From an uncultured Sphaerochaeta sp. (GTDB taxonomy: Bacteria; Spirochaetota; Spirochaetia; Sphaerochaetales; Sphaerochaetaceae): DNA of 64,000 bases. Shown here one piece after another: positions 1 to 64,000 of this stretch. Position 1 is the stretch's first letter, and each line of letters opens with the position of its first letter. The notes under the pieces were generated by a model. That model made no database searches. It was not told the origin of the DNA and worked only from the letters and a program-made list of their open reading frames with translations. Both the position numbers and the translations under genes were made by a program. Location of the stretch: contig CAZJMG010000001.1 in NCBI GenBank assembly GCA_964547185.1, forward strand, positions 61,233-125,232. Direction: 5' to 3'.

Positions 1-1989
1 CTCGAAGAGAAAGGTGGCGTATATGCTGAGCTTTTTGACGCGGCACGTCGTCTTGAAGGACTCAACCGTCACACCTCCACCCATGCTGCGGGGGTTGTCA
101 TCGGGCAGAAGGCGTTGGTCAACTATGTGCCTCTGTATCGTGATGCCAAGACAGGGGCTATTTCCACCCAGTATACGATGGATCTCATCGAGGAGTGTGG
201 TCTGGTAAAAATGGACTTCCTTGGATTGAAGACCTTGACCTTGATTAAACATACTGAGGACTTGATCCATAAAAAAGACGCCTCATTCACCATCAATGAA
301 ATTGATGAGAAGGACCCAAGGACTTTCGCCATGCTTGGCAAAGGGGAAAGTACTGCCGTTTTCCAGTTTGAAAGCCAAGGGATGCAGAACATCCTCAAGG
401 AAGCAAAACCCAATGACATCGAAGACCTTGTAGCCCTCAATGCCCTGTATCGCCCGGGTCCGATGGCATACATTCCCCAATTCATCAACTGCAAGCTCGG
501 CAAGCAACCCATCACCTATGCAAACCCTGAATTGGAAGAAGAACTTAAAACCACCTATGGAGTCATCGTTTATCAAGAACAGGTAATGAAGGTAGCCCAG
601 ATCATAGCAGGGTATTCACTCGGTGGAGCAGATATTCTCAGGCGAATCATGGGCAAAAAGAAAGCAGCAGCGCTAGAGAAGGAGAAGGTTAAATTCATTG
701 CAGGAGCAAAGGCTCTCGGAAGAAGTGAGAGCCATGCCATAGAAATCTTTGAGATGCTCGAGCCTTTTGCCGGCTACGGATTCAATAAAAGCCATGCTGT
801 TGCTTACTCGGTGGTAGCCTACCAAACAGCATTTTTGAAAGCAAACTATCCAGCTGAATTTTGGGCCGCCAACCTCACCAATGAAATGGGAAGCCCTGAT
901 AAGTTCAGCGAATACCTGCAGGTGGCAAAAGACCAAGGTCTGGATATCCTCCCTCCCTCTGTCAACTACTCCGACAAACACTTCTCAGTGGTAGAAGGAA
1001 AGATTGTCTATGGTCTTGCGGGTATCAAGAATGTAGGGGAAGCAGCGGTGGAAATCCTCGTCGCAGAACGTGAAGCAAATGGCCCTTACAAGGATATGCT
1101 CGATTTTCTCTTCCGCCTTGATGCTAAATCAATAAACACGAAACTGCTTGAATCGTTGATAAAAGCGGGAGCCTTTGACACTCTTGGAATCAATCGTCCC
1201 ACCCTGCTTGAGAATCTCAGCGACGCAATTTTGTATGTCCAAAAACGAAAAGAAGCTACAGCCTTTGGTCAAATTTCTCTCTTCGACGAGGAGACTGAAG
1301 CAGAGATGCAGACGTTCGAGATGAAGAAGATGGATGACTGGAGCCTTCCGGAAAAGTTGGAAATGGAGAAAAGCCTTCTTGGCTTTTACATCTCCGGCCA
1401 TCCGTTGGATGCTTTTGACCAAGCAATCAGAGAACGGGTTACGGTGAATACAGGCAAACAGGAGCAGTTACCCTTTGGAAGACCGATAAACATAATCGCC
1501 ATGGTCAGTTCAATCCGTCCCTTCATCACCCAAAAGGGAACAACAATGGGCTTTTTGCAATTAACTGATAAAAACGCCACCTTTGACGCCACCCTCTTTC
1601 CCAAGCTCTATGAACAGTATCGAGATTTACTTAAAGTTGATGCTATATATGGTTTTATCGGTAAGTTTGATAACTCGAGGGGCAATGATAAAATAGCCTT
1701 TCTTATTGAACAAATATTCGAGGATCCCAATCAACTCTCTGCAGTGGCTGTAAGCCGTTGCCATATTGAATTGGAGAAATCGTTTTGCAACAATGAGCAG
1801 ATATCACTGCTTAGGGATACCTGCCTCAGCTATGGAGGCCCTTGTGAGTTGTTTCTCCATTTCCAACAGGAAGGAGAGGATATCGGCATGTGTGTTGCTT
1901 GTGGTCGAGAGTTTGGGGTACGCTATAGTGATGCCTTTGTTGATGCAGTAAAAGAAAATCCTGCAATTTTAAACATTTGGTTCGACTAA
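1..1989 (+). CDS. dnaE: DNA polymerase III alpha subunit DnaE, C-terminal ~660 aa (5' end outside window)
   Basis: Frame 1 is open from base 1 (LEEKGGVYAELFDAARRLEGLNRHTSTHAAGVVIG...) and continuous with ORF 115..1989. DnaE hallmarks: RHTSTHAAGVVI, KMDFLGLKTLT, FESQGM, FNKSHAVAYS. Confidence 0.95.
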   Translation, partial: LEEKGGVYAELFDAARRLEGLNRHTSTHAAGVVIGQKALVNYVPLYRDAKTGAISTQYTMDLIEECGLVKMDFLGLKTLTLIKHTEDLIHKKDASFTINEIDEKDPRTFAMLGKGESTAVFQFESQGMQNILKEAKPNDIEDLVALNALYRPGPMAYIPQFINCKLGKQPITYANPELEEELKTTYGVIVYQEQVMKVAQIIAGYSLGGADILRRIMGKKKAAALEKEKVKFIAGAKALGRSESHAIEIFEMLEPFAGYGFNKSHAVAYSVVAYQTAFLKANYPAEFWAANLTNEMGSPDKFSEYLQVAKDQGLDILPPSVNYSDKHFSVVEGKIVYGLAGIKNVGEAAVEILVAEREANGPYKDMLDFLFRLDAKSINTKLLESLIKAGAFDTLGINRPTLLENLSDAILYVQKRKEATAFGQISLFDEETEAEMQTFEMKKMDDWSLPEKLEMEKSLLGFYISGHPLDAFDQAIRERVTVNTGKQEQLPFGRPINIIAMVSSIRPFITQKGTTMGFLQLTDKNATFDATLFPKLYEQYRDLLKVDAIYGFIGKFDNSRGNDKIAFLIEQIFEDPNQLSAVAVSRCHIELEKSFCNNEQISLLRDTCLSYGGPCELFLHFQQEGEDIGMCVACGREFGVRYSDAFVDAVKENPAILNIWFD

Positions 1990-2029
1990 CGACTAAAAGT
2001 TATATATCTTAGATGTTGGGAGGAACAAG

Positions 2030-2674
2030 ATGAACCAATCATTTTATAATTCGGCAAGTAGTGGCTCGAACATCTTCATGACCTTGGCTTCGATTCTTGC
2101 AAGTTTGCTCTCGTTCTACTCATTATTGATCTGGCTCAGGATTGTTCTAACCTGGATCAAGATCCCTGGGCAAACCCAAGAGAATCCGCTCTCCTATTAT
2201 CTGGGAAAAATCGTAGATCCTTATCTTTCTTGGTTCCGAGGGGTTTCCAGTCTGAGAAGAAGCCATTTTGATCTCACCCCTTTGCTTGCCCTGGCGGCTC
2301 TTTCTGTGGTGCAGTCGATGCTTAGGCTCTTTGGCGCGTATGGCAAGCTCACCGTCGGTATGGTTTTTGCACTCATCCTACAGACCTTATGGTCATATCT
2401 GGTGAGCCCGATTTTCTGGTTCTTAATTATTCTTTTGGGGTTCAGACTCTATTTTTGCTATAAGCGCAGCCCCCGAACCATAAGCTACATCACCATGCTC
2501 GACTCCCTTATCGGGCCAGTCATGAACAAGATTCAAAGAACCTTCTATCCCCAAAAAGCCATAAATGACCGTCAATTGGTGATAACCTCCTTGATCTGCC
2601 TTGTTGTTCTGTACTTTGCAGCCTCGTTTATCCTCAGACTGGTCATTGGGTTTTTCTTAGGGCTCAGTTTCTAA
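2030..2674 (+). CDS. YggT-family integral membrane protein (extended, 214 aa)
   Basis: GGGAGG RBS 6 nt upstream of the ATG. Multi-TM ORF with a YggT-like core (LRIVLTWI...NPLSYYLGKIVDPYLSWFRG...FDLTPLLAL). Confidence 0.65.
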   Translation: MNQSFYNSASSGSNIFMTLASILASLLSFYSLLIWLRIVLTWIKIPGQTQENPLSYYLGKIVDPYLSWFRGVSSLRRSHFDLTPLLALAALSVVQSMLRLFGAYGKLTVGMVFALILQTLWSYLVSPIFWFLIILLGFRLYFCYKRSPRTISYITMLDSLIGPVMNKIQRTFYPQKAINDRQLVITSLICLVVLYFAASFILRLVIGFFLGLSF

Positions 2675-2677
2675 ATC

Positions 2678-4762
2678 ATGGCCTATCTGCACAACCTCAA
2701 TCAAAGCATAAGCACCTTGGCGGGGGTAGGTCCTGCTGCGAAAACAGCTTACAAGGAATTGGGAATTACGACGTATAGTGACTTGCTCAAGCTTTCTCCA
2801 CGATCCTGGGAAGACCGCAGCGAAATAAGGGCTTTGGGAAATCTGAAAGAAGGACAAGAGGCCAACACCTTGGTGCAGGTGCTTTCACACTCCTATTTTG
2901 GCTTGAAGAGTGGAAAAAAAAGAACCTTGAAAATCAGTGTGAGAGACGTCTCAGGATATGGAGACGGCAGGCTGAGTCTTCTCTGTTTTGGAAGAAATTT
3001 CCTTGAAAAAACAATCAAGGTAGGAGAAATATATTACCTGTATGGCAATGTGAGCAGACATCACGGCGAACTGCAATGCTCTCAATTTGAGCTCTATCGG
3101 GCAACCGAAGAGGGTGGTTTTCCCAAGCAATTCGGAAAAATCCTCCCTATCTACCCTCTCAGAGGCAGCCTTACCCAAAATCTTATCAGACGCAACATCC
3201 AATCGGTTTTGCAAAGCTGCGACGCTTTTTCAAACGAACTTCCTTCAGCTATACAAGAAAGCTATAACCTGATGAGCACAGACCAAGCCATCAGAACCTA
3301 CCATGATCCTCCAAATCTCAAAGCGCTTGAGGATGCAAGAAAGACTCTTGCCTTCACAGAACTTTTTTATCTTCAGCTTATTAGTAGAAGACACAAAGGC
3401 TTGGAGCAAAGAGCAAAACAGCACAACCCATCCAGACCGACCAAATTGGAACTCAAATTTCTTGAACGTCTTGTTTTTGCCCTGACACAGGACCAAATGA
3501 CAAGCCTGAAAGAAATTCGTCAGGATTTGGATAGTGAACTGCCGATGAACAGACTTCTGCAGGGAGATGTGGGAAGTGGAAAAACCTTGGTGGCATGGAT
3601 CAGTGCACTCCATGTTTTAAGCAAAGGTGCGCAGGTTGCCTTTATGGCTCCCACAGAGTTACTTGCCCGTCAACATGCAGAATCTGCATCCGCATTACTC
3701 TCCGACCTTGGCATACGGCTCGCATTCATGACTGGTTCTGTCAAGAACAAGGAACGAAAACTACTGTTGCAAGCAATAGCAGAAGGTGAGGTCGATATTG
3801 TCATCGGGACCCATGCGTTGTTCTCCGACAAAGTCCGTTTTAAAAATCTAAGGTTTGTAATCATTGATGAACAACACCGATTTGGGGTTGAGCAGCGACT
3901 TGCCTTGCTTGAAAAAGCCCAGGTTCCCGACCTCCTGCTGATGACGGCCACCCCGATTCCACGCACGCTCTCGTTAACCGTCTTTGGCAACCTGAATATC
4001 TCAACGCTCAAGACAATGCCCCAAGGCAGGAGACCGGTGATCACACACCTGGTCAACGAACAGAGTCGAAGCAGGATGTATCAGGCTGTCGGTGTTGAAT
4101 TCACACGCTCTCATCAAGCCTATTTCGTATATCCCCGTATCGATGACAGCACAGAGAGCGAACTGAGGGACGTCACCAACATGTTTGAGTTTCTCAAGGC
4201 CCAATATCCCGGCGTTCCATCAGCCTTGATGCACAGCAAACTGGATGAGGAACAAAAGATCTCAATACTCAAGCAGTACCAAAAAAAAGAATTAGCCTAT
4301 CTTGTCTCCACCAGTGTGGTGGAAGTGGGAATTGACATCCCAAACGCTACCTGCATGATAGTCGAGCACGCCGATAGGTTTGGCTTATCTGCACTTCATC
4401 AGCTCCGTGGAAGAGTAGGACGATCGAATTTGCAATCCTACTGTTTTCTTGTCTTTGGCAACACGCTCACAGAAGAGGCCAAACAACGGTTGAGAACCAT
4501 GAAAGAATCGAATGACGGTTTCTATATCGCTGAACAAGATTTACTCATCCGAGGACCGGGAGAACTGACAGGAACAAAGCAGTCTGGGTATCTTAAACTT
4601 GCCTTCGCATCCCTTACCGATGATCTAACTCTTATCGAATGGGCAAAAGATGAAGCTGACAAAATTCTTGCTTCTGATCCTGGGCTTCTAAGTGCCCAGA
4701 ACGAGATAATCAGAACTGTCTTGGCCACAACGACATCCTTCAATCCAACGAATGAGGCCTAA
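2678..4762 (+). CDS. recG: ATP-dependent DNA helicase RecG
   Basis: 694-aa ORF starting 4 nt after the yggT-like stop. Helicase motifs GDVGSGKT, DEQHRFG, TATPIPRT, QLRGRVGR. Confidence 0.95.
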   Translation: MAYLHNLNQSISTLAGVGPAAKTAYKELGITTYSDLLKLSPRSWEDRSEIRALGNLKEGQEANTLVQVLSHSYFGLKSGKKRTLKISVRDVSGYGDGRLSLLCFGRNFLEKTIKVGEIYYLYGNVSRHHGELQCSQFELYRATEEGGFPKQFGKILPIYPLRGSLTQNLIRRNIQSVLQSCDAFSNELPSAIQESYNLMSTDQAIRTYHDPPNLKALEDARKTLAFTELFYLQLISRRHKGLEQRAKQHNPSRPTKLELKFLERLVFALTQDQMTSLKEIRQDLDSELPMNRLLQGDVGSGKTLVAWISALHVLSKGAQVAFMAPTELLARQHAESASALLSDLGIRLAFMTGSVKNKERKLLLQAIAEGEVDIVIGTHALFSDKVRFKNLRFVIIDEQHRFGVEQRLALLEKAQVPDLLLMTATPIPRTLSLTVFGNLNISTLKTMPQGRRPVITHLVNEQSRSRMYQAVGVEFTRSHQAYFVYPRIDDSTESELRDVTNMFEFLKAQYPGVPSALMHSKLDEEQKISILKQYQKKELAYLVSTSVVEVGIDIPNATCMIVEHADRFGLSALHQLRGRVGRSNLQSYCFLVFGNTLTEEAKQRLRTMKESNDGFYIAEQDLLIRGPGELTGTKQSGYLKLAFASLTDDLTLIEWAKDEADKILASDPGLLSAQNEIIRTVLATTTSFNPTNEA

Positions 4763-4813
4763 CTTGCACAATTTGGTACAATTACCTATCATCAAAGCCA
4801 TGAGGTGTGGAAC

Positions 4814-5362
4814 ATGCGTATAACTGGAGGCATCTATTGTGGAAGGACGGTGATCTGTCCCCCCGGCATCATCAGACCTGCGATGGACATGATGAGGGAA
4901 TCCCTCTTTTCAATACTTGGCAACTTGGAAGGAAAGTCATTTTTGGATTTATTCAGCGGCAGCGGCTGTGTCGGTATTGAAGCGGCAAGCAGAGGGGCCA
5001 GCGTAGTCCATCTTGTCGAGAAGGATCGACAAAAAAGAGCAACCATCTTGGGAAACATAAGCATGGTTGAGAGCACAATCAAGTTGTTCATGGCTGACGT
5101 GAATAGATTCATTCCTACAGCAAAGCAGCAGTATGACATCGTCTACGCAGATCCTCCTTTCCCGATGCAGGGAAAAGTAGGCTTAGCCCAGGCAGTGGAC
5201 AAGCAAGATTTACTTTGTGAAGGAGGCTTGTTCATCATCCACTACCCCTCCGAGGAAAAAGACCAATGGCCCCAGCAGGTAGGATCCTTACACTGCTACG
5301 ATCAACGCAAATATGGCAGAAGCACGTTGCGCTTCTACCGCAAAGAAACTACAAAGGAATGA
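4814..5362 (+). CDS. rsmD: 16S rRNA (guanine966-N2)-methyltransferase RsmD
   Basis: GAGG RBS 8 nt before ATG 4814 (the ORF-track start 4805 is GTG). MRITGG..GR N-terminus, FSGSG SAM loop, DPPF motif (YADPPFP). Confidence 0.85.
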   Translation: MRITGGIYCGRTVICPPGIIRPAMDMMRESLFSILGNLEGKSFLDLFSGSGCVGIEAASRGASVVHLVEKDRQKRATILGNISMVESTIKLFMADVNRFIPTAKQQYDIVYADPPFPMQGKVGLAQAVDKQDLLCEGGLFIIHYPSEEKDQWPQQVGSLHCYDQRKYGRSTLRFYRKETTKE

Positions 5363-5365
5363 TGC

Positions 5366-6193
5366 ATGAAGACCGATATGGTGTATATAGACCAGAACAA
5401 CGTGGCCTGCAGTGCCTTCACCACATACAGCTATGAGACCGACAGCTACAGCGAAGCAAGGCTAGCCTTTTATTTTGAGGTTGTACAAGAAGCTGCGGGC
5501 ACTCACGCAGCACAGAGAGGTTGCTCGATACCCGATATGCACAAAGAGGGTAAAACGTGGGTCATCACCAGAAGTCAGATTGAAATCTTTCGATACAGTC
5601 GATGGCCTGAGGTTCTGAATGTAGAGACTTGGGCCCAAGAACCGATACGACTTCATCTCCCAAGAGCCGTCAAGGCCAAAGATAAGAATGGGGCTCCTGT
5701 TTTCCTTGCAAAAACATACTGGGCGGTTCTTGATCTATCTTCCAACCGCCCCCTGAGAGCTCTGGATTTGGCCCAAAGGATAGGGGTGCCCCCGAAAGAA
5801 GATCTTGATCATCAGCTGGACATGAAACTTGCAAAGCAAGAGGATGAAACAGAGTCGATGCACGTACTCTCCACCTTCAAGCCTCGCATCTCGTATCTGG
5901 ATACCGACAGAAATCAGCATGTAAACAATATTTCTTATCTCAACTGGGCCTTGGACAGCCTTCCAGCCTCGTTTCGCAACAGACTCAAGGTTTCGGAGGC
6001 CGATGTATCCTATCTTAGACAGACGTATCTGGAAGATGATGTGATGGTCTACACACAGTGTAGTGATAAAAATGCCTTCTCCAAAGATGAGGTAACATTA
6101 TTCCACTACATCGAACGGACAGAACAGAACGGAAACAAGACAATTGTATGGAAGGGCCAAACGACATGGAAGCTGCGCGAAGAGCTCAGATGA
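5366..6193 (+). CDS. acyl-ACP thioesterase family protein
   Basis: 275-aa ORF with double-hotdog length and architecture. Characteristic D.N.HVNN.SYLNW motif (DRNQHVNNISYLNWAL). Confidence 0.8.
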   Translation: MKTDMVYIDQNNVACSAFTTYSYETDSYSEARLAFYFEVVQEAAGTHAAQRGCSIPDMHKEGKTWVITRSQIEIFRYSRWPEVLNVETWAQEPIRLHLPRAVKAKDKNGAPVFLAKTYWAVLDLSSNRPLRALDLAQRIGVPPKEDLDHQLDMKLAKQEDETESMHVLSTFKPRISYLDTDRNQHVNNISYLNWALDSLPASFRNRLKVSEADVSYLRQTYLEDDVMVYTQCSDKNAFSKDEVTLFHYIERTEQNGNKTIVWKGQTTWKLREELR

Positions 6194-7205
6194 ACACCTT
6201 TCTCAACGATGGCTGTTTGCCGAGCAAGAGACCTATGGACTCCTTTACAGGAAACAGGCCTGCTTTCGCATTTGCACTGTAGTAACAGTAATAACAATTC
6301 TCATCTTCCTTGTAATGGATATCACAGGAGACGATATACCTGCTTGCCCATCCACGGTCAGGAGGGATGAGCAAGGCTGTGCGGAAAGAGGGTTTGAAGA
6401 GAATTCCATCTGAGCTCTCAAGCTGGATCAAGGTGGAGGTGGTTTTTGCCCGCTCCTTATCCCAATGCATCGCACACTCAAAGCCGACATATCCATCGGG
6501 GGTCTTCATTACTTTTATGCTTCCCACCGCCATGTTGCGATACTGATCATCGGCATAGGGCGAAAGCAACGGCTCTCCTTCATTGGCCAATGCGTACGGA
6601 CCTTCCAAAGTACTGGAAAGAGCAAGGGCAAAATGTCTACTGGTTTTTTGTCGTGTGTCGGGCAAACTAAGATGGGAAGCCCCGAAATACAGGCGATAAA
6701 GACCTTTGTCATCCTTGATGATCTGAGGCCTGCTGATTCTTGGCTTTTTCAAATCATCCAGGGCAAAAGGAACTTCTCTGCTGTCAAGCAGTACCTTTGG
6801 CTCACTAAAGAGCACAAGATCAGTAGAAGAACAAATCTCAAAACGGCTGTAAGAAATTTTTTCTTGCTCCCGCCGTTTCAGTCGTCCCTTGCTCAAAGCA
6901 GGCAACGATGCATTGTGCTTCTCATAAATCAGATAATAGACACCATTTTCCTGATACAACGAAGGGGAATGTCCTCTTAGGACAACCATCTTCTTGGGTT
7001 CCCAGCTAATGCCGTTTTCGCTGATGAAATGCTCAATGCCTACCCAGGTATGGCCAAAAAGATGCCATTTTCCATCAGGACTTTGCGAGGGGAAGAGAAA
7101 AAAAGGATCACAAAGTCTACTCATATACCACAAACTGCGAATCACCGGTTCATCACTGAAAGGATACCATGAAATTTTAGAGAATGCGGCAATGTTCGAA
7201 TCCAT
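6186..7205 (-). CDS. hypothetical protein, possibly a 5-bladed beta-propeller glycoside-hydrolase-like fold (GH43-like)
   Basis: 339-aa ORF. By-eye resemblance only (CDPFFLF, GVYYLIYEKH, LYRLYFGASH blade-like segments). Its 3' end overlaps the thioesterase 3' end by 8 nt. Confidence 0.6.
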   Translation of the reverse strand: MDSNIAAFSKISWYPFSDEPVIRSLWYMSRLCDPFFLFPSQSPDGKWHLFGHTWVGIEHFISENGISWEPKKMVVLRGHSPSLYQENGVYYLIYEKHNASLPALSKGRLKRREQEKISYSRFEICSSTDLVLFSEPKVLLDSREVPFALDDLKKPRISRPQIIKDDKGLYRLYFGASHLSLPDTRQKTSRHFALALSSTLEGPYALANEGEPLLSPYADDQYRNMAVGSIKVMKTPDGYVGFECAMHWDKERAKTTSTLIQLESSDGILFKPSFRTALLIPPDRGWASRYIVSCDIHYKEDENCYYCYYSANAKAGLFPVKESIGLLLGKQPSLRKVFI

Positions 7206-7210
7206 CGAAT

Positions 7211-7501
7211 CTACTCCCTGTCTCTATTCCGATTCTGTCGCTTTCTGGAAAACAACGGACTGAGGTTTTCTTCAAGATTGTATTTGGTGTTCATCCACTT
7301 GATCAGACGGGAATACACCCAAAAACTACCTCCGATACTCACCAGAAACGTAAGCCCCAACCAAAGAGGGACCAAGGAACTGTCCGGGTTAACAAAGCGT
7401 GTTATCAGAATGAAGCAGATGACAAAGAGAATCATCATCAAAAGGATATTCAGCACAGTAGCAACAAGCATAAACCAAATAGTGTTCGTTTTCTTAGACA
7501 T
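7211..7501 (-). CDS. small two-TM membrane protein, unknown function
   Basis: ATG 7501 is preceded by GGAAGG 5-6 nt upstream. Product MSKKTNTIWFMLVATVLNILLMMILFVICFIL... has two hydrophobic helices and a basic tail. The start overlaps the lspA stop by 8 nt. Confidence 0.55.
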   Translation of the reverse strand: MSKKTNTIWFMLVATVLNILLMMILFVICFILITRFVNPDSSLVPLWLGLTFLVSIGGSFWVYSRLIKWMNTKYNLEENLSPLFSRKRQNRNRDRE

Positions 7502-8024
7502 CAGTACCTTCCTTTTTTGCCGATTGCTCAAAGAGTAAACTGAGAGCAAGCAATATACCACTTATGACCAGTGAAGCATCTGCAATATTCCAAGTCGGCC
7601 AACGCTCAAAACCAAGAAAACCATATACTTTAACACTGATGAAATCCACTACCCGGAAACTTCTAAAAATACGATCAAGCAAGTTTCCTATGCCTCCACC
7701 AAGAAAGAGTGCCAATACCCATCTATGAAACTGGGTAAGTTCAATTTTTTTGGAAGCATATATGACACATACACCAAGAACCAACACTACAGGAAGCAAA
7801 ATAAAGAAGATTACTTTGACAAAATCGGGTAAGCGATCCCCCATGCTGAAGGCAATAGCAGTATTGCGTACATGTACGATGGCCAAGAAATCATCAAAAA
7901 ACCAGTATCCCACTGTGTTTTCAGCAATATTGGCAACAATCCATGCTTTGGACAGCTGATCAGAAATCAGGATAAAAAGAGTGAGAAACAACGGCGTGTA
8001 TCGGTTTGGTCGTTCTTTTGCCAT
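7494..8024 (-). CDS. lspA: lipoprotein signal peptidase (signal peptidase II)
   Basis: ATG 8024 (MAKERPNRYTPLFLTLFILISDQLSK...) sits 13 nt after the upstream gene. LspA motifs NTAIAFS, GGGIGNLLDRI, WNIAD. The upstream part of the long ORF (to 8150) overlaps the Nif3 gene. Confidence 0.9.
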   Translation of the reverse strand: MAKERPNRYTPLFLTLFILISDQLSKAWIVANIAENTVGYWFFDDFLAIVHVRNTAIAFSMGDRLPDFVKVIFFILLPVVLVLGVCVIYASKKIELTQFHRWVLALFLGGGIGNLLDRIFRSFRVVDFISVKVYGFLGFERWPTWNIADASLVISGILLALSLLFEQSAKKEGTDV

Positions 8025-8037
8025 ACAGCAGACTATA

Positions 8038-8790
8038 CTATAACCCAGTGGGGTTGGCAATAAAGCTGACTTCAAGAGCAAAGGTCCTTGATAGATGTTC
8101 TCCAAGCGCCTGCAACCCAAAAACCTCACTCTGATAATGACCGCCCCCAATTACATTGATTTCACCTTCAAGCGCATCATGATAGACTTGGTGTGCGACC
8201 TCTCCGGTGATAAAGCAATCCAACTCTTGCGTCAGGGCTTGATACATATCACCACTGGCAGAACCACTGACCAAACCGATGCTCTTGACCTTCTGCTTCC
8301 CAAATGCAAGAACCGTGGCGTTCTCAAAGCCAAGCCGGGAAGACACTTCATTTAGCGGCAGTTCTTTTTCAAGATTCCCTTTGAAACCAATCATCCTGCC
8401 CTTGTAAGAGGCAAACTGCTCAACATCAACGAGACCCAGCTTTTTTGCCATGACTGCATTGTTCCCCACCTCAGGATGGGCATCAAGAGGAAGATGAGCG
8501 ACATACAGATCAAGGTCAGCATCAAGCAGTGTCTTAATTCTTCGATAGTGCGTTCCACATACAGCGATTGGAGAACCCCAGAAAAGTCCATGGTGGACAA
8601 TCAGTAGCTGTGCACCCCATGCTATTGCTTGCTCAAAACTTTGCTGGCATGCATCAACGGCGAAGGCCACTTTTGTGACATCGCGATCACCGCAGCCCAC
8701 CACCAAGGAGTTGAGCGATCGATCGATTCCAGCAAAAGAATCAATTTCTAGGTAGGAATCAAGATAATCAACAAGTTCTGATCGTTTCAT
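8038..8790 (-). CDS. Nif3-like dinuclear metal centre protein (GTP cyclohydrolase I type 2 homologue family)
   Basis: MKRSELVDYLDSYLEIDSF...LIVHHGLFW...HLPLDAHPEVGNN...GGHYQSE, the typical NIF3/YbgI pattern. The ORF can extend to GTG 8829, but that would overlap the divergent promoter. Confidence 0.88.
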   Translation of the reverse strand: MKRSELVDYLDSYLEIDSFAGIDRSLNSLVVGCGDRDVTKVAFAVDACQQSFEQAIAWGAQLLIVHHGLFWGSPIAVCGTHYRRIKTLLDADLDLYVAHLPLDAHPEVGNNAVMAKKLGLVDVEQFASYKGRMIGFKGNLEKELPLNEVSSRLGFENATVLAFGKQKVKSIGLVSGSASGDMYQALTQELDCFITGEVAHQVYHDALEGEINVIGGGHYQSEVFGLQALGEHLSRTFALEVSFIANPTGL

Positions 8791-8807
8791 GGCCCTAGTA
8801 TAATGAG

Positions 8808-8836
8808 TTGACACCTTTTGTTCCACCACCTATAGT
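8808..8836 (+). promoter_or_regulatory. sigma-70-type promoter positioned for a leaderless transcript of the Lon-like gene
   Basis: TTGACA (8808-8813), 17-nt spacer, TATAGT (8831-8836). The ATG at 8843 is only 6 nt downstream and has no SD. Confidence 0.55.
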
Positions 8837-8842
8837 TCGAGC

Positions 8843-10873
8843 ATGACAGCACACAAGAGCGTAAAGCCACTGAGCTATGAGGAAGCTTCCTTCGATTTTG
8901 ACCTTAAGCTTATAGCAGAGTACAAAAAGCAATGCATAAACGAACGAATTATTGGCCAGCCGAGGGCGATTCGCGCGTTGCAGCTGGGGCTTTCCTTGGA
9001 AAAGAGCGGGTACAACGTTTTTGTCAGTGGAGACAGCGGCAGTGGAAGACACAACGCTGTGCGTCATACGATTGAATCGATACGAAACGATGTTTCAAAG
9101 CTCAAGGACATCGTATATGTATATAACTTCCTCCAACCCGACAGTCCCAAAGTGCTCACCTTCGAGGCGGGAACAGGACAACGATTTTCTGATGCAATGC
9201 TGACTTTCAATCAAAAAATTGTCGCTCTGGCAAAACATACAGATACCTTTCTGCAAGAGGCGCTAAAGCTCCTTGAGCTCTTGCAACATGAATTTTCTTT
9301 GTACCTGGAGGTCGTGGATTTTTTTGTACACCTCCGGGTCGACCTCATTCGCCAAGCAGAACATATCAAGCATGTGGAGAGTAAAAATCTCAAGGATGAC
9401 CCGATTGCTACGAGATATCAAGCAAATCTTTTAGTGAATCATGCGCACAGCACCGCCCGTCCCCTTATCATAGAACCACATCCTTCCTTTACCAATCTTT
9501 TTGGCTCGATTGATTCCCTTGAAAAATCACCACACCTCAGTTTGCATGCAGGATCCCTTGTCGAGGCTAGTGGGGGGTTCATCGTCATCGACGCCGATGA
9601 GCTGATCAGTGAAACTGGTCTTTGGGACGCCTTGAAACGATATCTTGATGCAAATACTCTTGTGCTTGAGAGCACAACTCCCTCGAAGGGGGAGATTCGC
9701 AGTCCCATCCGTCCTCAGATAGTGCCACTTCCTGTAAAGGTCATACTCATCGGCAGCGAGGATACGTACGATATACTCAGTGAAGGCGATGAGCGTTTTT
9801 TAACTCTCTTCAAGATTTGCGCCCAGTTCGATTACAGTATGCCGCTACAAGAAAAGACCATCATTCAAAGCATCGCCAATCTTAAGAGCTATGCAAAAGA
9901 ACGAGGACTTTTTGAGCTTACCGATTCGGCATACGCCCAATTGCTGCGCTACAGCTGCTGGTATGTAGAGAGCCGCACCCATCTTTCCACCCACTTTTCA
10001 TCCCTGTATGACCTGATTGAAGAGGCACAATGGTGGGCTCAGCACAATCAGAAACAGATTATTGACGGAGAGATGATTCTTACGGTGAACGAAGAGCGCA
10101 GTTATGCCAACAGCATCAGTGAAAGCAAAATCAATGAGGAAATACTCAATGGAGAGATGATAATAAGTCTCGAAGGGTCCAAAATCGGGGTGGTGAATGC
10201 TCTTGCTGTGATGGATCGAGGAAGCGCCTCATTCGGCACTCCCACTGTCATATCCTGTACTGTTGCACCAGGCAATGAAGGCATCGTAAACATCGAGCAC
10301 GAAGCCGGTTTGAGTGGAGAAATCCATGACAAGGGTCTTTTGATCCTGGAAGGATACCTCAGGAAGCATTATGCAAGAAACTTTGTGCTCTCGATCTATG
10401 CGGGCATTGCCTTTGAGCAATCTTACGCTGAAGTTGACGGTGATAGTGCTTCCTCAAGTGAGCTGTATGCCTTACTCTCCGCAATTGGGGAATTACCCAT
10501 TCGACAAGACATAGCTGTTACCGGCTCGGTCAATCAGATGGGCTTGATACAACCGGTGGGAGGCATCAATGAAAAGATTGAAGGGTTCTTCCGTACCTGC
10601 CAGACCACAGGACTGACCGGCAAGCAGGGAGTGATCATCCCCATACAAAATGTCCGCAATCTGATCTTGTCCTATGAAGTCCTCGATGCAATCAAAGAAA
10701 ATAAATTCTTCATATATCCGATCAAGCATATTGATGAAGGAATGCGCCTGCTTACCGGTAGGCCGTGTGGAGTGAGAAATGCAAAGGGGAATTACAGTGC
10801 TGGAAACTTCAACTATGACATCGAGGAGAGATTGAAACGGATGTATCTCGCTGTCTCTTCAAACCGCAACTGA
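8843..10873 (+). CDS. Lon-like (LonB/LonC-type, COG1067-like) protease with a degenerate AAA-like domain
   Basis: 676 aa. N-terminal IIGQPRAIRALQLGL..GYNVFVSG. P-loop GDSGSGRH (Arg/His in place of Lys/Thr). C-terminal Lon proteolytic domain with GDSASSSELYALLSAI (Ser) and GGINEKIEGFF (Lys). Confidence 0.85.
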   Translation: MTAHKSVKPLSYEEASFDFDLKLIAEYKKQCINERIIGQPRAIRALQLGLSLEKSGYNVFVSGDSGSGRHNAVRHTIESIRNDVSKLKDIVYVYNFLQPDSPKVLTFEAGTGQRFSDAMLTFNQKIVALAKHTDTFLQEALKLLELLQHEFSLYLEVVDFFVHLRVDLIRQAEHIKHVESKNLKDDPIATRYQANLLVNHAHSTARPLIIEPHPSFTNLFGSIDSLEKSPHLSLHAGSLVEASGGFIVIDADELISETGLWDALKRYLDANTLVLESTTPSKGEIRSPIRPQIVPLPVKVILIGSEDTYDILSEGDERFLTLFKICAQFDYSMPLQEKTIIQSIANLKSYAKERGLFELTDSAYAQLLRYSCWYVESRTHLSTHFSSLYDLIEEAQWWAQHNQKQIIDGEMILTVNEERSYANSISESKINEEILNGEMIISLEGSKIGVVNALAVMDRGSASFGTPTVISCTVAPGNEGIVNIEHEAGLSGEIHDKGLLILEGYLRKHYARNFVLSIYAGIAFEQSYAEVDGDSASSSELYALLSAIGELPIRQDIAVTGSVNQMGLIQPVGGINEKIEGFFRTCQTTGLTGKQGVIIPIQNVRNLILSYEVLDAIKENKFFIYPIKHIDEGMRLLTGRPCGVRNAKGNYSAGNFNYDIEERLKRMYLAVSSNRN

Positions 10874-11656
10874 AGAGGCAAACCAGCTATACAGCATGAT
10901 TCCGCTTGCGACCGATACATTCAAAGAGCCTTTGCTTCCTGCCAAAGGAATAGAGAGCCGTCCAAGGGATCTCTCACAACGGGCAAGCAAGGAGGGGCTC
11001 ACCCCCAGCTCCTCCGATCCAATTACTGCAAAGCCACGCTTAGGGAACACAAACGAATCGAGGGTTTGTCCTCCTGTCTCCAAAGCAAAGACTTCCAGAT
11101 CGGTGGCATCGAGCATTCTCAAGAGATCTTCTTCTCCAATACGCTGTGAGGCAACAGTTTCTGTACAGCCCCTGCTGCTTCTTTGTGCTCTAGGATGATT
11201 GATGTCCGCGCAGCCTTCGATGAGAAAGATTTTTTGAATCCCGAAGGATTCGGCACTGCGGAAGATGGCTCCCACATTGAAGGGTGAACGAACACGATCG
11301 AGAATGAGAAATTGTTCTAAAATCAATCGCTTTGAGCAATCGAGCTCTCCTGATTCATCGGTAAAATCCCAATCAGCCGGCTCGCTGCCCAACACCCCGA
11401 GCAAGAAGTAATGGATATCTTCGCAGGCGAACTGCAACGCTCTGCCCTCCTTGGTAAACAACTCATCGCTTTGTTGTGCAAGATGTGCCAGCTCTGTTGT
11501 ATCCAGGACACTGCAAAACTGCTTTTCTGAAAAAAGGGAACAAAGCCCTTTCAGGTAGACAGGATCAGGATTCTGACTCATCTGGTGAAACAAATGAGCA
11601 CATTTACGGACACAGGTTCTATCCTTGAGCGTTCTAAGCTTCGCTATCGTTATCAT
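10859..11656 (-). CDS. TrmH/SpoU-family RNA 2'-O-methyltransferase
   Basis: C-terminal SPOUT domain motifs NVGAIFRSAESFG, VIGSEELGVS, IPLAGSKGSLNVSVASGIMLY. Start is uncertain (ATG 11656 or 11581; the ORF runs to 11695). Confidence 0.8.
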   Translation of the reverse strand: MITIAKLRTLKDRTCVRKCAHLFHQMSQNPDPVYLKGLCSLFSEKQFCSVLDTTELAHLAQQSDELFTKEGRALQFACEDIHYFLLGVLGSEPADWDFTDESGELDCSKRLILEQFLILDRVRSPFNVGAIFRSAESFGIQKIFLIEGCADINHPRAQRSSRGCTETVASQRIGEEDLLRMLDATDLEVFALETGGQTLDSFVFPKRGFAVIGSEELGVSPSLLARCERSLGRLSIPLAGSKGSLNVSVASGIMLYSWFASSVAV

Positions 11657-12341
11657 CAGACTCTTGTGCCTCAACAGGTGCCACGAGAATAGCAAACTCT
11701 CCCTTCAGCGTTGTACTGCTTTCTAGCTGAGCAGCCACATCGTGAGCCGAGCCTGTTACAAATTCCTCAAACTTCTTTGTCATTTCTCTGCCCACCACTA
11801 AAAAACGCTTTGCATCAAGATCAGCAATCTCAGCAAGGGTCTTTACTACGCGGAAGGGCGATTCGTACAATATGAAAGCTTCATTTCGTGCAAGCAACAG
11901 TTCAAGCCGTTTCGTCCTTCGCCCTTTTCTAGGACTGAGAAAGCCTTCAAAGGTAAAGGTCTTACCAACATAGCCGGAAACACTGACAAGAGCGGAAAGT
12001 GCTGAGACTCCTGGTATCGGAACTATGGTGAACCCTGCACTGCGAACAGCGCTGACCACCCTGGACCCGGGATCGCTGATGCCCGGGGTTCCTGCATCTG
12101 AGACAAAAGCAACATCCTTGCCTTCAGCCAGCAAAGCCACGATACCCTTTGCTGAATTACTCTCATTGTGGGCATGACAGGCGATGAGGCGCTTGCTGAT
12201 CTGATAGTGGTTAAGCAATTGCTGGGTATGACGGGTATCTTCACAGGCTATGACATCAACCATCTGCAGGGTTTGTACAGCACGATAGGTCATATCCTCA
12301 AGATTTCCGATCGGTGTTGCCACCATATATAAGGTACTCAT
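11634..12341 (-). CDS. rsmI: 16S rRNA (cytidine1402-2'-O)-methyltransferase RsmI
   Basis: Canonical N-terminus MSTLYMVATPIGNLEDMTYRAVQTLQMVDVIACEDTRHT. Tetrapyrrole-methylase-fold length (235 aa). Confidence 0.9.
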   Translation of the reverse strand: MSTLYMVATPIGNLEDMTYRAVQTLQMVDVIACEDTRHTQQLLNHYQISKRLIACHAHNESNSAKGIVALLAEGKDVAFVSDAGTPGISDPGSRVVSAVRSAGFTIVPIPGVSALSALVSVSGYVGKTFTFEGFLSPRKGRRTKRLELLLARNEAFILYESPFRVVKTLAEIADLDAKRFLVVGREMTKKFEEFVTGSAHDVAAQLESSTTLKGEFAILVAPVEAQESDDNDSEA

Positions 12342-12498
12342 GAAATCAGTCTACACGCTACCTTCATCCCTTACAAGTTGCCAAGGGTGGTATCATTTGC
12401 CTCATGTTTTGGTATTTTTTACCAACACCACAGCAAAAAACTGATTTTTCAGGGAAAGAGGCCTTTAATAGATGGCATAGACCCTGTTTTTCAAAAGT

Positions 12499-12514
12499 TG
12501 GCACGCCTTTTGCA
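12499..12514 (+). promoter_or_regulatory. sigma-54 (-24/-12) promoter of pspA1
   Basis: TGGCACgccttTTGCA matches TGGCAC-N5-TTGC exactly, about 60 nt upstream of pspA1. Palindrome TTGGTA-N5-TACCAA at 12409-12425 is a candidate UAS. Confidence 0.75.
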
Positions 12515-12573
12515 TAGGTATATTCGTAACACAAATACTACAAACAACAGCCACAAAGTGGCGAAAGGAGACA

Positions 12574-13251
12574 ATGATGCAGATGTTCAAAAGATTCGCC
12601 GATATCTTCAACTCACACGTAAACAGCGCCTTGGATAAGATGGAAGATCCGGCAAAGATGATCAACTTGATGATCACCGAGCTTGAAGAAACCCAGACAA
12701 AGGCCCGTTCTTCGATGGCCGCAAGGAAAGCAGAACAGACAACCTTGCTGCGAGAGAAGTCAGAATATGAGAAGAGTGCCCTGCGTTGGGAAGATCGAGC
12801 AAAATTGGCAATCGAAAAAGGCAGAGAAGATCTTGCTCGTGAAGCACTTCTTGCAAAAAAGCAAGCAAATGACCAGATTTCAAGAGTTGAACAACAGCTG
12901 GAAAACCTCTCTTCAATTCTTGCTAGCCAGAGCAGCCAGTTGGCTCAGATTACCGACAAACTCAAAGAAGTCAAGGAGAAGCAGCAAATCTTGATCCAGA
13001 GAGCTTCCAGCGCCAAAGAGAAGAAGAAGGTTGCACAGACTTTGAAGAACAGTGAGAGTGCAGACCTGGCACGCAAGTTCAGTGAACTGGAGAGCAAGAT
13101 TGAACGAATGGAAGCTGATGCAGAGATGACAGCCTACAAGGGAACCACCTCAACAGCAGATGAGTTTGCAAAAATGGAAAACGACAGCGCTATTGAATCT
13201 GAATTGGAAAGTTTGAAAGCTGCAATGAGCAAGAAGAAGGAGCAGAAATAA
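12574..13251 (+). CDS. pspA: phage shock protein A (PspA/IM30 family), paralogue 1
   Basis: MMQMFKRFADIFNSHVNSALDKMEDPAKMINLMITELEE..., a coiled-coil protein. AAGGAG RBS at 12565-12570 favours ATG 12577 or 12583 over 12574. Confidence 0.9.
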   Translation: MMQMFKRFADIFNSHVNSALDKMEDPAKMINLMITELEETQTKARSSMAARKAEQTTLLREKSEYEKSALRWEDRAKLAIEKGREDLAREALLAKKQANDQISRVEQQLENLSSILASQSSQLAQITDKLKEVKEKQQILIQRASSAKEKKKVAQTLKNSESADLARKFSELESKIERMEADAEMTAYKGTTSTADEFAKMENDSAIESELESLKAAMSKKKEQK

Positions 13252-13457
13252 TGAGTTACTACAGCAGAGAAGATAATCGGACCCTCTACCGTGAGAGAAG
13301 AGGCATGATCTTGGGAGTCTTCCAAGGCTTAGCTACCTGGTCGGGCTTGCCGGTACTCCTTTTGAGGATAGTCGGTATCATCCTGCTGTTCTCCGTAGGG
13401 CTTACTCCAATCATAATCGCCTATCTCGCAACTGCACTGATGCTACCCTCACGATAG
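13251..13457 (+). CDS. pspC: PspC-domain membrane protein (minimal, 68 aa)
   Basis: LYRERRGMILGVFQGLATWSGLPVLLLRIVGIILLF is the PspC-domain signature. TAATG stop/start coupling to pspA1. AAGGAG RBS. Confidence 0.8.
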   Translation: MSYYSREDNRTLYRERRGMILGVFQGLATWSGLPVLLLRIVGIILLFSVGLTPIIIAYLATALMLPSR

Positions 13458-13500
13458 ACACTAAACCTCACTTCATGACATATAGTATATACGACTTCTT

Positions 13501-13529
13501 GAGCAGGACATCATTTGGGTGTCCTGCTC
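13501..13529. terminator. bidirectional stem-loop between pspC1 and pspF 3' ends
   Basis: GAGCAGGACA-tcatttggg-TGTCCTGCTC: 10-bp perfect stem, T-rich on the + side. Confidence 0.6.
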
Positions 13530-13539
13530 TTCTATTCAT

Positions 13540-14574
13540 CTATTCTTCTTGCAGCTTATCCTGGTATTTCCGATACAACCCCCGAAGTTGGTCATAGGTC
13601 AGGCTGAGCATTTTTGCCGCCTCTTTCTGATTTCCACCGCTCTCTTGGAGTGCTTGCTTGAGATAGGAAAGCTCCAGCTCGACTCTTGCCTGATCAAAAC
13701 TACCAAGATCCAGTTTCTCCTTTTTGACAACTGTGCAAGCAACTTCCTCTTGGATCGGATTGAAAGGATTCTTGAACGGGTCGAATTCCAAAAATTCCAG
13801 AACAGAGTGGTCGCTTCGATAGACAGCCCGTTCAATGACATTCTTCAGTTCTCTGACATTGCCCGGCCATTGATAACCAAGGAGCTGAGAGACCACCTCC
13901 TCGCTGAACGTCGGCATCTCTTTTCTTCCACATTCCAAGGCCATCTTTGAGGCAAAGTAGGATGCAAGCAATACGATATCCTCTCCACGCTCCCGCAAAG
14001 GAGGAAGAAACAAGACCTCAAAGGAGAGGCGATCCAAAAGATCCTCCTTGAACTTCCCTTCTTTGCATAGTGTCGGAAGATCGGCATTGGTCGCCCCGAT
14101 GATCCGTACATTTGATTCATGAGTTATTGATGAACCTACTCTCTCATAGGTTCCATACTCGACCACCCTGAGAATTTTCTCCTGGACTTCAAGAGGAATT
14201 AGCCCTATCTCATCAAGAAACAAGGTTCCTCCTTCTGCCTCTTCGAATCTCCCTTTGCGTGTCTTCTGGGCCCCGGTAAATGCACCTTGCTCATACCCAA
14301 ACAGCTCTGTTTCAATGAGCGAGGGTGGCAAGGCGGCACAGTTGACGGTTACCAGATTCTGTTGCCAGCGAGGAGAGAGAAAGTGCAATCTTCTTGCGGC
14401 GATCTCCTTTCCGCTTCCCCGCTCTCCTACCAACAGTACTGAACGGTTTACCGTTGCAGCACGACTGAGCTTGCTTTGAAAGTCGAGAAAGACTTCACTT
14501 TCGCCGAGTGGTTGTTGATTATATCCTCCCTGCAGGGCTTCCATCAGACACTCCTTGTTGGTAAAATTTGCCAT
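13540..14574 (-). CDS. pspF: sigma-54-dependent transcriptional activator PspF (no receiver domain)
   Basis: AAA+ EBP core: GERGSGKE Walker A, GAFTGA loop (YEQGAFTGAQ), GGTLFLDEI Walker B. C-terminal Fis-type HTH (EAAKMLSLTYDQLRGLYRKY). Lies between two pspA operons. Confidence 0.9.
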   Translation of the reverse strand: MANFTNKECLMEALQGGYNQQPLGESEVFLDFQSKLSRAATVNRSVLLVGERGSGKEIAARRLHFLSPRWQQNLVTVNCAALPPSLIETELFGYEQGAFTGAQKTRKGRFEEAEGGTLFLDEIGLIPLEVQEKILRVVEYGTYERVGSSITHESNVRIIGATNADLPTLCKEGKFKEDLLDRLSFEVLFLPPLRERGEDIVLLASYFASKMALECGRKEMPTFSEEVVSQLLGYQWPGNVRELKNVIERAVYRSDHSVLEFLEFDPFKNPFNPIQEEVACTVVKKEKLDLGSFDQARVELELSYLKQALQESGGNQKEAAKMLSLTYDQLRGLYRKYQDKLQEE

Positions 14575-14690
14575 TCTTGGTAGGTTTCACCAGCGCTAGG
14601 GTATCATAGCTGTACTCTTGATAAAAGAGGGAAGCCCGCAATCTGTGCTATTTTGGTGATTTACAAGTTTTTTTGTAAAAAAATAAGAGT

Positions 14691-14706
14691 TGGCACGAAT
14701 CATGCA
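14691..14706 (+). promoter_or_regulatory. sigma-54 (-24/-12) promoter of the pspA2 operon
   Basis: TGGCACgaatcATGCA (one deviation in the -12 box), about 50 nt upstream of pspA2. Palindrome TTTACAA-N6-TTGTAAA at 14660-14679 lies just upstream. Confidence 0.7.
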
Positions 14707-14755
14707 TCTAGATTTATACAAACACAGGTGGTACTACTACCTATAGGAGAGAAAT

Positions 14756-15412
14756 ATGGGAGTTTTTTCAAGATTCTTAGATATTGTCAATGCGAACATC
14801 AACTCGCTCTTGGACAAAGCAGAAGACCCAGAGAAGATGATCAAGCTGATGATGCAGGAGATGGAAGATACACTGATCGAGCTTAAAAGCTCCTGCGCAG
14901 CAAAGATGGCCAGCAAGGCTAAAACCGAACGGACCTACAAGGAAGCCCTCAGTGCTGTAGAGCGCTGGCAAAACAGGGCAGAACTTGCCATCAGTAAGGG
15001 TCGTGAGGACTTGGCTCGTGAGGCACTGCTTGAGAAAAAGCAGGCTAGTTCTTCACTCGATCAACTCGAGCAAGAACTTGCAACCTTTGACGAGGTCATC
15101 AAGACAGCAAAGAGCGAGATCAATCAGATTGAGGATAAACTTACCTCAGTGAAACAAAAGTACCAGATGATGGTCGAACGAGCCAAACGAGCCCGAGAAG
15201 AGCAGGCAGCCCAGGAAACATTGAGAAGGGCAAGCGAAGATTCCACGCTTCACCGCTTCAGCTCCATGGAAGAAAAAATCGACCGCATGAAAGCAAACAA
15301 TGAGATGAATCGCTACAGTTCATCCTCCCTTGACGACAAGTTCAGAGACTTGGAAGAGATGGATGATATTGATGCTGAAATTGCAGAGCTGCGCAAGCGC
15401 GCTGGCTTATAA
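14756..15412 (+). CDS. pspA: phage shock protein A, paralogue 2
   Basis: MGVFSRFLDIVNANINSLLDKAEDPEKMIKLMMQEMEDTLIELKSS closely follows the enterobacterial PspA N-terminus. GGAG RBS 6 nt upstream. Confidence 0.92.
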   Translation: MGVFSRFLDIVNANINSLLDKAEDPEKMIKLMMQEMEDTLIELKSSCAAKMASKAKTERTYKEALSAVERWQNRAELAISKGREDLAREALLEKKQASSSLDQLEQELATFDEVIKTAKSEINQIEDKLTSVKQKYQMMVERAKRAREEQAAQETLRRASEDSTLHRFSSMEEKIDRMKANNEMNRYSSSSLDDKFRDLEEMDDIDAEIAELRKRAGL

Positions 15413-15427
15413 GGAAAGGGGCTGAGC

Positions 15428-15775
15428 ATGCAGGCAATATGGATTTTAGCAGTAATCTTCACGTTCATAATCATTGTTTCCACCATCGACAACCGTTATA
15501 ATTTGCGCAAGAAAAAAATTGAAGCAGCCTTGAGAATGCGGGAAATGGAGATGGGATTCCCTCCTGGAACGTACAGCAATGTAAAGATTAAGAGGAACAA
15601 GGGAAAACAGAAAAACGGTGATGATCTTGATGCTTCTTTTACCGAGTGGAAACAGGGAACAAACAGGACAGAACTGAAGAAGGGAATTGACGATCTGCAA
15701 GACAGACTTGCAAATCTTGAAACGATAATGGCCAGCCGAAGGCAGCAAGCCAATGGCCCAGAAGATAAGGAATGA
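15428..15775 (+). CDS. PspB-like single-pass membrane protein
   Basis: 115 aa. N-terminal TM (AIWILAVIFTFIIIVSTI), basic linker, and a C-terminal leucine-zipper-like LQDRLANLETIM that resembles the PspB C-terminus. Its position between pspA and pspC also fits. Confidence 0.5.
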   Translation: MQAIWILAVIFTFIIIVSTIDNRYNLRKKKIEAALRMREMEMGFPPGTYSNVKIKRNKGKQKNGDDLDASFTEWKQGTNRTELKKGIDDLQDRLANLETIMASRRQQANGPEDKE

Positions 15776-16143
15776 AAGGAATGATTGCTATGGCTACTAA
15801 AAAATTGTACCGCTCCCCTCGGGGAAAGATTTTCGGAGTGTGCACAGGTCTTGCAGAGTGGAGAGATTTACCGGCCGACCCCGTACGCTTGATAGTATTT
15901 CTTGTAGTGCTCGCCACCGGCGTGTTCCCTGGAGCTTTGATCTACCTTGGTGCAGCCTTGTTGATCCCCATGAATCCAGGCTACTCATACAGCGAGACCA
16001 TCTATGAGGAAGAAAGCCCAAGAGAAAGCGACGAAGCCCTCAAAGCTGAGTACGAAAGACTCAAGCGCAAGGTAGAAAAGATGGAAGGCGAGATGTTCAA
16101 CAAAGAACGCGACTGGGACGACCGGTTCCATCAGGGGCATTAA
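15772..16143 (+). CDS. pspC: PspC-domain envelope stress protein
   Basis: KLYRSPRGKIFGVCTGLAEWRDLPADPVRLIVFLVVL matches the PspC domain. ATGA overlap with the preceding gene. Alternative ATGs at 15781 and 15790. Confidence 0.8.
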   Translation: MKGMIAMATKKLYRSPRGKIFGVCTGLAEWRDLPADPVRLIVFLVVLATGVFPGALIYLGAALLIPMNPGYSYSETIYEEESPRESDEALKAEYERLKRKVEKMEGEMFNKERDWDDRFHQGH

Positions 16144-16144
16144 T

Positions 16145-17017
16145 ATGCTGAAAGACACCAAGGCCACCAAAATAGCCCTGCTTGTCTTGGTTGTAATTCT
16201 GGGCCTCTCCTTCTCCCTCTTCAGGGGTTGTGATATCACAAGTAGAGGCTCCAAGGCTGACCAGAGCGTGGCTTTTACAAGCTCTGACTCGTTAAAGGTC
16301 AGCACCATAACCAACAACATCATCATAAAGATTGACCCCAACTCTACACAGGCAAGAGTATCCATAGGAAAAAGTGACAATGATACGCTCTCTGTTACCA
16401 AGTCCTCGTCACAGCTTTCGGTAGAAGTGAAACCCAAGAAGAGATTGTTTTTCAACATCTTTTCCTACAAGCCTTCAAACTTGGTTATTACACTCCCTAC
16501 CTCTGAGCTGAACAATCTTGACGTCTCTAGCGTGAGCGGCAGCATACAATTGTTGCAACCGATTACTGCTCAACAGATCAGAATCAATAGCACAAGTGGA
16601 AAGGTTGATGTGTTGGATGTACAGGCAAAAAAGGACATCCGACTCTCGACAATAAGCGGATCGATCCGATCGAATACAGCAAAGAGTTCAGGGAACCTGG
16701 AAGTACTGAGCACCAGCGGTTCCTTGAAGGTGGAGAAAGTCTCTGCTGCGCGCAGCATCTTGCGCACAGTAAGCGGAAGCATTGACTCTATAGTCTTTCT
16801 TCCTCAGCAAGGTTCTTTAGAAGCAAAGTCTACAAGTGGATCGGTCAAACTTGACCTTCGCAATGCTTCCGACCTTTCCTTGAACGCTTCTACCGTCAGT
16901 GGAAGAATAACTTTCAACGGCCAAGAGCAGGAAAAGAAACCAAGTCTTTCCCTTGGAGCGTCAAATCAATCAGTAAATCTAAGCTCTGTCAGCGGTTCTA
17001 TAGCTGTTACCCATTGA
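16145..17017 (+). CDS. DUF4097/Toastrack-type beta-strand repeat protein, membrane anchored
   Basis: N-terminal TM followed by about 8 repeats of the S(T/V)SGS(I/L/V) motif (VSGSIQL, TSGKVDV, ISGSIRS, TSGSLKV, VSGSIDS, TSGSVKL, VSGRITF, VSGSIAV). Start is 2 nt after the pspC2 stop. Confidence 0.75.
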   Translation: MLKDTKATKIALLVLVVILGLSFSLFRGCDITSRGSKADQSVAFTSSDSLKVSTITNNIIIKIDPNSTQARVSIGKSDNDTLSVTKSSSQLSVEVKPKKRLFFNIFSYKPSNLVITLPTSELNNLDVSSVSGSIQLLQPITAQQIRINSTSGKVDVLDVQAKKDIRLSTISGSIRSNTAKSSGNLEVLSTSGSLKVEKVSAARSILRTVSGSIDSIVFLPQQGSLEAKSTSGSVKLDLRNASDLSLNASTVSGRITFNGQEQEKKPSLSLGASNQSVNLSSVSGSIAVTH

Positions 17018-17027
17018 ATTTTTCCCA

Positions 17028-17078
17028 GCTGTCTTCTTTTCTGACCCTAAATCAGAAAAGAGACAGCGTATTCTTTTC
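17028..17078 (+). terminator. intrinsic terminator of the pspA2 operon
   Basis: GCTGTCTTCTTTTCTGA...TCAGAAAAGAGACAGC long stem (one bulge) followed by a T-rich tract. Confidence 0.55.
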
Positions 17079-17143
17079 TATTTCTCTTGCCATCTACCGC
17101 TTTTGACAGGTAGCATACACCTACCTAGATTGGAGGTGGTGAT

Positions 17144-18406
17144 GTGCAGCGAAATGAACGCATCTTGTATTTACTCTTAATAATCCTCATCACACTGTTT
17201 GCAGTATTCGGAATCCTTCTGGAAGGTCCAATACAGGTCATCCATAACACCATCTTGCTGCAAGGCCAGAATGCCCGACTTATCAACGATTTCACCCTCT
17301 ATGGGGTGGGAACGGCGATGTTCAATGCTGCAACGGTTGGAGCTCTGGCTTTGATTCTCATTTTCCATGCCACAGTCAGCCTCTCCGGCCCAACTGTATC
17401 GGCAATACTCACGCTGATGGGGTTTTCTTTCTTTGGAAATACCTTGCTGAATTCTATTCCCCTGATCACGGGCGTCTGGATAGCAAGCAAGGTAGCCCGA
17501 AAAACTTTCGGTTCTTACAGCCTTATAGCCCTTTTTGGCACCGCACTGGGTCCTTTGGTTACTTTTGTAATGTTCTCTCTTGAGCTTCCTTTTATTATCT
17601 CCATCCCCCTTGGCATTTTCTCTGGCTTGGCTGCAGGATTCATTCTTCCTTCTGTCGCAGGATCGATGCTGCAACTCCATCAGGGGTACAATCTCTACAA
17701 TATTGGATTCAGTTGTGGGTTCATCGGCTTGTTTGCCTCGAACCTCTTGATTGCGGCAAACAAAATGCAGGGACTCACCGTCCTTGTCAATGAGGTGTTT
17801 TCCCTCTCTCTCTTTCTCACTATCCCGTCTTTCAGTCTTCTTTTGATCATTACCGCCCTGATAATTGACAAACCAAAGCGGTGCTATACGGGCTTCAAGG
17901 AAATCCAGAAGCTCTCCGGACGACTGCCTTACGATTTTTTTGACACCGGATATTTTGGAGGCACTCTACTCAATATTGGCCTTCTTGGCTTGATCTACTG
18001 GCTCTACATCCTAATCATCGGTGCTCCATTCAATGGTCCGGTGATCGGAGGATTGTTCACGATCATCGCCTTCGGTGGTTTTGGAAAAACCGTAAAAAAT
18101 ACTCTGCCGATATTTTTCGGAGTACTCCTTTCCACTCTCCTGTTTGGAAAATCGCTTACGGCACCAGGGCCTCTGCTTGCGGCCCTCTTCTCTACAACAC
18201 TCGCTCCAATAGCCGGTCAGTTTGGAATCTTTGCAGGATTGCTTGCCGGGATTGTCCATCTGATCATGGTCGAGGTCACCGCGAGCTGGCACGGTGGACT
18301 TGATTTGTACAACAACGGATTCGCCGGCGGACTGACGGCAAGTCTCTTTGTAGCAATTTTACAATGGTTCAAGACCAACCGCCCGAAGGAGGATTTCATC
18401 AAATGA
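17144..18406 (+). CDS. polytopic integral membrane protein (possibly DUF1576 family)
   Basis: GTG start 17144 with GGAGGTGG RBS. 420 aa with about 10-12 hydrophobic Gly-rich helices. The family assignment is from memory only. Confidence 0.75.
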   Translation: MQRNERILYLLLIILITLFAVFGILLEGPIQVIHNTILLQGQNARLINDFTLYGVGTAMFNAATVGALALILIFHATVSLSGPTVSAILTLMGFSFFGNTLLNSIPLITGVWIASKVARKTFGSYSLIALFGTALGPLVTFVMFSLELPFIISIPLGIFSGLAAGFILPSVAGSMLQLHQGYNLYNIGFSCGFIGLFASNLLIAANKMQGLTVLVNEVFSLSLFLTIPSFSLLLIITALIIDKPKRCYTGFKEIQKLSGRLPYDFFDTGYFGGTLLNIGLLGLIYWLYILIIGAPFNGPVIGGLFTIIAFGGFGKTVKNTLPIFFGVLLSTLLFGKSLTAPGPLLAALFSTTLAPIAGQFGIFAGLLAGIVHLIMVEVTASWHGGLDLYNNGFAGGLTASLFVAILQWFKTNRPKEDFIK

Positions 18407-18795
18407 AACGAAAAGAGTATCTAGGACGATTGATCGGAGAAGTTACCAACTTCCTGCTCGAAGGGAATCCCCGTAGGATGGTGTGTTCGTTGCATCAGGA
18501 AGCAGATGGGGCACATCTCAGTTTCTTTGATGACCAAAAACGGACAGAACAGGAAATTGAGAAGATTTACCAATCACTGAACCCCAAACAAAGCAGGCCG
18601 GAATTTGCAGAATACTATGGGATGATGGCCGGTCATGATATCACCTGGGACGCCCGCCTAAAGCTTATCGGCTGGCAGATCAAGCATGCTACGGTTGAAA
18701 ACTCCGACAGTGGTCTGCGCATCGATTTGTGGCTGGGAAGCGAGGCTTTCAATCCTGAGCAGTTTTCTATACACAAGGAAAAAAAACAACAATAG
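18403..18795 (+). CDS. hypothetical cytoplasmic protein (130 aa), translationally coupled to the membrane protein
   Basis: ATG 18403 overlaps the upstream stop (ATGA). GAAGGAGG RBS 9 nt upstream. No recognisable motif. Confidence 0.6.
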   Translation: MKRKEYLGRLIGEVTNFLLEGNPRRMVCSLHQEADGAHLSFFDDQKRTEQEIEKIYQSLNPKQSRPEFAEYYGMMAGHDITWDARLKLIGWQIKHATVENSDSGLRIDLWLGSEAFNPEQFSIHKEKKQQ

Positions 18796-18927
18796 CGCAA
18801 CATTAATAGGACTTTTTGTTGCATTAGATGTTCTATAGAATTTTTTTGTTGTATCCTATGGCAATTTATGTTGCATATATTTTAAAAATCGTCTACCATC
18901 CCTACAATTTACGTAGACGGAGCAACT

Positions 18928-20073
18928 ATGGATACACGCTTTCTCCTTCTTGAAGACGGAACTCTTTACACAGGAACCGGTTTTGGGGCTCCCTCCCAAA
19001 TGCTTGGCCCTGAGCTTAAAGGCGCCGAGCTTCTCTTCAACACCAGCATGACCGGTTATCAAGAAATTCTTACCGATCCCTCCTATCAGGGGCAGATGGT
19101 CGTCATGACCTATCCTCATATAGGCAACTATGGTTGTGAGCCGGTTTTCGAAGAAGGGCTGTCATCGCCAAGCTCTATAAGCTGTACTGCTTTCATTATT
19201 CGTTCTTTGTATGACGGCCCTCTTCCTCGGAAGAGGGTTTCTTTAGATGCCTATCTCGCCTCTCACAATGTTTCGGGCATCAGCGGTATAGACACTCGCT
19301 CACTTACCATACACATCAGGAACAAGGGAGCCCAGAATGCTGCTCTTTTTTCAACAGGAAGAGACCAGCTGACCAAATCCGAGTATGAGTATGCTCTCTC
19401 GTTGGTGCAAAAATTTCCTTCTCTCAGCGATATTGATCTTATAGATGCCGTTGCCACAAAGAAGGTCATCAACAATCCTTGCATCGATCAAAAATTTCCG
19501 GATAAGCCAATTCTTCGCTTTGCAGTTGTGGATTTTGGTATCAAGCGCTCGATTATCTCCCAGCTGTATCAAAGAGGTTGTGCCGTCACCCTGTTTCCTC
19601 CCGATGTCAGTGCACAGACGATCCTCTCTTCTGGTTGTGATGCAATGTTGCTCTCCAATGGGCCTGGAGACCCCGAACGATTACGTGGTCCGATTGCGAT
19701 GACAAAAGAGGTCATGAAGACAATGCCGGTGTTCGGCATCTGCCTTGGTCATCAGCTGATCACTTGGGCGCTAGGAGGAAAAACCAAGAAAATGAAATAC
19801 GGCCATCATGGGGGCAATCATCCAGTCATAGATGCTCAGACAAACGCGTGTTTTGTAACCAGCCAGAACCATGGGTATGAAAGCGATGCCTCCTCGTTGC
19901 CTTCAGAGGTGGAAGTTTGGTTCAGAAATGCAAACGACCAATCAATCGAGGGCCTGACTCACACGACAAAGGCTATCTGCTCCGTACAATTTCATCCTGA
20001 GGCTTCTCCAGGGCCGCATGATGCAAACTGGATTTTCGATCGTTTCATTGAGAAAGCCAAGGAGGGAATCTGA
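18928..20073 (+). CDS. carA: carbamoyl-phosphate synthase small (glutaminase) subunit
   Basis: 381 aa. Class I amidotransferase triad region GICLGHQL, HGGNHPV, QFHPEASPGPHD. Confidence 0.95.
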   Translation: MDTRFLLLEDGTLYTGTGFGAPSQMLGPELKGAELLFNTSMTGYQEILTDPSYQGQMVVMTYPHIGNYGCEPVFEEGLSSPSSISCTAFIIRSLYDGPLPRKRVSLDAYLASHNVSGISGIDTRSLTIHIRNKGAQNAALFSTGRDQLTKSEYEYALSLVQKFPSLSDIDLIDAVATKKVINNPCIDQKFPDKPILRFAVVDFGIKRSIISQLYQRGCAVTLFPPDVSAQTILSSGCDAMLLSNGPGDPERLRGPIAMTKEVMKTMPVFGICLGHQLITWALGGKTKKMKYGHHGGNHPVIDAQTNACFVTSQNHGYESDASSLPSEVEVWFRNANDQSIEGLTHTTKAICSVQFHPEASPGPHDANWIFDRFIEKAKEGI

Positions 20074-23000
20074 TGGGCAAGCGAGAGGACCTGAAACGAA
20101 TTCTCATTGTAGGAAGCGGACCGATTGTAATCGGACAAGCTTGTGAATTCGACTATAGCGGCACCCAAGCGGTGAAAGCGTTGAAAGAAGAAGGATATGA
20201 AATCATTCTGCTCAATCCGAACCCTGCTACGGTGATGACCACCCCATCGATGGCGGATCATATTTATCTCGATCCTTTAAAAATTGAATATGTAGAACAA
20301 ATTTTCCAACGTGAGCGCCCGGATGCCATTCTTACCACTATGGGAGGCCAAAGCAGCCTCAATCTTGCCTTGGAACTGGACAAGGCGGGTTTACTTGAGC
20401 AATATCAGGTAGAGGTGATCGGATCATCCATCGAGTCAATCAAACTTGCAGAAGATCGCGGAGCTTTCAAACAAGTGGTGGCAAGCCTCGGGCTGGAGAG
20501 TGCACAAAGCTTTATTGTCCACTCTGTAGAAGAAGGGCTTTCTTTGCTCAAGGCTCTCCCTTTCCCCTTGATCATCCGCCCTTCCTACACGCTCGGGGGC
20601 ATGGGCGGGTCGATTGCTTACACACCGGAAGAGTTTCCAATACTCTTGCAACACGCTCTTGAAACAAGCCCTGCACAAGAAGCCTTGATCGAAGAATCCT
20701 TGATCGGTTGGAAAGAATTCGAGATGGAGGTCATGCGGGATAAGAAGGACAACGCCATCATCGTCTGCTCGATAGAGAACATCGACCCGATGGGAGTACA
20801 TACCGGAGACAGTATCACCATAGCCCCGATCCAAACACTTGACGACAAGGCGTACCAGAAAATGCGTACTGCCTCGATCGATATCCTTCGCGCTGTAGGA
20901 GTAGACTGCGGAGGGAGCAATGTCCAGTTTGCCGTCCATCCTGAAACAGGCAGGATGGTGGTCATCGAGATGAACCCACGAGTAAGTCGCTCCTCTGCCC
21001 TCGCTAGCAAAGCTACTGGTTTCCCGATAGCTCGATGTTCGGCAAAGCTTGCTGTAGGATATACCCTTGATGAAGTGGTCAACGAGATCACCGGACAATC
21101 GGTATCTTGTTTTGAACCTGTGCTTGACTACTGCGCAGTAAAGGTCCCTCGCTTTGAACTGGAGAAATTCCCGCTCCCTCTTTCCGCCTTGGGCACACAG
21201 ATGCGTTCGGTAGGCGAGGCTCTTGCTTTGGGAAGAACCGCCTTGGAAGCTTTGAACAAGGCCATCCGCTCTTCTGAGAGGAAGCTTGAGGGACTGTGCA
21301 GTCTCATCACGTTTGCCAATGCAACAGAAGAGGAGGTTGAGCGCTACTTAGATAGCGCCCATCCACTACGATTGCTTGCCGCCTATACCACGCTCTGTGA
21401 GAAAGGTCTTGGAGCGTTGGATGCAATACAGGAAAAAACAGCCTTCGACCCTTGGTTCTTACACCTGTTGGTTGAACAGTGGAAACTGGAACAGGAAATA
21501 ACCACAAAATTCGACCGAACCGTCTTGCTCAAGGCCAAGAGAGCAGGTCTTAGCGATCGCTATATCGGCATGCTTACAAAAAAGTGCCAGGCAGACATTG
21601 AACGACTCCGGTTTGCCTATGAGATGCATCCTGTAGCACATCATATTGATACCTGCAGTGGAGAGTTTGATGCCTTGACTCCCTATCTCTATACCACCTA
21701 TGGGGAAACGAACGAGATAGAGCCGATGGGAGAGCGGGCCGTGGTCATCCTCGCCAGTGGGCCGAACCGGATTGGACAGGGGTTGGAGTTCGATACCTGT
21801 TGCACCCTTGCTTCCCTGGCTTATCGAAAACTGGGCCGAAAAACCATCATGATCAACAGCAACCCTGAGACCGTCTCCACCGACTTCAACATCAGTGACA
21901 GACTTTATATGGATAGTCTTTGCAGTGAAGAGGTAAAAGAGATCATGCGATTGGAGGGGGCTAATGATATCCTGGTTCAGCTTGGAGGGCAGACTCCTCT
22001 TAACCTTGCTTCAGAATTGCAAGCCAATGGAGCGAGGTTGGTAGGAACAAACCTATGCGGACTTCTTGATGCAGGAGACAGGGGAAAGTTCTCAGAGTTG
22101 GTAAAAAAACTCGGTCTGAGACAACCCAAAAACATCGCAGCCACCACCAATGACGAGATTGTCTCGTTTGCAAGGGAAGTGGGTTATCCTGTTTTGATCC
22201 GCCCTTCCTTCGTTCTTGGGGGAAGGGGCATGTACATCGTCTATGATGAGCAGGGCCTGAAGGATCTCGGCCCGATGGAGGTGTCACAGCAGGCTCCTGT
22301 ATTGGTCGACCAATTTCTTGAGGATGCTTTTGAGTATGATCTGGATGCGGTAAGTGACGGCAAAAACCTCTACATCGGCGGTATTTTGCAACATATCGAG
22401 GCGGCTGGAATCCACAGTGGAGATTCTGCTGCCGTCTTTCCACCGTATAAATCATCAAAAGAGATACTTGAGCAAATGCAGCAATGGGCCCATGAACTGG
22501 CCAAGGCTCTTCAGGTACAGGGCCTGATGAATATTCAGTTTGCCGCCAAGGAGGGCCTCTTGTACTTGATCGAGGTCAACCCAAGGGCGTCAAGAACCGT
22601 TCCTTTCATCTCAAAGACATCCGGTGTCGACCTTATTGAAGCGGCTGTACGGGTATGGGAAGGGGAAGACCTGGTACGCCAAGGCTTGGTCAAGAAACAA
22701 GGAGGCCTTGCCATAGGATCGTGCAAGGTCGGTTGGGCGGTCAAGGAAGCAGTCTTCAGCTTCGACCGCTTCTCAAACGTCGACCCTGCACTCGGCCCTG
22801 AGATGCGCTCAACAGGGGAATCCATCGGACTGGGCAAGACCTTCGGAGAAGCATTTGCCAAGAGCCAGCTCAGCAGTGGGAATCGGCTTCCGACAACGGG
22901 TAAGGTTTTTGTGAGTGTGAACAAAAAGGATCGGATGGCGATTTTGGATGTGGTATTGAAGCTGAGAAAACTAGGGTTCAGTATCGCTGCAACAAGAGGG

Positions 23001-23282
23001 ACTGCCGCGTTCCTCTTTGAGCATGGGGTTTTATGTGAGGTGATGCAAAAAGTGCATGAAGGAAACCCAAACATCAGCGATTACCTGAAAAGCAAACAGA
23101 TTGCACTAGTGATCAATACACCGATGGGTTATCATGCACATCGCAGCGATGATGAAATAAGAAGCATCGCCATGCGCCTGAAAATTCCCTATACCACCAC
23201 CACTAGTGCAGCCATTGCCGCTGCTCAGGCTATAGAGTACCTGCAGAAAAAACAGGTCGTTGTTCGTGAGCTACGCTCCTAG
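20073..23282 (+). CDS. carB: carbamoyl-phosphate synthase large subunit
   Basis: 1069 aa. Duplicated ATP-grasp halves (ILIVGSGPIVIGQACEFDYSG / VVILASGPNRIGQGLEFDTC) and an MGS-like tail. 1-nt overlap with the carA stop. Confidence 0.97.
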   Translation: MGKREDLKRILIVGSGPIVIGQACEFDYSGTQAVKALKEEGYEIILLNPNPATVMTTPSMADHIYLDPLKIEYVEQIFQRERPDAILTTMGGQSSLNLALELDKAGLLEQYQVEVIGSSIESIKLAEDRGAFKQVVASLGLESAQSFIVHSVEEGLSLLKALPFPLIIRPSYTLGGMGGSIAYTPEEFPILLQHALETSPAQEALIEESLIGWKEFEMEVMRDKKDNAIIVCSIENIDPMGVHTGDSITIAPIQTLDDKAYQKMRTASIDILRAVGVDCGGSNVQFAVHPETGRMVVIEMNPRVSRSSALASKATGFPIARCSAKLAVGYTLDEVVNEITGQSVSCFEPVLDYCAVKVPRFELEKFPLPLSALGTQMRSVGEALALGRTALEALNKAIRSSERKLEGLCSLITFANATEEEVERYLDSAHPLRLLAAYTTLCEKGLGALDAIQEKTAFDPWFLHLLVEQWKLEQEITTKFDRTVLLKAKRAGLSDRYIGMLTKKCQADIERLRFAYEMHPVAHHIDTCSGEFDALTPYLYTTYGETNEIEPMGERAVVILASGPNRIGQGLEFDTCCTLASLAYRKLGRKTIMINSNPETVSTDFNISDRLYMDSLCSEEVKEIMRLEGANDILVQLGGQTPLNLASELQANGARLVGTNLCGLLDAGDRGKFSELVKKLGLRQPKNIAATTNDEIVSFAREVGYPVLIRPSFVLGGRGMYIVYDEQGLKDLGPMEVSQQAPVLVDQFLEDAFEYDLDAVSDGKNLYIGGILQHIEAAGIHSGDSAAVFPPYKSSKEILEQMQQWAHELAKALQVQGLMNIQFAAKEGLLYLIEVNPRASRTVPFISKTSGVDLIEAAVRVWEGEDLVRQGLVKKQGGLAIGSCKVGWAVKEAVFSFDRFSNVDPALGPEMRSTGESIGLGKTFGEAFAKSQLSSGNRLPTTGKVFVSVNKKDRMAILDVVLKLRKLGFSIAATRGTAAFLFEHGVLCEVMQKVHEGNPNISDYLKSKQIALVINTPMGYHAHRSDDEIRSIAMRLKIPYTTTTSAAIAAAQAIEYLQKKQVVVRELRS

Positions 23283-23345
23283 GGGCAATTGCCTTTTGGT
23301 TTTCTATCGTATAGTATGGGATTACTTTCCTAAAGGGGACCGAGT

Positions 23346-25142
23346 ATGGCAGAAGAAGTATATTCCCAACGAACAACTACCTGTGGGGCACTGACCAAGG
23401 CTGACCAAGGCAAGCAGGTTGTCCTTAACGGCTGGGTGCACCGTGACCGCAATCATGGGGCCCTGCACTTTATCAATCTACGAGACCGCTATGGTATTAC
23501 CCAAGTAGTGGTTGATGATGATGCAAGTCCACAGCTGCAAGACACAGCCGCCCAATTACGTCTTGAGTACTGCATTTCAGTCACCGGCATAGTACGGCTC
23601 AGACCCGATTCGATGATCAATACTGAGATGACAACCGGTGAGATTGAAGTTAAGGCTGAAAAGATTGAGATTCTCAGCAAATGTGCTGTGCTCCCATTCC
23701 AGATAGATGACGGCAACGAGACTCGCGAGGATCTCAGGCTCAAGTATCGATATCTGGATTTACGCAGCCAAGGCATGCAAAAGCGTCTTAAACTACGGCA
23801 TGATTTCATATTTGCAATCCGCAAATACCTTGTCAGCCGTGATTTCTATGAAATTGAGACCCCTACCATGATCAAGAGCACCCCTGAGGGAGCCCGTGAC
23901 TTCTTGGTACCGAGCAGAATCTATCCTGGCAAGTTCTACGCCCTTCCTCAGAGCCCCCAGCTTTTCAAGCAGATCTTGATGGTTGGCGGAATGGACAAGT
24001 ATTTCCAAATCGCACGGTGTTACCGTGATGAGGATGCACGTGGCGATCGTCAGCTTGAGTTCACCCAACTGGACTTGGAAATGAGCTTCGCAAAGAGAGA
24101 CGATGTTCTGGGTCTTATGGAAGGCCTCTTTGGTTCCGTCTTCAAGGAAGTGATGGACTATGAACTTCCTGCTCGATTCACCCGGCTCACGTACCATGAA
24201 GCTATGAACACCTACGGGTGTGACAAGCCCGATCTTCGTTTCGACCTGAGTCTTGTTGACATGAACGACCTTGCGATGAAGAGCAGCTTCGCAACCTTCA
24301 AGGACATCGTCTCCAATGGGGGTTTTGTAAAAGCGATCTGTGCACCAAAAAGTGATTTGGTCGATTTCTCCCGTAAATACATCACTTCCCTTGAAGATGC
24401 AGCAAAGATCTATGGAGCCCAAGGCTTGGCATGGATCAAGGTTGGAGAGAACAACACTCTCAGCGGTGGGGTAAGCAAATTCTTCGCAGGTCTTGAAGAA
24501 GAGCTTATCAGCAGCACAAACGCCAAAGAGGGGGATATGATCCTCTTTGTCGCTCATCAGAGCTGGAAAAAGTGCTGTGCAAGTCTCAGTGCAGTTCGCT
24601 CAAAGCTTGGCAAGGACCTGGATCTTATCAAAAAGGGCTTTGCTTTCTGCTGGATCATTGATTTCCCCTTGTTCGAGTACAACGAGGAAGAAGGGCATTG
24701 GGAGGCTGCACACCATATGTTCAGCATGCCTCAGGCTGAGTATCTTGATACTCTTGAATCAGATCCGGGCAGCGTCAAAGGCGATCTCTACGACTTGGTC
24801 CTCAATGGATACGAAGTCGCCTCCGGCTCGATCCGAATCCATGATGTTGAGCTGCAAAAACGCATCTTCCGCATCTGCAACTTTGACGATGAGACGGCAG
24901 AAGAACGCTTTGGCTTCTTGCTCAATGCATTCCGCTACGGTCCTCCTCCCCATGGCGGTATAGCCCCTGGTGTGGACAGGATGGTCATGATCATGGCGGA
25001 GCAGACGTCCATTCATGAGGTAATAGCCTTCCCAAAGAATACCGCTGCAGTCAGTCCAATGGACGACTCCCCCAGTCTGGTAGACCAGAAGCAGCTTGAT
25101 GATCTGCACTTGATCATCAACTATCCTAAGCCCAAAGCATAA
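23346..25142 (+). CDS. aspS: aspartate--tRNA ligase
   Basis: 598 aa. OB anticodon-binding N-terminus. Class II motifs (FQIARCYRDEDARGDRQLEFTQLD, GSIRIH, GGIAPGVDR). Confidence 0.97.
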   Translation: MAEEVYSQRTTTCGALTKADQGKQVVLNGWVHRDRNHGALHFINLRDRYGITQVVVDDDASPQLQDTAAQLRLEYCISVTGIVRLRPDSMINTEMTTGEIEVKAEKIEILSKCAVLPFQIDDGNETREDLRLKYRYLDLRSQGMQKRLKLRHDFIFAIRKYLVSRDFYEIETPTMIKSTPEGARDFLVPSRIYPGKFYALPQSPQLFKQILMVGGMDKYFQIARCYRDEDARGDRQLEFTQLDLEMSFAKRDDVLGLMEGLFGSVFKEVMDYELPARFTRLTYHEAMNTYGCDKPDLRFDLSLVDMNDLAMKSSFATFKDIVSNGGFVKAICAPKSDLVDFSRKYITSLEDAAKIYGAQGLAWIKVGENNTLSGGVSKFFAGLEEELISSTNAKEGDMILFVAHQSWKKCCASLSAVRSKLGKDLDLIKKGFAFCWIIDFPLFEYNEEEGHWEAAHHMFSMPQAEYLDTLESDPGSVKGDLYDLVLNGYEVASGSIRIHDVELQKRIFRICNFDDETAEERFGFLLNAFRYGPPPHGGIAPGVDRMVMIMAEQTSIHEVIAFPKNTAAVSPMDDSPSLVDQKQLDDLHLIINYPKPKA

Positions 25143-25150
25143 GAAGGCCA

Positions 25151-25180
25151 CCCCGGAGCAATCCGGGGTTCTTTCTTCTT
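25151..25180 (+). terminator. probable intrinsic terminator after aspS
   Basis: CCCCGG-agcaat-CCGGGG followed by TTCTTTCTTCTT. Confidence 0.5.
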
Positions 25181-25198
25181 TATATAAGAGAATGGTTC

Positions 25199-26080
25199 AT
25201 GCATAAGAATTTAGCTTTGAGAGTGTCTCATATAAATATAGTCAACAACATCATACTTGCAGTCAGCAAAATTATCATCGGCATTATAGCCCACTCTTCT
25301 GCCCTGCTGAATGATGGCATCAACAACGCTGGCGACGTCATCAGTTCCATCATCGCCTCTATCGGCATCTCTGCAGGAGCAAGAGATTCCGACAAGAATC
25401 ATCAATACGGCCATGAGCGGCTTGAGTGCGTAGCGGCCATCTTGCTCTCGGGAATCATCATGGTGGTGGGGCTGGGGCTTTTCGTTGACGGGCTTTCCAC
25501 CATCATCCAAAAAAGCTACATCGATCAACCCACTCCAGGCATCCTGGCCGTTGCTGCAGCAGGACTATCCATCATTATCAAGGAGATCATGTTCCTCTAT
25601 ACGCGAAGTGCGGCCAAGAAAACCAATTCTTCTGCGCTGAAAGCTTCTGCCTGGGACTCTCAAAGCGATGTACTGGCTACTACAGGAGGTTTGATAGGAA
25701 TTCTCTTTGCACGCTATGGATTTCCCATTGCCGACAGCATTGCCGCCATCATCATTGCACTCTTCATCTTCAGGGTGGGCATTGAGATTTTTCGAGACGG
25801 CATGGACAAGATGGTCGACCGAGCCTGTGAAGAGACCATGGTTAGAGACATCCGTTCTGTCATCCTCGACCAGCAAGGAGTGAAAGGTGTCGATGTACTG
25901 CGTACCCGCACGTTCGGCTCTCGCTGTTATGTGGACGTAGAAATCTCTGCAGAGGGCTCTCAATCATTGTTTGAAGCCCACTCAATAGCCGAGCGGGTCC
26001 ATCATGCCATTGAAAAGAACTTCCCTCAGGTGAAGCATTGCATGGTACATGTGAATCCTGTTAAGAAAAATCTACAGTAA
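25199..26080 (+). CDS. cation diffusion facilitator (CDF) family metal efflux transporter
   Basis: 293 aa. Six-TM N-terminal domain with HSSALLNDGINNAGD and the DSQSDVLAT motif, plus a cytoplasmic C-terminal domain. Confidence 0.9.
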   Translation: MHKNLALRVSHINIVNNIILAVSKIIIGIIAHSSALLNDGINNAGDVISSIIASIGISAGARDSDKNHQYGHERLECVAAILLSGIIMVVGLGLFVDGLSTIIQKSYIDQPTPGILAVAAAGLSIIIKEIMFLYTRSAAKKTNSSALKASAWDSQSDVLATTGGLIGILFARYGFPIADSIAAIIIALFIFRVGIEIFRDGMDKMVDRACEETMVRDIRSVILDQQGVKGVDVLRTRTFGSRCYVDVEISAEGSQSLFEAHSIAERVHHAIEKNFPQVKHCMVHVNPVKKNLQ

Positions 26081-26330
26081 GTTATTTACGGATAAATAAA
26101 TAAAATTAAAAAAACCACTATCATTATACTTATAACACGCAAATTCTTCTTATGTATGAATTTATTATTTATACCTTAGTATTATAATAGCTATTAGCAT
26201 AAAAATAACTCTTGACACCTGTTTTTCTGAGTGCAAATAATGCTATACAGAATAAGTGCATAGATAATAATGCAACAGGTCAGTCTTCTAGGAATCCTAT
26301 GCAGATTTATTACAAAAAAAGGAGTTCACT

Positions 26331-27827
26331 ATGAAAAGACTGACTACTGTTCTTGTTGTATTGTTTATCATCGTTTTGCTTTCTGGGTGTGTAACTGTAA
26401 AGAAAGCAAATGAGATTTTTGATGATCGATTGGAAGCTCTCTATCCTGATGTCGATTTTGAAGAACTGAACAACAAGACCCTCAAGCTATCCGAAAAGCA
26501 GGTAGAAATCGAGAGTGCTGTAACAGCAGCAAAGGAAAGTTTAGATTCTGCCCTGGAAGAAGGTATTACCAAAATTGAAACCAAAGCTTCTGATACTGAA
26601 CAAACTATCACTTCTGTTTCAGAGCAAGCGCAACAATCTATTGTCTCTGTTTCGGAACAAGCCGAAAAAACCATTGGAGAGAAGACGCTGCAAGCTGAGA
26701 AAAGCCTACAGACAATTACCCTTGGTGCCACCGAAGAGCTAAACAAAACGCTTAGATCAGTGACACTACAGCTCGATACCACGGTTGCAGGTAGTGTATC
26801 CACTATTGAACAGAAGTCCGGTGCGAGTATAGCGGCTATCGATTCGGCTGCTTCTAGTGCACAGACCAAACTAATGTCCTCTGTATCGGGAAGTGTAACT
26901 ACAATCAATGCTGATGTCACAGAAGCCAAACGTCAAATGCAGACAGTAACATCTGGTAGCGTTTCAACCATCGAAAAGAAAGCTAACGAAAACATTTCGG
27001 CAATCGATTCAGCAACATCCAAGGCACAGCAGCAGATGCAGACGATAGTGTCAGGCAGCGTCTTGGCAATCGAAAAGAAGGCCAGTGAAAACATTTCAGC
27101 TATCAATGCTGCAAGCTCCAGTGCTCAACAGCAGATGCAGACGATTGCTTCCGGCGGCCTCTCGAATCTTGAAAAGAAAGCTGATGAGAGCCTGTCTGCC
27201 ATACATGCTGCACATACTGCCTCTTTAAAGAGCATCAACACACAAATGGAAGGAAGCCTGAGCCAGATTAAAACAGCTTCGCAGAATGTAATTGAAGCAC
27301 TTGATACGACAAAGCAAATTACCATGACTGAAATTACCGGCAACCTTGTAAATGCCAATAAAGAATATGAAACATTCATGAAGGCGGTACAAGCGGCATT
27401 CAAAGAAATTGATGGGATGAAGAAAAACACGGAAACATTCCTAAGCGGTCTTGAAGTGCAGTATAAAAACTTCTTGCTTGATCTTATCAACAACGAAGGG
27501 CAAGCCCTTTACGATGAGATAATTTCAGAAAAGCAGGATGCGATCGACGCTATGCATACATACCAAAAGGCAACAGAGAACTTTATGAACGGGTTGCAAG
27601 AACAATTTAAAAACCATATGGCTGAGCAAGTGCAAACGATCGAAGGCCTGAAAGCCCAAATGGAAAACGATCTTACAACGTACAGATCTTCTGTTGATAC
27701 CATGAGTGTTGGAACTCTCAACAAGATCAATCAAACAGCTGAAGACCTGAATGAGAAATTTACCTCTCTCGAAAAGCAATACGAATCCTTGGTGGTATTC
27801 CTACAAGGTCTGGCTAAGCTTCAATAA
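26331..27827 (+). CDS. repeat-rich, predicted alpha-helical lipoprotein of unknown function
   Basis: AAGGAG RBS. Signal peptide with lipobox (VLLSGC). Ser/Thr/Gln/Ala/Glu-rich. Internal 33-aa repeats and a C-terminal duplicated E(T/N)F(L/M).GL(E/Q).Q(Y/F)KN motif. Confidence 0.8.
   Translation: MKRLTTVLVVLFIIVLLSGCVTVKKANEIFDDRLEALYPDVDFEELNNKTLKLSEKQVEIESAVTAAKESLDSALEEGITKIETKASDTEQTITSVSEQAQQSIVSVSEQAEKTIGEKTLQAEKSLQTITLGATEELNKTLRSVTLQLDTTVAGSVSTIEQKSGASIAAIDSAASSAQTKLMSSVSGSVTTINADVTEAKRQMQTVTSGSVSTIEKKANENISAIDSATSKAQQQMQTIVSGSVLAIEKKASENISAINAASSSAQQQMQTIASGGLSNLEKKADESLSAIHAAHTASLKSINTQMEGSLSQIKTASQNVIEALDTTKQITMTEITGNLVNANKEYETFMKAVQAAFKEIDGMKKNTETFLSGLEVQYKNFLLDLINNEGQALYDEIISEKQDAIDAMHTYQKATENFMNGLQEQFKNHMAEQVQTIEGLKAQMENDLTTYRSSVDTMSVGTLNKINQTAEDLNEKFTSLEKQYESLVVFLQGLAKLQ
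26772..27233 (+). repeat. in-frame tandem 99-bp (33-aa) repeats inside the lipoprotein gene
   Basis: Units start at 26772, 26937, 27036 and 27135 (MQT(V/I).SGSV..IEKKA.ENISAI..A.S.AQQQ). A 22-aa partial unit lies at 26871-26936. Copies are diverged. Confidence 0.7.
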
Positions 27828-27858
27828 TTTGTCGGCGTTTCTTATCTGAACCATCACG

Positions 27859-27895
27859 ACAGTCTGCTGTACTTTTTTACAGCAGACTGTTTTTT
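27859..27895 (+). terminator. intrinsic terminator of the lipoprotein gene
   Basis: ACAGTCTGCTGT-actttttt-ACAGCAGACTGT: 12-bp perfect stem followed by TTTTT. Confidence 0.8.
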
Positions 27896-27967
27896 ACATA
27901 CCGCTCTCCTTCGCTGGAAAAAAGCCGAGGCATAGGCTATGATATAAACAAATGAGGAGATGTGCAT

Positions 27968-28354
27968 ATGGGCAATAGAAAACATATCCGAGCTGACTTT
28001 GTACAGGGACATTACCAGTTTGTTACCGACAAGCTCGCAAGCTTTGCATTCTCAGAAGAGAGTGCTCCGTATGATTATCTCTTAGGTGCTCTGTCGGGTT
28101 GTCTCTTCAAGACATTTGAGGAGATTGCAGAAAAAATGCGGATCAGCTGGGAACATGTGAGTTTCGACGTGCAGAGTGAGAAACGCGATGAGGTTCCTAC
28201 CACTCTGAAACATGTTTCTATCGAAGTTCATGCAACAGGGGTGGACAACCAGAAGAAATTCACCAAGGCATTTGAGGCTGCTACCCGGTACTGCTCAATC
28301 TATCAGACCATTTCACACGTGAGTGAAATGCATTGGTCAGTAGACTTCAGCTAG
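27968..28354 (+). CDS. OsmC/Ohr-family protein
   Basis: GAGGAG RBS 8 nt before ATG 27968 (the ORF-track GTG 27962 is too close). Two family Cys contexts (ALSGCLFKTF and ATRYCSIYQT). Confidence 0.8.
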   Translation: MGNRKHIRADFVQGHYQFVTDKLASFAFSEESAPYDYLLGALSGCLFKTFEEIAEKMRISWEHVSFDVQSEKRDEVPTTLKHVSIEVHATGVDNQKKFTKAFEAATRYCSIYQTISHVSEMHWSVDFS

Positions 28355-28941
28355 CTGCCATGGCACATGTCGGACTATACACCACACTACTTCTCTATGA
28401 GGCTTTTGAGCTCGCCCTGCAGCAGTTTCTCTCTGAGGATGGCGCTCTCTTGACTTGGCCTAAGTCAAGGGTAAGCATCGCCCATTGCCTAGCCTCCCAG
28501 CTGCAACGTAGTTTACGAAGTGTACTAGGACTTGCACAGGATACGGCAAGCCCAACATTTTTCTCTTTACCGGGAGACATCAAGGTTGATATCTTTTGCC
28601 GGGATGCTGACGTTATTATCCATGACAGGAAGGACACACTTTTGCTGGCTATCATCTTCAGCAATGACTACCTGTCAAAAACCCAACAGGAGCATCTACA
28701 CCAACTGCAAAAACGAGGATGTCCTTTAGTCCTTGGCGCTGCGTTTCTTCCTCAAAAAGAGTATGTCTTGCTCTACAGTCCCCAGCAAGAAAATCTTGAG
28801 TATTACCATTTCAGCAAAATAGACGGAACCACCTCTCATCTTAAGCAACGAGAGGTGGAATACACTACTGACGATTTACAACTCTTACTACCCATCAAAG
28901 AACGAAGGAAGCGTAAAAAAGCTAGTGAATCGGATCGGTGA
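28333..28941 (+). CDS. hypothetical protein (orphan by eye)
   Basis: About 200-aa ORF (TTG 28333 or ATG 28360) with no clear RBS. Basic C-terminal tail (KERRKRKKASESDR). Overlaps the convergent gene by 20 nt. Confidence 0.5.
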   Translation: MVSRLQLAAMAHVGLYTTLLLYEAFELALQQFLSEDGALLTWPKSRVSIAHCLASQLQRSLRSVLGLAQDTASPTFFSLPGDIKVDIFCRDADVIIHDRKDTLLLAIIFSNDYLSKTQQEHLHQLQKRGCPLVLGAAFLPQKEYVLLYSPQQENLEYYHFSKIDGTTSHLKQREVEYTTDDLQLLLPIKERRKRKKASESDR

Positions 28942-29653
28942 CCCGATGTCGACCCACCATCTTGTCCACCCCTCGCTTATGAGCATCCTCACACCCATTC
29001 CAAGGCTTGTCCATGTTCTCTGACTTGTATTTTTGTGTCATCCAAAAGACATCCTTGGCTATCCTATCAAGGTTTTCCACCTCAGTCTGGGTGACTTGAC
29101 GTACAAACTGTGGATAGAGGGAAGCAGAAAGAGCCTCTTTGGCCGTTTCAAGCAACAAACCAAAATGATGCATACAAAACCCTTTACCTTCCTTCAAAGC
29201 TTCCCTGAAAGAAGGATCATCGCCCCAAAGATAACAGGTGGTATACAGATAGCGCTTGAGTCTCTCTTCCATCGCGGTACATACCAAGCATCCCTTCTCG
29301 CGCTCTTCCAACTGTTTTTTAAAAGACTGCACAGCTTTCTTTGCACTATAAGGGTTCTTTGCACCAAGCAGGTCATTGACGGCTTTTTCCGTCTTTTTCC
29401 TGGTCATTGCAAGATAGGTGTCAGTCATGAGAGCCACCCCTTGAGGCTTGTTGGCCGCAACAATCATCTGCCAATGCCTCGAGCAGAAACCATGCTCGTT
29501 GACTTTTACCCGTGTCTCTGGATTCATGACTGAATTGCCCAGATAGAAAGCAACAGCATCTTTCTGAGCCTCAGCCATCAAGTCGCAGATATAACATTCG
29601 CTCTGACTATGCACCCCGTCCCAAACAGGGATTGTTTCCAGCTCTATCTTCAT
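28922..29653 (-). CDS. Cys/His-rich protein with a duplicated CxxC...GFCxxH module (DUF-type, function unknown)
   Basis: 243 aa. C20-x2-C23-x33-C57-x2-H60 and C122-x2-C125-x34-C160-x2-H163. Starts 6 nt after the transketolase C-subunit stop. Confidence 0.75.
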   Translation of the reverse strand: MKIELETIPVWDGVHSQSECYICDLMAEAQKDAVAFYLGNSVMNPETRVKVNEHGFCSRHWQMIVAANKPQGVALMTDTYLAMTRKKTEKAVNDLLGAKNPYSAKKAVQSFKKQLEEREKGCLVCTAMEERLKRYLYTTCYLWGDDPSFREALKEGKGFCMHHFGLLLETAKEALSASLYPQFVRQVTQTEVENLDRIAKDVFWMTQKYKSENMDKPWNGCEDAHKRGVDKMVGRHRVTDPIH

Positions 29654-29659
29654 GAAAAC

Positions 29660-30607
29660 CTAACGCTTTGCAAGCATTTCAGCTTTATTGGCAATCTCTT
29701 GGGCTGTAAAGCCAAAAGACTGGGCGAGATAGGCAAGGTTTCCCACCTCTCCATATCGCTCACCCACATTGACGAAATCCATGGCGACAGGGTTTGTTTT
29801 CACCAGATGTCCTGCAATCGCTTCACCGACGCCCCCGGCGTACCGTCCATTCTCACAAACAAGGATATGTCCGGTCTGCTGGGCAACCTTCTCTATCAGT
29901 TCAACATCCAACGGACGGATGGTATGCAGATCAACCAAGGTGGCCTTGATGCCTTTCTGTGCCAAAAGAGCAACAGCCTCTTGTGCTGCATTGACCATGA
30001 CTTCCCCAGTTGCAAAAATACCAAGGTCAGAACCTTCAGCAAGTACGATTCCCTTACCAAGCTCGATCTTGGTGTCAGGTGTATATCGATGTGTTGCGCC
30101 TTTGCGTGGAACGCGGGTATAACTTGCCTTCTTAAGATCATAGGCCTGCCTCATCAAGCTGTAGAGGCTTTGAGGATCGCTGGGCTCAATGATGGTAATT
30201 CCCGGAACCTGCCTCATCAAGGCAATATCCTCGAACGGCATATGGGTTCCTCCATTGTGCTGAGCGGTGATACCGGGATCGCTGCCAATAAGATGAACCA
30301 CTTGGTTTGTGTAGCCAACAGAGAGAAACACTTGGTCATACGCTCTTCTGGTCGTAAAACAACCAAAGCTGTGCGCATAGGGAACCAAGCCCATCGAAGC
30401 AAGGCCGGCTGCAACGCCTACCATATTTGCCTCTGCAATACCGCAGTTGAAAAACCGCTCGGGGTAGTGGGAACAGAAGGATATGGATCCAAAACAGGTT
30501 GCCAAGTCAGCATCCAACATCACCACCTCTTTATGCTCTGAAGCCAAATCAGTAATGGCAACCATCACTGCTTCACGCATATTGTCAATCTTGCTCATGT
30601 CTTTCAT
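29660..30607 (-). CDS. transketolase, C-terminal (pyrimidine-binding) subunit, set 1
   Basis: 315 aa. FFNCGIAEANMVGVAAGLA and the transketolase C-terminal domain. ATGA overlap with the N-subunit gene. Confidence 0.92.
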   Translation of the reverse strand: MKDMSKIDNMREAVMVAITDLASEHKEVVMLDADLATCFGSISFCSHYPERFFNCGIAEANMVGVAAGLASMGLVPYAHSFGCFTTRRAYDQVFLSVGYTNQVVHLIGSDPGITAQHNGGTHMPFEDIALMRQVPGITIIEPSDPQSLYSLMRQAYDLKKASYTRVPRKGATHRYTPDTKIELGKGIVLAEGSDLGIFATGEVMVNAAQEAVALLAQKGIKATLVDLHTIRPLDVELIEKVAQQTGHILVCENGRYAGGVGEAIAGHLVKTNPVAMDFVNVGERYGEVGNLAYLAQSFGFTAQEIANKAEMLAKR

Positions 30608-31443
30608 AGTGAAACCCCCTCACGCTCATACAGATCAGCGATAGCCTTGGCAGCAGAGTCAGCGTTTATAGGCATACTGTGGTTTGCAGTTACGCCCTCT
30701 CCGGGAAGGTATCCGTACGATTTAATGGTATCGAGAATTATCATGCTGGGTCTGTCTGTAACCTTCTTAGCATTCTCGACTGCACGGTCGAGCTGCTCAA
30801 AACTATGACCGTTGATCCTCTGTACATGCCAGTTGAAACCTAGCCAGCGGGTTTCTATATACTCCATGTCCGAGACATCATTGACATAGCCATCAAGTTG
30901 TTGCTTGTTGTAATCTGTGAAGGCAATCAGGTTTCCAAGCTTCCAATGGTTTGCAGTCTGGGCCGCTTCCCATATTTGTCCTTCTTGGCTCTCCCCATCT
31001 CCGATGATCGCATAGGTAAACGCATCCATGTTGCGAATTTTCTGTCCTAACGCTATTCCAACAGCTGCACTGAACCCCTGTCCCAGCGACCCGGCTGTAA
31101 AATCAACTCCTACGGTCTTATTCATGTCGCAATGACTGGGAAGATTGGTTCCTCCTTGGTTCAAGGTCTTGAGCAGTGACTGGTCAAAAAACCCTTTACG
31201 AGCGAGGGTTGCATACACTGCAGGCCCTGCATGCCCTTTGGAACAGACAAACCGATCGCGGTCTTCCTTACGCGGATTCTGTGGATCAATTCGCATGGCA
31301 CAAAAATAGAGATACGTAAGAACCTCTACTATAGACATGCTGCCGCCTATATGGCCGGAACCAAAAGACCCTATCTCTTCAATGGTGAGCGCCCGTATTG
31401 CGAGGGCGTGTTGCTTGAGCTCTTTGCTGTCAATCATGCTCAA
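30604..31443 (-). CDS. transketolase, N-terminal (TPP-binding) subunit, set 1
   Basis: 279 aa. SGHIGGSMS, SKGHAGPAVYA, GSLGQG, GDGESQEG TPP-binding motifs. Confidence 0.92.
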   Translation of the reverse strand: MSMIDSKELKQHALAIRALTIEEIGSFGSGHIGGSMSIVEVLTYLYFCAMRIDPQNPRKEDRDRFVCSKGHAGPAVYATLARKGFFDQSLLKTLNQGGTNLPSHCDMNKTVGVDFTAGSLGQGFSAAVGIALGQKIRNMDAFTYAIIGDGESQEGQIWEAAQTANHWKLGNLIAFTDYNKQQLDGYVNDVSDMEYIETRWLGFNWHVQRINGHSFEQLDRAVENAKKVTDRPSMIILDTIKSYGYLPGEGVTANHSMPINADSAAKAIADLYEREGVSL

Positions 31444-31452
31444 CCTCCTAAT

Positions 31453-32118
31453 TTATTTACCATACTTCATATGCATCAGCTGTTTCAACCGACTCTCATC
31501 CAATTCAGAAACCTTACAGGATTCATCTTCCATGGTTTTTACAATGACAGTCATCTGTGCTGCTCGTTCAAGGAGCTCCATCTTGTCAAAGGCCTCCAAC
31601 ATCGAACGTCCCAGGGCCACAGCACCATGATTTTCCAGCACCAGAACATCGTGCTCATAAGAGGCGAAAGCTGCCTGCTGGGCAAGACCTTCGGTTCCCA
31701 TGAGGCGATAAGGAACCAACACAGGCTCCTCCAGGATGTAGAAGGATTCGGCAATAAGTTTTGTATTGATGGCGCATGTGTTGTTTTTCTGCATCGCGCT
31801 GAACGCAGAAACATAGGTAGGATGTGCATGCACGATGGCCTTGCAGTCCTCTCTGGCAACCAGAATCAAACGATGCATCTCTGTTTCTATGCTCAATTTT
31901 AATTTAGGAGTCAGGTTTTCTCCATCCATGTGCACAACGGCAATATCATCTGGGCTCAACAAGCCTTTATCTAAAGCGGAAGGGGTTATGCAAAACAGGT
32001 CTTTGTTTATGCGTAAACTGATATTGCCTCCACTGGCAGTGGTCAGCTGCCGATCGTACAGGCGGGTCATAAAAGAAGCCACCTGACGGCGGTACGGTTC
32101 AAATTGTTGAATATTCAT
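31453..32118 (-). CDS. class II aldolase/adducin-family protein (fuculose-P aldolase / ribulose-5-P 4-epimerase like)
   Basis: 221 aa. GGNISLR, IVHAHPTYVSAF and LENHGAVALG metal-binding His pattern. Confidence 0.88.
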   Translation of the reverse strand: MNIQQFEPYRRQVASFMTRLYDRQLTTASGGNISLRINKDLFCITPSALDKGLLSPDDIAVVHMDGENLTPKLKLSIETEMHRLILVAREDCKAIVHAHPTYVSAFSAMQKNNTCAINTKLIAESFYILEEPVLVPYRLMGTEGLAQQAAFASYEHDVLVLENHGAVALGRSMLEAFDKMELLERAAQMTVIVKTMEDESCKVSELDESRLKQLMHMKYGK

Positions 32119-32174
32119 GAACAGGAGTATAGCACGACGCGCTATCAGAGGGAATGTAAAAGAACGCCTATAGC

Positions 32175-32203
32175 TTGAGAAGCCTATCTCGTTTTGCTAC
32201 AAT
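32175..32203 (+). promoter_or_regulatory. sigma-70-type promoter of proS
   Basis: TTGAGA (32175-32180), 17 nt, TACAAT (32198-32203). AAGGAG RBS at 32222-32227. Confidence 0.5.
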
Positions 32204-32237
32204 GGCCACTGTTCGAACACCAAGGAGACGTAATAAG

Positions 32238-34004
32238 ATGAGGATGTCCAAACTCTTTTCCAGAACCCTTCGCGAAGCACCAAACAGTGCTGACAGCAAA
32301 GGGTATGAATATCTGCTTCGTGCAGGCTTTATCCGCCAGTTGGGAGCTGGTATCTTTTCATTGCTCCCCTTTGGTTTCAATGCAACGAAGAAGATTGAAC
32401 AAATCATCCGAGAAGAGATGAATACAATCGGAGGACAGGAAATCCTGATGCCAGTGGTGAATCCTGCCGACATTTGGAAAGAGACTGGACGGTTTTACAG
32501 CATAGACAAAGAGATGAGTCGTTTTCATGATCGTGGGGGGCGAGATATGGTCCTGGCTATGACCCACGAGGAGGCAGTTACAGATCTTGCCCGAGGAGAA
32601 ATCGACAGCTACAAAAGACTTCCCTTGCTTGTCTATCAGATCCAGACCAAATGGCGTGACGATCCCCGCCCCCGTGCCGGCTTGATCAGGGTACGCGAGT
32701 TCACCATGAAGGACAGCTACTCCTTTGACACCGACCAAGCAGGACTTGATCAGCAATACGCCGCCCACTACAAGGCGTATTTCAGGATTTTCAGCCGATG
32801 TGGGCTTCCGGTCATCGTTGTTGGAGCAGACAGCGGTATGATGGGAGGCAAAATTTCCCATGAGTACATGTATCTTTGCGGCATAGGCGAGGATACCATC
32901 ATAACCTGTCCCGCTTGCGGCTATACTGCCAACAGACAGGTGGCAACCTTCACCAAGACCTATTATCCCCAAGAACCAAAAGAGATGGAAAAGGTCCTCA
33001 CCCCAGATTGCAAGACGATTGAAGATCTAGCAGCCTTCCTCAAGATCGAAAAGAGACAAACAGCGAAGGCTGTCTTCATGGTTGGCACCTTCATCAATGA
33101 TACCAACGGGGAGGAGGAAGAAAAAGTAATTGTAGGAATCATCCGAGGTGATCTTGAGGTTGAGGAAAACAAGTTGCAAAACGCAGCACGCGCCAATGCT
33201 CTCAGGCCTGCACACCCGGAAGAGATTCTGGCCAAGAAGATGGTTCCCGGCTATGGTTCTGCAATCGGTTGCAGCTCAGACGTTGTAGTCATAGTTGATG
33301 ATTCCGTATCAGAGAGCAACAATTTGGTAGCAGGGGCCAACATTGAGGGCTATCACCTTCTGAATACCAATTTCGCTCGTGATTATCAAGGAACTGTTGC
33401 AGATATTGCCAGTGCCTCTGCAAACTATGAGTGCCCGCAATGCAAGCATCCCCTTTCATCCTCCAAGGGTGTTGAGGTAGGAAACATCTTCCAGCTCAAT
33501 ACACGTTACAGTGACAGCATGAATTGCACCTATCAGGATGAAAACGGGGCAAGAAAGCCGGTGATCATGGGGTCGTACGGCATAGGAGTGGGAAGACTGC
33601 TCGCCTGTCTTGCCGAGAACTATTGTGACGATAAGGGACTTTGTCTACCCATCAGCGTAGCCCCTATGCAAGTCCACCTGGTCAGTTTGGTTAAGGATCC
33701 TGCGATGGGAGAGTCCTTGTACAACCAGCTTAGTCAAGCAGGCATTGATGTTCTGTATGACGATAGAAAAGAGTCTGCAGGTGTCAAGTTTGCTGATGCG
33801 GACCTTATCGGTCTTCCTATTCGTATAACACTAGGAAACAGATCCCTTAAGGAAGGCAAGGTAGAGGTAAAAGTAAGGAGTAATCTAGAGGAAAATCTGA
33901 GCTTCAACCTGGAGACGGTGGTAGATCAGACAAAGGCTCTGATTGCTGATTTACAGGCTGATCTTGCAGCAAAGATTGTAGAAAAAGAGTGGGAAAAGGC
34001 ATAA
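32238..34004 (+). CDS. proS: proline--tRNA ligase (bacterial type with editing domain)
   Basis: ATG 32238 gives MRMSKLFSRTLREAPNSADS, which is collinear with the known ProRS N-terminus. The ORF-track start 32175 lies inside the promoter. Class II motifs and an INS domain are present. Confidence 0.95.
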   Translation: MRMSKLFSRTLREAPNSADSKGYEYLLRAGFIRQLGAGIFSLLPFGFNATKKIEQIIREEMNTIGGQEILMPVVNPADIWKETGRFYSIDKEMSRFHDRGGRDMVLAMTHEEAVTDLARGEIDSYKRLPLLVYQIQTKWRDDPRPRAGLIRVREFTMKDSYSFDTDQAGLDQQYAAHYKAYFRIFSRCGLPVIVVGADSGMMGGKISHEYMYLCGIGEDTIITCPACGYTANRQVATFTKTYYPQEPKEMEKVLTPDCKTIEDLAAFLKIEKRQTAKAVFMVGTFINDTNGEEEEKVIVGIIRGDLEVEENKLQNAARANALRPAHPEEILAKKMVPGYGSAIGCSSDVVVIVDDSVSESNNLVAGANIEGYHLLNTNFARDYQGTVADIASASANYECPQCKHPLSSSKGVEVGNIFQLNTRYSDSMNCTYQDENGARKPVIMGSYGIGVGRLLACLAENYCDDKGLCLPISVAPMQVHLVSLVKDPAMGESLYNQLSQAGIDVLYDDRKESAGVKFADADLIGLPIRITLGNRSLKEGKVEVKVRSNLEENLSFNLETVVDQTKALIADLQADLAAKIVEKEWEKA

Positions 34005-34024
34005 CAACCATTTCTTGAAGTAAA

Positions 34025-34053
34025 AGACCCTCTACAGCAATGGCAGAGGGTCT
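34025..34053. terminator. bidirectional stem-loop between proS and the ankyrin gene
   Basis: AGACCCTCT-acagcaatggc-AGAGGGTCT: 9-bp stem between convergent genes. Confidence 0.6.
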
Positions 34054-34088
34054 CTATATATGTAAAAGGTCAACCAACAAGGGAAGAC

Positions 34089-34601
34089 CTAGTGGGCACC
34101 CATTTTCTTAAGCTGATTGACTATATAGGTGCGTTTTGCTGCTTTTGCATACTCGAGTACCGAATGACCTTGGTAGTCTCTTGCATTGATGTCCGCCCCA
34201 GCTTTCAGGAGTGCAGAAATGATGCGGGTCTCAGGATTGCTGTTCACAGCCATGATCAAGGCTGTTTCACCAAGATAGTTGCGTGCATTCAAGTCTGCTC
34301 CAGCTTTCAGCAACTGCTCCAGCACCTTGACACTGGTACTCTTATTCGCTGCGAGATGCAAGGCATTTGATCGATATTTTGGTTCTGCTTCCTGGATGTC
34401 TGCACCAGCATCAAGCAAAGCCTTCAGTACATTTACAGAAGCGTTGTACTGGGCAGCGAGCATAATCGGGGTGAGTCCCCACTCATTTTGGGTATGGATA
34501 TCTGCACCCTGATCCAACAAGGTCTTGATTTCTTTAGCTTTGGTTGCTTCAACGGCAGCAACAAGTAATTTCTTATTAAGGGCTTCTTCTTTTCTTGCCA
34601 T
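34089..34601 (-). CDS. ankyrin-repeat protein (about 4 ANK repeats, no signal peptide)
   Basis: Repeated G.TPLM.A......V...LL.AGADIN pattern (LLDQGADIHTQNEWGLTPIMLAA; LLDAGADIQ; LLKAGADLNARNYLGETALIMA; LLKAGADINARDYQGHSVLEYA). Confidence 0.9.
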   Translation of the reverse strand: MARKEEALNKKLLVAAVEATKAKEIKTLLDQGADIHTQNEWGLTPIMLAAQYNASVNVLKALLDAGADIQEAEPKYRSNALHLAANKSTSVKVLEQLLKAGADLNARNYLGETALIMAVNSNPETRIISALLKAGADINARDYQGHSVLEYAKAAKRTYIVNQLKKMGAH

Positions 34602-34775
34602 ATCAGGACATCTCCTTACTCATTATTCGATTTACACTTACATAAAACAGTATTGCAATTTTATCAAAAATTGTACAGAGCGGTGCTGTCTCGTTACCTA
34701 CATTTTACACATTGCACACAGCTTTGTGTACAAATGGATTTGCCTCATCATACAAACATGCTGTATGATGAGAGC

Positions 34776-35861
34776 ATGCTAACGAAGGAAATTATCCAAC
34801 GCATTCCCAAAGTGGAATTACACGACCATCTTGACGGCGGACTCAGAATACAGACCATCTTGGAACTAGCAGAGGAATATGACGTTAAGCTTCCAAGCAA
34901 CGACCCTCAAGAATTGCACGATTGGTTCATCCGTGGGTGCAAACAAAAAAGCCTCAAACTATACCTTGAGCCTTTCTCTGTAACCACTAAAGTAATGCAA
35001 ACCCAAAAAGCCCTTAAGAGAGTAGCGTTCGAAGCTGTACAAGATTTGGCGAAAGAAAATGTCTGCTATGCCGAAATTAGGTTTGCCCCTATTCTCCATA
35101 TACAGGGAGGCCTCAGTCTTGAGCAGGTTGTACAGGCCGTACTCGATGGCCTTGACCAAGGAAAGCGCCATACAGGTATGCCTACCGGCTTGATTCTCTG
35201 TGCCATGCGCAACCAAAGCCCGGTTGTCAGCAAGACTATAGCAGAACTGGCTGTAGCGTTTGCAGACCGAGGAGTTGTTGGCTTTGACCTGGCAGGGGAT
35301 GAAATAGGCTATCCTCCCAAGAAACACCTTGATGCATTTCAATTTATCAGAAACAAGAACTTCAACATCACTATTCATGCTGGAGAAGCCTTCGGTGTTG
35401 AATCAATCTGGCAGGCAATCCAACTATGCGGGGCTCATCGAATCGGCCATGGCGTGCGCCTGGTGGAGGATATGGGTCTGCAGGGAAGCAGGATCGAGGA
35501 GATGGGATCTTTGGCTAATTTCATCCTTGACAGGCGCATCCCGATGGAGATGTGCCTGACCAGCAATGTGGGAACAGGAGCGGCCAAGGACTATGCAAGC
35601 CATCCCTTCCCGATTTTCTTCAGGAACAAGTTCAGGGTTTTCCTCTCAAGCGACAACCGTCTGATGAGTGACACAAACCTCACTAAGGAAATGGAATTGG
35701 CTGTTCAATATTACAATCTCAGTCTCAGGGATTTGGAGAAGATTACGATCAACGCGATGAAGAGTGCATTCATCCACCATGACCAGAAACTCTCCATCAT
35801 CTATGACGTTATCAAAAAGCAATACTCTGATATTCGTCAGCAATATGGGGTGCTGGACTAG
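34776..35861 (+). CDS. add: adenosine deaminase
   Basis: MLTKEIIQRIPKVELHDHLDGG (HxHLDG metal site), IHAGE, SSDNRLMS (SxDDP-like). Alternative ATG 34758. The ORF is open from 34653. Confidence 0.9.
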   Translation: MLTKEIIQRIPKVELHDHLDGGLRIQTILELAEEYDVKLPSNDPQELHDWFIRGCKQKSLKLYLEPFSVTTKVMQTQKALKRVAFEAVQDLAKENVCYAEIRFAPILHIQGGLSLEQVVQAVLDGLDQGKRHTGMPTGLILCAMRNQSPVVSKTIAELAVAFADRGVVGFDLAGDEIGYPPKKHLDAFQFIRNKNFNITIHAGEAFGVESIWQAIQLCGAHRIGHGVRLVEDMGLQGSRIEEMGSLANFILDRRIPMEMCLTSNVGTGAAKDYASHPFPIFFRNKFRVFLSSDNRLMSDTNLTKEMELAVQYYNLSLRDLEKITINAMKSAFIHHDQKLSIIYDVIKKQYSDIRQQYGVLD

Positions 35862-36496
35862 AGGGTGCGCTTGAACACCTCGATCGGATTGATTCTCATC
35901 CTGATCCTACAGTACAGATAGCCGAATACCAATCCGCTGAGATGGGTCAGGTGTGCTACATTTCCACCACGCCCCAAGACATGGCTGGACAGTTCGATAA
36001 TCGCGTACAGAATAACCAATATGGGAGCGCGTACAGGAATAATCCCGAATACAAAGATGACCGAGTATGGAAAGAAAACCGCAAACATCAACAGTACTCC
36101 GTAAATCGCTCCTGAGGCTCCTACGAGTATGACATTTGTACCGGCCAAATAATAACTTATAAAGCTGGCAAGGCCGGAAAAGAACCCTGTCAAGAGGTAG
36201 AAAAGCAGAAATTCCTTGCTTCCGATGCGCTTCTCCACCATGGCTCCGAATATGAGCAAGCTGAGCATGTTGAACAGCAGGTGATTAAAGCTTCCGTGCA
36301 CAAACATGTAGGTGAACAGCTGATAGACATAGCCACTGAGCACGAAGGAAGGGATCATGGCCAGATAAAATCTACTTCTCGGATATATATAAAAAGTAAG
36401 CGCGTAGATAAGAACATTGATAAGAATCAACTTGAAGGTATATCTTCTATAAACTGTATCCCGGAATCGCCGGTTCAATAAAGTACTCTTTTTCAT
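35858..36496 (-). CDS. rhomboid-family intramembrane serine protease
   Basis: HGSFNHLLFNMLSL, GASGAIYGVL (catalytic Ser), AHLTHLSGLVFG (catalytic His). Start is uncertain (ATG 36496, 36502 or 36550; ORF max 36571). Confidence 0.88.
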   Translation of the reverse strand: MKKSTLLNRRFRDTVYRRYTFKLILINVLIYALTFYIYPRSRFYLAMIPSFVLSGYVYQLFTYMFVHGSFNHLLFNMLSLLIFGAMVEKRIGSKEFLLFYLLTGFFSGLASFISYYLAGTNVILVGASGAIYGVLLMFAVFFPYSVIFVFGIIPVRAPILVILYAIIELSSHVLGRGGNVAHLTHLSGLVFGYLYCRIRMRINPIEVFKRTL

Positions 36497-36630
36497 ATGC
36501 ATACAGTATAAAGACAATGACGTATCGTCAATTGTGTAATTTTTGCGCATTTTTTTCAGGTGTGCAAACAATACACACTTCTGAATTGCAGAAATCCTTA
36601 AATATGCACTCTATTTGTAGGTTTTACTCT

Positions 36631-36646
36631 TGGCATGGTTATTGCA
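36631..36646 (+). promoter_or_regulatory. sigma-54 (-24/-12) promoter of sRNA candidate 1
   Basis: TGGCATggttaTTGCA in non-coding DNA. Upstream 10-mer AGGTGTGCAA at 36558-36567, within GTGTG-N9-CACAC. Confidence 0.7.
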
Positions 36647-36656
36647 TTGATATTAT

Positions 36657-36752
36657 CAGAACAGAGCAACATTTTTTTCATACTCCTCCTTTTTAATACC
36701 GACAGGGTGCCAAGAGATTTACCCCAATCAGCTTTTGGCACCCTCCTTTTTT
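36657..36752 (+). ncRNA. candidate sigma-54-dependent small RNA 1 (~96 nt)
   Basis: Predicted +1 block CAGAACAGAGCAACA, a U-run, unpaired CUCCUCC (36683-36689), a 12-bp terminator stem 36705-36716/36732-36743 with a C-rich loop, and T6 at 36747-36752. Contains no ATG. Confidence 0.55.
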
Positions 36753-36872
36753 GTCTAGAGGTGTGCAATTTTTCATATCTGTAACTTTTTTTCACACCCC
36801 CTTATCAACAGATTATGTACCAGACTTGTTTTTAAGTGATATTTTTATACTTTTAGTATTGTTTTATAGAGT

Positions 36873-36888
36873 TGGCATGCATGTTGCA
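36873..36888 (+). promoter_or_regulatory. sigma-54 (-24/-12) promoter of sRNA candidate 2
   Basis: TGGCATgcatgTTGCA. Upstream 10-mer AGGTGTGCAA at 36759-36768. Confidence 0.7.
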
Positions 36889-36898
36889 TTATAATAGT

Positions 36899-37003
36899 CA
36901 GAACAGAGCAACAGTTTTTTTCAAACCTCCTTAAAGTGTGATTTCTTTGATGCCAGCGGTACTCTCTCCCCACCCCACAATACCGCTGGCATCATCTTTT
37001 TTT
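36899..37003 (+). ncRNA. candidate sigma-54-dependent small RNA 2 (~105 nt), paralogue of candidate 1
   Basis: Same 15-nt block CAGAACAGAGCAACA at the same distance from the -12 box, a U-run, CCUCC (36926-36930), a 13-bp perfect stem 36949-36961/36981-36993 with loop CUCCCCACCCCAC, and T7 at 36997-37003. Confidence 0.55.
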
Positions 37004-37046
37004 GTAAACACTTCCGACTATCGCCAATGTTTGCTATAGTCAAGCT

Positions 37047-37652
37047 ATGGCAACAAGCAGAAGAGACCGTGCAGATTCTTACACCAAACGTGCACAAAAA
37101 GAAGGCTACCCCGCCCGTTCCGTCTATAAACTGGAAGAGCTACAACAACATTTTTCCTTAATCAGAAGTGGAGATACAGTTCTTGATGTAGGAGCAGCTC
37201 CAGGATCATGGACACTCTATACCCACAACAAACTCATAAAGGGGAGAGGAAAGATAGTCGCAGTAGATCTGAATCCTTTGAACCTCAACCCAATTCCTCA
37301 TACGGTAACAGCCTTTATAGGGGATGCTTTTTCAAAAGAGATAAGAGCACACCTCATCGAGCAGGGGCCTTATGACGCTATTATCAGTGATGCAGCTCCC
37401 ATGACCATGGGCAACCGAAGTGTGGACACCGCACGGAGCGAAAACTTAGCAGAACAAGTCATCTATCTGGCAAAAGAGCATCTAAAAACTCATGGGAACA
37501 TGGTAGTAAAAATTTTCCAAGGGGGTGGACAAGTAGAACTCCTAAAGCTTATGCGTACAATTTTTACAAAAGTAAAACCCTACAAACCAAAGGCTTGTAG
37601 GGATGACTCGTTTGAAATCTATTTGGTCGGTCTGGATAAAAAAGAAAGCTGA
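37047..37652 (+). CDS. rlmE: 23S rRNA (uridine2552-2'-O)-methyltransferase RlmE/FtsJ
   Basis: YTKRAQKEGYPARSVYKLEEL, VLDVGAAPGSW, SDAAP, VVKIFQG: canonical FtsJ motifs. Confidence 0.92.
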   Translation: MATSRRDRADSYTKRAQKEGYPARSVYKLEELQQHFSLIRSGDTVLDVGAAPGSWTLYTHNKLIKGRGKIVAVDLNPLNLNPIPHTVTAFIGDAFSKEIRAHLIEQGPYDAIISDAAPMTMGNRSVDTARSENLAEQVIYLAKEHLKTHGNMVVKIFQGGGQVELLKLMRTIFTKVKPYKPKACRDDSFEIYLVGLDKKES

Positions 37653-38288
37653 TCAGGCTTTCTTTGCCCTTGCCAAGTTTTTCGCAGCCCCTGGATTGTC
37701 CACAAGACTCAATACATGAGTAAATGCAGAAACAGCACCTGCAGCATCCTGAAAATGATCCAACAACAAACATCCCAGACCGTTTGCCGCTTCTACGCAG
37801 GTTGGATCAGCATCGATACACAACTGATACAGCTCTACAGCTTTTTTGGGATTCTCTTCACTCAAGGAATTGGCTTGGTCAAGCATCTTGTATGCTCCAA
37901 GAGCCTTCTCAAACCGAAGAGGATCTTCAAGCAGCTGTAGGCGCAGATTAATCAGTGCAAGTTCTTTTGATGGAGGGTCATCCTCTTTCGCTGCTGCATA
38001 CCAACGAACTGCACTCTGACCATCGCCTCGCAAATAGGAGATATCTCCCAAAAGTCGGCAAAGTCGCAGACTTTCTCCATATCGAGCCACTGTTTCAACA
38101 AGCTGATCATACGCTTGTTGCTCTCTCTTTTGCCCAAGGGCAATGAGGGCAAGATTGTACTCGAGCCCCATTGACGGTCCGCTGTGATGCATCAGTTTTC
38201 GGGTATGGTGTTCTGCCTCGGTCCAACGATGTTGAACCATTGCATTGAGCATACGTCTTTGGTGATACCAATGAATAGGATCCATCAC
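37653..38288 (-). CDS. tetratricopeptide (TPR) repeat protein
   Basis: 211 aa of helical repeats with a TPR-like A/Y/L pattern (AVRWYAAAKEDDP, AVELYQLCIDADP). AAGGAG RBS. Lies downstream of the GntP gene on the same strand. Confidence 0.7.
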   Translation of the reverse strand: MMDPIHWYHQRRMLNAMVQHRWTEAEHHTRKLMHHSGPSMGLEYNLALIALGQKREQQAYDQLVETVARYGESLRLCRLLGDISYLRGDGQSAVRWYAAAKEDDPPSKELALINLRLQLLEDPLRFEKALGAYKMLDQANSLSEENPKKAVELYQLCIDADPTCVEAANGLGCLLLDHFQDAAGAVSAFTHVLSLVDNPGAAKNLARAKKA

Positions 38289-38342
38289 AACTCCTTATAA
38301 GCGGGTGCTGAACTGAAAGCCCAACACCCTAAGTACTACACT

Positions 38343-39686
38343 TTAGAGAACAAACAGTCCAATGATCATCAAGATTACAATAGTGGTAATACCCTGCACA
38401 AGAGTCACACCGGTTTGGGTCTTGTACGCAGTCTTGGTATCCATATCGGAGAACTGAGACACAACCCAGAAGTAACTGTCGTTTGCATGGGACACGGTCA
38501 TGGAACCTGCTCCGATGGACAACAGGGCAAGAACTTTTGCCATTTCACTGGTCCAGCCAAGCTGACCCATCAACGGAGCCATCATGGCACTGGTGACGAT
38601 CATGGCAACAGTGGAAGCGCCCATGGCACTCTTGAGCAACGCTGCAATAATGAAAGGAATCAGAAGACCAGCATTGAGCTGCATCAAACTGCCAGAAAGA
38701 ACCTCGGCAATCGGCAAGCTTCTCAGGACTGCTCCAAACGCACCACCGGCTCCGGTGATTGCCAGAATCGAAGCAGAGCTCTGGATTCCATCACTGATCC
38801 AAGCAAACGCAGTACCTTTCTTTTCACTTTTGGGAATCAAGGTTACAGCAAGACCGACACCAAAGAGCAAGGCTGTAACCGGGTTACCGATGAAGTCAAA
38901 GAATGCTTTGAGAGCGCCCTCTCCAAGAGGAGCAGAAGGGAAATCGGCCACTGACTTGAGTGCAATCAGAATGATAGGAAGCAGGATCGGAGCAAAAGAA
39001 CGCATAGCATTAGGCAGCTTGCCATACTTTTCCACCAACTCTTCCAAGGAAACCTCTGGATTAGCAGGAATGTCGAACTTGCTGGAAATCTTCAAGGAGT
39101 AGAGATAGCCAACAAGCATGACAGGAATTGAAACCAACAATCCTACCAAAATTACCAAACCCAAGTCAGCCTGCAAGGTACCGGCCATAATAATCGGACC
39201 AGGAGTTGGGGGGACCAAGCAGTGTGTTGCATACAGGCCGGAACTCAAACAAGTCGCCATGACAGCAAGAGAGACGCCAGACTTCGCTGCAAGAGCACGA
39301 TTGATGGGAGAAAGAATGACAAACCCTGAGTCACAAAACACTGGGATACTGACAATATATCCAGTCAAGCTCATGGTCAAAGGAGCGCGCTTTTTCCCTA
39401 CCAAGCCCAAAATGGCATTGGCCATGGTCAACGCAGCACCGGTCTTTTCAAGAATGGTCCCAATGATTGTTCCTGCAATGATGACAATACCGATGCTTCC
39501 CAGGATTGAGCCGAACCCCGAAGTCAATGTGCTGATAAGCTTATCGACAGGAATCCCACCGAGCACCCCGACAAAATAACCTGCAAGCAACAGTACGATG
39601 AATGGATGCCACTTGAACCGTGAGATCAAGAGTATCATTCCTACGATAGCGACAATGATGATTAGAAATAGATACCATCCTGCCAT
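38343..39686 (-). CDS. GntP-family (gluconate/acid-sugar:H+) permease
   Basis: 447 aa, about 12-14 TM. GntP-like N-terminus (LFLIIIVAIVGMILLISRFKWHPFIVLL) and the conserved SHANDSYFW segment. Confidence 0.9.
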   Translation of the reverse strand: MAGWYLFLIIIVAIVGMILLISRFKWHPFIVLLLAGYFVGVLGGIPVDKLISTLTSGFGSILGSIGIVIIAGTIIGTILEKTGAALTMANAILGLVGKKRAPLTMSLTGYIVSIPVFCDSGFVILSPINRALAAKSGVSLAVMATCLSSGLYATHCLVPPTPGPIIMAGTLQADLGLVILVGLLVSIPVMLVGYLYSLKISSKFDIPANPEVSLEELVEKYGKLPNAMRSFAPILLPIILIALKSVADFPSAPLGEGALKAFFDFIGNPVTALLFGVGLAVTLIPKSEKKGTAFAWISDGIQSSASILAITGAGGAFGAVLRSLPIAEVLSGSLMQLNAGLLIPFIIAALLKSAMGASTVAMIVTSAMMAPLMGQLGWTSEMAKVLALLSIGAGSMTVSHANDSYFWVVSQFSDMDTKTAYKTQTGVTLVQGITTIVILMIIGLFVL

Positions 39687-39720
39687 GTTTTCCTCCTACA
39701 CAATATCGTGTTTTTTATCC

Positions 39721-40551
39721 TTACAAAATAAGGCTTGAGCCGGTTGTATTTTCAAAGTGAATCTTTGAACCTCTTGTAGCTTTTTCAATCGCCAAGGAAC
39801 CGCTGCAGTGATTAATTCCCAACACTGCGATTCCTTCTTCTTTGAATGCAGAAAGCGTCTGGTCAATACGCAAGGCATCAGCCTCCACGAGGTGTGTTCC
39901 TCCAAGCAATGCATAAATAGGTTTCTTGAACGTCTCTTTGACATGATCAATCATGTTCAGAATTCCAGGATGGGAACATCCAACAATGACAATCAAGCCT
40001 TTATTCGATTCAACTACCATCAACACTTCATCTTCGAAAAGATCGGCCTTCCACTGATCCCCATCAGGAAGAACAAACCGTGAATGAATAGTTTCCTCAG
40101 TATGAATTCTCTTGAATCCACCCACTACAAAGACTCCATCGGCCACCTCTTTAACCGTTTTGACCGTCTGGTGCGCAATTCCCCGCCTGAGTAGATACTG
40201 TTGATCAAAATCATTTCCCAAATACTGATAGCTTGCATTGAAGCGTGCATACTTTTTGTCAAAGAAGCCCTCTCCCGTAATCAGATCAAAACATCGGTCG
40301 CTCCTTGACTGTACAAACGAACTGAATCCCCCACTATGATCATAATGACCATGGCTGAGCACTACATGCTCTACGCCATCAAGGTTCTTACCCAGTTTTT
40401 TGGCATTTGCAAGTAATGCCTCGCTCCGTCCGGTATCAAAAAGGACGGAAGTCTTCTCTGTCTCAATCAAGAAAGAGAGACCATGTTCAATTATCAGTGC
40501 TGTGTGCTCCCCTTGGTTGTTTTCCACCAAGGTGGTTATCTCTATTGCCAT
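39721..40551 (-). CDS. MBL-fold metallo-hydrolase
   Basis: HVVLSHGHYDHSGG (HxHxDH motif). ATG 40551 (MAIEITTLVENN) has AAGG upstream. The ORF-track start 40557 is TTG. Confidence 0.85.
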   Translation of the reverse strand: MAIEITTLVENNQGEHTALIIEHGLSFLIETEKTSVLFDTGRSEALLANAKKLGKNLDGVEHVVLSHGHYDHSGGFSSFVQSRSDRCFDLITGEGFFDKKYARFNASYQYLGNDFDQQYLLRRGIAHQTVKTVKEVADGVFVVGGFKRIHTEETIHSRFVLPDGDQWKADLFEDEVLMVVESNKGLIVIVGCSHPGILNMIDHVKETFKKPIYALLGGTHLVEADALRIDQTLSAFKEEGIAVLGINHCSGSLAIEKATRGSKIHFENTTGSSLIL

Positions 40552-40579
40552 ATCCAAACCTTCATAAATGTGTCTTGCA

Positions 40580-40613
40580 TGTCAGAGGTCTGACAAGTTA
40601 CTAACACAGTAAC
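40580..40613 (-). promoter_or_regulatory. two adjacent palindromes in the MBL-GntP operon leader (candidate operators)
   Basis: TGTCAG-aggt-CTGACA (40580-40595) and GTTACT-aacac-AGTAAC (40597-40613). A minus-strand TTGACA-17-TACTGT promoter-like element overlaps the second palindrome. Confidence 0.35.
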
Positions 40614-40921
40614 CCGACATTTTCTCTTTGTCAAATATAAATTTTATTTTTTATTCTAGGACTGTCTCGCATATGATTTTTGCCTGTCTATTTGAGAAAT
40701 GTGGTTTATCTATGTACGCATCCATGGCGTACAAGGGCAGAATTCTCTCAGAAACTCCCAAATTTGTACAGAAAAGGAAGGCTGGACCTACTGGGGTTGA
40801 GAGTCGGCTGGGAGGTACAGTGTAAAAGCTTACAGATGGTTACATTACAGGATGGTGTCTACTTCGAGAAACCTAAGTTGTGGAAAAATGTATGCTGTAT
40901 CTATTTCTTTACAAGGAAAGC

Positions 40922-41005
40922 ATTTACTAATCCTCCCAATTAATTTCTACTTTTTGGGTCAATAAATATTTACTAATCCTCCCAATTTATTTCTACTTTT
41001 TGGGT
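40922..41005. repeat. 38-nt direct repeat x2 (46-nt period, 1 mismatch)
   Basis: ATTTACTAATCCTCCCAATT(A/T)ATTTCTACTTTTTGGGT at 40922-40959 and 40968-41005, in a non-coding, low-GC stretch. Confidence 0.85.
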
Positions 41006-41115
41006 TAGTTTTAGTTGTTTGATACGATTTGGATGTTTGAAGCCCTGATACTGAAGTCGTTTCCAGCAGAAAAGCAGCTTCCTGAAAGCACATACTCACG
41101 TGCTCATACCACCCT

Positions 41116-41437
41116 CTATTCTTTTGCTTCTATTTCCCAATAGCCATAGCGCTTACCGCCTTTACGGGTAAGCACATTGGTCTGTATCATGCCGGTCATA
41201 ACGTGCTTAATTGTAGACAGAGAGGTTTCAAGCTGATCAGAAAGCTCACGTTGATTGATTCGGGATTTCTTTTGTAACCGCCTGATTGAGAAGGCTTTCG
41301 TCGAAGCCACAGTCGTAGTAACCGTCAAGGATGGGTGAGTAATAGCAGTATCGTCGTTTCGGGCGCAGATGATGTTCACGAACTTCCTGATTGAACGGGG
41401 ATATCAGCCTGTTCAGCCACCACAACAAGGGCCGCAA
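41116..41437 (-). pseudogene. remnant of a gene encoding a C-terminal winged-helix (wHTH) domain protein, frame-disrupted and truncated
   Basis: Two overlapping frames (41246..41437 and 41116..41379). The second ends in ..INQRELSDQLETSLSTIKHVMTGMIQTNVLTRKGGKRYGYWEI, typical of C-terminal wHTH tails. There is no intact N-terminal domain and no RBS. Confidence 0.4.
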
Positions 41438-41612
41438 GCCGGCGGAGGACTATCAGTCATGAGATTGTGGGAGAAACAGGCGAGCTTGAACAAGCCTCAT
41501 CCGACATACTTTGCTGGGAAAGAGAGACCCATAAGGCCCACAGGGCTGCCTACCACAGATTCTAGAGGGAGGAAAAAATCATTTACGAGATACAAAAAAA
41601 AATTTATTTTTT

Positions 41613-42311
41613 TTACTCTAGGGAACCGAAATGGTGTTGGATATCCACCAGAGCCTTGGAAAGATGTTCTTCCATGGCAAGAGAAGCGGCATTTTCATCA
41701 TGATTGAGAATTGCATCAAGCAAACGACCATGCTCTGCAATCGATGCTTGCAGTCGGCCTGGGGCATGCAAAGAGGCGTACCAACCTTCGTTGAGCGTTT
41801 GCTCCATTGTCTTCATCAAAACTGTGAGCGTTCGGTTTTTCGTAGCTTTTGCCACAGCAAGATGAAAAGCACTGTCATGTGCGATGGCTTGAAGAACATC
41901 TCCCGACTCAACCGTTTTTACAAATGAGTCATAGAGGTTTTTAAGAGAATCAATGTCTTTTTGTTCCGCCCTTCTGCACGCAACAGCTGCAGCATGAGGC
42001 TCGATTAAAAGCCGTACCTCAAAATGCTCACGCAACGCTTCAGCATTTTCCACTACCCACTTCTTTACAGGATGCTCAGAATCCTGTACCTCACTGATAA
42101 ATACTCCCTTGCCTTGATAGACCTTGACTATCCCGGAAACCTCAAGCATCCTAAGTGCTTCACGAATGGAAGATCGACTTACTTCAAGCTTTTTTACAAG
42201 TTCTTTCTCACTGTACAGTCTATCCCCGGGTTTTAGTTGCTCGGTTTGTATTATCTCTTTGATTGCATCGGTTACCATCACCGACAAACGTTCTTTTTTT
42301 AAGGATTGCAT
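41613..42311 (-). CDS. GntR-family transcriptional regulator, FadR/FCD subfamily
   Basis: N-terminal wHTH (GDRLYSEKELVKKLEVSRSSIREALRMLEVSGIV) plus a helical FCD domain with His residues. Confidence 0.9.
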   Translation of the reverse strand: MQSLKKERLSVMVTDAIKEIIQTEQLKPGDRLYSEKELVKKLEVSRSSIREALRMLEVSGIVKVYQGKGVFISEVQDSEHPVKKWVVENAEALREHFEVRLLIEPHAAAVACRRAEQKDIDSLKNLYDSFVKTVESGDVLQAIAHDSAFHLAVAKATKNRTLTVLMKTMEQTLNEGWYASLHAPGRLQASIAEHGRLLDAILNHDENAASLAMEEHLSKALVDIQHHFGSLE

Positions 42312-42394
42312 GGCCTATCCTAGCGTGAAGCTGATAAATCTGCAAGATAATCAGCCTATGGAATTCCCTTGTAGATTCTTCTATACTAAGTACC

Positions 42395-42829
42395 ATGGAA
42401 AAAATACAGAACGTCGTCATCATCGACGGACAGGGCGGCAGCCTCGGAAAAGCCTTGGTGGAATCTATGAAAAGCAGATTCAAGTCCATACATGTTCTAG
42501 CTATCGGAACAAACAGCCTTGCGGCAAGCGCAATGCTCAGAAGTGGTGCTGACGCCATCGCCACCGGCGAAAACCCTGTGGTGGTCGCCTCTAGGAATGC
42601 AGATGTGATCATCGGCCCTCTGGGCATCATCACTGCCGATGCCTTGCACGGAGAAATCACCCCACTCATGGCTCTTTCCGTGGCACAAAGCAAAGCCCAT
42701 AAGATTCTTTTACCCATCAGCAAGTGCAACGTTTCTGTCGTCGGCAGAAAGAACCTAACACTGTCTGAGATGATTGACTTGGCAATGGAGGAAATTGCCC
42801 AGTATCTAGGCGAAAAAGAGCTTTCTTGA
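42395..42829 (+). CDS. DUF3842-like protein
   Basis: VVIIDGQGGSLGKALVE...AIGTNSLAASAMLRSGADAIATGENPVV matches my recollection of the DUF3842 pattern. 144 aa. Confidence 0.65.
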   Translation: MEKIQNVVIIDGQGGSLGKALVESMKSRFKSIHVLAIGTNSLAASAMLRSGADAIATGENPVVVASRNADVIIGPLGIITADALHGEITPLMALSVAQSKAHKILLPISKCNVSVVGRKNLTLSEMIDLAMEEIAQYLGEKELS

Positions 42830-42914
42830 CAACCTAAGTCGGATTGGATACAATACGCTCAATCTTGCTTCATGAAGAAGCATAATCCTGATAATTACCT
42901 ATTTACACACGAGA

Positions 42915-42963
42915 GCCATGAAGGCAAAGAAGGATGACAGTCCTTTGCTTTCATGGCTTTTTT
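42915..42963 (+). terminator. intrinsic terminator / attenuator hairpin overlapping the annotated start of the ABC ATPase gene
   Basis: 15-bp stem GCCATGAAGGCAAAG (42915-42929) / CTTTGCTTTCATGGC (42943-42957) followed by T6 (42958-42963). Upstream CTTGCTTCATG (42864-42874) can pair alternatively with the 5' arm. Confidence 0.6.
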
Positions 42964-44008
42964 ATTGGAGACAACCTTGAGTTCCTACACCCAGAAGCTG
43001 CCTGAAGGAATCACCTTGCAGGTATTCAACCATGATACTCTCATTTTTTCAGACAGCGGACGCTGGCTGACCCCTCTCTTCGCTTTTGAAACCTTTCTCC
43101 TCTCTTATGAAGGAGATAGAGACTGTCTTTCTGCCCATGACACAGCAGCGGGAAAAGCTGCTGCTGTATTGATGGCCAAAATGGGTATCAAGAGGGCTCA
43201 TATCAACCTTATAAGCTCTCTGGCCCTAGAGTATTACCAGAGACAGGGCATTGAAATCTCCTATGAAACAAAGATCGAAAAACTCGCTTGTAAAACGGAG
43301 AGTCTATTGGAACCAATGACCGAAGACCTAGAGATGTATCGCATCTTACGCACACGAGCCAAATTGGTAAGCGGAGTTTCTGTACAGGTAAACGAGGTAT
43401 CCTTTTCCTACCCTGAGCAGAGCCCGATTCTCAACAAGCTCTCTTTTGCTGTTGAGCGTGGAGGCCGTCTCTTGATCGAGGGGGACAACGGCATGGGCAA
43501 GACGACCTTGTTGAACCTGCTTATGGGAAAACTCAAGCCGACGGAGGGCACCATACTCATCGATGAACAAGCACCCCATGAGCTTGTGAAACGAACCATC
43601 GGATATATCAAACAACAACCGACTGATCAACAGTATCCTGTATCTGCAAGAGAGGTGGTAAGCATGGCTGTCGATCCCAGCCTGAAGAAGGAACAACAGC
43701 GATGGGAAATAGATACAGCCTTACGGCGTACCGGAATCATCCATCTCGCGAACCGAAACTTCTTTACCCTCAGCGGAGGAGAGAGGCAAAAGGTCTCACT
43801 CTCACGCTCGCTCTGCCAGAAAGCCAGACTACTTTTACTCGATGAGCCCACCTCCTTTTTGGACACAAAGAGCAGAAGGACCTTCATCGATGTGTTGCAA
43901 TCGCTGACCATACAAGAGATGCCCACGATCATAATAGTCACTCATGATAAAGCTCTCGAATTGGAACTTGGGTGGCCTACCTTGCATCTAGGAGGAAGTG
44001 ATGTCTGA
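42953..44008 (+). CDS. metal-type ABC transporter ATP-binding protein with an N-terminal DUF1893-like domain
   Basis: C-terminal ABC ATPase (GDNGMGKTTLLNL, LSGGERQKV, LLLLDEPTSFLD). The N-terminal ~135 aa resemble DUF1893/TM1506 (D.AAGKAAAVLMAKMGIK...ISSLALEYYQRQGIEISY). The true start may be TTG 42977, 6 nt after GGAG and after the hairpin. Confidence 0.85.
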   Translation: MAFLLETTLSSYTQKLPEGITLQVFNHDTLIFSDSGRWLTPLFAFETFLLSYEGDRDCLSAHDTAAGKAAAVLMAKMGIKRAHINLISSLALEYYQRQGIEISYETKIEKLACKTESLLEPMTEDLEMYRILRTRAKLVSGVSVQVNEVSFSYPEQSPILNKLSFAVERGGRLLIEGDNGMGKTTLLNLLMGKLKPTEGTILIDEQAPHELVKRTIGYIKQQPTDQQYPVSAREVVSMAVDPSLKKEQQRWEIDTALRRTGIIHLANRNFFTLSGGERQKVSLSRSLCQKARLLLLDEPTSFLDTKSRRTFIDVLQSLTIQEMPTIIIVTHDKALELELGWPTLHLGGSDV

Positions 44009-44816
44009 TTTTCTTTTTGCCCTCAGTCTCGCCCCGGTTTCAAAGGGCCTTTTAGCCATGGCTATCGCCGGACTCTGCTTTCCAGCAGCAGGCGTGATGG
44101 TCCTGCGACTCAACCTGGTCCCGATGCGCTACATGCTTATGCACGGGGTTATTCTAGGAGGAGCCATATCTCTTGCTCTATCCTTACCGGTACTGCCTGT
44201 CAGCATCCTGCTCAATCTCCTGTTGGTCTTCCTGATGCTCTTTTTCACAAAGGATACCAGCCATGGCTTTGGTCTTGCCAGTGCCGCTGCAATGGTATTC
44301 ACGATGGCGGCAGCTTCTCTGGTCATGCACATATGGGACGTTCCTGCAAAAGACACCCTGCAACTGCTTTGGGGAAGTCCGTTTGCCCTGACTTGGGCAG
44401 ATATAGGTGCCCTTATTGCAATAGCTACTGTACTGTTGGTGTATTTTATCCTGAACTTCAGGACGATCAGCGCCGTGTTCTTCGACCAAGAAATCGCTCA
44501 GTCATTGGGGATGCAGGTCAAGATGCACTATACGTTGATGGTACTCATCATCGCTTTGGTAATCGCTTTTGCCATGAAACTGCTTGGGGCTCTGTTGATC
44601 GATGCGCTCTTGATCCTCCCTGTCATGATTGCAGGCAAGCGTTCACACAGTTTAAAACAACTGGTCATTACCTCATGCCTCATCGGCCTGACCATCTCAA
44701 CCTTGGGTTTTCTCGCTGCAATAGCAACCGACCTTCCCCCCAGTGGTACGATAGCATCGCTTTCGGCTTTGTTGTATCTCATACCAATTTCATCATTAAA
44801 AGGAAAAAACAAATGA
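43998..44816 (+). CDS. metal ABC transporter permease (ZnuB/TroCD-like)
   Basis: 272 aa, about 8-9 TM, overlaps the ATPase stop. ABC-3 family-like pattern. Confidence 0.85.
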   Translation: MMSDFLFALSLAPVSKGLLAMAIAGLCFPAAGVMVLRLNLVPMRYMLMHGVILGGAISLALSLPVLPVSILLNLLLVFLMLFFTKDTSHGFGLASAAAMVFTMAAASLVMHIWDVPAKDTLQLLWGSPFALTWADIGALIAIATVLLVYFILNFRTISAVFFDQEIAQSLGMQVKMHYTLMVLIIALVIAFAMKLLGALLIDALLILPVMIAGKRSHSLKQLVITSCLIGLTISTLGFLAAIATDLPPSGTIASLSALLYLIPISSLKGKNK

Positions 44817-45580
44817 AGAAACACCTTCCCTTCTGCCTGATTCTACTCGCTCTTGCTGTTCCTCTTTCAGGACAAGGAACTACAGAAAAAGCAACAGAAA
44901 GCAAGACCTCTGTTGTTGCATCCACCAGCTGGACAGCCGCATTCGCCGATCTTGGGGGACTTGACGATGTTGCGCACATCGCACCGGCAAACCTCATTCA
45001 TCCCCCTGAGTATGAAATAACCGTAAGCGACGTGATACAGATCAATCGTGCCGACTATTTCATCTATGCAGGCTATGAGCGCATGATGCAGAGCATGGGA
45101 GATTCAATCAAGAAAGATTCTGATTCGATGATCCAGATTCATACCAACAACAGTGTTGAAAACGTCAAAGCACAAGCGCTGAAAATTGCACAGATCATGG
45201 GGACAGAGGAGAAAAGCGCCCCTCGTGTGGCACGCTATGAAGAAGCGGTAAAGACAGGAGCACAACGGGCAAAAGAGCTTGGCTTGACTGAACTGAACGT
45301 CTACTGCCATTCCATGCAGGTGTATCTTGCAAAGGACCTAGGTCTCTCTGTTGCCGGGACTTTCGGCCCAGGTCCACTGAGTGCTGCCCAAATAGCAGAG
45401 GTAGCAAAAGGAGGGTATGGCTTGATCATTGATAATATTCACAACCCCATAGCCTCCCCTTTGTTGGAAGTATCAAAAGAGAGCAGGTTGGTGGTATGGA
45501 GAAACTTTCCAGAAAGCGGTAATAGAAACAGTCTTCAGACGATGGTACAGGCAAACATCGATGCCCTATTAGATATTTGA
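44813..45580 (+). CDS. metal ABC transporter substrate-binding protein (ZnuA/TroA-like, short)
   Basis: ATG 44813 overlaps the permease stop (ATGA). Signal peptide MKKHLPFCLILLALAVPLSG. VVASTSWTAAFADLGG and HPPEYE motifs. The long ORF from 44333 is an artefactual extension. Confidence 0.8.
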   Translation: MKKHLPFCLILLALAVPLSGQGTTEKATESKTSVVASTSWTAAFADLGGLDDVAHIAPANLIHPPEYEITVSDVIQINRADYFIYAGYERMMQSMGDSIKKDSDSMIQIHTNNSVENVKAQALKIAQIMGTEEKSAPRVARYEEAVKTGAQRAKELGLTELNVYCHSMQVYLAKDLGLSVAGTFGPGPLSAAQIAEVAKGGYGLIIDNIHNPIASPLLEVSKESRLVVWRNFPESGNRNSLQTMVQANIDALLDI

Positions 45581-45593
45581 CAACCTCTAAAAC

Positions 45594-45622
45594 ATGATAG
45601 CCTCCATGAAGGAGGCTATCAT
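45594..45622. terminator. bidirectional stem-loop between the ABC operon and the convergent catabolic operon
   Basis: ATGATAGCCTCC-atgaa-GGAGGCTATCAT: 12-bp perfect stem. Confidence 0.65.
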
Positions 45623-45627
45623 ACTCA

Positions 45628-46446
45628 CTAGTTGTAATATGCTGAATACTTACTTTTCAAGAACGAAACCGTCCTCTGTGCAGCCGTCTCTGCATCAGGA
45701 TACGGCAAGATTTCTGCTGTAGTCCATCCATCGTATCCAATGCTCTTGAGCGCAGAGAACACCTCGTCCCAATCCATATGGCCATCACCGGGGGCGTGCC
45801 GGTTTGTATCAGCAAAGTGAACATACCTGACATAGCGCTTGTTTCTTATGAAGCTTTCACCGATTTTGTCATCTTCGATGTTCATATGAAACACATCGGG
45901 CATCATGACAAAATTCTTCCGATTGATCTTGTCCAGCAGAGCCGAACACTCATCAAGGTTATTGATATAGTCTATCTCGTATCGATTGACCGGTTCGAGT
46001 ATCAAATCAACACCACGTTTCTGCCCATGATCGGCGACCTTGTGAGCCATATCCAGAAACAGGTCTTCAACCAGTTTGGCATTTCGCCCGGCGATCGGCC
46101 CACGAGTCCTTCCAATATTCACCAATCCGCCAAAATCTGCCGCCAAGTCGATGAACTCACAGAAGGTTTTATACAAATCTTCTCGATTTTCTTTGTTCTC
46201 ATCGGTAAAGTACAGATTTCTTGCAGCAAACACCTGTCCGGAGGAAATTGCACTGACTTCAAGACTGTTGTCGGCCAGCCACTGCTTCAGTTCCTGTTTA
46301 GATACTTCCGAAGGATCTTTGAGTGCAAGCTCCACCCCGTCATATCCCAGTTCGTGAGCCTTGATGATTGATTGCTTCACGCCTCTGAACACAACAAAAG
46401 CATTAGGCATTGCCTCTTTCGAGGCAATAGCTACAGATAATTTCAT
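45628..46446 (-). CDS. sugar phosphate isomerase/epimerase (xylose-isomerase-like TIM barrel)
   Basis: 272 aa. GYDGVEL, LEPVNRYE, VHFADTNR metal-ligand pattern. Confidence 0.85.
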   Translation of the reverse strand: MKLSVAIASKEAMPNAFVVFRGVKQSIIKAHELGYDGVELALKDPSEVSKQELKQWLADNSLEVSAISSGQVFAARNLYFTDENKENREDLYKTFCEFIDLAADFGGLVNIGRTRGPIAGRNAKLVEDLFLDMAHKVADHGQKRGVDLILEPVNRYEIDYINNLDECSALLDKINRKNFVMMPDVFHMNIEDDKIGESFIRNKRYVRYVHFADTNRHAPGDGHMDWDEVFSALKSIGYDGWTTAEILPYPDAETAAQRTVSFLKSKYSAYYN

Positions 46447-46455
46447 GGCAGGCTC

Positions 46456-47733
46456 CTACATTTCCTTGATCAAGGAAAGATCCCCGCAGGATGCTGAGCG
46501 AAGCAGAGGCTGCATATAGACATCCACATCACTGCTGCTCATCGGAACCGGCATGTTCTTCAGCTTCATCTCAAGCTGAGGGTCCTTGGCGGCATTCAGT
46601 GCGCGTTCAATATGGACTGTGCTGAAGCCTTTGAGATCTTCAAGCTTCGTTGGTGCCTTGATCGATGCACTGAAGTCAATCATTGCCTGGGCAACTGCTA
46701 CGGCAAGTTCTCTTCCTTCAAGGTTGTCCACAGAAGAGCCAAACCCGAATTGTGCGAAGATCGAGCCGACCACCTTCAGTTGCTTCTGAATCGCCTTCTC
46801 ATACAACACTGCATAATAAGGATTCATGATTCCACAGGCTGTACCATGGCTGACGATATCAACCAAGGAGAAGCTGGTAAGGTGAGCTCCGCTGGTGCCC
46901 CCGATCATGATCGCGTACCCTCCGAGATCGGTTGCAAGGCCGATGGCCTCTCTCGCCTTTACATTCGTGGGGTCATCAATCAGCGTCTTTGCATACTCAG
47001 CAACCAAACTGATGGCACATTCTGCTATTTCACGAGCTTTTTCATAGGTATCTTCCTTGGCACCACAGAACACCTCAAAGGTATGTGCAATTGCATCAAG
47101 GGCTCCATCGATGGTAACACTGATCGGCATGGAAATGGTTGTCTCATAGTCAAACAACCCAACAGTGGGAACTACTGCCATATCCACGATAAGCTTCTTC
47201 TGCCCAACGACAGGATCGGTGATATTCGAATACTTGGTCAGATGAGCGCCGCTACTTGCAGAGGTCTGCACAGCAATTACCGGGATCAAAGAGGTATTGG
47301 TTTGCTGTAAAGCCTGTGTAACCATATTGGTCCCGAAGTAGTGGTCGATCTCACAGGTAACCTTGCCACCTAAAGCAGCGAGTGCATTGGCAGCCTTCAC
47401 GGCATCAATAGCAGAACCGCCGCCGACCACTACGATGCTGTCAGGCCTATGGTGCAGAATGTAGGACTCAAGTCTGTACACATCCTCACGGGGAGCGTTC
47501 GGCTTTGCATCAGGGGCGATGACGCCTCCCGCAAGCTCAACCCCTGCTGCATTGAGGTATGAAACAACTTTGTCTGCAACACTTTTCATATAGGTGGTAT
47601 TGCTCACAACCAGTGCACGCTTGCCGAACTTGGCAGCAAGACTTCCTACCTGATCGAGGACACCTAGTCCGTGGACATATGAGTCCCCCTTCCATTCATT
47701 GAGTAGCGTATAAGCACGTTTCATTTGATCCAT
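46456..47733 (-). CDS. iron-containing (group III) alcohol dehydrogenase family protein
   Basis: 425 aa. GGGSAIDAVKA NAD-binding motif and a His-rich metal site (AHTFE, GAHLTSFS..HG). Confidence 0.88.
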   Translation of the reverse strand: MDQMKRAYTLLNEWKGDSYVHGLGVLDQVGSLAAKFGKRALVVSNTTYMKSVADKVVSYLNAAGVELAGGVIAPDAKPNAPREDVYRLESYILHHRPDSIVVVGGGSAIDAVKAANALAALGGKVTCEIDHYFGTNMVTQALQQTNTSLIPVIAVQTSASSGAHLTKYSNITDPVVGQKKLIVDMAVVPTVGLFDYETTISMPISVTIDGALDAIAHTFEVFCGAKEDTYEKAREIAECAISLVAEYAKTLIDDPTNVKAREAIGLATDLGGYAIMIGGTSGAHLTSFSLVDIVSHGTACGIMNPYYAVLYEKAIQKQLKVVGSIFAQFGFGSSVDNLEGRELAVAVAQAMIDFSASIKAPTKLEDLKGFSTVHIERALNAAKDPQLEMKLKNMPVPMSSSDVDVYMQPLLRSASCGDLSLIKEM

Positions 47734-47744
47734 CTTTCACTCTC

Positions 47745-48665
47745 CTATTTGTTGCATAGAGCCTTGGCGCGTGCTGCAATATGCTCTGCACTAATTCCAT
47801 ACTTTGCCAAAAGCGGTTCATAAGGGCCGGACTCGGCAAAGACATCCTCAATCCCAATAGCATCAAACGCACAGGATACTCCATTCTTCATACAGGCTTC
47901 GCTCACTGCAGAGGCAAAACCCCCATTCAAAACGTGTTCCTCTACACAAAGCAGACGTCCCGTCTTCTGTACACTCGCACGCACGCTTGCAAAATCCAAG
48001 GGTTTCACCATAGGAACGCACAACACCTCTGCCTTGATGCCATCATGCATCAACAACTCAGCTGCTTTATTCGCATACCCGGCCGTGATGCCATTTGCGG
48101 CAATCGTTACCTCAGATCCTTCTACCGAGCAAACCGTTCCAAGAGTTTCTCCTGCTGGAAGATCGGGCATGGGGTTCCTGTTGAGGCGGATATATACCGG
48201 TCCTTTCTGGTTCAGCGCATACTCCAAGGCTTGTTCGGCCTGCTTTGCATCACAGGGGACGATCACTTGCATATTGGGAAGCGCACGCATGATTGCAATA
48301 TCGGTAATCGCTTGATGGCTTGCACCGTCAAACGAGTCGGATAGGCCACCATAGGCCCCTGCAATGATTACCGGAAGATCGTTGTAGCACAGCGTGTTGC
48401 GGATCTGGTCGGTACCCTTCAAGGCAAGAAAAATGGCAAACGCATTTACCACTGGATGAAATCCTGCAGTAGCCATTCCCGCAGCAATGTCAACCATATT
48501 TGCTTCGGCCACTCCAATATTGAAGAACCGATCGGGAAAATTTTTGGCAAAATAGGAACTCTTTGTGGAGGAGGACACATCAGCATCCAACACAACCAAT
48601 TCAGGGTGCGTTGCTCCCAATTCGGCAAGCTTTTTGCCAAAAGCATCTCTCATAGCAACACTCAT
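47745..48665 (-). CDS. transketolase, C-terminal subunit, set 2
   Basis: 306 aa. FFNIGVAEANMVDIAAGMA. ATGA-type overlap with the N-subunit gene. Confidence 0.92.
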   Translation of the reverse strand: MSVAMRDAFGKKLAELGATHPELVVLDADVSSSTKSSYFAKNFPDRFFNIGVAEANMVDIAAGMATAGFHPVVNAFAIFLALKGTDQIRNTLCYNDLPVIIAGAYGGLSDSFDGASHQAITDIAIMRALPNMQVIVPCDAKQAEQALEYALNQKGPVYIRLNRNPMPDLPAGETLGTVCSVEGSEVTIAANGITAGYANKAAELLMHDGIKAEVLCVPMVKPLDFASVRASVQKTGRLLCVEEHVLNGGFASAVSEACMKNGVSCAFDAIGIEDVFAESGPYEPLLAKYGISAEHIAARAKALCNK

Positions 48666-49552
48666 AGCGCAGCCTCCTTCTTCTTCAGGTCAGCGACAAG
48701 CTCCTCAATGCCCTTCGCATAAGAGGAATCATCAATGACAGCTCCATGCCAAGTGTTCTTTCCTTCGGTGAACGAAACACCCTTGCCTTTGGTGGTATTA
48801 TAGATTACGGCCTTAGGCCATTCATCAGAACTATCCATCCAAGTAAAGGAATCGAGAATTTCTTGGGTATCGTGTCCATCATAGGCTCTTGGTGCTACAT
48901 GCCAACCGAACGAGGAGAGCTTTTCAGAGAGTGGGCCAAGCGGCATGATTTGCTCTTCGGTGCCATCGAGCTGTACCTTGTTGTAGTCGATCATCAATAC
49001 AAATCGCTCGCTTTTGAACTTCGCTCCGCTCATCATCGCTTCCCAAGTCTGTCCCTCGTTCAGACATCCTTCACCACTGATGACGTAGGTCCAATATGTT
49101 TTCTTTGCAAGCTTGGCGGCCAGAGCCATGCCCAGGCCAATCGACAATCCGTGTCCAAGAGCACCTGTTGACATGTCGACTCCGGGTGTCTTGTTCATGC
49201 AAGGATGTCCTTGCAAACGGCTGTTCAGCTCGCGGAACGTAGAGAGCTCCTCGACGGGAAAAAACCCCCTATGAGCAAGCATCGTGTACAAATTAATCGA
49301 GGCATGGCCTTTTGAAAGGATGACGCGGTCGCGATCTTCCCATCTCGGCTCATCTGTCTTGATTGAGAGTCGGTTGAAATAAAGACAGGTCATCAGCTCT
49401 GCACTCGACGCTGCTCCACCCCAATGTCCGGTACCCTTCTGATGAAGAACATCGAACATCACTGTTCTAAAATATGCTGCCAGGGCAGCAAGTTCTTTTG
49501 CATTGAACGTGCTGTTTGGCTGACAGAGTAGATCCTTAACACTTTTTTGCAT
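48662..49552 (-). CDS. transketolase, N-terminal (TPP-binding) subunit, set 2
   Basis: 296 aa. TGHWGGAASS, SKGHASINLY, GALGHG, GEGCLNEG. Confidence 0.92.
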   Translation of the reverse strand: MQKSVKDLLCQPNSTFNAKELAALAAYFRTVMFDVLHQKGTGHWGGAASSAELMTCLYFNRLSIKTDEPRWEDRDRVILSKGHASINLYTMLAHRGFFPVEELSTFRELNSRLQGHPCMNKTPGVDMSTGALGHGLSIGLGMALAAKLAKKTYWTYVISGEGCLNEGQTWEAMMSGAKFKSERFVLMIDYNKVQLDGTEEQIMPLGPLSEKLSSFGWHVAPRAYDGHDTQEILDSFTWMDSSDEWPKAVIYNTTKGKGVSFTEGKNTWHGAVIDDSSYAKGIEELVADLKKKEAAL

Positions 49553-49617
49553 GCAGGAAACTCCTTATCAATGTTTGTAAACAGGGAAACATTTCCAATG
49601 TTTACTAACATTGTGTA

Positions 49618-49658
49618 CTGTATACAATATAGATACCATGTAGAAGGAATCTTGTCAA
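49618..49658 (-). promoter_or_regulatory. sigma-70-type promoter with an overlapping TGTATACA operator (tkt2 operon)
   Basis: Minus strand: TTGACA (49658-49653), 17 nt, TATCTA (49635-49630), then TTGTATACAG (49627-49618) at about +1. Further palindromes TGTTT-GT-AAACA and AATGTT-tact-AACATT lie in the leader (49572-49613). Confidence 0.4.
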
Positions 49659-49773
49659 AGGTATTCTTGTATCATCTTGGTATTTTCTGATTTTCCTTCA
49701 GTAATTCTCTAAAAAATATGGATTATTACTTTCCTTTAGCTTTTTTTATTTATAGATTTCGCTTATACGTTTT

Positions 49774-49818
49774 TTGTACACAATTTGCATTGACGAATAG
49801 GAATTTTCCTTTTACAGT
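49774..49818 (+). promoter_or_regulatory. candidate promoter of the GntR-DUF362 operon with an upstream TTGTACACAA palindrome
   Basis: TTGTACACAA (49774-49783), TTGACG (49790-49795), 17 nt, TACAGT (49813-49818). Confidence 0.35.
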
Positions 49819-49844
49819 AAAGGATAGTAATTGGGGGTACCAGT

Positions 49845-50486
49845 ATGCCTAAATGTATACAAAACAGTCTTTCTGACCAAGTCTATACCATGCTCAAAGA
49901 GCAGATCCTCAGCGGCCAACTCAAAGGAGGGATGAAAATACCAGAAGAATCCCTCGCTGAGCAATTCGGCGTTTCCAGAACTCCAATTCGGGAAGCAATC
50001 CGGCGTCTGAGCGAGTACGGCCTGATCACCATCAAACCCAGAAGCCACGCTGTAGTTTCCCTTATATCAGAGCAGGAAGCAAACGACATCGCAAAAGTGC
50101 GAGTAACGCTTGAACAGCTGGCCATAGATTCCATCGACGAAACATCGTATGCCGCAAACGTGAAGGAGCTTTCGCGCTATGCCGCCGATTGCCAATACGC
50201 AATGGGTATAGGGGACAGGGCAACCGTATTCGAGCAAGACAGCTTGTTTCATTTAGCCTTGATTCGTGCTTCTCGAAACAGCGCATTGATCAACATCTGT
50301 GAGCGCCTTGATGCAAAAATCCAACAGCTTCGTATTGCACAAAACCTTCCAGAAGATGAGCTTTCCTACTACCTCAACCAGCATGCCCAGATGATGACAC
50401 TGCTGAAAAACGGAGAGAAGGAAGCGTGCAAACGCTTATTGTACGAACATATCACCCATGATTTGACCAGCGGGATGAATGCATGA
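49845..50486 (+). CDS. GntR-family transcriptional regulator (FCD-type)
   Basis: wHTH GGMKIPEESLAEQFGVSRTPIREAIRRLSEYGLI plus a helical ligand-binding domain. Confidence 0.9.
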   Translation: MPKCIQNSLSDQVYTMLKEQILSGQLKGGMKIPEESLAEQFGVSRTPIREAIRRLSEYGLITIKPRSHAVVSLISEQEANDIAKVRVTLEQLAIDSIDETSYAANVKELSRYAADCQYAMGIGDRATVFEQDSLFHLALIRASRNSALINICERLDAKIQQLRIAQNLPEDELSYYLNQHAQMMTLLKNGEKEACKRLLYEHITHDLTSGMNA

Positions 50487-51577
50487 AGAGAAATGACATC
50501 ATCATTACTTACGGTTCCAATCCTCTCAACATGACAGAAAAGCTGTTGCAGGCCATCGATATTGAATCGCTTATTTCGAACAAACAAGCCTCAATTGCTC
50601 TCAAACCCAATCTCGTAGTTGCCGCAACAGCCGAAGGGGGAGCAACCACGCACCCTGAGATTCTTGTGTCAATAATCGAACATCTGCAGAAAAAAGGGTA
50701 TCACAACATCTCAATAGTAGAGAGTGCTTGGGTTGGGGATTCCACCAAGGAAGGCTTTCGGGTAAACGGATATCAGCAGATCAGTAAAAAATATAAAGTC
50801 CCTCTCATCGATGTGAAGGATGACAGCTATGAGAAGAAGACGGTTGATGGAATCACCATGGAGGTCAGTAAGGCCATACTCGATACAGATTTCTTGATCA
50901 GCCTTCCTGTACTGAAAGGACATTGCCAGACGGCTATGACCTGCGCCCTTAAGAATATGAAAGGATGTCTATCTGATAGGTCAAAAAGACAGTTCCATAC
51001 CTTGGGCCTCCATCGACCTATTGCAGCCCTGAACAAAGTCCGATCTGCTGATTTGGTAATTGTAGACAGCCTTAATGGTGATTTGGATTTTGAGGAAGGG
51101 GGGAACCCTGTTGAGACAAACAGGATGTTCGCCTGTCGTGATAGTGTACTGTGCGATAGTTTTGGAGCCTCTCTGATGGGTTTCGAGCTCAAGGATATTC
51201 CATATATCGAAATGGCTCAGAATCTCGGTGTCGGTACTACTGATGTACAGAATGCTAATTTCATCCAGCTCAATGAACCCAGCGAAGAGTCGGTATCCCG
51301 TCCTACAGGAAGAGCGAACTACCTCAGTCGCTATACAGAGCCGAAGAGTGCCTGCTCAGCGTGCTACGGAAACCTCATTCATGCTCTCAAGAGACTGGAC
51401 GAGGTGAATCGCCTCAAGAACATCAAACATCAGATTTGTATCGGTCAGGGGTACAAGGGTGAATCCGACCTTTCAAAAGTTGGTGTCGGGGTCTGTACAA
51501 GGGGTTTGGGGAAAAGCCTTTCAGGCTGCCCTCCGAAAGCCATCGATATGATCAAGTTCATCAAGGAATTAGAATAA
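50483..51577 (+). CDS. DUF362 domain-containing protein
   Basis: ATGA overlap with the gntR stop. IALKPNLVVAATAEGGATTHPEILVSIIEHLQKKG is typical of DUF362. C-terminal Cys pairs (CSACYGNL, CTRGLGKSLSGC). Confidence 0.75.
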   Translation: MKRNDIIITYGSNPLNMTEKLLQAIDIESLISNKQASIALKPNLVVAATAEGGATTHPEILVSIIEHLQKKGYHNISIVESAWVGDSTKEGFRVNGYQQISKKYKVPLIDVKDDSYEKKTVDGITMEVSKAILDTDFLISLPVLKGHCQTAMTCALKNMKGCLSDRSKRQFHTLGLHRPIAALNKVRSADLVIVDSLNGDLDFEEGGNPVETNRMFACRDSVLCDSFGASLMGFELKDIPYIEMAQNLGVGTTDVQNANFIQLNEPSEESVSRPTGRANYLSRYTEPKSACSACYGNLIHALKRLDEVNRLKNIKHQICIGQGYKGESDLSKVGVGVCTRGLGKSLSGCPPKAIDMIKFIKELE

Positions 51578-52552
51578 GGTTTTTGCCAAAGTGTCTACAA
51601 ATCGCCAATCCTTGTCCGACAACACCACAGCAAGTGCTTTGCTGTTTTCCTCGATTTGCTCTGGCTTTCTCGCTCCGCACAGCACATTCATCGTTCTGCT
51701 TGCCTGACTCGTCCACGCTATGATGATAGTACCTATTGAGCAGTCATACTTTTCAGACAACTGTGAAAGAGAGGCAAGCATCGCGAGCACTTTCGGCCGA
51801 TTCTGCTCATTGTACCAAGGAATCGAGGCCTTTGCAGTCCCAACGATGGCAGTTTCAAGATCGACCTTTCCGGTTAGCAATCCTCGTTCAAGTGGACTAT
51901 AGGCTTGGAAAGTAATAGCATGCTCTGCGCAGTAGGTTGCACTTTCTTCCTTGGATCGGGCAAGGAGGCTGAAACGTTCCTGGACAAGAACAGGATTCCC
52001 AAACTTCCGGTACTCCTTCAATTCATCCAAACTGAGGTTGCAAGCACCATAGCTGCGAATCTTTCCTTCTTGCTTGAGCTGTTCCAAGACAGCTACGGTT
52101 TCCTCGATCGGGGTAAAGAATGGGGGTATCGATTGCCAATGAGTCAAAAGCAAGTCAAGGTAATCGGTATCCAAACGCTTGAGCGATTGCTCAACCTGCT
52201 CTCTGATACTTTTTGGGCTAAGATTACGTCGAACCACCACCCCGTCTCGACTCTTATGCACCGAACCTTCATCATCGGGACCCCAAACTAAACCACACTT
52301 CGAAGCAAGCACACACTGAGTTCTCTTTCCCTTAAGGGCTATGGACAAGAGCTCTTCACTTACTCCGTTCCCATAGGCAGGGGCTGTATCGATGAAATTA
52401 ATGCCAAGATCCAGTGCACGATGGACTGTCCTTATGGATTGTTGCTCGTCACTCTCTCCCCAGCTGTCTCCACCTCCCATAGCCCAGGTCCCCAAGGCTA
52501 TGGAAGAGATATCGATGTCTGTGTTTCCTAGTTTCATTACACGCTTCTCCAA
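51569..52552 (-). CDS. aldo/keto reductase
   Basis: 327 aa. GINFIDTAPAYGNGVSEELL, DYLDLLLTHW, AKR catalytic tetrad context. Confidence 0.92.
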   Translation of the reverse strand: MEKRVMKLGNTDIDISSIALGTWAMGGGDSWGESDEQQSIRTVHRALDLGINFIDTAPAYGNGVSEELLSIALKGKRTQCVLASKCGLVWGPDDEGSVHKSRDGVVVRRNLSPKSIREQVEQSLKRLDTDYLDLLLTHWQSIPPFFTPIEETVAVLEQLKQEGKIRSYGACNLSLDELKEYRKFGNPVLVQERFSLLARSKEESATYCAEHAITFQAYSPLERGLLTGKVDLETAIVGTAKASIPWYNEQNRPKVLAMLASLSQLSEKYDCSIGTIIIAWTSQASRTMNVLCGARKPEQIEENSKALAVVLSDKDWRFVDTLAKTLF

Positions 52553-53451
52553 GCTTCCAACAACGTTCTCTTGGCATTTGCAACTACCAAGTCGGCATCT
52601 TCGCCTGCCTGAGGCTTCACCTCAAAGGAAAGAATATTCTTTCCTCCTTCCACCAGATAGCCGATATCCTTCATCTTACAGAGGAACTCAGTAAGATAGT
52701 CTGTATCATTTTCTGATCCCGGATAGCCGAATCTAGGATGATAGTCTCCATAACTGGGATGTGTTGGGTCGCCAATCAAGGTGTTGCCCACATGGACATG
52801 ACGAATATACGCTTGTATTGGATCAACCGCTTCATCAATCGTCTCCCCGATCATCGGGATGTGGGAACAATCGATCATGATGCCGAAATTGTCATATTCG
52901 CTACAGACTTCTTGCGCATATGCACGGACCAACGGTGCCGGTCCGAGCAGTGATTTCTTGTCGATCGTATGGTCGAAGACCTCGAGAACCACAGGCATGT
53001 CACCTTTCTCTTGGGCATACGCACACAACTCTTTCGTGCTTGTAATCAATGCCTTGAGATATTGTTCCTCTTTTCCTTTCTCATACCCTCGGGAAAGAAA
53101 CTGAAATTCTTCAGCTCCCATGGCGTAGGCCTCATCGAGACCTTCTTTCAGAATCGACACAGCCTGTCTTCGTTCTTGCTCATCCAAGCTGTTGATATTG
53201 AGATTATTTGCAAAGAGCAGGGAGTGTCCGCTATAGGTAGCAGTACAGTGTGCCGTCGATACAAGCTTGGGAACCGAATCATTGAGTGCAGCGAAGGGAA
53301 GATGTCCCAGTTCGACAACCTCAAAGAAAGGATCGACAAGGATTTTCTTCAAAGCTTCGATGAAGGCTTGTTCACTAGAAACTGAGTGAGGATAAGCCAT
53401 GGAGACAACGATTCCCATCCTGCAGTAATTATGAATGTCATCTTTCATCAA
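52537..53451 (-). CDS. sugar phosphate isomerase/epimerase (TIM barrel), second copy in the island
   Basis: 304 aa. VLEVFDH, DCSHIPM, VHVGN metal-ligand-like pattern. Confidence 0.85.
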   Translation of the reverse strand: MMKDDIHNYCRMGIVVSMAYPHSVSSEQAFIEALKKILVDPFFEVVELGHLPFAALNDSVPKLVSTAHCTATYSGHSLLFANNLNINSLDEQERRQAVSILKEGLDEAYAMGAEEFQFLSRGYEKGKEEQYLKALITSTKELCAYAQEKGDMPVVLEVFDHTIDKKSLLGPAPLVRAYAQEVCSEYDNFGIMIDCSHIPMIGETIDEAVDPIQAYIRHVHVGNTLIGDPTHPSYGDYHPRFGYPGSENDTDYLTEFLCKMKDIGYLVEGGKNILSFEVKPQAGEDADLVVANAKRTLLEAWRSV

Positions 53452-54110
53452 TCTTGCTCCTTGAGTATTTTCTTTACCTTTTCACAGCAAAGAATCGGGG
53501 AGCCAAGTACCGGGACCTTGGCGATTTCTTGTGCCTTGGCTTGCAAATGCCCCATGGAAGCTTGGGCAAGCACGATGCAGTCATACCCCTTCACCTCTTC
53601 AATCATCTTTAGAACAAGCGCATCATGGGTAGCCATATCGCCCTTGCGCATCGCGGTATACGCAGGTTCATTGTCTTGGGCATCAACTTCTATAGTGACA
53701 CCTGCAAGTTTTGCTTCTTGTTCAAGTTTTGCAATAGTCGGCTTGAGGGTACTCATCGCCGTAGCGACCACCTTGATCTTCCGTCCAAGTCGTACTGCCT
53801 GCTCTGTCATCGCATCGTCGATTGCAACCACAGGGACCCTGATGAAAGGCCTGATCTGTTGTACTGCAGGGGTAAGAGTGGAACAGGTGACTACAATGAC
53901 ATCGGCTTTGGTCAATTCACATGATTTCAAATCATTGAACAACCTATTCATGTTTTCTTGGGAGAAATAACCAATCTCTGCAGGATCGGAAGCGAGGAAG
54001 TCATCAAGGATACTATGCATAATAATCTCTTCTCCCACCACTTCCTGCAACAGCTGAGGAAAACTTCCCAGCACAGGTCTTACCGTATGTATCATCGCAA
54101 CTCGTTTCAT
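53448..54110 (-). CDS. Asp/Glu/hydantoin racemase-superfamily protein
   Basis: 220 aa. VIVVTCSTLTP (first catalytic Cys context), two Rossmann-like halves. The second Cys context reads LAQASMG. Confidence 0.78.
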   Translation of the reverse strand: MKRVAMIHTVRPVLGSFPQLLQEVVGEEIIMHSILDDFLASDPAEIGYFSQENMNRLFNDLKSCELTKADVIVVTCSTLTPAVQQIRPFIRVPVVAIDDAMTEQAVRLGRKIKVVATAMSTLKPTIAKLEQEAKLAGVTIEVDAQDNEPAYTAMRKGDMATHDALVLKMIEEVKGYDCIVLAQASMGHLQAKAQEIAKVPVLGSPILCCEKVKKILKEQD

Positions 54111-54156
54111 GATTCTTACCCTCTTGGAACTTGTTTCTGTAGCTTAGCTGAGCAAT

Positions 54157-54189
54157 AGAGGGATGCAAGAGTCGCCTCTTCATCCCTCT
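54157..54189 (-). promoter_or_regulatory. strong intercistronic stem-loop between tctC and the downstream enzyme genes
   Basis: AGAGGGATG(c)AAGAG-tcgc-CTCTTCATCCCTCT: 14 bp with one bulge and no U-tract on either strand. Confidence 0.5.
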
Positions 54190-54215
54190 ACAATATGTAC
54201 TAGTACTTGTAATCC

Positions 54216-55208
54216 TTACTTATCTTTACCGATAGAAGCAAGATAGTCAGCCTGGAACTTCGTTCCATACGCCTTGAACGTTGCACTATCCATGAAGTCG
54301 GGGATCAACTTCTGTCTTTCGATGTAGCCGGTCTGCCATGCAGAGGTGGCGTTGATCTTCGCAAGCATATCGCTGTAGAAAGCAACAGCTGCAGGACTCA
54401 TCGAACCAGGAGCAACGACAGATCTCCAGTTGGGAACCTCGACGTTGTTGTACCCAAGTTCACTCAAAGTAGGCGCGCCACTGAGATTGCCGGGGAAGCG
54501 ACTGGTTGAAAGAGCCAAAATAGGAGTAATCCTTCCAGCTTCAACATACTGAGCAGCTGCTGCGGGCTTGGAGATCAAGAGGTCAAAGTGACCGCCAAGG
54601 ATTGCAGTAATAGCACCACTGGTTGCATCGTGAGCAATGTAGGAAAGCTGGTCCTGGGTAACCCCAAGTTCCCTGATCAAAGCAGCGTGACAGGCAATGT
54701 CATCACCCTTGGAACCGCCGAGAACCATCCTCTCACCTCTGCCCAATGCAGCAAGAACTTCTTCTACGGTCTTGTACTTGGAGTACTCACCTACAAAAAT
54801 CAAGTGCTTGTCGACTGCCATATGAGCAACAGGCTGGAAGTTCTGAAAACGGTTGTTGGTGTTCATGACCATCGGCATCAAGTCGCCGCTGTTGAAGGTA
54901 AGCAGGGTATGGTCAGCCTGTACACCGGCTCTCATATTGGAAACATAGAGTCTGCCCACTTCGCCGGCACCATCGGTCTTGTACTGGATTACAAAGTTCT
55001 GACCATTTGACAGTTTCTCTGCAGTTGCGATGTCAGTAAGGGTACGAGTAAAGATATCAGATCCACCACCGGGAGAACTGGTAACAACCCATTCAATGTT
55101 CCTTGAAGGAGCAAAGGTCTTCGGACCTTCTGACTCAGCCTGACCGGCAGCATACACGGACATGCTCAAAAGCAGAGCAACACTCAGAAGTAGAACTAAT
55201 TTTTTCAT
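54216..55208 (-). CDS. tctC: tripartite tricarboxylate transporter substrate-binding protein (TctC/Bug family)
   Basis: Signal peptide MKKLVLLLSVALLLSMSVYA. 330 aa Bug-family length. Adjacent to tctA and tctB. Confidence 0.9.
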   Translation of the reverse strand: MKKLVLLLSVALLLSMSVYAAGQAESEGPKTFAPSRNIEWVVTSSPGGGSDIFTRTLTDIATAEKLSNGQNFVIQYKTDGAGEVGRLYVSNMRAGVQADHTLLTFNSGDLMPMVMNTNNRFQNFQPVAHMAVDKHLIFVGEYSKYKTVEEVLAALGRGERMVLGGSKGDDIACHAALIRELGVTQDQLSYIAHDATSGAITAILGGHFDLLISKPAAAAQYVEAGRITPILALSTSRFPGNLSGAPTLSELGYNNVEVPNWRSVVAPGSMSPAAVAFYSDMLAKINATSAWQTGYIERQKLIPDFMDSATFKAYGTKFQADYLASIGKDK

Positions 55209-55292
55209 GTCTAAATCTCCTCTTTTTCTAACGGGACCAAGTCCCGGTTTTCACGTATTTCAAAACCCTTTCCTAAGGATTTTCCGATTACA

Positions 55293-56798
55293 CTATTTTC
55301 TTAAACCGGTCTTTTTCAAAACAAACTTAACCACCGGGGTAAGGATGATAAGAAAGAGAACAGCCAAGAAGAAGGCAGAGATAGGTTTCATAAAGAAGAT
55401 ATCCAAGCTTCCATTGCTGATGATGAAGGCCTTTCTCATGTTTGACTCCAACAGGGGAGCAAGGACAAAAGCCAAGAGCATCGGGGCAACACCATATCCA
55501 TTACGGTCAAGAATGTACCCGGCAACTCCTGAGAGGAACATCACGATGACCCCATACATGGAATAGGATGTACTGTATCCTCCTACGACACATACTACGG
55601 TGATAATCGGGATCAATATTCGTACCGGGACGGTGAGAATCTTGATCAAGAAAGGGATGATTCCCAAAGAAATAATCAACGTCAGCAAGTTGGCGAGGAA
55701 AAGGCTGGCTATCAAGCCCCAGGCGAAATCAGGATTGGTGGAGAAGAGAAGAGGTCCAGGATTAAGGCCCCACATCATCAGACCACCAAGAAGGACTGCA
55801 CCAGTACCTGAGCCGGGTATACCCAAGGCAAGCAAGGGAGCAAAAGAACCTGCAGCCGCTGCGTTGTTCGCAGCTTCACAAGCAGCAATACCTTCCACAG
55901 CACCACTGCCTAGGGGCTCTTCATTCTTGAATGCTTTCTGCATTGCATAGCCGAGGAACGCTCCGGTAGTAGCTCCGGCTCCGGGAAGAACGCCGACGAA
56001 GGTTCCCATGAATCCGCTTCTGACAGCCGGGGGAATAAGGCGTTTCACATCCCGAAGCGTCAGCATAGAGCCCCTGATGGTCAACTTCTGGTTGAGATTC
56101 GCCTCAACCTTCTTATTTCGCTCACCCATCAGCTTCAACACTTGGCTGAATCCAACAGCACCAATAACGAAGGGTGTAAAGGGAATACCTCCAAGCAGAT
56201 AGATATTTCCAAAGTCATAGCGAGGACTTCCGGTAAGGGTATCCATCCCGATGGAGGCAATAAGGATGCCCAACAACGTCAAGACAACACCTTTTGTAGG
56301 ATTCTCACCTACCAGCCATCCAATTGAGGTCATGGCAACCAGAAGCAAGGCTGTCATTTCGGCCGGACCGAACTTCAACCCGATGTCGGCGAGCAACGGA
56401 CCCATGAAGGTAAGTATAAACATCCCGATCAAGCCACCGATGAATGAGGATAGATTAGAAGTAAACAGGGCTTGACCTGGACGATTTCGTTTCGTAGCCA
56501 TCGGATAGCCGTCCAATGCTGTCATGACAGCCGGTGAATCACCGGGGATGTTCAACAGAATGGCACTGAATGAGCCACCGTACATGTTCGAGTAGTACAA
56601 GGCTCCAAGCATAATGATGGCAGTGGTGGGATTGAATCTGTAGGTAAGGGGCAGCAGCAAGGCTACTCCGGCGAGAGACCCAATACCAGGCATGGCTCCG
56701 ACGACCAGTCCGAGCACTGCTCCAAGCATGGTTACCAATACATTTTCCAAAGTAAGGACTACTGAGAAGCCCATGAATAATAATTGCAAGTTTTCCAT
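55293..56798 (-). CDS. tctA: tripartite tricarboxylate transporter large permease TctA
   Basis: 501 aa polytopic. GAVLGLVVGAMPGIG and GVLPGAGATTGAFLGY motifs. Confidence 0.92.
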   Translation of the reverse strand: MENLQLLFMGFSVVLTLENVLVTMLGAVLGLVVGAMPGIGSLAGVALLLPLTYRFNPTTAIIMLGALYYSNMYGGSFSAILLNIPGDSPAVMTALDGYPMATKRNRPGQALFTSNLSSFIGGLIGMFILTFMGPLLADIGLKFGPAEMTALLLVAMTSIGWLVGENPTKGVVLTLLGILIASIGMDTLTGSPRYDFGNIYLLGGIPFTPFVIGAVGFSQVLKLMGERNKKVEANLNQKLTIRGSMLTLRDVKRLIPPAVRSGFMGTFVGVLPGAGATTGAFLGYAMQKAFKNEEPLGSGAVEGIAACEAANNAAAAGSFAPLLALGIPGSGTGAVLLGGLMMWGLNPGPLLFSTNPDFAWGLIASLFLANLLTLIISLGIIPFLIKILTVPVRILIPIITVVCVVGGYSTSYSMYGVIVMFLSGVAGYILDRNGYGVAPMLLAFVLAPLLESNMRKAFIISNGSLDIFFMKPISAFFLAVLFLIILTPVVKFVLKKTGLRK

Positions 56799-56808
56799 AT
56801 TCAGCTCC

Positions 56809-57267
56809 TTAGTAGGCGATCAGGTTGTAGATGAATCCCTTCGGAAAGGGAACCCCAAGCCAGAATACAAAAGCACCGAGAACGATGGCTGCAATGATGG
56901 CAAATCCAATCAAGGTGGTTTTCCAGCTGAACTTCTCATACCACTTCAACCAAAGAATGACAAATATTGCCAAGGAGGGGAGCATGCCGATTATAAACGT
57001 AGCAAGCATGATAGCCACCACTCCTAGGGCAGGATACCAGTTTTCAATGGGGTAGCTTGTTTCAGTCTCTTTTCTGCCTCCCAAAAAAGCAATTAGGCTG
57101 ATTACCAACAAGACACTACCGATGATAGTGGGAAAGAAACCAGGAAGGGGGCCTCTGAGTTCATGCCAGAATCCATACTGGGTGACTCCGAGAATGATGA
57201 AGGCCAAAGCAATCAGGGCTGTGACGATAGGTATCACCATTTTACTCGTAATCTTTTTTATCTGCAT
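56809..57267 (-). CDS. tctB: tripartite tricarboxylate transporter small permease TctB
   Basis: 152 aa, 4 TM, immediately upstream of tctA. Confidence 0.8.
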   Translation of the reverse strand: MQIKKITSKMVIPIVTALIALAFIILGVTQYGFWHELRGPLPGFFPTIIGSVLLVISLIAFLGGRKETETSYPIENWYPALGVVAIMLATFIIGMLPSLAIFVILWLKWYEKFSWKTTLIGFAIIAAIVLGAFVFWLGVPFPKGFIYNLIAY

Positions 57268-57280
57268 ACTGTATATCTCC

Positions 57281-58288
57281 TTAGGAGCGAGAGCGCAGAT
57301 GGTTTGCCATACGGCAGGCCATTTTTACTGCATTCTCAAAAGCACTGGTCTTTACAATTCCTTTACCGGCTATATCATAGGCGGTACCATGAGCACAGGT
57401 AACTATCGGGGCAGGAAGGCCTCCTGCTATGGTGATACCCTCATCAAATCCTCTCAGCTTAAGAGCTATCTGACCTTGGTCATGGTACATCGTCACCACT
57501 CCATCAAACTCCCCACGGAATGCCTTGATAAAGGTAATGTCGCTTGGATAGGGGCCTGATGCATCGATTCCCATCTTCCTTGCTTCTGCAATTGCAGGTT
57601 CTATGACATCAATTTCCTCACGGCCGCACAGTCCATGTTCACCGGCGTGGGGATTGAGGGCGGCAAGTGCAAGTCTTGGTTTGGTGATACCGCTGTTTTT
57701 CAAAGAAGTATTGGCCAGACGGACTGCTCGCATGATAGTCTGGACGCTCAGATTCTTGCTTACTTCACTGATAGGGATATGGCTGGTTGTGCGAGTAGTC
57801 CAAAGGTCACCCAACACATTGATCTCTCCAAAGGGCTCGGTGTGATTGAACAACTGAGCCAAGTAGTGATGTTCACTTTCCAGTGCACAACCGGCCTCTT
57901 TCATGCCTGCTTTATTGAAGGGGCCAAAACAGAAGCCTTCAATCTTCTTGTCCTTATAAAGCTCAACACCAAGCTTCATAGCATGCAAATTTGCCTTGCC
58001 TGCTTCGATGGTCAACGTTCCATAGACGACGGTATTGGGATCTTGGTCTTTTTGGTCAAGTACAGGGATACCGACAGTCCAGTCGGCCTGATCGACCTCA
58101 TCAATTATCTGTAGGGGGACTGATGCACCGAGGACAGAGAATGCTCGTTCGAGCAACCTGGCATCACCGATGATCACTGGCTTGCAATATTGATTAAAAA
58201 AGTTGCTGATTGCTAGCTTGGCAATAATTTCAGGTCCGACTCCGGCTCCATCACCGATCAAGATTCCCAATACAGGTGTATCATTCAT
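57281..58288 (-). CDS. PdxA-family NAD-dependent dehydrogenase (4-hydroxythreonine-4-phosphate / 4-phospho-D-threonate dehydrogenase-like)
   Basis: 335 aa. LGILIGDGAGVGPEII, ALNPHAGEHG, MYHDQG, CAHGTAYDIAGKG are PdxA motifs. Confidence 0.9.
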   Translation of the reverse strand: MNDTPVLGILIGDGAGVGPEIIAKLAISNFFNQYCKPVIIGDARLLERAFSVLGASVPLQIIDEVDQADWTVGIPVLDQKDQDPNTVVYGTLTIEAGKANLHAMKLGVELYKDKKIEGFCFGPFNKAGMKEAGCALESEHHYLAQLFNHTEPFGEINVLGDLWTTRTTSHIPISEVSKNLSVQTIMRAVRLANTSLKNSGITKPRLALAALNPHAGEHGLCGREEIDVIEPAIAEARKMGIDASGPYPSDITFIKAFRGEFDGVVTMYHDQGQIALKLRGFDEGITIAGGLPAPIVTCAHGTAYDIAGKGIVKTSAFENAVKMACRMANHLRSRS

Positions 58289-58348
58289 AGAAGTGCTCCC
58301 TCTTTAAAATACAGTGAATACGAACTACATCACTCGTATCTTAAGTAA

Positions 58349-58364
58349 AGCAACTAGCGTGCCA
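58349..58364 (-). promoter_or_regulatory. sigma-54 (-24/-12) promoter of the pdxA-like/tctBAC operon
   Basis: The minus strand reads TGGCACgctagTTGCT, about 60 nt upstream of ATG 58288, directly downstream of the EBP gene. Confidence 0.72.
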
Positions 58365-58375
58365 ACTTCCTTATA

Positions 58376-58414
58376 TTGTATACAATTTGTTTGTTTTTGG
58401 TTTTTTGTATACAG
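58376..58414 (-). promoter_or_regulatory. pair of TGTATACA boxes just upstream of the sigma-54 promoter
   Basis: TTGTATACAA (58376-58385) and TTGTATACAG (58405-58414). The latter 10-mer is identical to the box at the tkt2 promoter (49618-49627, opposite strand). Confidence 0.45.
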
Positions 58415-58497
58415 TTTATCTCTTGGTAATTCAATCAAATATGAAAAAAATATAAGAAATTTCTAAAAATTTTGATAATACGTGTCTAAGAATAGGG

Positions 58498-58545
58498 GTG
58501 TTTCATAAAACGTTTCATGTTTCAATTGAAACATTTCTGAAACAT
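58498..58545. promoter_or_regulatory. nested TGTTTCA/TGAAACA inverted repeats (candidate EBP UAS and/or EBP-gene terminator)
   Basis: 18-bp perfect palindrome ATGTTTCAATTGAAACAT (58517-58534), flanked by TGTTTCA (58499-58505) and TGAAACA (58538-58544), about 160 nt upstream of the -24 element. Confidence 0.45.
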
Positions 58546-60398
58546 TATTTTTCAAAACCTTGAAATTTCCTCCAAAGCGTAGTCCGACTTATTCCAACCT
58601 TGGTTGCAAAAGCCTCTTTAGTAAGCCCGCTGGCAAGATAGTTTTCATACAGTTGTCTATCAGTATACTTCATTGTATGCACCTTATGCCCTTCTTCTAG
58701 CCTATCTTCCAGATATAAACTGGTGGATCCGATATCCAACTGCTCAATTTCCCTGACAGAAACCTCATTCGATGTATGCAAGATAGCCAACCGTTCAGCT
58801 GCGTTGCGAAGCTCCCTGATATTTCCAGGCCAGTAGAACTTTTTGAGCATCTCAATTGCTTCATCTGAGACAGTAATGGGATGCACATTGTGCCTACTGC
58901 AATACAACTGAACAAAATGTCTGAAAAGTATGCCAATATCCTCTTTTCTATCACGAAGAGGAACCAGCATGAGACTCAGCAAACTGATACGATAAAATAA
59001 ATCGAGCCGAAAGCTCCCTTCCTTTACTTTCTGTACTATGCTGTTGTTCGCCGCACTGATTACCCGAACATCTACAGGGATGACCATGTCAGCACCTATG
59101 CGTCGTATCTCTCTCTCCTGCAGAACCCGAAGCAGCTTGGCTTGTACCACAATCGGCATTTCCGCGATCTCGTCAAGAAAAATTGTTCCCTTGTGGGCCA
59201 ACTCAAACAAACCAGCCTTTCCTCCCTTTCGGGCACCGGTGAAAGCGCCTTCTACATAGCCAAAGAGCTCACTCTCCAACAGTTGCTCAGGAAGAGCTGC
59301 ACAGTTTACTGCAACAAAACTCTCTGTTGCCCGATGGGAAGCATTGTGAATGCTTTGGGCAAACAACTCCTTGCCCGTTCCGGTTTCCCCCAGCAGCAGC
59401 ACAGCCCCGGGAACCTCGCTGAACCTCTTGGCTTTCTCGAGCAGGGCTTGCATATATGCATTTTGGGTCACAATATCGGAAAACTGATATTTGGCGACCA
59501 AACCTTTTCGGCTGAGCTCCCTGCGAATCTTGTATTCTGTCTTCTGGATTGTTTCTGCATTTTGAAAGGTAAAAATAAACCCTGAGGTCTCCTGATCCAT
59601 GCTGATCGGTTGCTGCGTCACAAGAAACCGCTGGCCATGGATACTCACCAACTCTTCTTTCTGTGTACCGGCGCGATATACTTGCTCAAGAGGGGCTCCT
59701 ACCAGATCACTTCTTCCAAACAAGTGCTCTGCCTGATGATTTGCTGCAATAATAACGTCATTGCTGTTTATCGCAAGCAAAGCATAGGAAGCATTGTTGA
59801 GCAGGGTTCCGAGGAGGTTTCCTCTTGTCTGGGCACGATCAAGGGCGCGGGCTGCCGCTACAGCTTCAGCAACGGCATGGACTACTGCCTGATAGCCGGT
59901 TTTTACGTGCACATGCAACAGCCCTTGTTCTTCACAAAGGCGGCACATGGTCAGGCCACCCACCATGACAGTGCACCCTGCATTTGTCAGTTGTTTCAAG
60001 CCCATCCTTACGTCTTCCTGATCGGTTACCTGAAAAATGGAAACAGGACACTCAACGAGTTTCGCAATGGTTTGACTGTCACACAACTGCTCATTCGTCA
60101 CGATTCCAATATGCGCGTTCGGCTTAAGTTGTTTCGCTTGGGCAAGGGCTTCTAGAAGGTCAGCGCTAAAGAGCGCAATGGGGACAACATGCACAGAACT
60201 CTTGTACTGCGATATTGCATGGGCTGTGATGCCTCTTGCTACTATGATGTCAGCATCCAGTGGTTCAATGACTTTTGGGTCGCTTCCAAAGATATGGGTG
60301 GTTTCAATGGTAATATTGTCAAGCACATAGCTTTGTACAATCTGTTCAAAGGTTTCCTGCAATTCGATATAGGGAACCACTATCAGTATCTTTATCAC
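58545..60398 (-). CDS. sigma-54-dependent transcriptional activator with PrpR-type N-terminal sensor domain and PAS domain
   Basis: 617 aa. PrpR_N-like MIKILIVVPYIELQ...IIVARGITAHAI. AAA+ GETGTGKE, GAFTGA (VEGAFTGARK), GTIFLDEI. C-terminal HTH (VGISRTTLWRK). Confidence 0.92.
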   Translation of the reverse strand: MIKILIVVPYIELQETFEQIVQSYVLDNITIETTHIFGSDPKVIEPLDADIIVARGITAHAISQYKSSVHVVPIALFSADLLEALAQAKQLKPNAHIGIVTNEQLCDSQTIAKLVECPVSIFQVTDQEDVRMGLKQLTNAGCTVMVGGLTMCRLCEEQGLLHVHVKTGYQAVVHAVAEAVAAARALDRAQTRGNLLGTLLNNASYALLAINSNDVIIAANHQAEHLFGRSDLVGAPLEQVYRAGTQKEELVSIHGQRFLVTQQPISMDQETSGFIFTFQNAETIQKTEYKIRRELSRKGLVAKYQFSDIVTQNAYMQALLEKAKRFSEVPGAVLLLGETGTGKELFAQSIHNASHRATESFVAVNCAALPEQLLESELFGYVEGAFTGARKGGKAGLFELAHKGTIFLDEIAEMPIVVQAKLLRVLQEREIRRIGADMVIPVDVRVISAANNSIVQKVKEGSFRLDLFYRISLLSLMLVPLRDRKEDIGILFRHFVQLYCSRHNVHPITVSDEAIEMLKKFYWPGNIRELRNAAERLAILHTSNEVSVREIEQLDIGSTSLYLEDRLEEGHKVHTMKYTDRQLYENYLASGLTKEAFATKVGISRTTLWRKFQGFEK

Positions 60399-60456
60399 TT
60401 CACCTCTCCCGTTTCAGTGTATCATAGGAGCCGCTCTTTACAAAGTTGCTCAGCTC

Positions 60457-61002
60457 TTGGTATTGTCGGCTATGAACGTTTCATCAATCATCCAATATGT
60501 GCTTCTTGTCCTGCTGGTTGCCATCACGCTGCTCAACATATATGCGTTGACTGTCGGGAAGAAGAAAAAACAACAGGCTACGGCCAATTACAAACAAACA
60601 CTTCGTGATCTTGAGCTCAAGGCATACGACCTGATGAAGGAACACAAGTTGTCATTTGATGAGAAGCATGGGTATATCAACGACAGCGGGTCAGGAATTC
60701 TCCTGACGTTCGACAACGAGAAACAAATGGCAGGAATCACCTTATCCGATGAATTCTACCTATTTCCTTTTTCGGACTTTGTCGATTGCAAACAAACCTA
60801 CGAGACGTTGCAAAACAAAAAGCTTTCCAACATCTCTGTTGAAATAGAGACCAAAGACAGCATCATTACCTTGCTCTTTGGCCTCAAGGCCTGGCGACCG
60901 AACTCATATTTGGGCAAATTCCTGCTTTCAGATACGCAAGAGTTCTGCACCATCCTGAAAAGGCAGTGTGAAAAAATCAAGTCGCCTTCGGCTGATCGAT
61001 GA
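60457..61002 (+). CDS. hypothetical membrane-anchored protein
   Basis: About 176-181 aa (TTG 60457 or ATG 60472). One N-terminal TM (IIQYVLLVLLVAITLLNIYAL). No clear RBS or motif. The 3' end overlaps mscS by 26 nt. Confidence 0.5.
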   Translation: MVLSAMNVSSIIQYVLLVLLVAITLLNIYALTVGKKKKQQATANYKQTLRDLELKAYDLMKEHKLSFDEKHGYINDSGSGILLTFDNEKQMAGITLSDEFYLFPFSDFVDCKQTYETLQNKKLSNISVEIETKDSIITLLFGLKAWRPNSYLGKFLLSDTQEFCTILKRQCEKIKSPSADR

Positions 61003-61864
61003 TGTGCAGATCAAGCTGATTGAACGGTACGGAAAGACCAACCTCAGCAAGACGATCACAGATCTCGCCTTGGAACCTCCAATATACCTTCCAATAATCG
61101 GCAGGCTTGGTCCAAGGCCTGACTACAAAGTCTACTGAAGAGGCTGCAAGCTTGTTTACTTCAACAACAGGGGCAGGCTCAGGAAGGATTTCCTCGTAAC
61201 TATCCAAAATCTTTCTGACGGTGTCCTTGACGAGCTGGATATCTGCGCCATAAGGGACGCTTACAGAAAGCTCCACTCTTCTCCTTTCAACATCGGAGAA
61301 ATTCACAATGGGACTTCCCCATACCAACTTGTTGGAGAGCGTAATCTTTTTATTGTCCGGGGTCCTGAGCGTTACCCGAAGCATGTCCATGTCGTTTACA
61401 GTGCCGCTGAAAGACCCTGTCTCAATAAAATCACCAATCCGGAAAGGAGCATTGAGAACAATCATCACACCACTGAGCAGGTTCCCTATAGTCTCCTGGA
61501 ACGCAAAACCGAGAATGACACCGGTAATACCCAAGCCTGCAAGCACCGGGCCCATATTAAGGCCAAGATGCTGCAAAAAGGTGATTGCCAAGAAGATCCA
61601 TCCTATGATGTTGACCAATTGAAGAATGAATCTCTCCATCAAGTCGTTGATTTTTTTCGAGCGATCAAGAGCCTTCTTCAGTACTCTGCAAAAGTACATG
61701 ATCAGTAATTTTCCAATGATTACAATCAACAAGCCGACAATAACATCTATGAGAAAGGCAACCGGCCGAAGCTGTGCCCAACTGTCAATTTGATGCATTG
61801 CTGATACAAACCATGATTGAGGTCCTGCCACATTAGCGCTCAAAGAAACCATTGCCGAAATCAT
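60977..61864 (-). CDS. mechanosensitive ion channel (MscS family)
   Basis: TM3/beta-domain signature GVILGFAFQETIGNLLSGVMIVLNAPFRIGDFIE. AAGGAA RBS 6 nt before ATG 61864. The ORF is open to 61906. Confidence 0.9.
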   Translation of the reverse strand: MISAMVSLSANVAGPQSWFVSAMHQIDSWAQLRPVAFLIDVIVGLLIVIIGKLLIMYFCRVLKKALDRSKKINDLMERFILQLVNIIGWIFLAITFLQHLGLNMGPVLAGLGITGVILGFAFQETIGNLLSGVMIVLNAPFRIGDFIETGSFSGTVNDMDMLRVTLRTPDNKKITLSNKLVWGSPIVNFSDVERRRVELSVSVPYGADIQLVKDTVRKILDSYEEILPEPAPVVEVNKLAASSVDFVVRPWTKPADYWKVYWRFQGEICDRLAEVGLSVPFNQLDLHIIDQPKAT

Positions 61865-61914
61865 ATGCATTTCCTTACTATAGTCGAGATATATAAACCC
61901 TAGCATTGGAATAG

Positions 61915-61952
61915 GAAAAAGGCAAGGCAGAGAAATCCTCTACCTTGCCTTT
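61915..61952 (-). terminator. intrinsic terminator of htpG
   Basis: Minus strand: AAGGCAAGG-loop-CCTTGCCTT followed by TTTTT, 20 nt after the htpG stop. Confidence 0.75.
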
Positions 61953-61971
61953 GTGGTACTTTCAATAAACG

Positions 61972-63855
61972 TTATTTAGATAAAAGGCTATGAAGCTTCT
62001 TGGTAAAAGAAACTGGATCCTTTGGCATAACTCCTTCTGCCAAAAGTGCCTGATCGAGGAGCACTGAGCACAACTCTTCGATATACGAGTCATCGTCGCT
62101 GTTCTCAATCTTCTTGACCATCGGATCGTCAACATTGATTTCCAAAATCGGCTTGATCTCTTGATCATCCGCCTGCCCCATGCTCTTGAGAATCTGCTGC
62201 ATCTGTACAGAAGGATCATTCTCATCGACAACGACAACAGCTGGAGATTCCACCAAGCGAGAGGATGCAACAACATCCTTTACCCTGTCTCCCAGAGCCT
62301 TCTTGATCTTCTTGATAAGGCCTTTCGACTCCTTGCTCTTCTCCTTGTCTCCCTCTTCTTTCAGATCATCAACGGCACCACTCTTGTTGATAGCCTTCAA
62401 AGGGAGCTCCTTGTAGGTTCCGATTGATCCTACTACGATATCGTCGATATCGTCGCTCATGACCAGAACCTCATAGCCCTTCTTCCTATAGGCTTCAAGC
62501 AAGGGACTGGCCTTAAGGGTGGACTCTTTGCCTCCGGCGATGTAGTAGATCGACTTCTGGTCGGTCTTCATCCTCTCCTTGTAAGAGGCAAGGCTGACAT
62601 AGCCTTCTTCACTGGAGGACTTGAACCGTACCAATTCCAGAAGCGCATCCCTGTTTGCATAATCCGAATAGAGACCTTCCTTCAACGGGCGGTTGAACTG
62701 CTCGATGAATTTTGCATAGAGTTCAGGATTCTGGTCGCTTATCTTCTGGAACTCTCCAAGCAGTTTCTTGACACTTGCAGTCCTGATGGCGCTCATGACC
62801 CTGTTCTGCTGAAGAATTTCTCGGCTGACATTCAAGGGAAGATCCTCACTGTCGATCACACCACGCACAAAACGTAGATAAGAAGGAAGCAATTCCTTGT
62901 CGTCGTCAGTGATGTAGACTCTCTTTACGTACAGCTTCACCCCAGGACGATAATCAGCATAGTACATATCGAAAGGAGCCTTCGAGGGGATATAGAAAAG
63001 GGTTATATACTCTGTCGCCCCTTCTGCACGGGTATGCACATAGAATAAGGGATCCTCGCTGTCATAACTCGACTGTTTATAGAACTCCTTGTACTGCTCG
63101 TCAGTCAGTTCACTCTTGCTCTTTCTCCAGAGGGCAGAAGAGCTGTTGATCTGCTCAACCTTGTGCTCGATCTTCTTAAGAGCGTTGCCCTCATCATCCT
63201 TCTTCTTGTCATCATATGTAGTCTGGTCATAAGAGAGGAAAATGGGATAGGCAATATGGTCGCTGTACTTTTTGATCAGTTGCTCGATCTGCCAGCGATT
63301 GGCATACTCGTTGCCTTCTTCATTCAGATACAGGGTAATTGTGGTTCCCTGACTCTCCCGCTCTGCCTCTTCAAGGGTATAACTTCCCTTGCCGGTGCTG
63401 CTCCACTTCCAGGCCTGCTCTTCTGCTGCCTTGCGGCTGACAACCTCGATTTTCTCGGCTACCATGAAAGCACTGTAGAACCCTACGCCGAACTGGCCGA
63501 TCAGGTTGCTGTCCTTCTTCTGCTCTTCGGTCAAGGAAGCGAGAAACTTCTTCGTTCCGCTCGACGCAATGGTGCCCAAGTTGTCACTCAGGTCGTCATG
63601 GTTCATACCCAAGCCATTGTCACTGATGGTGAGAGTACGTTTCTCTCCCTCCTCAGTAAACGAGATATCGATTCGTGGCTCAAATTCGAGAGCCTTGAGT
63701 TTCTCGTCGGTCAGGGTGAGATACTTGAGCTTGTCCAGAGCATCTGATGAGTTTGAAACCAACTCGCGTAAAAATATTTCCTTATTGGAATAGAGCGAGT
63801 GGATGATGAGCTGAAGCAGCTCAGATACTTCAGTCTTGAACTTCTTTTGTTCCAT
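61972..63855 (-). CDS. htpG: molecular chaperone HtpG (Hsp90 family)
   Basis: ATG 63855 (MEQKKFKTEVSELLQLIIHSLYSNKEIFLRELVSNSSDALDK) with AGGAGGT 12 nt upstream. GHKL ATPase motifs IGQFGVGFYS. The ORF-track start 63888 adds 11 unlikely residues. Confidence 0.95.
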   Translation of the reverse strand: MEQKKFKTEVSELLQLIIHSLYSNKEIFLRELVSNSSDALDKLKYLTLTDEKLKALEFEPRIDISFTEEGEKRTLTISDNGLGMNHDDLSDNLGTIASSGTKKFLASLTEEQKKDSNLIGQFGVGFYSAFMVAEKIEVVSRKAAEEQAWKWSSTGKGSYTLEEAERESQGTTITLYLNEEGNEYANRWQIEQLIKKYSDHIAYPIFLSYDQTTYDDKKKDDEGNALKKIEHKVEQINSSSALWRKSKSELTDEQYKEFYKQSSYDSEDPLFYVHTRAEGATEYITLFYIPSKAPFDMYYADYRPGVKLYVKRVYITDDDKELLPSYLRFVRGVIDSEDLPLNVSREILQQNRVMSAIRTASVKKLLGEFQKISDQNPELYAKFIEQFNRPLKEGLYSDYANRDALLELVRFKSSSEEGYVSLASYKERMKTDQKSIYYIAGGKESTLKASPLLEAYRKKGYEVLVMSDDIDDIVVGSIGTYKELPLKAINKSGAVDDLKEEGDKEKSKESKGLIKKIKKALGDRVKDVVASSRLVESPAVVVVDENDPSVQMQQILKSMGQADDQEIKPILEINVDDPMVKKIENSDDDSYIEELCSVLLDQALLAEGVMPKDPVSFTKKLHSLLSK

Positions 63856-64000
63856 CGTTGTATTATACCTCCAAAGGGATATAGCCAAACATACTGATTT
63901 TTCCCTCTATCGGCAATTGTTCCTTAACAAAAACCACAGGTTCGGCTATGCTCTGAGAATGAACTTTTCCCAGCCAAAAACAGCACGTACCATCAATCGC

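Follow-up and report, generated by a model that had tools for sequence, protein, structure and literature searches.

The spacer between the rhomboid gene and rlmE of an uncultured Sphaerochaeta sp. contains two paralogous predicted small RNA (sRNA) genes at 36657-36752 (+) and 36899-37003 (+). As far as computation can show, they belong to an undescribed sRNA gene family conserved across Sphaerochaetaceae, whose members would each possess their own sigma-54 promoter, putative activator sites and terminator. All positions refer to the window, i.e. the whole stretch of 64,000 nucleotides that was analysed. Taking all observations together, these genes probably encode sigma-54-driven paralogous sRNAs that act in trans, preventing initiation by pairing with ribosome-binding sites.

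Anatomy of the two modules

A direct repeat of 49 nt (82% identity, 242-nt period) is common to both modules. Their products, delimited by reading the sequence, by repeat analysis and by folding, are predicted to measure about 96 nt (sRNA 1, "CUCCUCC type") and about 105 nt (sRNA 2). Both start with the identical 15-nt block CAGAACAGAGCAACA (36657-36671 and 36899-36913), which a preliminary description had placed at the predicted +1 and which begins in each module 11 nt past the GC of the -12 element. In sRNA 1 the block is followed on the plus strand by U7 (36672-36678), CAU (36679-36681), CUCCUCC (36683-36689), a terminator stem (36704-36716 and 36732-36744, 12 of 13 positions paired) with the 15-nt loop AUUUACCCCAAUCAG, and T6 (36747-36752). 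The corresponding elements of sRNA 2, on the same strand, are U7 (36915-36921), CAA (36922-36924), ACCUCCUUA (36925-36933, with CCUCC at 36926-36930), GUGUGA (36936-36941), a stem of 14 perfect pairs (36948-36961 and 36981-36994) enclosing the conserved C-rich 19-nt loop CUCUCUCCCCACCCCACAA (36962-36980), and T7 (36997-37003). The C-rich motifs CUCCUCC and CCUCC lie exactly where they had been reported. The alignment of relatives reveals sRNA 1 to be nearly invariant.

A covariance model built from the transcribed sequence of relatives only matched sRNA 1 at 36660-36751 (50.4 bits) and sRNA 2 at 36902-37002 (114.5 bits), the E values for the two modules being ~1e-20 and 2.5e-8. No further copy was detected by this model in the 64-kb window, which bears out the earlier view of two paralogous modules. 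Neither strand of the modules contains a conserved ORF.

Distribution of the family

This covariance model, R1, gave 147 + 45 matches, corresponding to about 190 copies in about 120 Sphaerochaetaceae loci. Most copies reside in the rhomboid-rlmE spacer, where one to four of them are arranged in tandem. A second conserved locus has the order apt(-)/sRNA/GtrA-like(+) and was found 14 times; in several genomes copies occur on two contigs. Named carriers include S. pleomorpha Grapes (four tandem copies), S. halotolerans, Bullifex porci, Pleomorphochaeta and Ca. Ornithospirochaeta, and copies are plentiful in metagenomes from gut, rumen and digesters. The promoter-terminator architecture proposed for the two modules recurs in the relatives: the -24/-12 boxes and the transcribed parts are invariant and the palindromes described below are kept, while the surrounding spacers diverge. 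Model R1 found no match in five non-spirochaete loci that matched our scan pattern, and pattern matches labelled Planctomycetales, Deltaproteobacteria, Ignavibacteria and Acidobacteriota were rejected as members because none scores with the model.

Sigma-54 promoters and upstream palindromes

The predicted sigma-54 promoter of sRNA 1 is TGGCATggttaTTGCA (36631-36646, +), with TGGCAC-N5-TTGCA at the orthologous positions, and that of sRNA 2, recognised by motif match and by comparison with relatives, is TGGCATgcatgTTGCA (36873-36888, +). These near-consensus elements, given in the preliminary description as TGGCATGGTTATTGCA and TGGCATGCATGTTGCA, have the canonical GG-to-GC distance of 12 nt. 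Four exact matches to TGGCAYN5TTGCW were present in the window against 0.35 expected, a number reached by no shuffle. Most loci were retrieved with a pattern demanding the promoter, AGAGCAA and CCTCCTT, so that the conservation of these three elements in the pattern-fetched set is partly by construction. Two unbiased subsets answer this ascertainment bias. Seven syntenic loci were fetched by the RlmE protein alone, which does not presuppose a promoter, and all 16 model matches in them are preceded, at a distance of 10-19 nt, by GG-N10-GC agreeing with the consensus in no fewer than 9 of 11 positions; among copies outside the scan pattern, GG-N10-GC was found at the right distance in 19 of 22. 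Across copies AGAGCAA follows the -12 C at a distance of 9 to 22 nt, with modes at 12-17.

Nearly all consensus sigma-54 promoters in about 1 Mb of Sphaerochaetaceae loci belong to this sRNA family. The window additionally encodes two enhancer-binding proteins (EBPs, 13540-14574 and 58545-60005), one pspF-like and one PrpR-like, each beside consensus -24/-12 promoters of protein-coding operons, indicating that sigma-54 works in this genome. The comparative evidence supports sigma-54 control of both predicted sRNA genes, whose transcription would require RpoN and an EBP; sigma-54 RNA polymerase would read each gene independently.

Candidate activator sites were found upstream of both promoters. 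The distal palindrome of module 1, TGTGTAATTTTTGCGCA (36533-36549), agrees with TGTG-N9-CACA in 7 of 8 positions, and its proximal palindrome, TGTGCAAACAATACACA (36561-36577), in all 8. The distal block is conserved in relatives, and its distance of 28 bp from the proximal site is the modal spacing of the family. Module 2 has the palindrome TGTAACTTTTTTTCACA (36780-36796, 7 of 8 matches), whose centre precedes the predicted +1 by about 111 nt and which is conserved in relatives (alignment columns 313-330). The 10-mer AGGTGTGCAA, proposed earlier as an EBP site preceding the -24 boxes by 73 and 114 nt, does occur at the positions given (36558-36567 and 36759-36768) and was right in kind, but the putative site is the strongly conserved 17-bp palindrome, of which the 10-mer is only a half-site. 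Its first copy forms the left half of the proximal palindrome of module 1; the second is a half-site with a degenerate right half. At one mismatch, the 10-mer alone was not above chance in the window.

TGTG-N9-CACA precedes 150 of 163 modules compared to 9 of 163 after shuffling, with a sharp spacing optimum, and was found at 15 of the 16 model matches in the loci fetched by RlmE. Usually there are one or two copies, whose centres peak at about -115 and -88 and which are 28-29 bp apart when neighbouring. A putative EBP would activate transcription by binding one or two of these palindromes, centred about 88 and about 115 nt upstream. As stated before, no EBP gene is adjacent to the modules. 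The two EBP genes of the window adjoin their own sigma-54 operons and were excluded as linked activators on account of these operons and their different upstream repeats; in the family as a whole, no more than 2 of 115 loci have a GAFTGA-type EBP motif at a distance of up to 8 kb. The conserved palindrome is a handle for fishing out the activator and hence a route to the inducing signal.

Scanning metagenomes for the palindrome together with the promoter yielded 65 matches, mostly from unrelated bacteria (e.g. a PTS EIIB operon and repeated marine or gut sequences). Eight of the 65 were classed as family-like, and there were at least three more diverged copies (L153, L175, L179). Similar palindromes precede sigma-54 promoters elsewhere, and the scan is uninformative on the Sphaerochaeta regulon.

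Terminators and RNA folding

Transcription of each sRNA would stop at its intrinsic terminator. For the first one, the earlier reading of a 12-bp stem with T6 ending at 36752 holds; for the second, the perfect stem and the T7 ending at 37003 were correctly recognised, but the stem comprises 14 pairs instead of 13. The folding energy is -21.2 kcal/mol for the first hairpin (z = -3.7) and -28.2 kcal/mol for the second (z = -5.7). A simple terminator scan missed both hairpins because their loops exceed the 8-nt limit of the scan. A hairpin of -10 kcal/mol or lower followed by a T-rich tail is present in 162 of 166 distinct copies compared to 7 of 60 shuffles. In the covariation analysis of the relatives, which the preliminary description had suggested, compensatory changes were found in all 10 terminator stem pairs, and 96.3% of the stem cells are paired, against 36-47% in slid controls. 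Many copies, including sRNA 2, carry a second conserved C-rich motif, CUCUCCCCACCCC, in the unusually large terminator loop.

The 5' domain has a mean fold energy of -3.4 kcal/mol and folds no better than controls. Its CCUCC motif is mostly unpaired, in line with the earlier claim: in the minimum-energy fold, 4.25 of its 5 bases are free on average across the family. A stem-loop that would present CCUCC (UCAUAC...GUGUGA) forms in a subset of copies only; with 72 of 121 compared to 71% of shuffled sequences it is neither more frequent nor more stable than in the controls, and it was discarded.

The 5' domain and its predicted targets

The first 40-45 nt are unstructured and highly conserved, following the scheme ACAGAGCAACA(G)-U6-7-CA(U/A)-(A)CCUCCUU. 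In front of CCUCC, 72 copies have the triplet CAU, 84 have CAA and 5 have CAC. Read antiparallel, this domain is the complement of what would be a translation initiation region, consisting of the Shine-Dalgarno (SD) sequence AAGGAGG(U), an AUG or UUG start and A-rich Lys codons. ACCUCCUU also matches the 3' tail of 16S rRNA as commonly given. The most conserved block is ACAGAGCAAC at the extreme 5' end. It is kept even in copies devoid of CCUCC (L021:5042, L044:479), and its conservation is not explained by the anti-Shine-Dalgarno (anti-SD) idea.

Once the activator is switched on, the sRNAs would pair in trans with ribosome-binding sites, whereby initiation would be blocked. The pairing segment would consist of the anti-SD, the anti-start triplet and the U-run, and in many copies also of the C-rich terminator loop. 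Since the anti-start triplet lies 0-4 nt from CCUCC and the SD-start distance in real mRNAs is 5-9 nt, simultaneous pairing of both would require a bulge in the mRNA. Preferred mRNAs would be those in which Met-Lys-Lys is followed by hydrophobic codons, i.e. mRNAs of exported proteins, lipoproteins and transporter binding proteins. The presence of several sRNA copies would raise the dosage.

This choice of targets is suggested by duplex energies. Pairing of the consensus 5' domain is 4.7 kcal/mol more favourable for initiation regions of ORFs beginning with Met-Lys (n = 95) than for the others (n = 790), and the preference is absent when the domain is shuffled with CCUCC left intact. Within the window, the best-scoring initiation regions are those of genes for a TctC-like binding protein (54216-55208) and a lipoprotein (26331-27827), both only about 2.7 sd from the mean. 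The patatin-like neighbour was rejected as a target, as its complementarity is inconsistent across orthologues (-18.7 to -30.9 kcal/mol). The window-wide duplex scan, the initiation-region scans and the patatin-like check yielded a class preference only and no specific conserved target.

A further-reaching interpretation, which we put forward tentatively and with clearly less confidence than the pairing itself, is that the sRNAs act as a sigma-54/EBP brake that reads the generic 5' signature of exported-protein mRNAs (SD, start, Lys-Lys and Leu-rich codons) and not a gene-specific sequence. The part of the RNA that does the reading would be a copy of the anti-SD tail of the ribosome itself. 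If true, this would be the spirochaete counterpart of the sigmaE-, CiaRH- and LisRK-dependent envelope sRNAs and a post-transcriptional arm of sigma-54 over the cell exterior in Sphaerochaetaceae.

Alternatively, the modules might encode real sigma-54-dependent sRNAs that mainly bind and titrate a protein or sponge another RNA instead of pairing with mRNAs. Candidates for titration would be an Hfq- or S1-like binder of U- or CU-rich RNA or a factor recognising the 16S anti-SD. The copy of the presumed 16S tail in ACCUCCUU would fit titration or sponging. The invariant ACAGAGCAAC block and the U7 run, which have no demonstrated mRNA partner, would fit this reading as well. GGA/ANGGA motifs of the CsrA/RsmA type are absent, however, and the order of U-run, CA(U/A) and CCUCC is the one predicted for an antisense to an initiation region, with Met-Lys initiation regions being measurably preferred over shuffled controls. 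Multicopy genes with repeated, conserved CU-rich motifs in single strands or loops are also typical of protein-titrating RNAs, a point also raised for LhrC (PMC4132741); yet the closest analogues, the csRNAs (PMC3091779) and LhrC itself (PMC4132741), act by base-pairing. On balance we consider titration or sponging unlikely, and pairing with ribosome-binding sites remains the preferred explanation.

Relation of the modules to rlmE

The last module is invariably on the strand of rlmE, 40-170 nt ahead of this gene. The modules could be cis-acting leaders or conditional promoters which drive or attenuate the methyltransferase gene rlmE when sigma-54 transcripts run past leaky terminators. The T-tract of the last module is indeed interrupted in several species (e.g. 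CTTCTCTTTGCC), so that some read-through into rlmE is plausible there; in the window, however, the terminator proximal to rlmE is the perfect 14-bp stem followed by T7. It speaks against a leader that the units, one to four in tandem, all come with a promoter and a terminator of their own, and that what is conserved is the 5' domain of the RNA and not a structure sensing anything about rlmE. Furthermore, the same RNA is found at the unrelated apt/GtrA-like locus and hence is not confined to the region upstream of rlmE, and in every aligned relative rlmE has retained a -10-like TATAGT box of its own, 7 nt ahead of the ATG. The second locus and this box indicate that the modules are independent genes, and a leader function is in our opinion very improbable.

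It is scarcely credible that the functional product is a small ORF on the minus strand (MKKTVAL...) whose AAGGAGG mirrors CCUCCUU: the reverse complement does read AAGGAGG-(1-3 nt)-ATG/TTG-AAA-AAA-ACT-GTT-GCT-CTG, but we rejected this ORF on spacing, frame and length, as SD and start are only 1-3 nt apart in most copies and a start within 12 nt is lacking in 32 of 166, the frame shifts with the length of the U-run (MKKTVAL, MKKLLLC, MKNCCSV), the length varies from 1 to 57 aa (median 14) with extension into the variable promoter spacer, and promoter, palindrome and terminator are all oriented along the plus strand.

Comparison with known sRNA families

Neither the window nor any of 12 diverse related loci matched an Rfam 15 family at the gathering score. 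This comparison reaches Qrr, GlmY/GlmZ, CrcZ, RsaE, LhrC, csRNA and Yfr1 as far as Rfam holds them. With E values up to 10, region 36400-37100 matched only tfoR (16.7 bits, 70 needed) and ctRNA_pGA1 (13.7 bits, 45 needed), both alignments covering the terminator only. The literature search returned neither a paper on this RNA nor a report of a sigma-54-dependent sRNA in spirochaetes, in line with the earlier statement that the pair is not a named family. Provided that the predictions are true, this would be, as far as the literature search shows, the first sigma-54-dependent sRNA family described in Spirochaetota.

The promoter arrangement resembles that of Qrr1-5 of Vibrio, GlmY/GlmZ, CrcZ/CrcY, NrsZ and Pxr, in which a -24/-12 promoter with upstream activator sites likewise gives rise to a short terminator-ended RNA. 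Several paralogues per genome, sometimes in tandem, are a shared feature as well, and so would be the action in trans. In contrast to these RNAs, the Sphaerochaetaceae sRNAs are without homology to any Rfam model; in place of the stem-loop arrangement of Qrr they have a presumed seed that mimics the anti-SD and sits at an unstructured 5' end, and they come from a different phylum. To our knowledge, TGTG-N9-CACA is not the site of LuxO, GlrR or CbrB.

The predicted mode of action resembles that of the csRNAs of Streptococcus (ccnA-E), which also comprise several highly similar paralogues of 60-150 nt per genome, belong to the regulon of one signal-responsive activator (predicted here) and are matched by our RNAs in the predicted blocking of initiation regions. 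In csRNAs an unpaired region holds the anti-SD and an anti-start, CAU in most of them and anti-GUG or anti-UUG in the rest (PMC3091779); the Sphaerochaetaceae copies have CAU, CAA or CAC before CCUCC in their unpaired region. The csRNAs are controlled by the response regulator CiaR at sigma-70-type promoters and have a 5' stem-loop, whereas the RNAs described here, from Spirochaetota, combine a predicted sigma-54 promoter and an enhancer palindrome with an unstructured 5' end and the invariant ACAGAGCAAC. There is no homology in sequence or structure, and no csRNA model matched in Rfam at E values up to 10.

LhrC1-5 of Listeria monocytogenes are similar in occurring as a tandem cluster plus a separate locus and in having redundant CU-rich motifs, located both in a single-stranded stretch and in the loop of the terminator. 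These motifs of the multicopy LhrC RNAs bind the SD regions of envelope-protein mRNAs, and induction proceeds via one dedicated signalling system (PMC4132741). No homology exists between the two families; LhrC is under control of the LisRK two-component system as opposed to the predicted sigma-54/EBP control, and its motif is UCCC compared to CCUCCUU and CUCUCCCCACCCC in Sphaerochaetaceae.

RsaE/RoxS-type RNAs of Firmicutes, too, have several C-rich motifs, placed in unpaired stretches and in loops, that of the terminator among them. They differ in that RsaE/RoxS is encoded by a single-copy gene under redox- or NO-responsive regulators, and they lack homology to our family, whose motif extends to the full ACCUCCUU of the presumed 16S tail. 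Pairing of such C-rich motifs with G-rich SD sequences is regarded as a hallmark of low-GC bacteria (PMC4132741).

Putative activator sites, promoter, RNA and terminator together make up a complete testable unit, which is conserved in the cultured S. pleomorpha, S. halotolerans and Bullifex porci, and the near-invariant 5' domain provides a defined seed for target mapping. The family suggests convergence, in that independent multicopy anti-SD/anti-start RNAs, documented earlier in Firmicutes, would here be wired to a different transcription machinery.

Putative sigma-54-driven small RNA genes between rhomboid and rlmE

The spacer of 547 nt between the rhomboid gene (minus strand) and rlmE (37047-37652, plus strand) contains two modules, sRNA 1 (36657-36752) and sRNA 2 (36899-37003), which are very probably sigma-54-driven small RNA genes. 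The rhomboid ORF is listed at 35858-36571; judged by the gene calls of relatives, its true start is likely near 36499. The elements assigned to the modules in the preliminary description were all found in place on the plus strand, including both hairpins with their T-tracts, except that the second stem comprises 14 perfect pairs and not 13.

The promoters at 36631 and 36873 are 242 nt apart and represent two of the four exact TGGCAYN5TTGCW matches in the window (0.35 expected). Each leads, after 11 nt, into the same 15-mer CAGAACAGAGCAACA, then into a U7 run, a CCUCC-bearing stretch and a strong hairpin with T-tract (-21.2 kcal/mol, z = -3.7, and -28.2 kcal/mol, z = -5.7, respectively). Because the terminator loops are large (15 nt in module 1, 19 nt in module 2), a simple terminator scan missed both hairpins.

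Conservation and distribution

RlmE, 81% identical to the protein of S. pleomorpha Grapes, and its neighbours assign the window to a Sphaerochaeta-like spirochaete; their top-scoring named matches belong to Sphaerochaeta or Sphaerochaetaceae. All seven syntenic loci gathered via the RlmE protein alone have a rhomboid-rlmE spacer organised like that of the window, and S. pleomorpha carries four tandem copies. In a four-species alignment the -24/-12 boxes and transcribed regions are almost invariant while the spacers drift, and the terminator stems show compensatory changes between species (for example GAUGCC/GGCAUC to GGUGCC/GGCACC).

A scan for promoter, AGAGCAA and CCTCCTT in one genome per species yielded at least 119 stretches; of those listed, almost every one bears the label Sphaerochaeta, Sphaerochaetaceae or 'Spirochaetales'. 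A covariance model based solely on transcribed sequence detected at least 192 copies, spread over about 120 loci. In the 64-kb window sRNA 2 scored 114.5 bits and sRNA 1 50.4 bits; the model found no further copy there and matched none of the five non-spirochaete loci fitting the scan pattern. Carriers include S. halotolerans, Sphaerochaeta sp. PS, Bullifex porci, Pleomorphochaeta and Ca. Ornithospirochaeta. The RNA adjoins rlmE in at least 73 loci; in at least 14 loci a single copy occupies another conserved position, flanked by apt and a GtrA-like gene, and some MAGs have copies on two contigs.

A hairpin of -10 kcal/mol or below (median about -19) followed by at least 5 T in 8 nt was present in 162 of 166 distinct modules, compared to 7 of 60 shuffles. 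In the model-based alignment 96.3% of the stem cells were paired (36-47% in slid controls), with compensatory changes at all 10 stem pairs. The predicted RNAs measure 65-122 nt (median 90). This is a real, robustly conserved family of predicted small RNAs. Rfam 15 holds no family matching the window or 12 diverse loci, in line with the earlier remark that the pair was not recognised as a named family, and full-text literature searches yielded nothing on sigma-54-dependent or anti-Shine-Dalgarno small RNAs in Sphaerochaeta or other spirochaetes. No description of the family exists within the libraries searched; elements of this kind are well known.

One Sphaerochaeta clade has an insertion between the two RNA genes, a 320-aa ORF with no assigned function (contig L015:2681-3643; also L031, L033, L035, L060, L103, L116, L121), which leaves them about 1.4 kb apart. 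Six contigs of a single MAG project ('H07xxx-L1_cleanbin'; L024, L038, L063, L094, L124, L128) carry canonical copies under the labels Segatella, Bacteroidaceae, Phocaeicola, Coriobacteriaceae and Selenomonadaceae. These labels are probably wrong; all six except L063 show the apt/GtrA-like context of gut Sphaerochaetaceae. Two contigs labelled Ignavibacteria (L070:4528; L086, minus strand, 6043) have in common a sigma-54 promoter with a hairpin and ACCUCCUUCCUCC downstream. Neither gives a covariance-model match, and they may represent either a separate sigma-54/anti-SD RNA of another phylum or a chance resemblance. The rhomboid-rlmE spacer of one relative (L021:4688-4790) contains a third consensus sigma-54 promoter; the unrelated sequence behind it has a hairpin and a stretch of CUCUCUUGUUCCUCC and may be a different sigma-54-driven small RNA.

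Promoters and upstream palindromes

A GG-N10-GC promoter with at least 9 of 11 consensus positions lies 10-19 nt upstream of all 16 model matches in loci gathered without a promoter criterion, and likewise of 19 of the 22 copies in pattern-derived loci not themselves fitting the scan pattern. The genome clearly makes use of sigma-54: two activators adjoin -24/-12 promoters. The pspF-like one without receiver domain (13540-14574, minus) is located between two PspA/IM30 genes (12574-13251 and 14756-15412), each preceded by a promoter (12499; 14691, one mismatch); the psp-like module spans 12499-15412. Within 54216-60005 (minus), the PAS-containing PrpR-like activator (58545-60005) lies upstream of the promoter at 58349-58364, from which genes for a pdxA-like product, TctB, TctA and a TctC-like binding protein are driven. 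GTTTCA...TGAAAC repeats between this activator and its operon are likely its own sites. Neither activator stands out as the cognate one, since the RNA genes have upstream repeats unlike those of either system.

TGTG-N9-CACA (at least 7 of 8 positions) occurs within 220 nt upstream of 150 of 163 modules, compared to 9 of 163 shuffled sequences. Other spacings gave 3-37 modules; only N11 departed from this, as it picks up the same motif one base farther out. The palindrome centres cluster around -88 and -115 from the predicted start, neighbouring sites being 28-29 bp apart; in the window they lie at 36533-36549, 36561-36577 and 36780-36796. AGGTGTGCAA, the putative enhancer site proposed earlier, is the left half-site of the palindrome. 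TTTTTTTCACACCCCCTTA (36786-36804) overlaps the right half of the module-2 palindrome and shows 89% identity to the U-run/CAAACCUCCUUA segment of sRNA 2 (36915-36933), which may be chance or a trace of duplication history. A very similar palindrome, TGTGTAAAATTTACACA, is found 63 nt upstream of a -24/-12 promoter serving a PTS EIIB gene in unrelated metagenome contigs, probably Firmicutes (L151:4988-5083, L164:4370-4465), indicating that other sigma-54 activators use this type and placement, too.

Predicted mode of action

The family consensus reads (N0-5)ACAGAGCAAC-AG-U6-7-CA(U/A)(A)-CCUCC-U2-5, often AGUGUGA, then the terminator. Folding leaves the 5' domain essentially without structure and CCUCC unpaired; a hairpin presenting CCUCC was rejected, occurring in a subset of copies only and without statistical support. 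About 45% of the copies, sRNA 2 among them, have a conserved CUCUCCCCACCCC in the large terminator loop. Copies of the sRNA 1 type exhibit CUCCUCC in place of this arrangement and a shorter C-rich loop. ACCUCCUU matches the 3' tail of 16S rRNA as known in general, the host's own rRNA lying outside the window.

Read antiparallel, the U-run, CA(U/A/C) and CCUCC are the complement of a Shine-Dalgarno sequence, then AUG/UUG/GUG, then AAA AAA. Among the listed copies the triplet ahead of CCUCC is CAU in 72, CAA in 84, CAC in 5 and CAG in none. The best-supported reading, which we favour somewhat over doubt, is that these multicopy RNAs would act in trans by pairing with translation-initiation regions. 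With initiation regions of ORFs starting Met-Lys (n=95) the consensus 5' domain reaches -19.8 kcal/mol, against -15.1 for those of the remaining ORFs (n=790), an advantage of 4.7 kcal/mol; controls shuffled with CCUCC kept showed no such difference (-14.4 vs -14.1). The two best initiation regions in the window are those of the TctC-like binding protein and an LSGC-lipobox lipoprotein (z about -2.7), and the complementarity of a patatin-like neighbour was inconsistent across orthologues. We consider these pairing data suggestive only; that mRNAs of exported proteins form the target class is a tentative idea of rather low probability. As the anti-start triplet lies only 0-4 nt from CCUCC, any real target requires a bulge.

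The 498-aa predicted lipoprotein (MKRLTTVLVVLFIIVLLSGC...) encoded at 26331-27827, whose initiation region ranks in the top two predicted pairing partners for either RNA, has weak apolipoprotein-like repeats and its gene lies in a low-GC stretch (40% vs about 47%).

Streptococcal csRNAs, a single regulon, combine an unpaired anti-SD with anti-AUG/GUG/UUG (PMC3091779). LhrC1-5 of Listeria respond to envelope stress and comprise one tandem cluster and a copy located apart from it; their CU-rich motifs lie in the terminator loop as well as in a single-stranded stretch (PMC4132741). Qrr, GlmY/Z and CrcZ/Y are parallels in having several paralogues controlled by sigma-54 and an activator. The family offers a complete, testable regulatory architecture.

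The initiation-region reading leaves the invariant 5' ACAGAGCAAC block, kept even in copies without CCUCC, without explanation. That the RNAs instead act by protein titration seems improbable. Against an rlmE leader stand the tandem units with terminators of their own, the second locus at apt/GtrA-like and rlmE's own conserved TATAGT box. A minus-strand peptide was rejected, with 1-3 nt from SD to start, frame shifts tracking U-run length and ORFs of 1-57 aa.

The -10-like TATAGT ahead of rlmE (37035-37049) is conserved and ends 7 nt before the ATG with no Shine-Dalgarno between, and a conserved CTTCCGA lies about 17 nt upstream. This block, kept in all four aligned species, suggests that rlmE has its own promoter and an mRNA with little or no leader.

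Follow-up and report, generated by a model that had tools for sequence, protein, structure and literature searches.

Gene content of the locus

The DNA analysed is a 64,000-nucleotide stretch (the window) from an uncultured Sphaerochaeta sp., of which positions 45628-60398 carry a block of three units. All 14 open reading frames of this block were found at the coordinates and in the protein families that an earlier note on this DNA had given. On the minus strand, the gene for a 617-residue activator with PrpR_N, PAS and sigma-54 AAA+ domains (EBP; 58545..60398; Sigma54_activat 220.9 bits and PrpR_N 96.1 bits, Pfam) is followed by genes for a PdxA-family metal/NAD dehydrogenase (57281..58288; PF04166, 291.7 bits), the small and large membrane subunits TctB (56809..57267; PF07331, 50.2 bits) and TctA (55293..56798; PF01970, 468.3 bits), a TctC-type periplasmic binding protein (54216..55208; PF03401, 46.5 bits), a protein of the Asp/Glu/hydantoin-racemase fold (53448..54110; PF01177, 71.4 bits), a divergent xylose-isomerase-like TIM barrel (TIM2; 52537..53451; PF01261, 52.2 bits) and a YdjG-like aldo/keto reductase (AKR; 51569..52552; PF00248, 221 bits). 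The plus strand encodes a GntR/FCD regulator (49845..50486; PF00392 and PF07729) and, co-transcribed with it, a DUF362 protein (50483..51577; PF04015, 167.7 bits). The third unit, again on the minus strand, comprises the ThDP-binding N subunit (TK-N; 48662..49552; PF00456, 164 bits) and the Pyr/C subunit (TK-C; 47745..48665; PF02779 and PF02780) of a split transketolase, a 425-residue Fe-dependent alcohol dehydrogenase (Fe-ADH; 46456..47733; PF00465 and PF25137) and a xylose-isomerase-like TIM barrel of the ketose-3-epimerase type (IolO-like; 45628..46446; PF01261, 141.9 bits).

As the earlier note had stated, no kinase is encoded anywhere in 45628-60398; tartronate-semialdehyde reductase, 2-hydroxyacid dehydrogenase and glycerate kinase were likewise not found in this block. 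The term island that had been applied to it receives no support from composition, the GC content of the block (0.45-0.49) being like that of its flanks, and in S. pleomorpha the same HtpG and MscS genes bound the block.

Regulatory elements shared by the three units

The -24/-12 element described ahead of the PdxA operon is present, and the putative sigma-54 promoter TGGCACgctagTTGCt (TGGCACgctagTTGC) occupies positions 58350-58364 of the minus strand, 62 nt before the ATG of the PdxA-like gene. Two matches to the -24/-12 pattern occur in the 64-kb window where 0.15 are expected, at least 13 related loci have a comparable element 60-100 bp ahead of the PdxA-like gene, and rpoN is encoded in the genome. 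Five TGAAACA/TGTTTCA heptamers at 58499..58546 are probably the upstream activator site of EBP. In 10 or more orthologous loci from two phyla, arrays of 3-5 such copies precede the sigma-54 promoter by 80-195 bp, the background of the TGAAACA heptamer being 0.52 per kb. EBP, with a score of 357, falls short of the PrpR equivalog cut-off of 499 and is, by sequence and comparison, the predicted activator of the PdxA-tct operon.

The palindrome TGTATACA (also TTGTATACAA) has four matches in the 64 kb, where 0.4 are expected, and its copies, at 49619, 49854, 58377 and 58406, stand only ahead of the units of the block. Two of them (58377-58384 and 58406-58413) lie just upstream of the -24 element and are probably GntR operators; L009 (S. 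pleomorpha) and L012 (uncultured Sphaerochaeta) have them at the corresponding place. The other two (49619-49626 and 49854-49861) delimit a divergent control region (49619..49861) in which the operator position is kept in L009, L014 (Spirochaetaceae) and L019 (Spirochaetales). The GntR/FCD protein thus probably represses both minus-strand operons and its own gene. By our reading, the transketolase operon has a sigma-70-like promoter on the minus strand (TTGACA at 49658-49653, a 17-nt spacer, TATCTA at 49635-49630), although the promoter scan did not list a promoter at 49658-49630.

Since putative GntR operators TTGTATACAA accompany the PdxA promoter, the transketolase operon and the GntR gene itself, the three units are tied together. 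In L006 and L013 (Enterocloster-type) and L021 (Lachnospiraceae), each of the two sub-operons has this same TGAAACA heptamer array ahead of its sigma-54 promoter, and in Enterocloster, Lacrimispora, Holtiella and Proteiniclasticum a single sigma-54 activator with a conserved TGAAACA array is predicted to drive the PdxA-tct and the transketolase genes. On computational grounds, the shared operator and, in Firmicutes, the one EBP site array across both sub-operons support the earlier reading of the three units as a single block.

Conservation of the module

Among 26 related loci, the PdxA-like gene was detected in 23, TctC and TctA in 21 each, an EBP orthologue in 17, the racemase-like gene in 15, the IolO-like TIM barrel and TK-N in 13 each, TK-C in 11 and TIM2 in 10. 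As judged from these sequences, the conserved core consists of the activator, the PdxA-like enzyme, TctBAC, the racemase-like protein, two TIM barrels of sugar-epimerase type and the split transketolase. All members of the enzyme set described before are present, but AKR, Fe-ADH and DUF362, whose genes were found in spirochaete relatives only, are lineage-specific additions outside this core, and the split transketolase is core rather than accessory. The same gene set occurs in Enterocloster, Lacrimispora, Holtiella and Proteiniclasticum; in E. bolteae and the latter three genera, all of the genes counted above lie on one strand, and TctA is 70-79% identical in Clostridia loci. Comparison of the loci indicates that the block is one co-regulated module, which this Sphaerochaeta has in common with gut Clostridia.

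A reading of the three units as unrelated, with the PdxA-like gene no more than a housekeeping or vitamin-B6 paralogue, would fit their differences in strand and promoter type, but we regard this as highly improbable. The operator common to the units, its conserved positions, the two-phylum synteny and the common activator site array contradict it, and a second, canonical PdxA with Asn and Arg kept is encoded on contig C10 of the same genome.

Transport and substrate class

The TctC-type protein has as nearest PDB relatives Bug27, TTT binding proteins and a terephthalate-binding protein (E 1e-17 to 1e-9), and related loci contain uptake genes for TTT or TRAP systems, both carboxylate carriers, in keeping with a non-phosphorylated substrate. 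The TRAP binding protein of L012 is nearest to binders of erythronate or pantoate; this resemblance favours small monocarboxylates and counts against an aldarate substrate.

The PdxA-like enzyme and the question of a kinase

The PdxA-like protein scores below the equivalog cut-offs of both PdxA and PdxA2 (207, where the D-threonate-4-phosphate dehydrogenase model requires 583). In the alignment, the metal ligands His166, His211 and His266 are kept, as are Lys274 and Thr137, Asn283 is replaced by Thr and Arg292 by Ile, and the protein carries a 10-residue ESEHHY insertion. Crystal-structure work of 2003 and database annotation reportedly place Asn283 and Arg292 of E. coli PdxA in contact with the phosphate. 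Every phospho-substrate PdxA or PdxA2 compared keeps both residues, among them E. coli PdxA, the second PdxA of the genome and PDB entries 4jqp, 2hi1 and 6e85, and Arg is missing in 82 of the 82 members of the PdxA-like clade examined. We propose from these replacements that the enzyme acts on a hydroxy acid that is not phosphorylated, either as a dehydrogenase or as an oxidative decarboxylase. Lys274 and His/Thr136-137, presumably substrate contacts of PdxA, are retained, so a phosphate ester might still be accommodated.

A search of the genome for a DUF1537 kinase yielded a single, unlinked gene (contig C3:34788) with unrelated neighbours. Of 82 related loci, only 4 have a DUF1537 gene within 10 kb. 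In L021 the DUF1537 gene has its own sigma-54 promoter without the site array of the regulon. Two Microvirga loci (L045, L064), with PdxA-like genes only 42-43% identical, count against a kinase-free reading, since a DUF1537 gene lies 2-3 kb off. As far as computation shows, the claim of a PdxA-type enzyme operating without a DUF1537 kinase holds. The one kinase connected with the route is a glycerate kinase at its end; the gene lies inside the operon in two other lineages and is unlinked in the Sphaerochaeta genome.

A classical tetronate pathway, in which the orphan DUF1537 kinase of contig C3 phosphorylates a threonate/erythronate-type substrate and the PdxA-like enzyme acts as PdxA2 on the 4-phosphate, would be in agreement with that kinase being the only one of its family and lacking a PdxA neighbour, with neither PdxA-family gene of the genome adjoining a kinase, and with the erythronate-type resemblance of the L012 binding protein. 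However, we consider it quite unlikely, given the replaced Asn283 and Arg292, the low model score, the missing DUF1537 in 78 of the 82 loci and its place outside the regulon in L021; moreover, with DHAP as its product it would not account for the transketolase, the epimerases, tartronate-semialdehyde reductase and glycerate kinase.

Racemase-like protein, TIM barrels and DUF362

The model of the racemase-like protein (pLDDT 93) gives TM scores of at most 0.79 to Asp/Glu racemases, and the TCS and AQASM motifs are conserved. We propose that it is an epimerase at the carbon adjoining the carboxylate. It has a single conserved Cys (Cys76), and one apparent catalytic Cys is unusual for a two-base epimerase.

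The TIM barrel at 45628..46446 is by sequence nearest to IolO (5-keto-L-gluconate epimerase), scoring 257.6 against a cut-off of 300 for NF041099, and T. maritima TM0416 is the top hit among PDB sequences (E 1.6e-46). For TIM2, the PDB sequence search returned no match; its model (pLDDT 89.6) resembles ketose 3-epimerases (TM score about 0.7, sequence identity about 15%), and we would guess at a sugar-acid epimerase or a hydroxypyruvate/tartronate-semialdehyde isomerase. DUF362 and the LarA N-domain belong to one Pfam clan (PMC11770544), and a true LarA homologue is encoded in the transketolase operon of the Spirochaetaceae loci L014 and L025; possibly, again as a guess, the DUF362 protein is 2-hydroxy-acid epimerase-like.

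Transketolase and reductases

All ThDP and catalytic residues are kept in the split transketolase, with equivalents of H26, H66, H100 and H261 in TK-N and R358, S385, E411, D469, H473 and R520 in TK-C, so that Arg358, Ser385 and Arg520 of the anion pocket are also present; H461 is replaced by Tyr, likewise in the E. bolteae orthologue. The genome encodes a single full-length transketolase along with eight split paralogues, so the enzyme of the block is not the housekeeping one.

The sulfo-TK pathway offers a precedent: there, a split transketolase acts on an unphosphorylated anion-tailed ketose and transfers a ketol to GAP, and a PF00465 enzyme reduces the remaining aldehyde (PMC9594981). By analogy with SqwF of that pathway, and by its position, Fe-ADH may be the enzyme that reduces the aldehyde remaining after the transketolase reaction; its orthologues are found only in L014 and L025 (67% identity). 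AKR (NF049922, 328 vs a cut-off of 550; 3 of 26 loci, all Sphaerochaeta) is a positional candidate for the terminal reductase. In L031 (Clostridiaceae), the gene following TK-C encodes a 2-hydroxy-3-oxopropionate reductase (452.8 vs a cut-off of 397), L016 (Proteiniclasticum) and L029 (Holtiella) carry glycerate kinase inside their operons (432 and 479 bits vs 168), and a glycerate-dehydrogenase-like 2-hydroxyacid dehydrogenase occurs in seven loci. The embedded glycerate kinase and the bona fide tartronate-semialdehyde reductase of the relatives point to a C3 rather than a C2 end product.

This end product bears on the reading that copies sulfo-TK most closely, namely that formation or epimerisation of a C6 keto-acid like 5-keto-gluconate, fructuronate or tagaturonate precedes its cleavage by transketolase to a C4 aldehyde-acid, which after TIM-barrel isomerisation undergoes a second cleavage to glyoxylate, then reduced to glycolate. 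IolO and TM0416, nearest to the conserved TIM barrel, act on C6 keto-uronates, an isomerase between two transketolase rounds is sulfo-TK logic (PMC9594981), 2-hydroxyacid dehydrogenases also reduce glyoxylate, and L031 encodes an idonate-5-dehydrogenase-like Zn-ADH. Such a route would end in C2, though, and leaves no obvious role for the PdxA-like enzyme, and we judge it rather improbable.

A proposed kinase-free transketolase route

A full-text literature search found no published pathway matching the gene set, and the suggestion of an undescribed acid-sugar or hydroxy-acid route holds as far as computation shows. The module probably imports a sugar-like carboxylic acid, with transketolase rather than the usual kinase feeding central metabolism. 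Our best model, to which we give about an even chance, is that the regulon breaks down an imported polyhydroxy carboxylic acid by a kinase-free transketolase route, the remainder being converted to glycerate. The acid would be taken up by the TTT system, and the PdxA-like enzyme would use NAD+ to oxidise one hydroxyl of the free acid, perhaps releasing CO2 as well, and so give the ketol-acid HOCH2-CO-CHOH-CHOH-COO-. The configuration required by transketolase would be set at the carbon adjacent to the carboxylate by the racemase-like protein and at the carbon adjacent to the ketone by the IolO-like TIM barrel, and transketolase would then move the two-carbon ketol to glyceraldehyde-3-phosphate. 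This step would yield xylulose-5-phosphate, so no sugar kinase would be needed. The three-carbon remainder, tartronate semialdehyde, perhaps interconverted with hydroxypyruvate by TIM2, would be reduced to glycerate by AKR and/or Fe-ADH here and elsewhere by 2-hydroxyacid dehydrogenase or true tartronate-semialdehyde reductase, and glycerate would be phosphorylated by the unlinked glycerate kinase. The overall route would be redox-neutral. The most likely substrate is either a hexaric acid of the glucarate/galactarate type (oxidative decarboxylation) or a pentonic acid (oxidation at C4), which we do not rank.

Hydroxypyruvate is an established transketolase donor, and the same enzymes could serve tartrate. 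The racemase-like protein would interconvert its stereoisomers, the PdxA-like enzyme would decarboxylate it oxidatively to hydroxypyruvate, the irreversible C2 donor of transketolase, a TIM barrel would be hydroxypyruvate isomerase, and reductases and glycerate kinase would finish the route. C4 dicarboxylates suit TTT systems and Asp-racemase-fold enzymes, the cluster-associated tartronate-semialdehyde reductase, 2-hydroxyacid dehydrogenase and glycerate kinase would find a place, and the IolO-like TIM barrel also matches the hydroxypyruvate isomerase model (E 8e-25). Tartrate is epimerised by LarA-family enzymes (PMC11770544), and LarA homologues stand in the L014 and L025 operons. Nevertheless, the tartrate route is unlikely: it would make dispensable a transketolase that belongs to the core (found in 13 of 26 loci, of which many are truncated), two to three TIM barrels plus the racemase-like protein exceed the stereochemical editing required, and the conserved TIM barrel favours a keto-uronate or ketose 3-epimerase over Hyi (257.6 vs 87.5 bits).

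Gene content and conservation of the cluster

Every gene that the earlier note had named in the block (45628-60398) was recovered in place by ORF listing and Pfam scans. The PdxA-tct operon on the minus strand (58288->51569), in which gene junctions are tight or overlapping, encodes a PdxA-family protein, TctB, TctA, TctC, an Asp/Glu-racemase-family protein, a TIM barrel matching xylose isomerase-like proteins weakly (TIM2, 52537-53451) and an aldo/keto reductase (AKR). The three adjacent tct genes encode a TTT-type carboxylate transporter (TctA, PF01970, 468.3 bits; TctB, PF07331, 50.2; TctC, PF03401, 46.5), and upstream of the operon lies the gene for a 617-aa activator with PrpR_N and sigma-54 AAA+ domains (58545-60398). 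On the plus strand, a GntR/FCD gene and a DUF362 gene overlap by 4 nt, and a second minus-strand operon (49552->45628) encodes a split transketolase (subunits TK-N and TK-C), a 425-aa iron alcohol dehydrogenase (Fe-ADH) and a second TIM barrel. In agreement with the earlier note, the ORF and Pfam scans revealed no kinase gene in the block. The designation as an island was not borne out by composition, as the block does not stand out from its flanks in GC content. Just beyond the block (42953-44008), an ABC ATPase has an N-terminal TM1506/DUF1893 domain, and the genes after it encode an ABC-3 permease and an ORF weakly similar to ZnuA.

In Sphaerochaeta pleomorpha the PdxA-like protein is 75% identical, and HtpG and MscS genes flank the entire block as they do here. 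For the Sphaerochaetaceae, an orthologue was found in 3 of 3 other genomes of the genus and in 10 of 60 other genomes searched. Identities of 69-74% were obtained with the proteins from Enterocloster bolteae, Defluviitalea, Acetivibrio ethanolgignens and Bullifex, and since such values are very high across phyla, they suggest lateral spread. The gene set occurs commonly in gut metagenomes: the protein cluster of the E. bolteae PdxA-like enzyme alone has 542 members and is represented in 591 indexed blocks of the collection. No publication assigning a function to the set was found.

Eighty loci around relatives of the PdxA-like gene were fetched and their neighbourhoods compared, and genes were counted in the 26 closest loci, many of which are on truncated contigs. 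The PdxA-like gene was present in 23, TctC and TctA in 21 each, TctB and the activator in 17 each, the racemase-like gene in 15, the TIM barrel resembling the epimerase IolO and TK-N in 13 each, TK-C in 11, TIM2 in 10 and the GntR regulator in 8. Less frequent were a 2-hydroxyacid dehydrogenase and an amidohydrolase (7 each) and glycerate kinase (4), and Fe-ADH, DUF362 and AKR occurred in 3 of 26 loci each, only in spirochaetes. In E. bolteae, Lacrimispora, Holtiella and Proteiniclasticum, all core genes are on a single strand, and the conserved core is therefore taken to include the split transketolase and the IolO-like TIM barrel, even though their genes are a unit of their own in the window.

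Predicted regulatory links between the transcription units

The -24/-12 promoter postulated in the earlier note was located as TGGCACgctagTTGCt at 58350-58364 (minus strand), 62 nt 5' of the ATG of the PdxA-like gene. The -24/-12 pattern matched twice in the window, where 0.15 matches would be expected, and the element before the PdxA-like gene is a textbook example. This promoter, the AAA+ activator, a conserved array of heptamers and the rpoN gene of the genome (contig C5, 20179) characterize a predicted sigma-54-dependent operon. The activator scored 357 with the PrpR equivalog TIGR02329, below the cut-off of 499, and its target genes are not prp genes. The other perfect -24/-12 match of the window, TGGCACgccttTTGC at 12499-12513 (plus strand), precedes a PspA/IM30 gene (12574-13251), and a PspF-type activator without sensor domain is encoded at 13540-14574 (minus strand); the region 12499-14574 is an ordinary phage-shock system.

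The segment 58499-58546 contains a cluster of five TGAAACA/TGTTTCA heptamers, located 135-195 bp upstream of the -24/-12 element. At least 10 orthologous loci of Spirochaetota and Bacillota have an array of three to five heptamers in the corresponding place, as compared to a background of 0.52 per kb. In two Enterocloster-type loci (L006, L013) and a Lachnospiraceae locus (L021), a second sigma-54 promoter precedes the TIM barrel, racemase-like and transketolase genes, and as it carries the same array, a common activator is predicted to control both halves of the cluster in these loci. In L021, a DUF1537 kinase gene lies about 6 kb upstream of the gene for the PdxA-like enzyme; neither its sigma-54 promoter nor that of the KdgT/amidohydrolase pair adjoining the E. 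bolteae cluster has a TGAAACA array, which places both outside the regulon. Upstream of the Sphaerochaeta transketolase operon, no sigma-54 promoter was found. In Holtiella, rpoN is located directly upstream of the activator gene.

A second signal is the palindrome TGTATACA, which occurs four times in the 64-kb window (0.4 expected) and nowhere outside the block. Two copies (58377 and 58406) are directly upstream of the sigma-54 promoter, one (49619) is just downstream of a sigma-70-like promoter read by eye before the transketolase operon, and one (49854) covers the first codons of the GntR gene; TTGTATACAA is found at the same positions in four further spirochaete loci. The palindrome fits the usual half-site pattern of GntR regulators and is most simply explained as a putative operator of the cluster's own GntR protein. 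Between this operator and the transketolase start codon, 49569-49613 contains a 15-nt inverted repeat (CAATGTTTGTAAACA / TGTTTACTAACATTG, 93% complementary, 15 nt apart) that might form a hairpin in the 5' UTR or serve as another binding site for a protein.

Judged by these sequence patterns, two independent signals, putative GntR operators and predicted activator sites, link the units. The common operator and the neighbourhoods kept among related loci uphold the view that the three units form one block, and the opposite explanation, that they are unrelated neighbours, is contradicted by this operator and by the conserved synteny, which makes it extremely improbable. With a single activator site motif kept across two phyla and a GntR operator, the regulatory model is clean.

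The PdxA-like enzyme belongs to a clade without the usual Arg residue

The PdxA-like enzyme matches PF04166 over profile positions 2-286 of 286 with 291.7 bits (cut-off 27). When the enzyme is aligned with E. coli PdxA and the second PdxA of the genome, the E. coli metal ligands His166, His211 and His266 as well as Lys274 and Thr137 are invariant, Asn283, Arg292 and Asp296 are replaced by Thr, Ile and Ala, respectively, and a 10-residue ESEHHY insertion is located ahead of the His-Thr-Glu motif. Asn283 and Arg292, for which the present tools report a conservation pattern, are presumably contacts of the substrate phosphate in PdxA. Both are kept in the solved PdxA/PdxA2 proteins 4jqp, 2hi1 and 6e85, and in the clade itself the Arg is absent from 82 of 82 proteins examined, many of which come from Proteobacteria and the most distant of which are 40% identical. 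The enzyme falls short of the PdxA equivalogs (TIGR00557, 255 versus 290.35; NF002992, 257 versus 470), and a canonical PdxA is encoded elsewhere in the genome (contig C10, 61518). With a score of 207 versus 583 for NF002891, the replaced Asn/Arg pair and no DUF1537 gene in the block, it also differs from PdxA2, the D-threonate/erythronate 4-phosphate dehydrogenase. Of 82 loci, 4 have a DUF1537 gene and about 36 a TctA relative at a distance of up to 10 kb, and in three loci TRAP transporters are found in place of, or alongside, TctBAC. Taken together, the Asn/Arg pattern, the rarity of DUF1537, the TctA or TRAP neighbours and the aconitase pair of Fusibacter described below point to free hydroxy-carboxylates as the probable substrates of the clade.

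Classical PdxA2 chemistry, supplied by an unlinked DUF1537 kinase, is very unlikely here, as the site of the PdxA-like enzyme is altered, DUF1537 is rare beside clade members, and the transketolase and glycerate genes would be left unexplained. A search of the genome for such a kinase, as proposed in the earlier note, detected a sole copy on another contig (C3, 34788-35456; fetched locus L004, 10768-12033), where it lies amid unrelated MerR, PRiA4_ORF3/DUF6933 and enoyl-reductase genes and without PdxA, aldolase or isomerase partner.

D-Apionate oxidoisomerase ApnO, considered as a PdxA-family precedent acting on a free acid, was dropped since it has a KARI-like fold (PMC13753588). In Fusibacter paucivorans (L035, 8202-11014), a sigma-54 promoter is followed by genes for the two subunits (large and small) of a LeuCD-type aconitase and then by a 47%-identical PdxA-like gene with TctBAC. 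The arrangement resembles an isomerase-dehydrogenase pair for a hydroxy-polycarboxylate, so that substrates probably differ within the clade.

Transketolase and epimerase-type proteins

The split transketolase keeps the cofactor and catalytic residues H26, H66, H100, H261, E411 and H473 of the E. coli enzyme and the acceptor-binding residues R358, S385, D469 and R520, of which Arg358, Ser385 and Arg520 are anion-pocket residues. The lone change, His461 to Tyr, is also present in the E. bolteae orthologue. The genome encodes one full-length transketolase (contig C70) and eight split TK-N paralogues, so the transketolase of the block is predicted to be a dedicated catabolic enzyme. Several split paralogues are altered at the positions of His461, Asp469, Ser385 or Arg520, which suggests that this Sphaerochaeta may possess many transketolase-based catabolic modules. 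A second split transketolase of the window (30604-31443 and 29660-30607, minus strand) is flanked by a class II aldolase (31453-32118) and a DUF6062 protein (28922-29653) in the region 28922-32118, and its C subunit has Asp and Asn at the positions of His461 and Asp469 of E. coli TktA.

The TIM barrel encoded at 45628-46446 misses the IolO equivalog (257.6 versus 300), but IolO is still its nearest characterized family, and the closest structure is TM0416 (E = 1.6e-46). By sequence it is a predicted ketose-3-epimerase-type protein, acting next to the ketone of a keto-acid sugar. TIM2 had no sequence matches in the PDB; its model, which is a confident one (pLDDT 89.6), aligns structurally with ketose 3-epimerases and sugar isomerases at a TM-score of about 0.7 and about 15% identity. 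For the racemase-like protein (PF01177, 71.4 bits), a sequence search of the PDB returned remote racemases only, and its model (pLDDT 93) reaches TM-scores of up to 0.79 with Asp/Glu/hydantoin racemases. Cys76 is invariant, and the position expected for the second catalytic Cys of this superfamily appears to be a conserved Ala-Ser-Met, with the offset taken from the phmmer alignment and not residue by residue.

In two Spirochaetaceae loci (L014, L025), a LarA-type 2-hydroxy-acid racemase is encoded between the Fe-ADH and the IolO-like gene. DUF362 shares a Pfam clan with the LarA N-domain (PMC11770544), and an Atlas search with the DUF362 protein returned other DUF362 clusters only. A nickel-pincer cofactor of the LarA type for DUF362 was considered and found unsupported, as LarC (PF01969) was not found in the 99.67%-complete genome. 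Four LarA (Lar_N) homologues are encoded on contigs C3, C31, C12 and C60.

The glycerate end and a proposed pathway

The variable genes at the operon end are informative on the fate of the carbon. In a Clostridiaceae locus (L031), a bona fide tartronate-semialdehyde reductase directly follows TK-C (NF008592, 452.8 versus 397; TIGR01505, 408.1 versus 340.75). As an equivalog-scored operon member, this reductase (GarR/GlxR) was found in that locus only and is absent from the window. The operons of Proteiniclasticum and Holtiella include a glycerate kinase gene (432 and 479 bits versus 168), which adjoins that of a glycerate-dehydrogenase-like 2-hydroxyacid dehydrogenase; the same dehydrogenase is encoded last in the E. 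bolteae operon, with a CdaR-type regulator and a glycerate kinase nearby. The glycerate kinase of the source genome is unlinked (contig C4, 1873).

From the regulatory architecture, gene conservation and family assignments observed, we infer the chemical steps of the simplest scheme in which no core gene is left without a role. The TTT transporter would import a polyhydroxy acid, which the PdxA-like enzyme would oxidize with NAD to the ketol-acid HOCH2-CO-CHOH-CHOH-COO-. The reaction might be an oxidative decarboxylation, with a hexarate (the nearest isostere of 4-phospho-threonate) as substrate, or alternatively the oxidation of a pentonate at C4. The racemase-like protein, or in certain lineages LarA or DUF362, would epimerize the carbon next to the carboxylate, and the IolO-like TIM barrel would epimerize the one adjacent to the ketone, giving the configuration needed by the transketolase. 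Transfer of the ketol onto glyceraldehyde-3-phosphate would then yield xylulose-5-phosphate, and the leftover tartronate semialdehyde or hydroxypyruvate would be reduced to glycerate, the substrate of glycerate kinase. Such a scheme would be redox-neutral, as suits fermenters, and free of sugar kinases.

Two other routes have to be weighed against this scheme. Oxidative decarboxylation of tartrate to hydroxypyruvate would account for the lower pathway; however, it renders the conserved transketolase and the multiple epimerases superfluous and is rather unlikely. Two rounds of transketolase action on C6 keto-uronates, ending in glyoxylate, would agree with the IolO link but conflict with the C3 end, which leaves this route a slim chance. 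A more far-reaching reading, somewhat less likely than not, is a 'carboxy-TK' pathway in which gut and digester anaerobes turn aldaric or aldonic acids, via PdxA-type oxidative decarboxylation and stereo-convergent epimerization, into a ketol-acid that a dedicated transketolase converts to xylulose-5-phosphate and tartronate semialdehyde. It would be a new entry route to central carbon metabolism without sugar kinase, dehydratase or aldolase.

Comparison with known systems

Full-text literature searches on PdxA, TctC, transketolase, DUF1537, Clostridiales sigma-54 regulons, tartrate, glucarate, bolteae and DUF362 returned no description of this cluster, consistent with the earlier note, which knew of no pathway matching this enzyme combination. 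It goes unmentioned in the paper on sigma-54 regulons of Clostridiales, and a paper on gut glucarate/galactarate describes a different cluster.

The block can be read as a PdxA2-type acid-sugar cluster joined with a proposed kinase-free cleavage of the sulfo-TK type. The D-threonate and D-erythronate pathways of the PdxA2/DUF1537 kind (Zhang et al., 2016, PNAS, as cited in PMC12994016 and PMC9997740) share with the block a PdxA-family metal/NAD dehydrogenase in a sugar-acid cluster beside xylose-isomerase-fold enzymes and a carboxylate transporter. In contrast, the regulon of the block lacks the DUF1537 kinase, its dehydrogenase has the PdxA2 Asn/Arg pair replaced and is far under the PdxA2 equivalog cut-off, and the set is extended by a transketolase and a racemase-like protein as well as by a glycerate end.

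In the sulfo-TK pathway of Clostridium sp. MSTE9 (SqvD, SqwGH, SqwI, SqwF), a split transketolase acts on an unphosphorylated sulfonate-tailed ketose, transferring the ketol to glyceraldehyde-3-phosphate, and the aldehyde is reduced by a PF00465 alcohol dehydrogenase (PMC9594981). By analogy and gene context, the split transketolase of the block would likewise form xylulose-5-phosphate from an unphosphorylated anion-tailed ketose without a sugar kinase, and the aldehyde remainder would be reduced, in Sphaerochaeta possibly by the PF00465 Fe-ADH encoded next to the transketolase. Unlike in sulfo-TK, the tail would be a carboxylate, the ketose would originate from a PdxA-type dehydrogenase instead of an aldose isomerase, the remainder would be assimilated via glycerate and not excreted, and the block has no sulfoquinovosidase.

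A PdxA-family enzyme named for a non-phosphorylated dicarboxylate, together with a TctC-type binding protein, is known from TphB/TphC (terephthalate dihydrodiol dehydrogenase; PDB 4aty, 8hkb), but the relation is distant (E = 5e-25) and TphB belongs to an aromatic pathway of aerobes without transketolase or epimerases. The proposed lower part, from tartronate semialdehyde via a reductase to glycerate and glycerate kinase, resembles E. coli gud/gar and gcl-hyi-glxR-glxK, whereas the upper part would employ oxidative decarboxylation and a transketolase and no dehydratase or aldolase. Thermotoga maritima IolO (TM0416), a 5-keto-L-gluconate epimerase, epimerizes a keto-acid sugar at the position beside its ketone, as expected for the relative in the block, in which, however, inositol genes are absent.

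Oxidised sugars are linked to gut inflammation, and if the model holds, anaerobes would have an added means to use them. The transketolase-instead-of-kinase logic of sulfoquinovose breakdown would be extended to carboxylates, and first functions would be obtained for the large Arg-less PdxA clade, the single-Cys racemase-fold family and the divergent TIM-barrel family. Testable functions would thereby be available for families now misannotated ('4-hydroxythreonine-4-phosphate dehydrogenase PdxA') or unannotated.

In some variant clusters (the Treponemataceae locus L070, 6078-10037, and loci L012, L021 and L020), a sulfatase, a 'cyclase' (arylformamidase-like) hydrolase, an amidase or an amidohydrolase is encoded beside the PdxA-like gene, which hints that some lineages may first free the acid from a conjugate.
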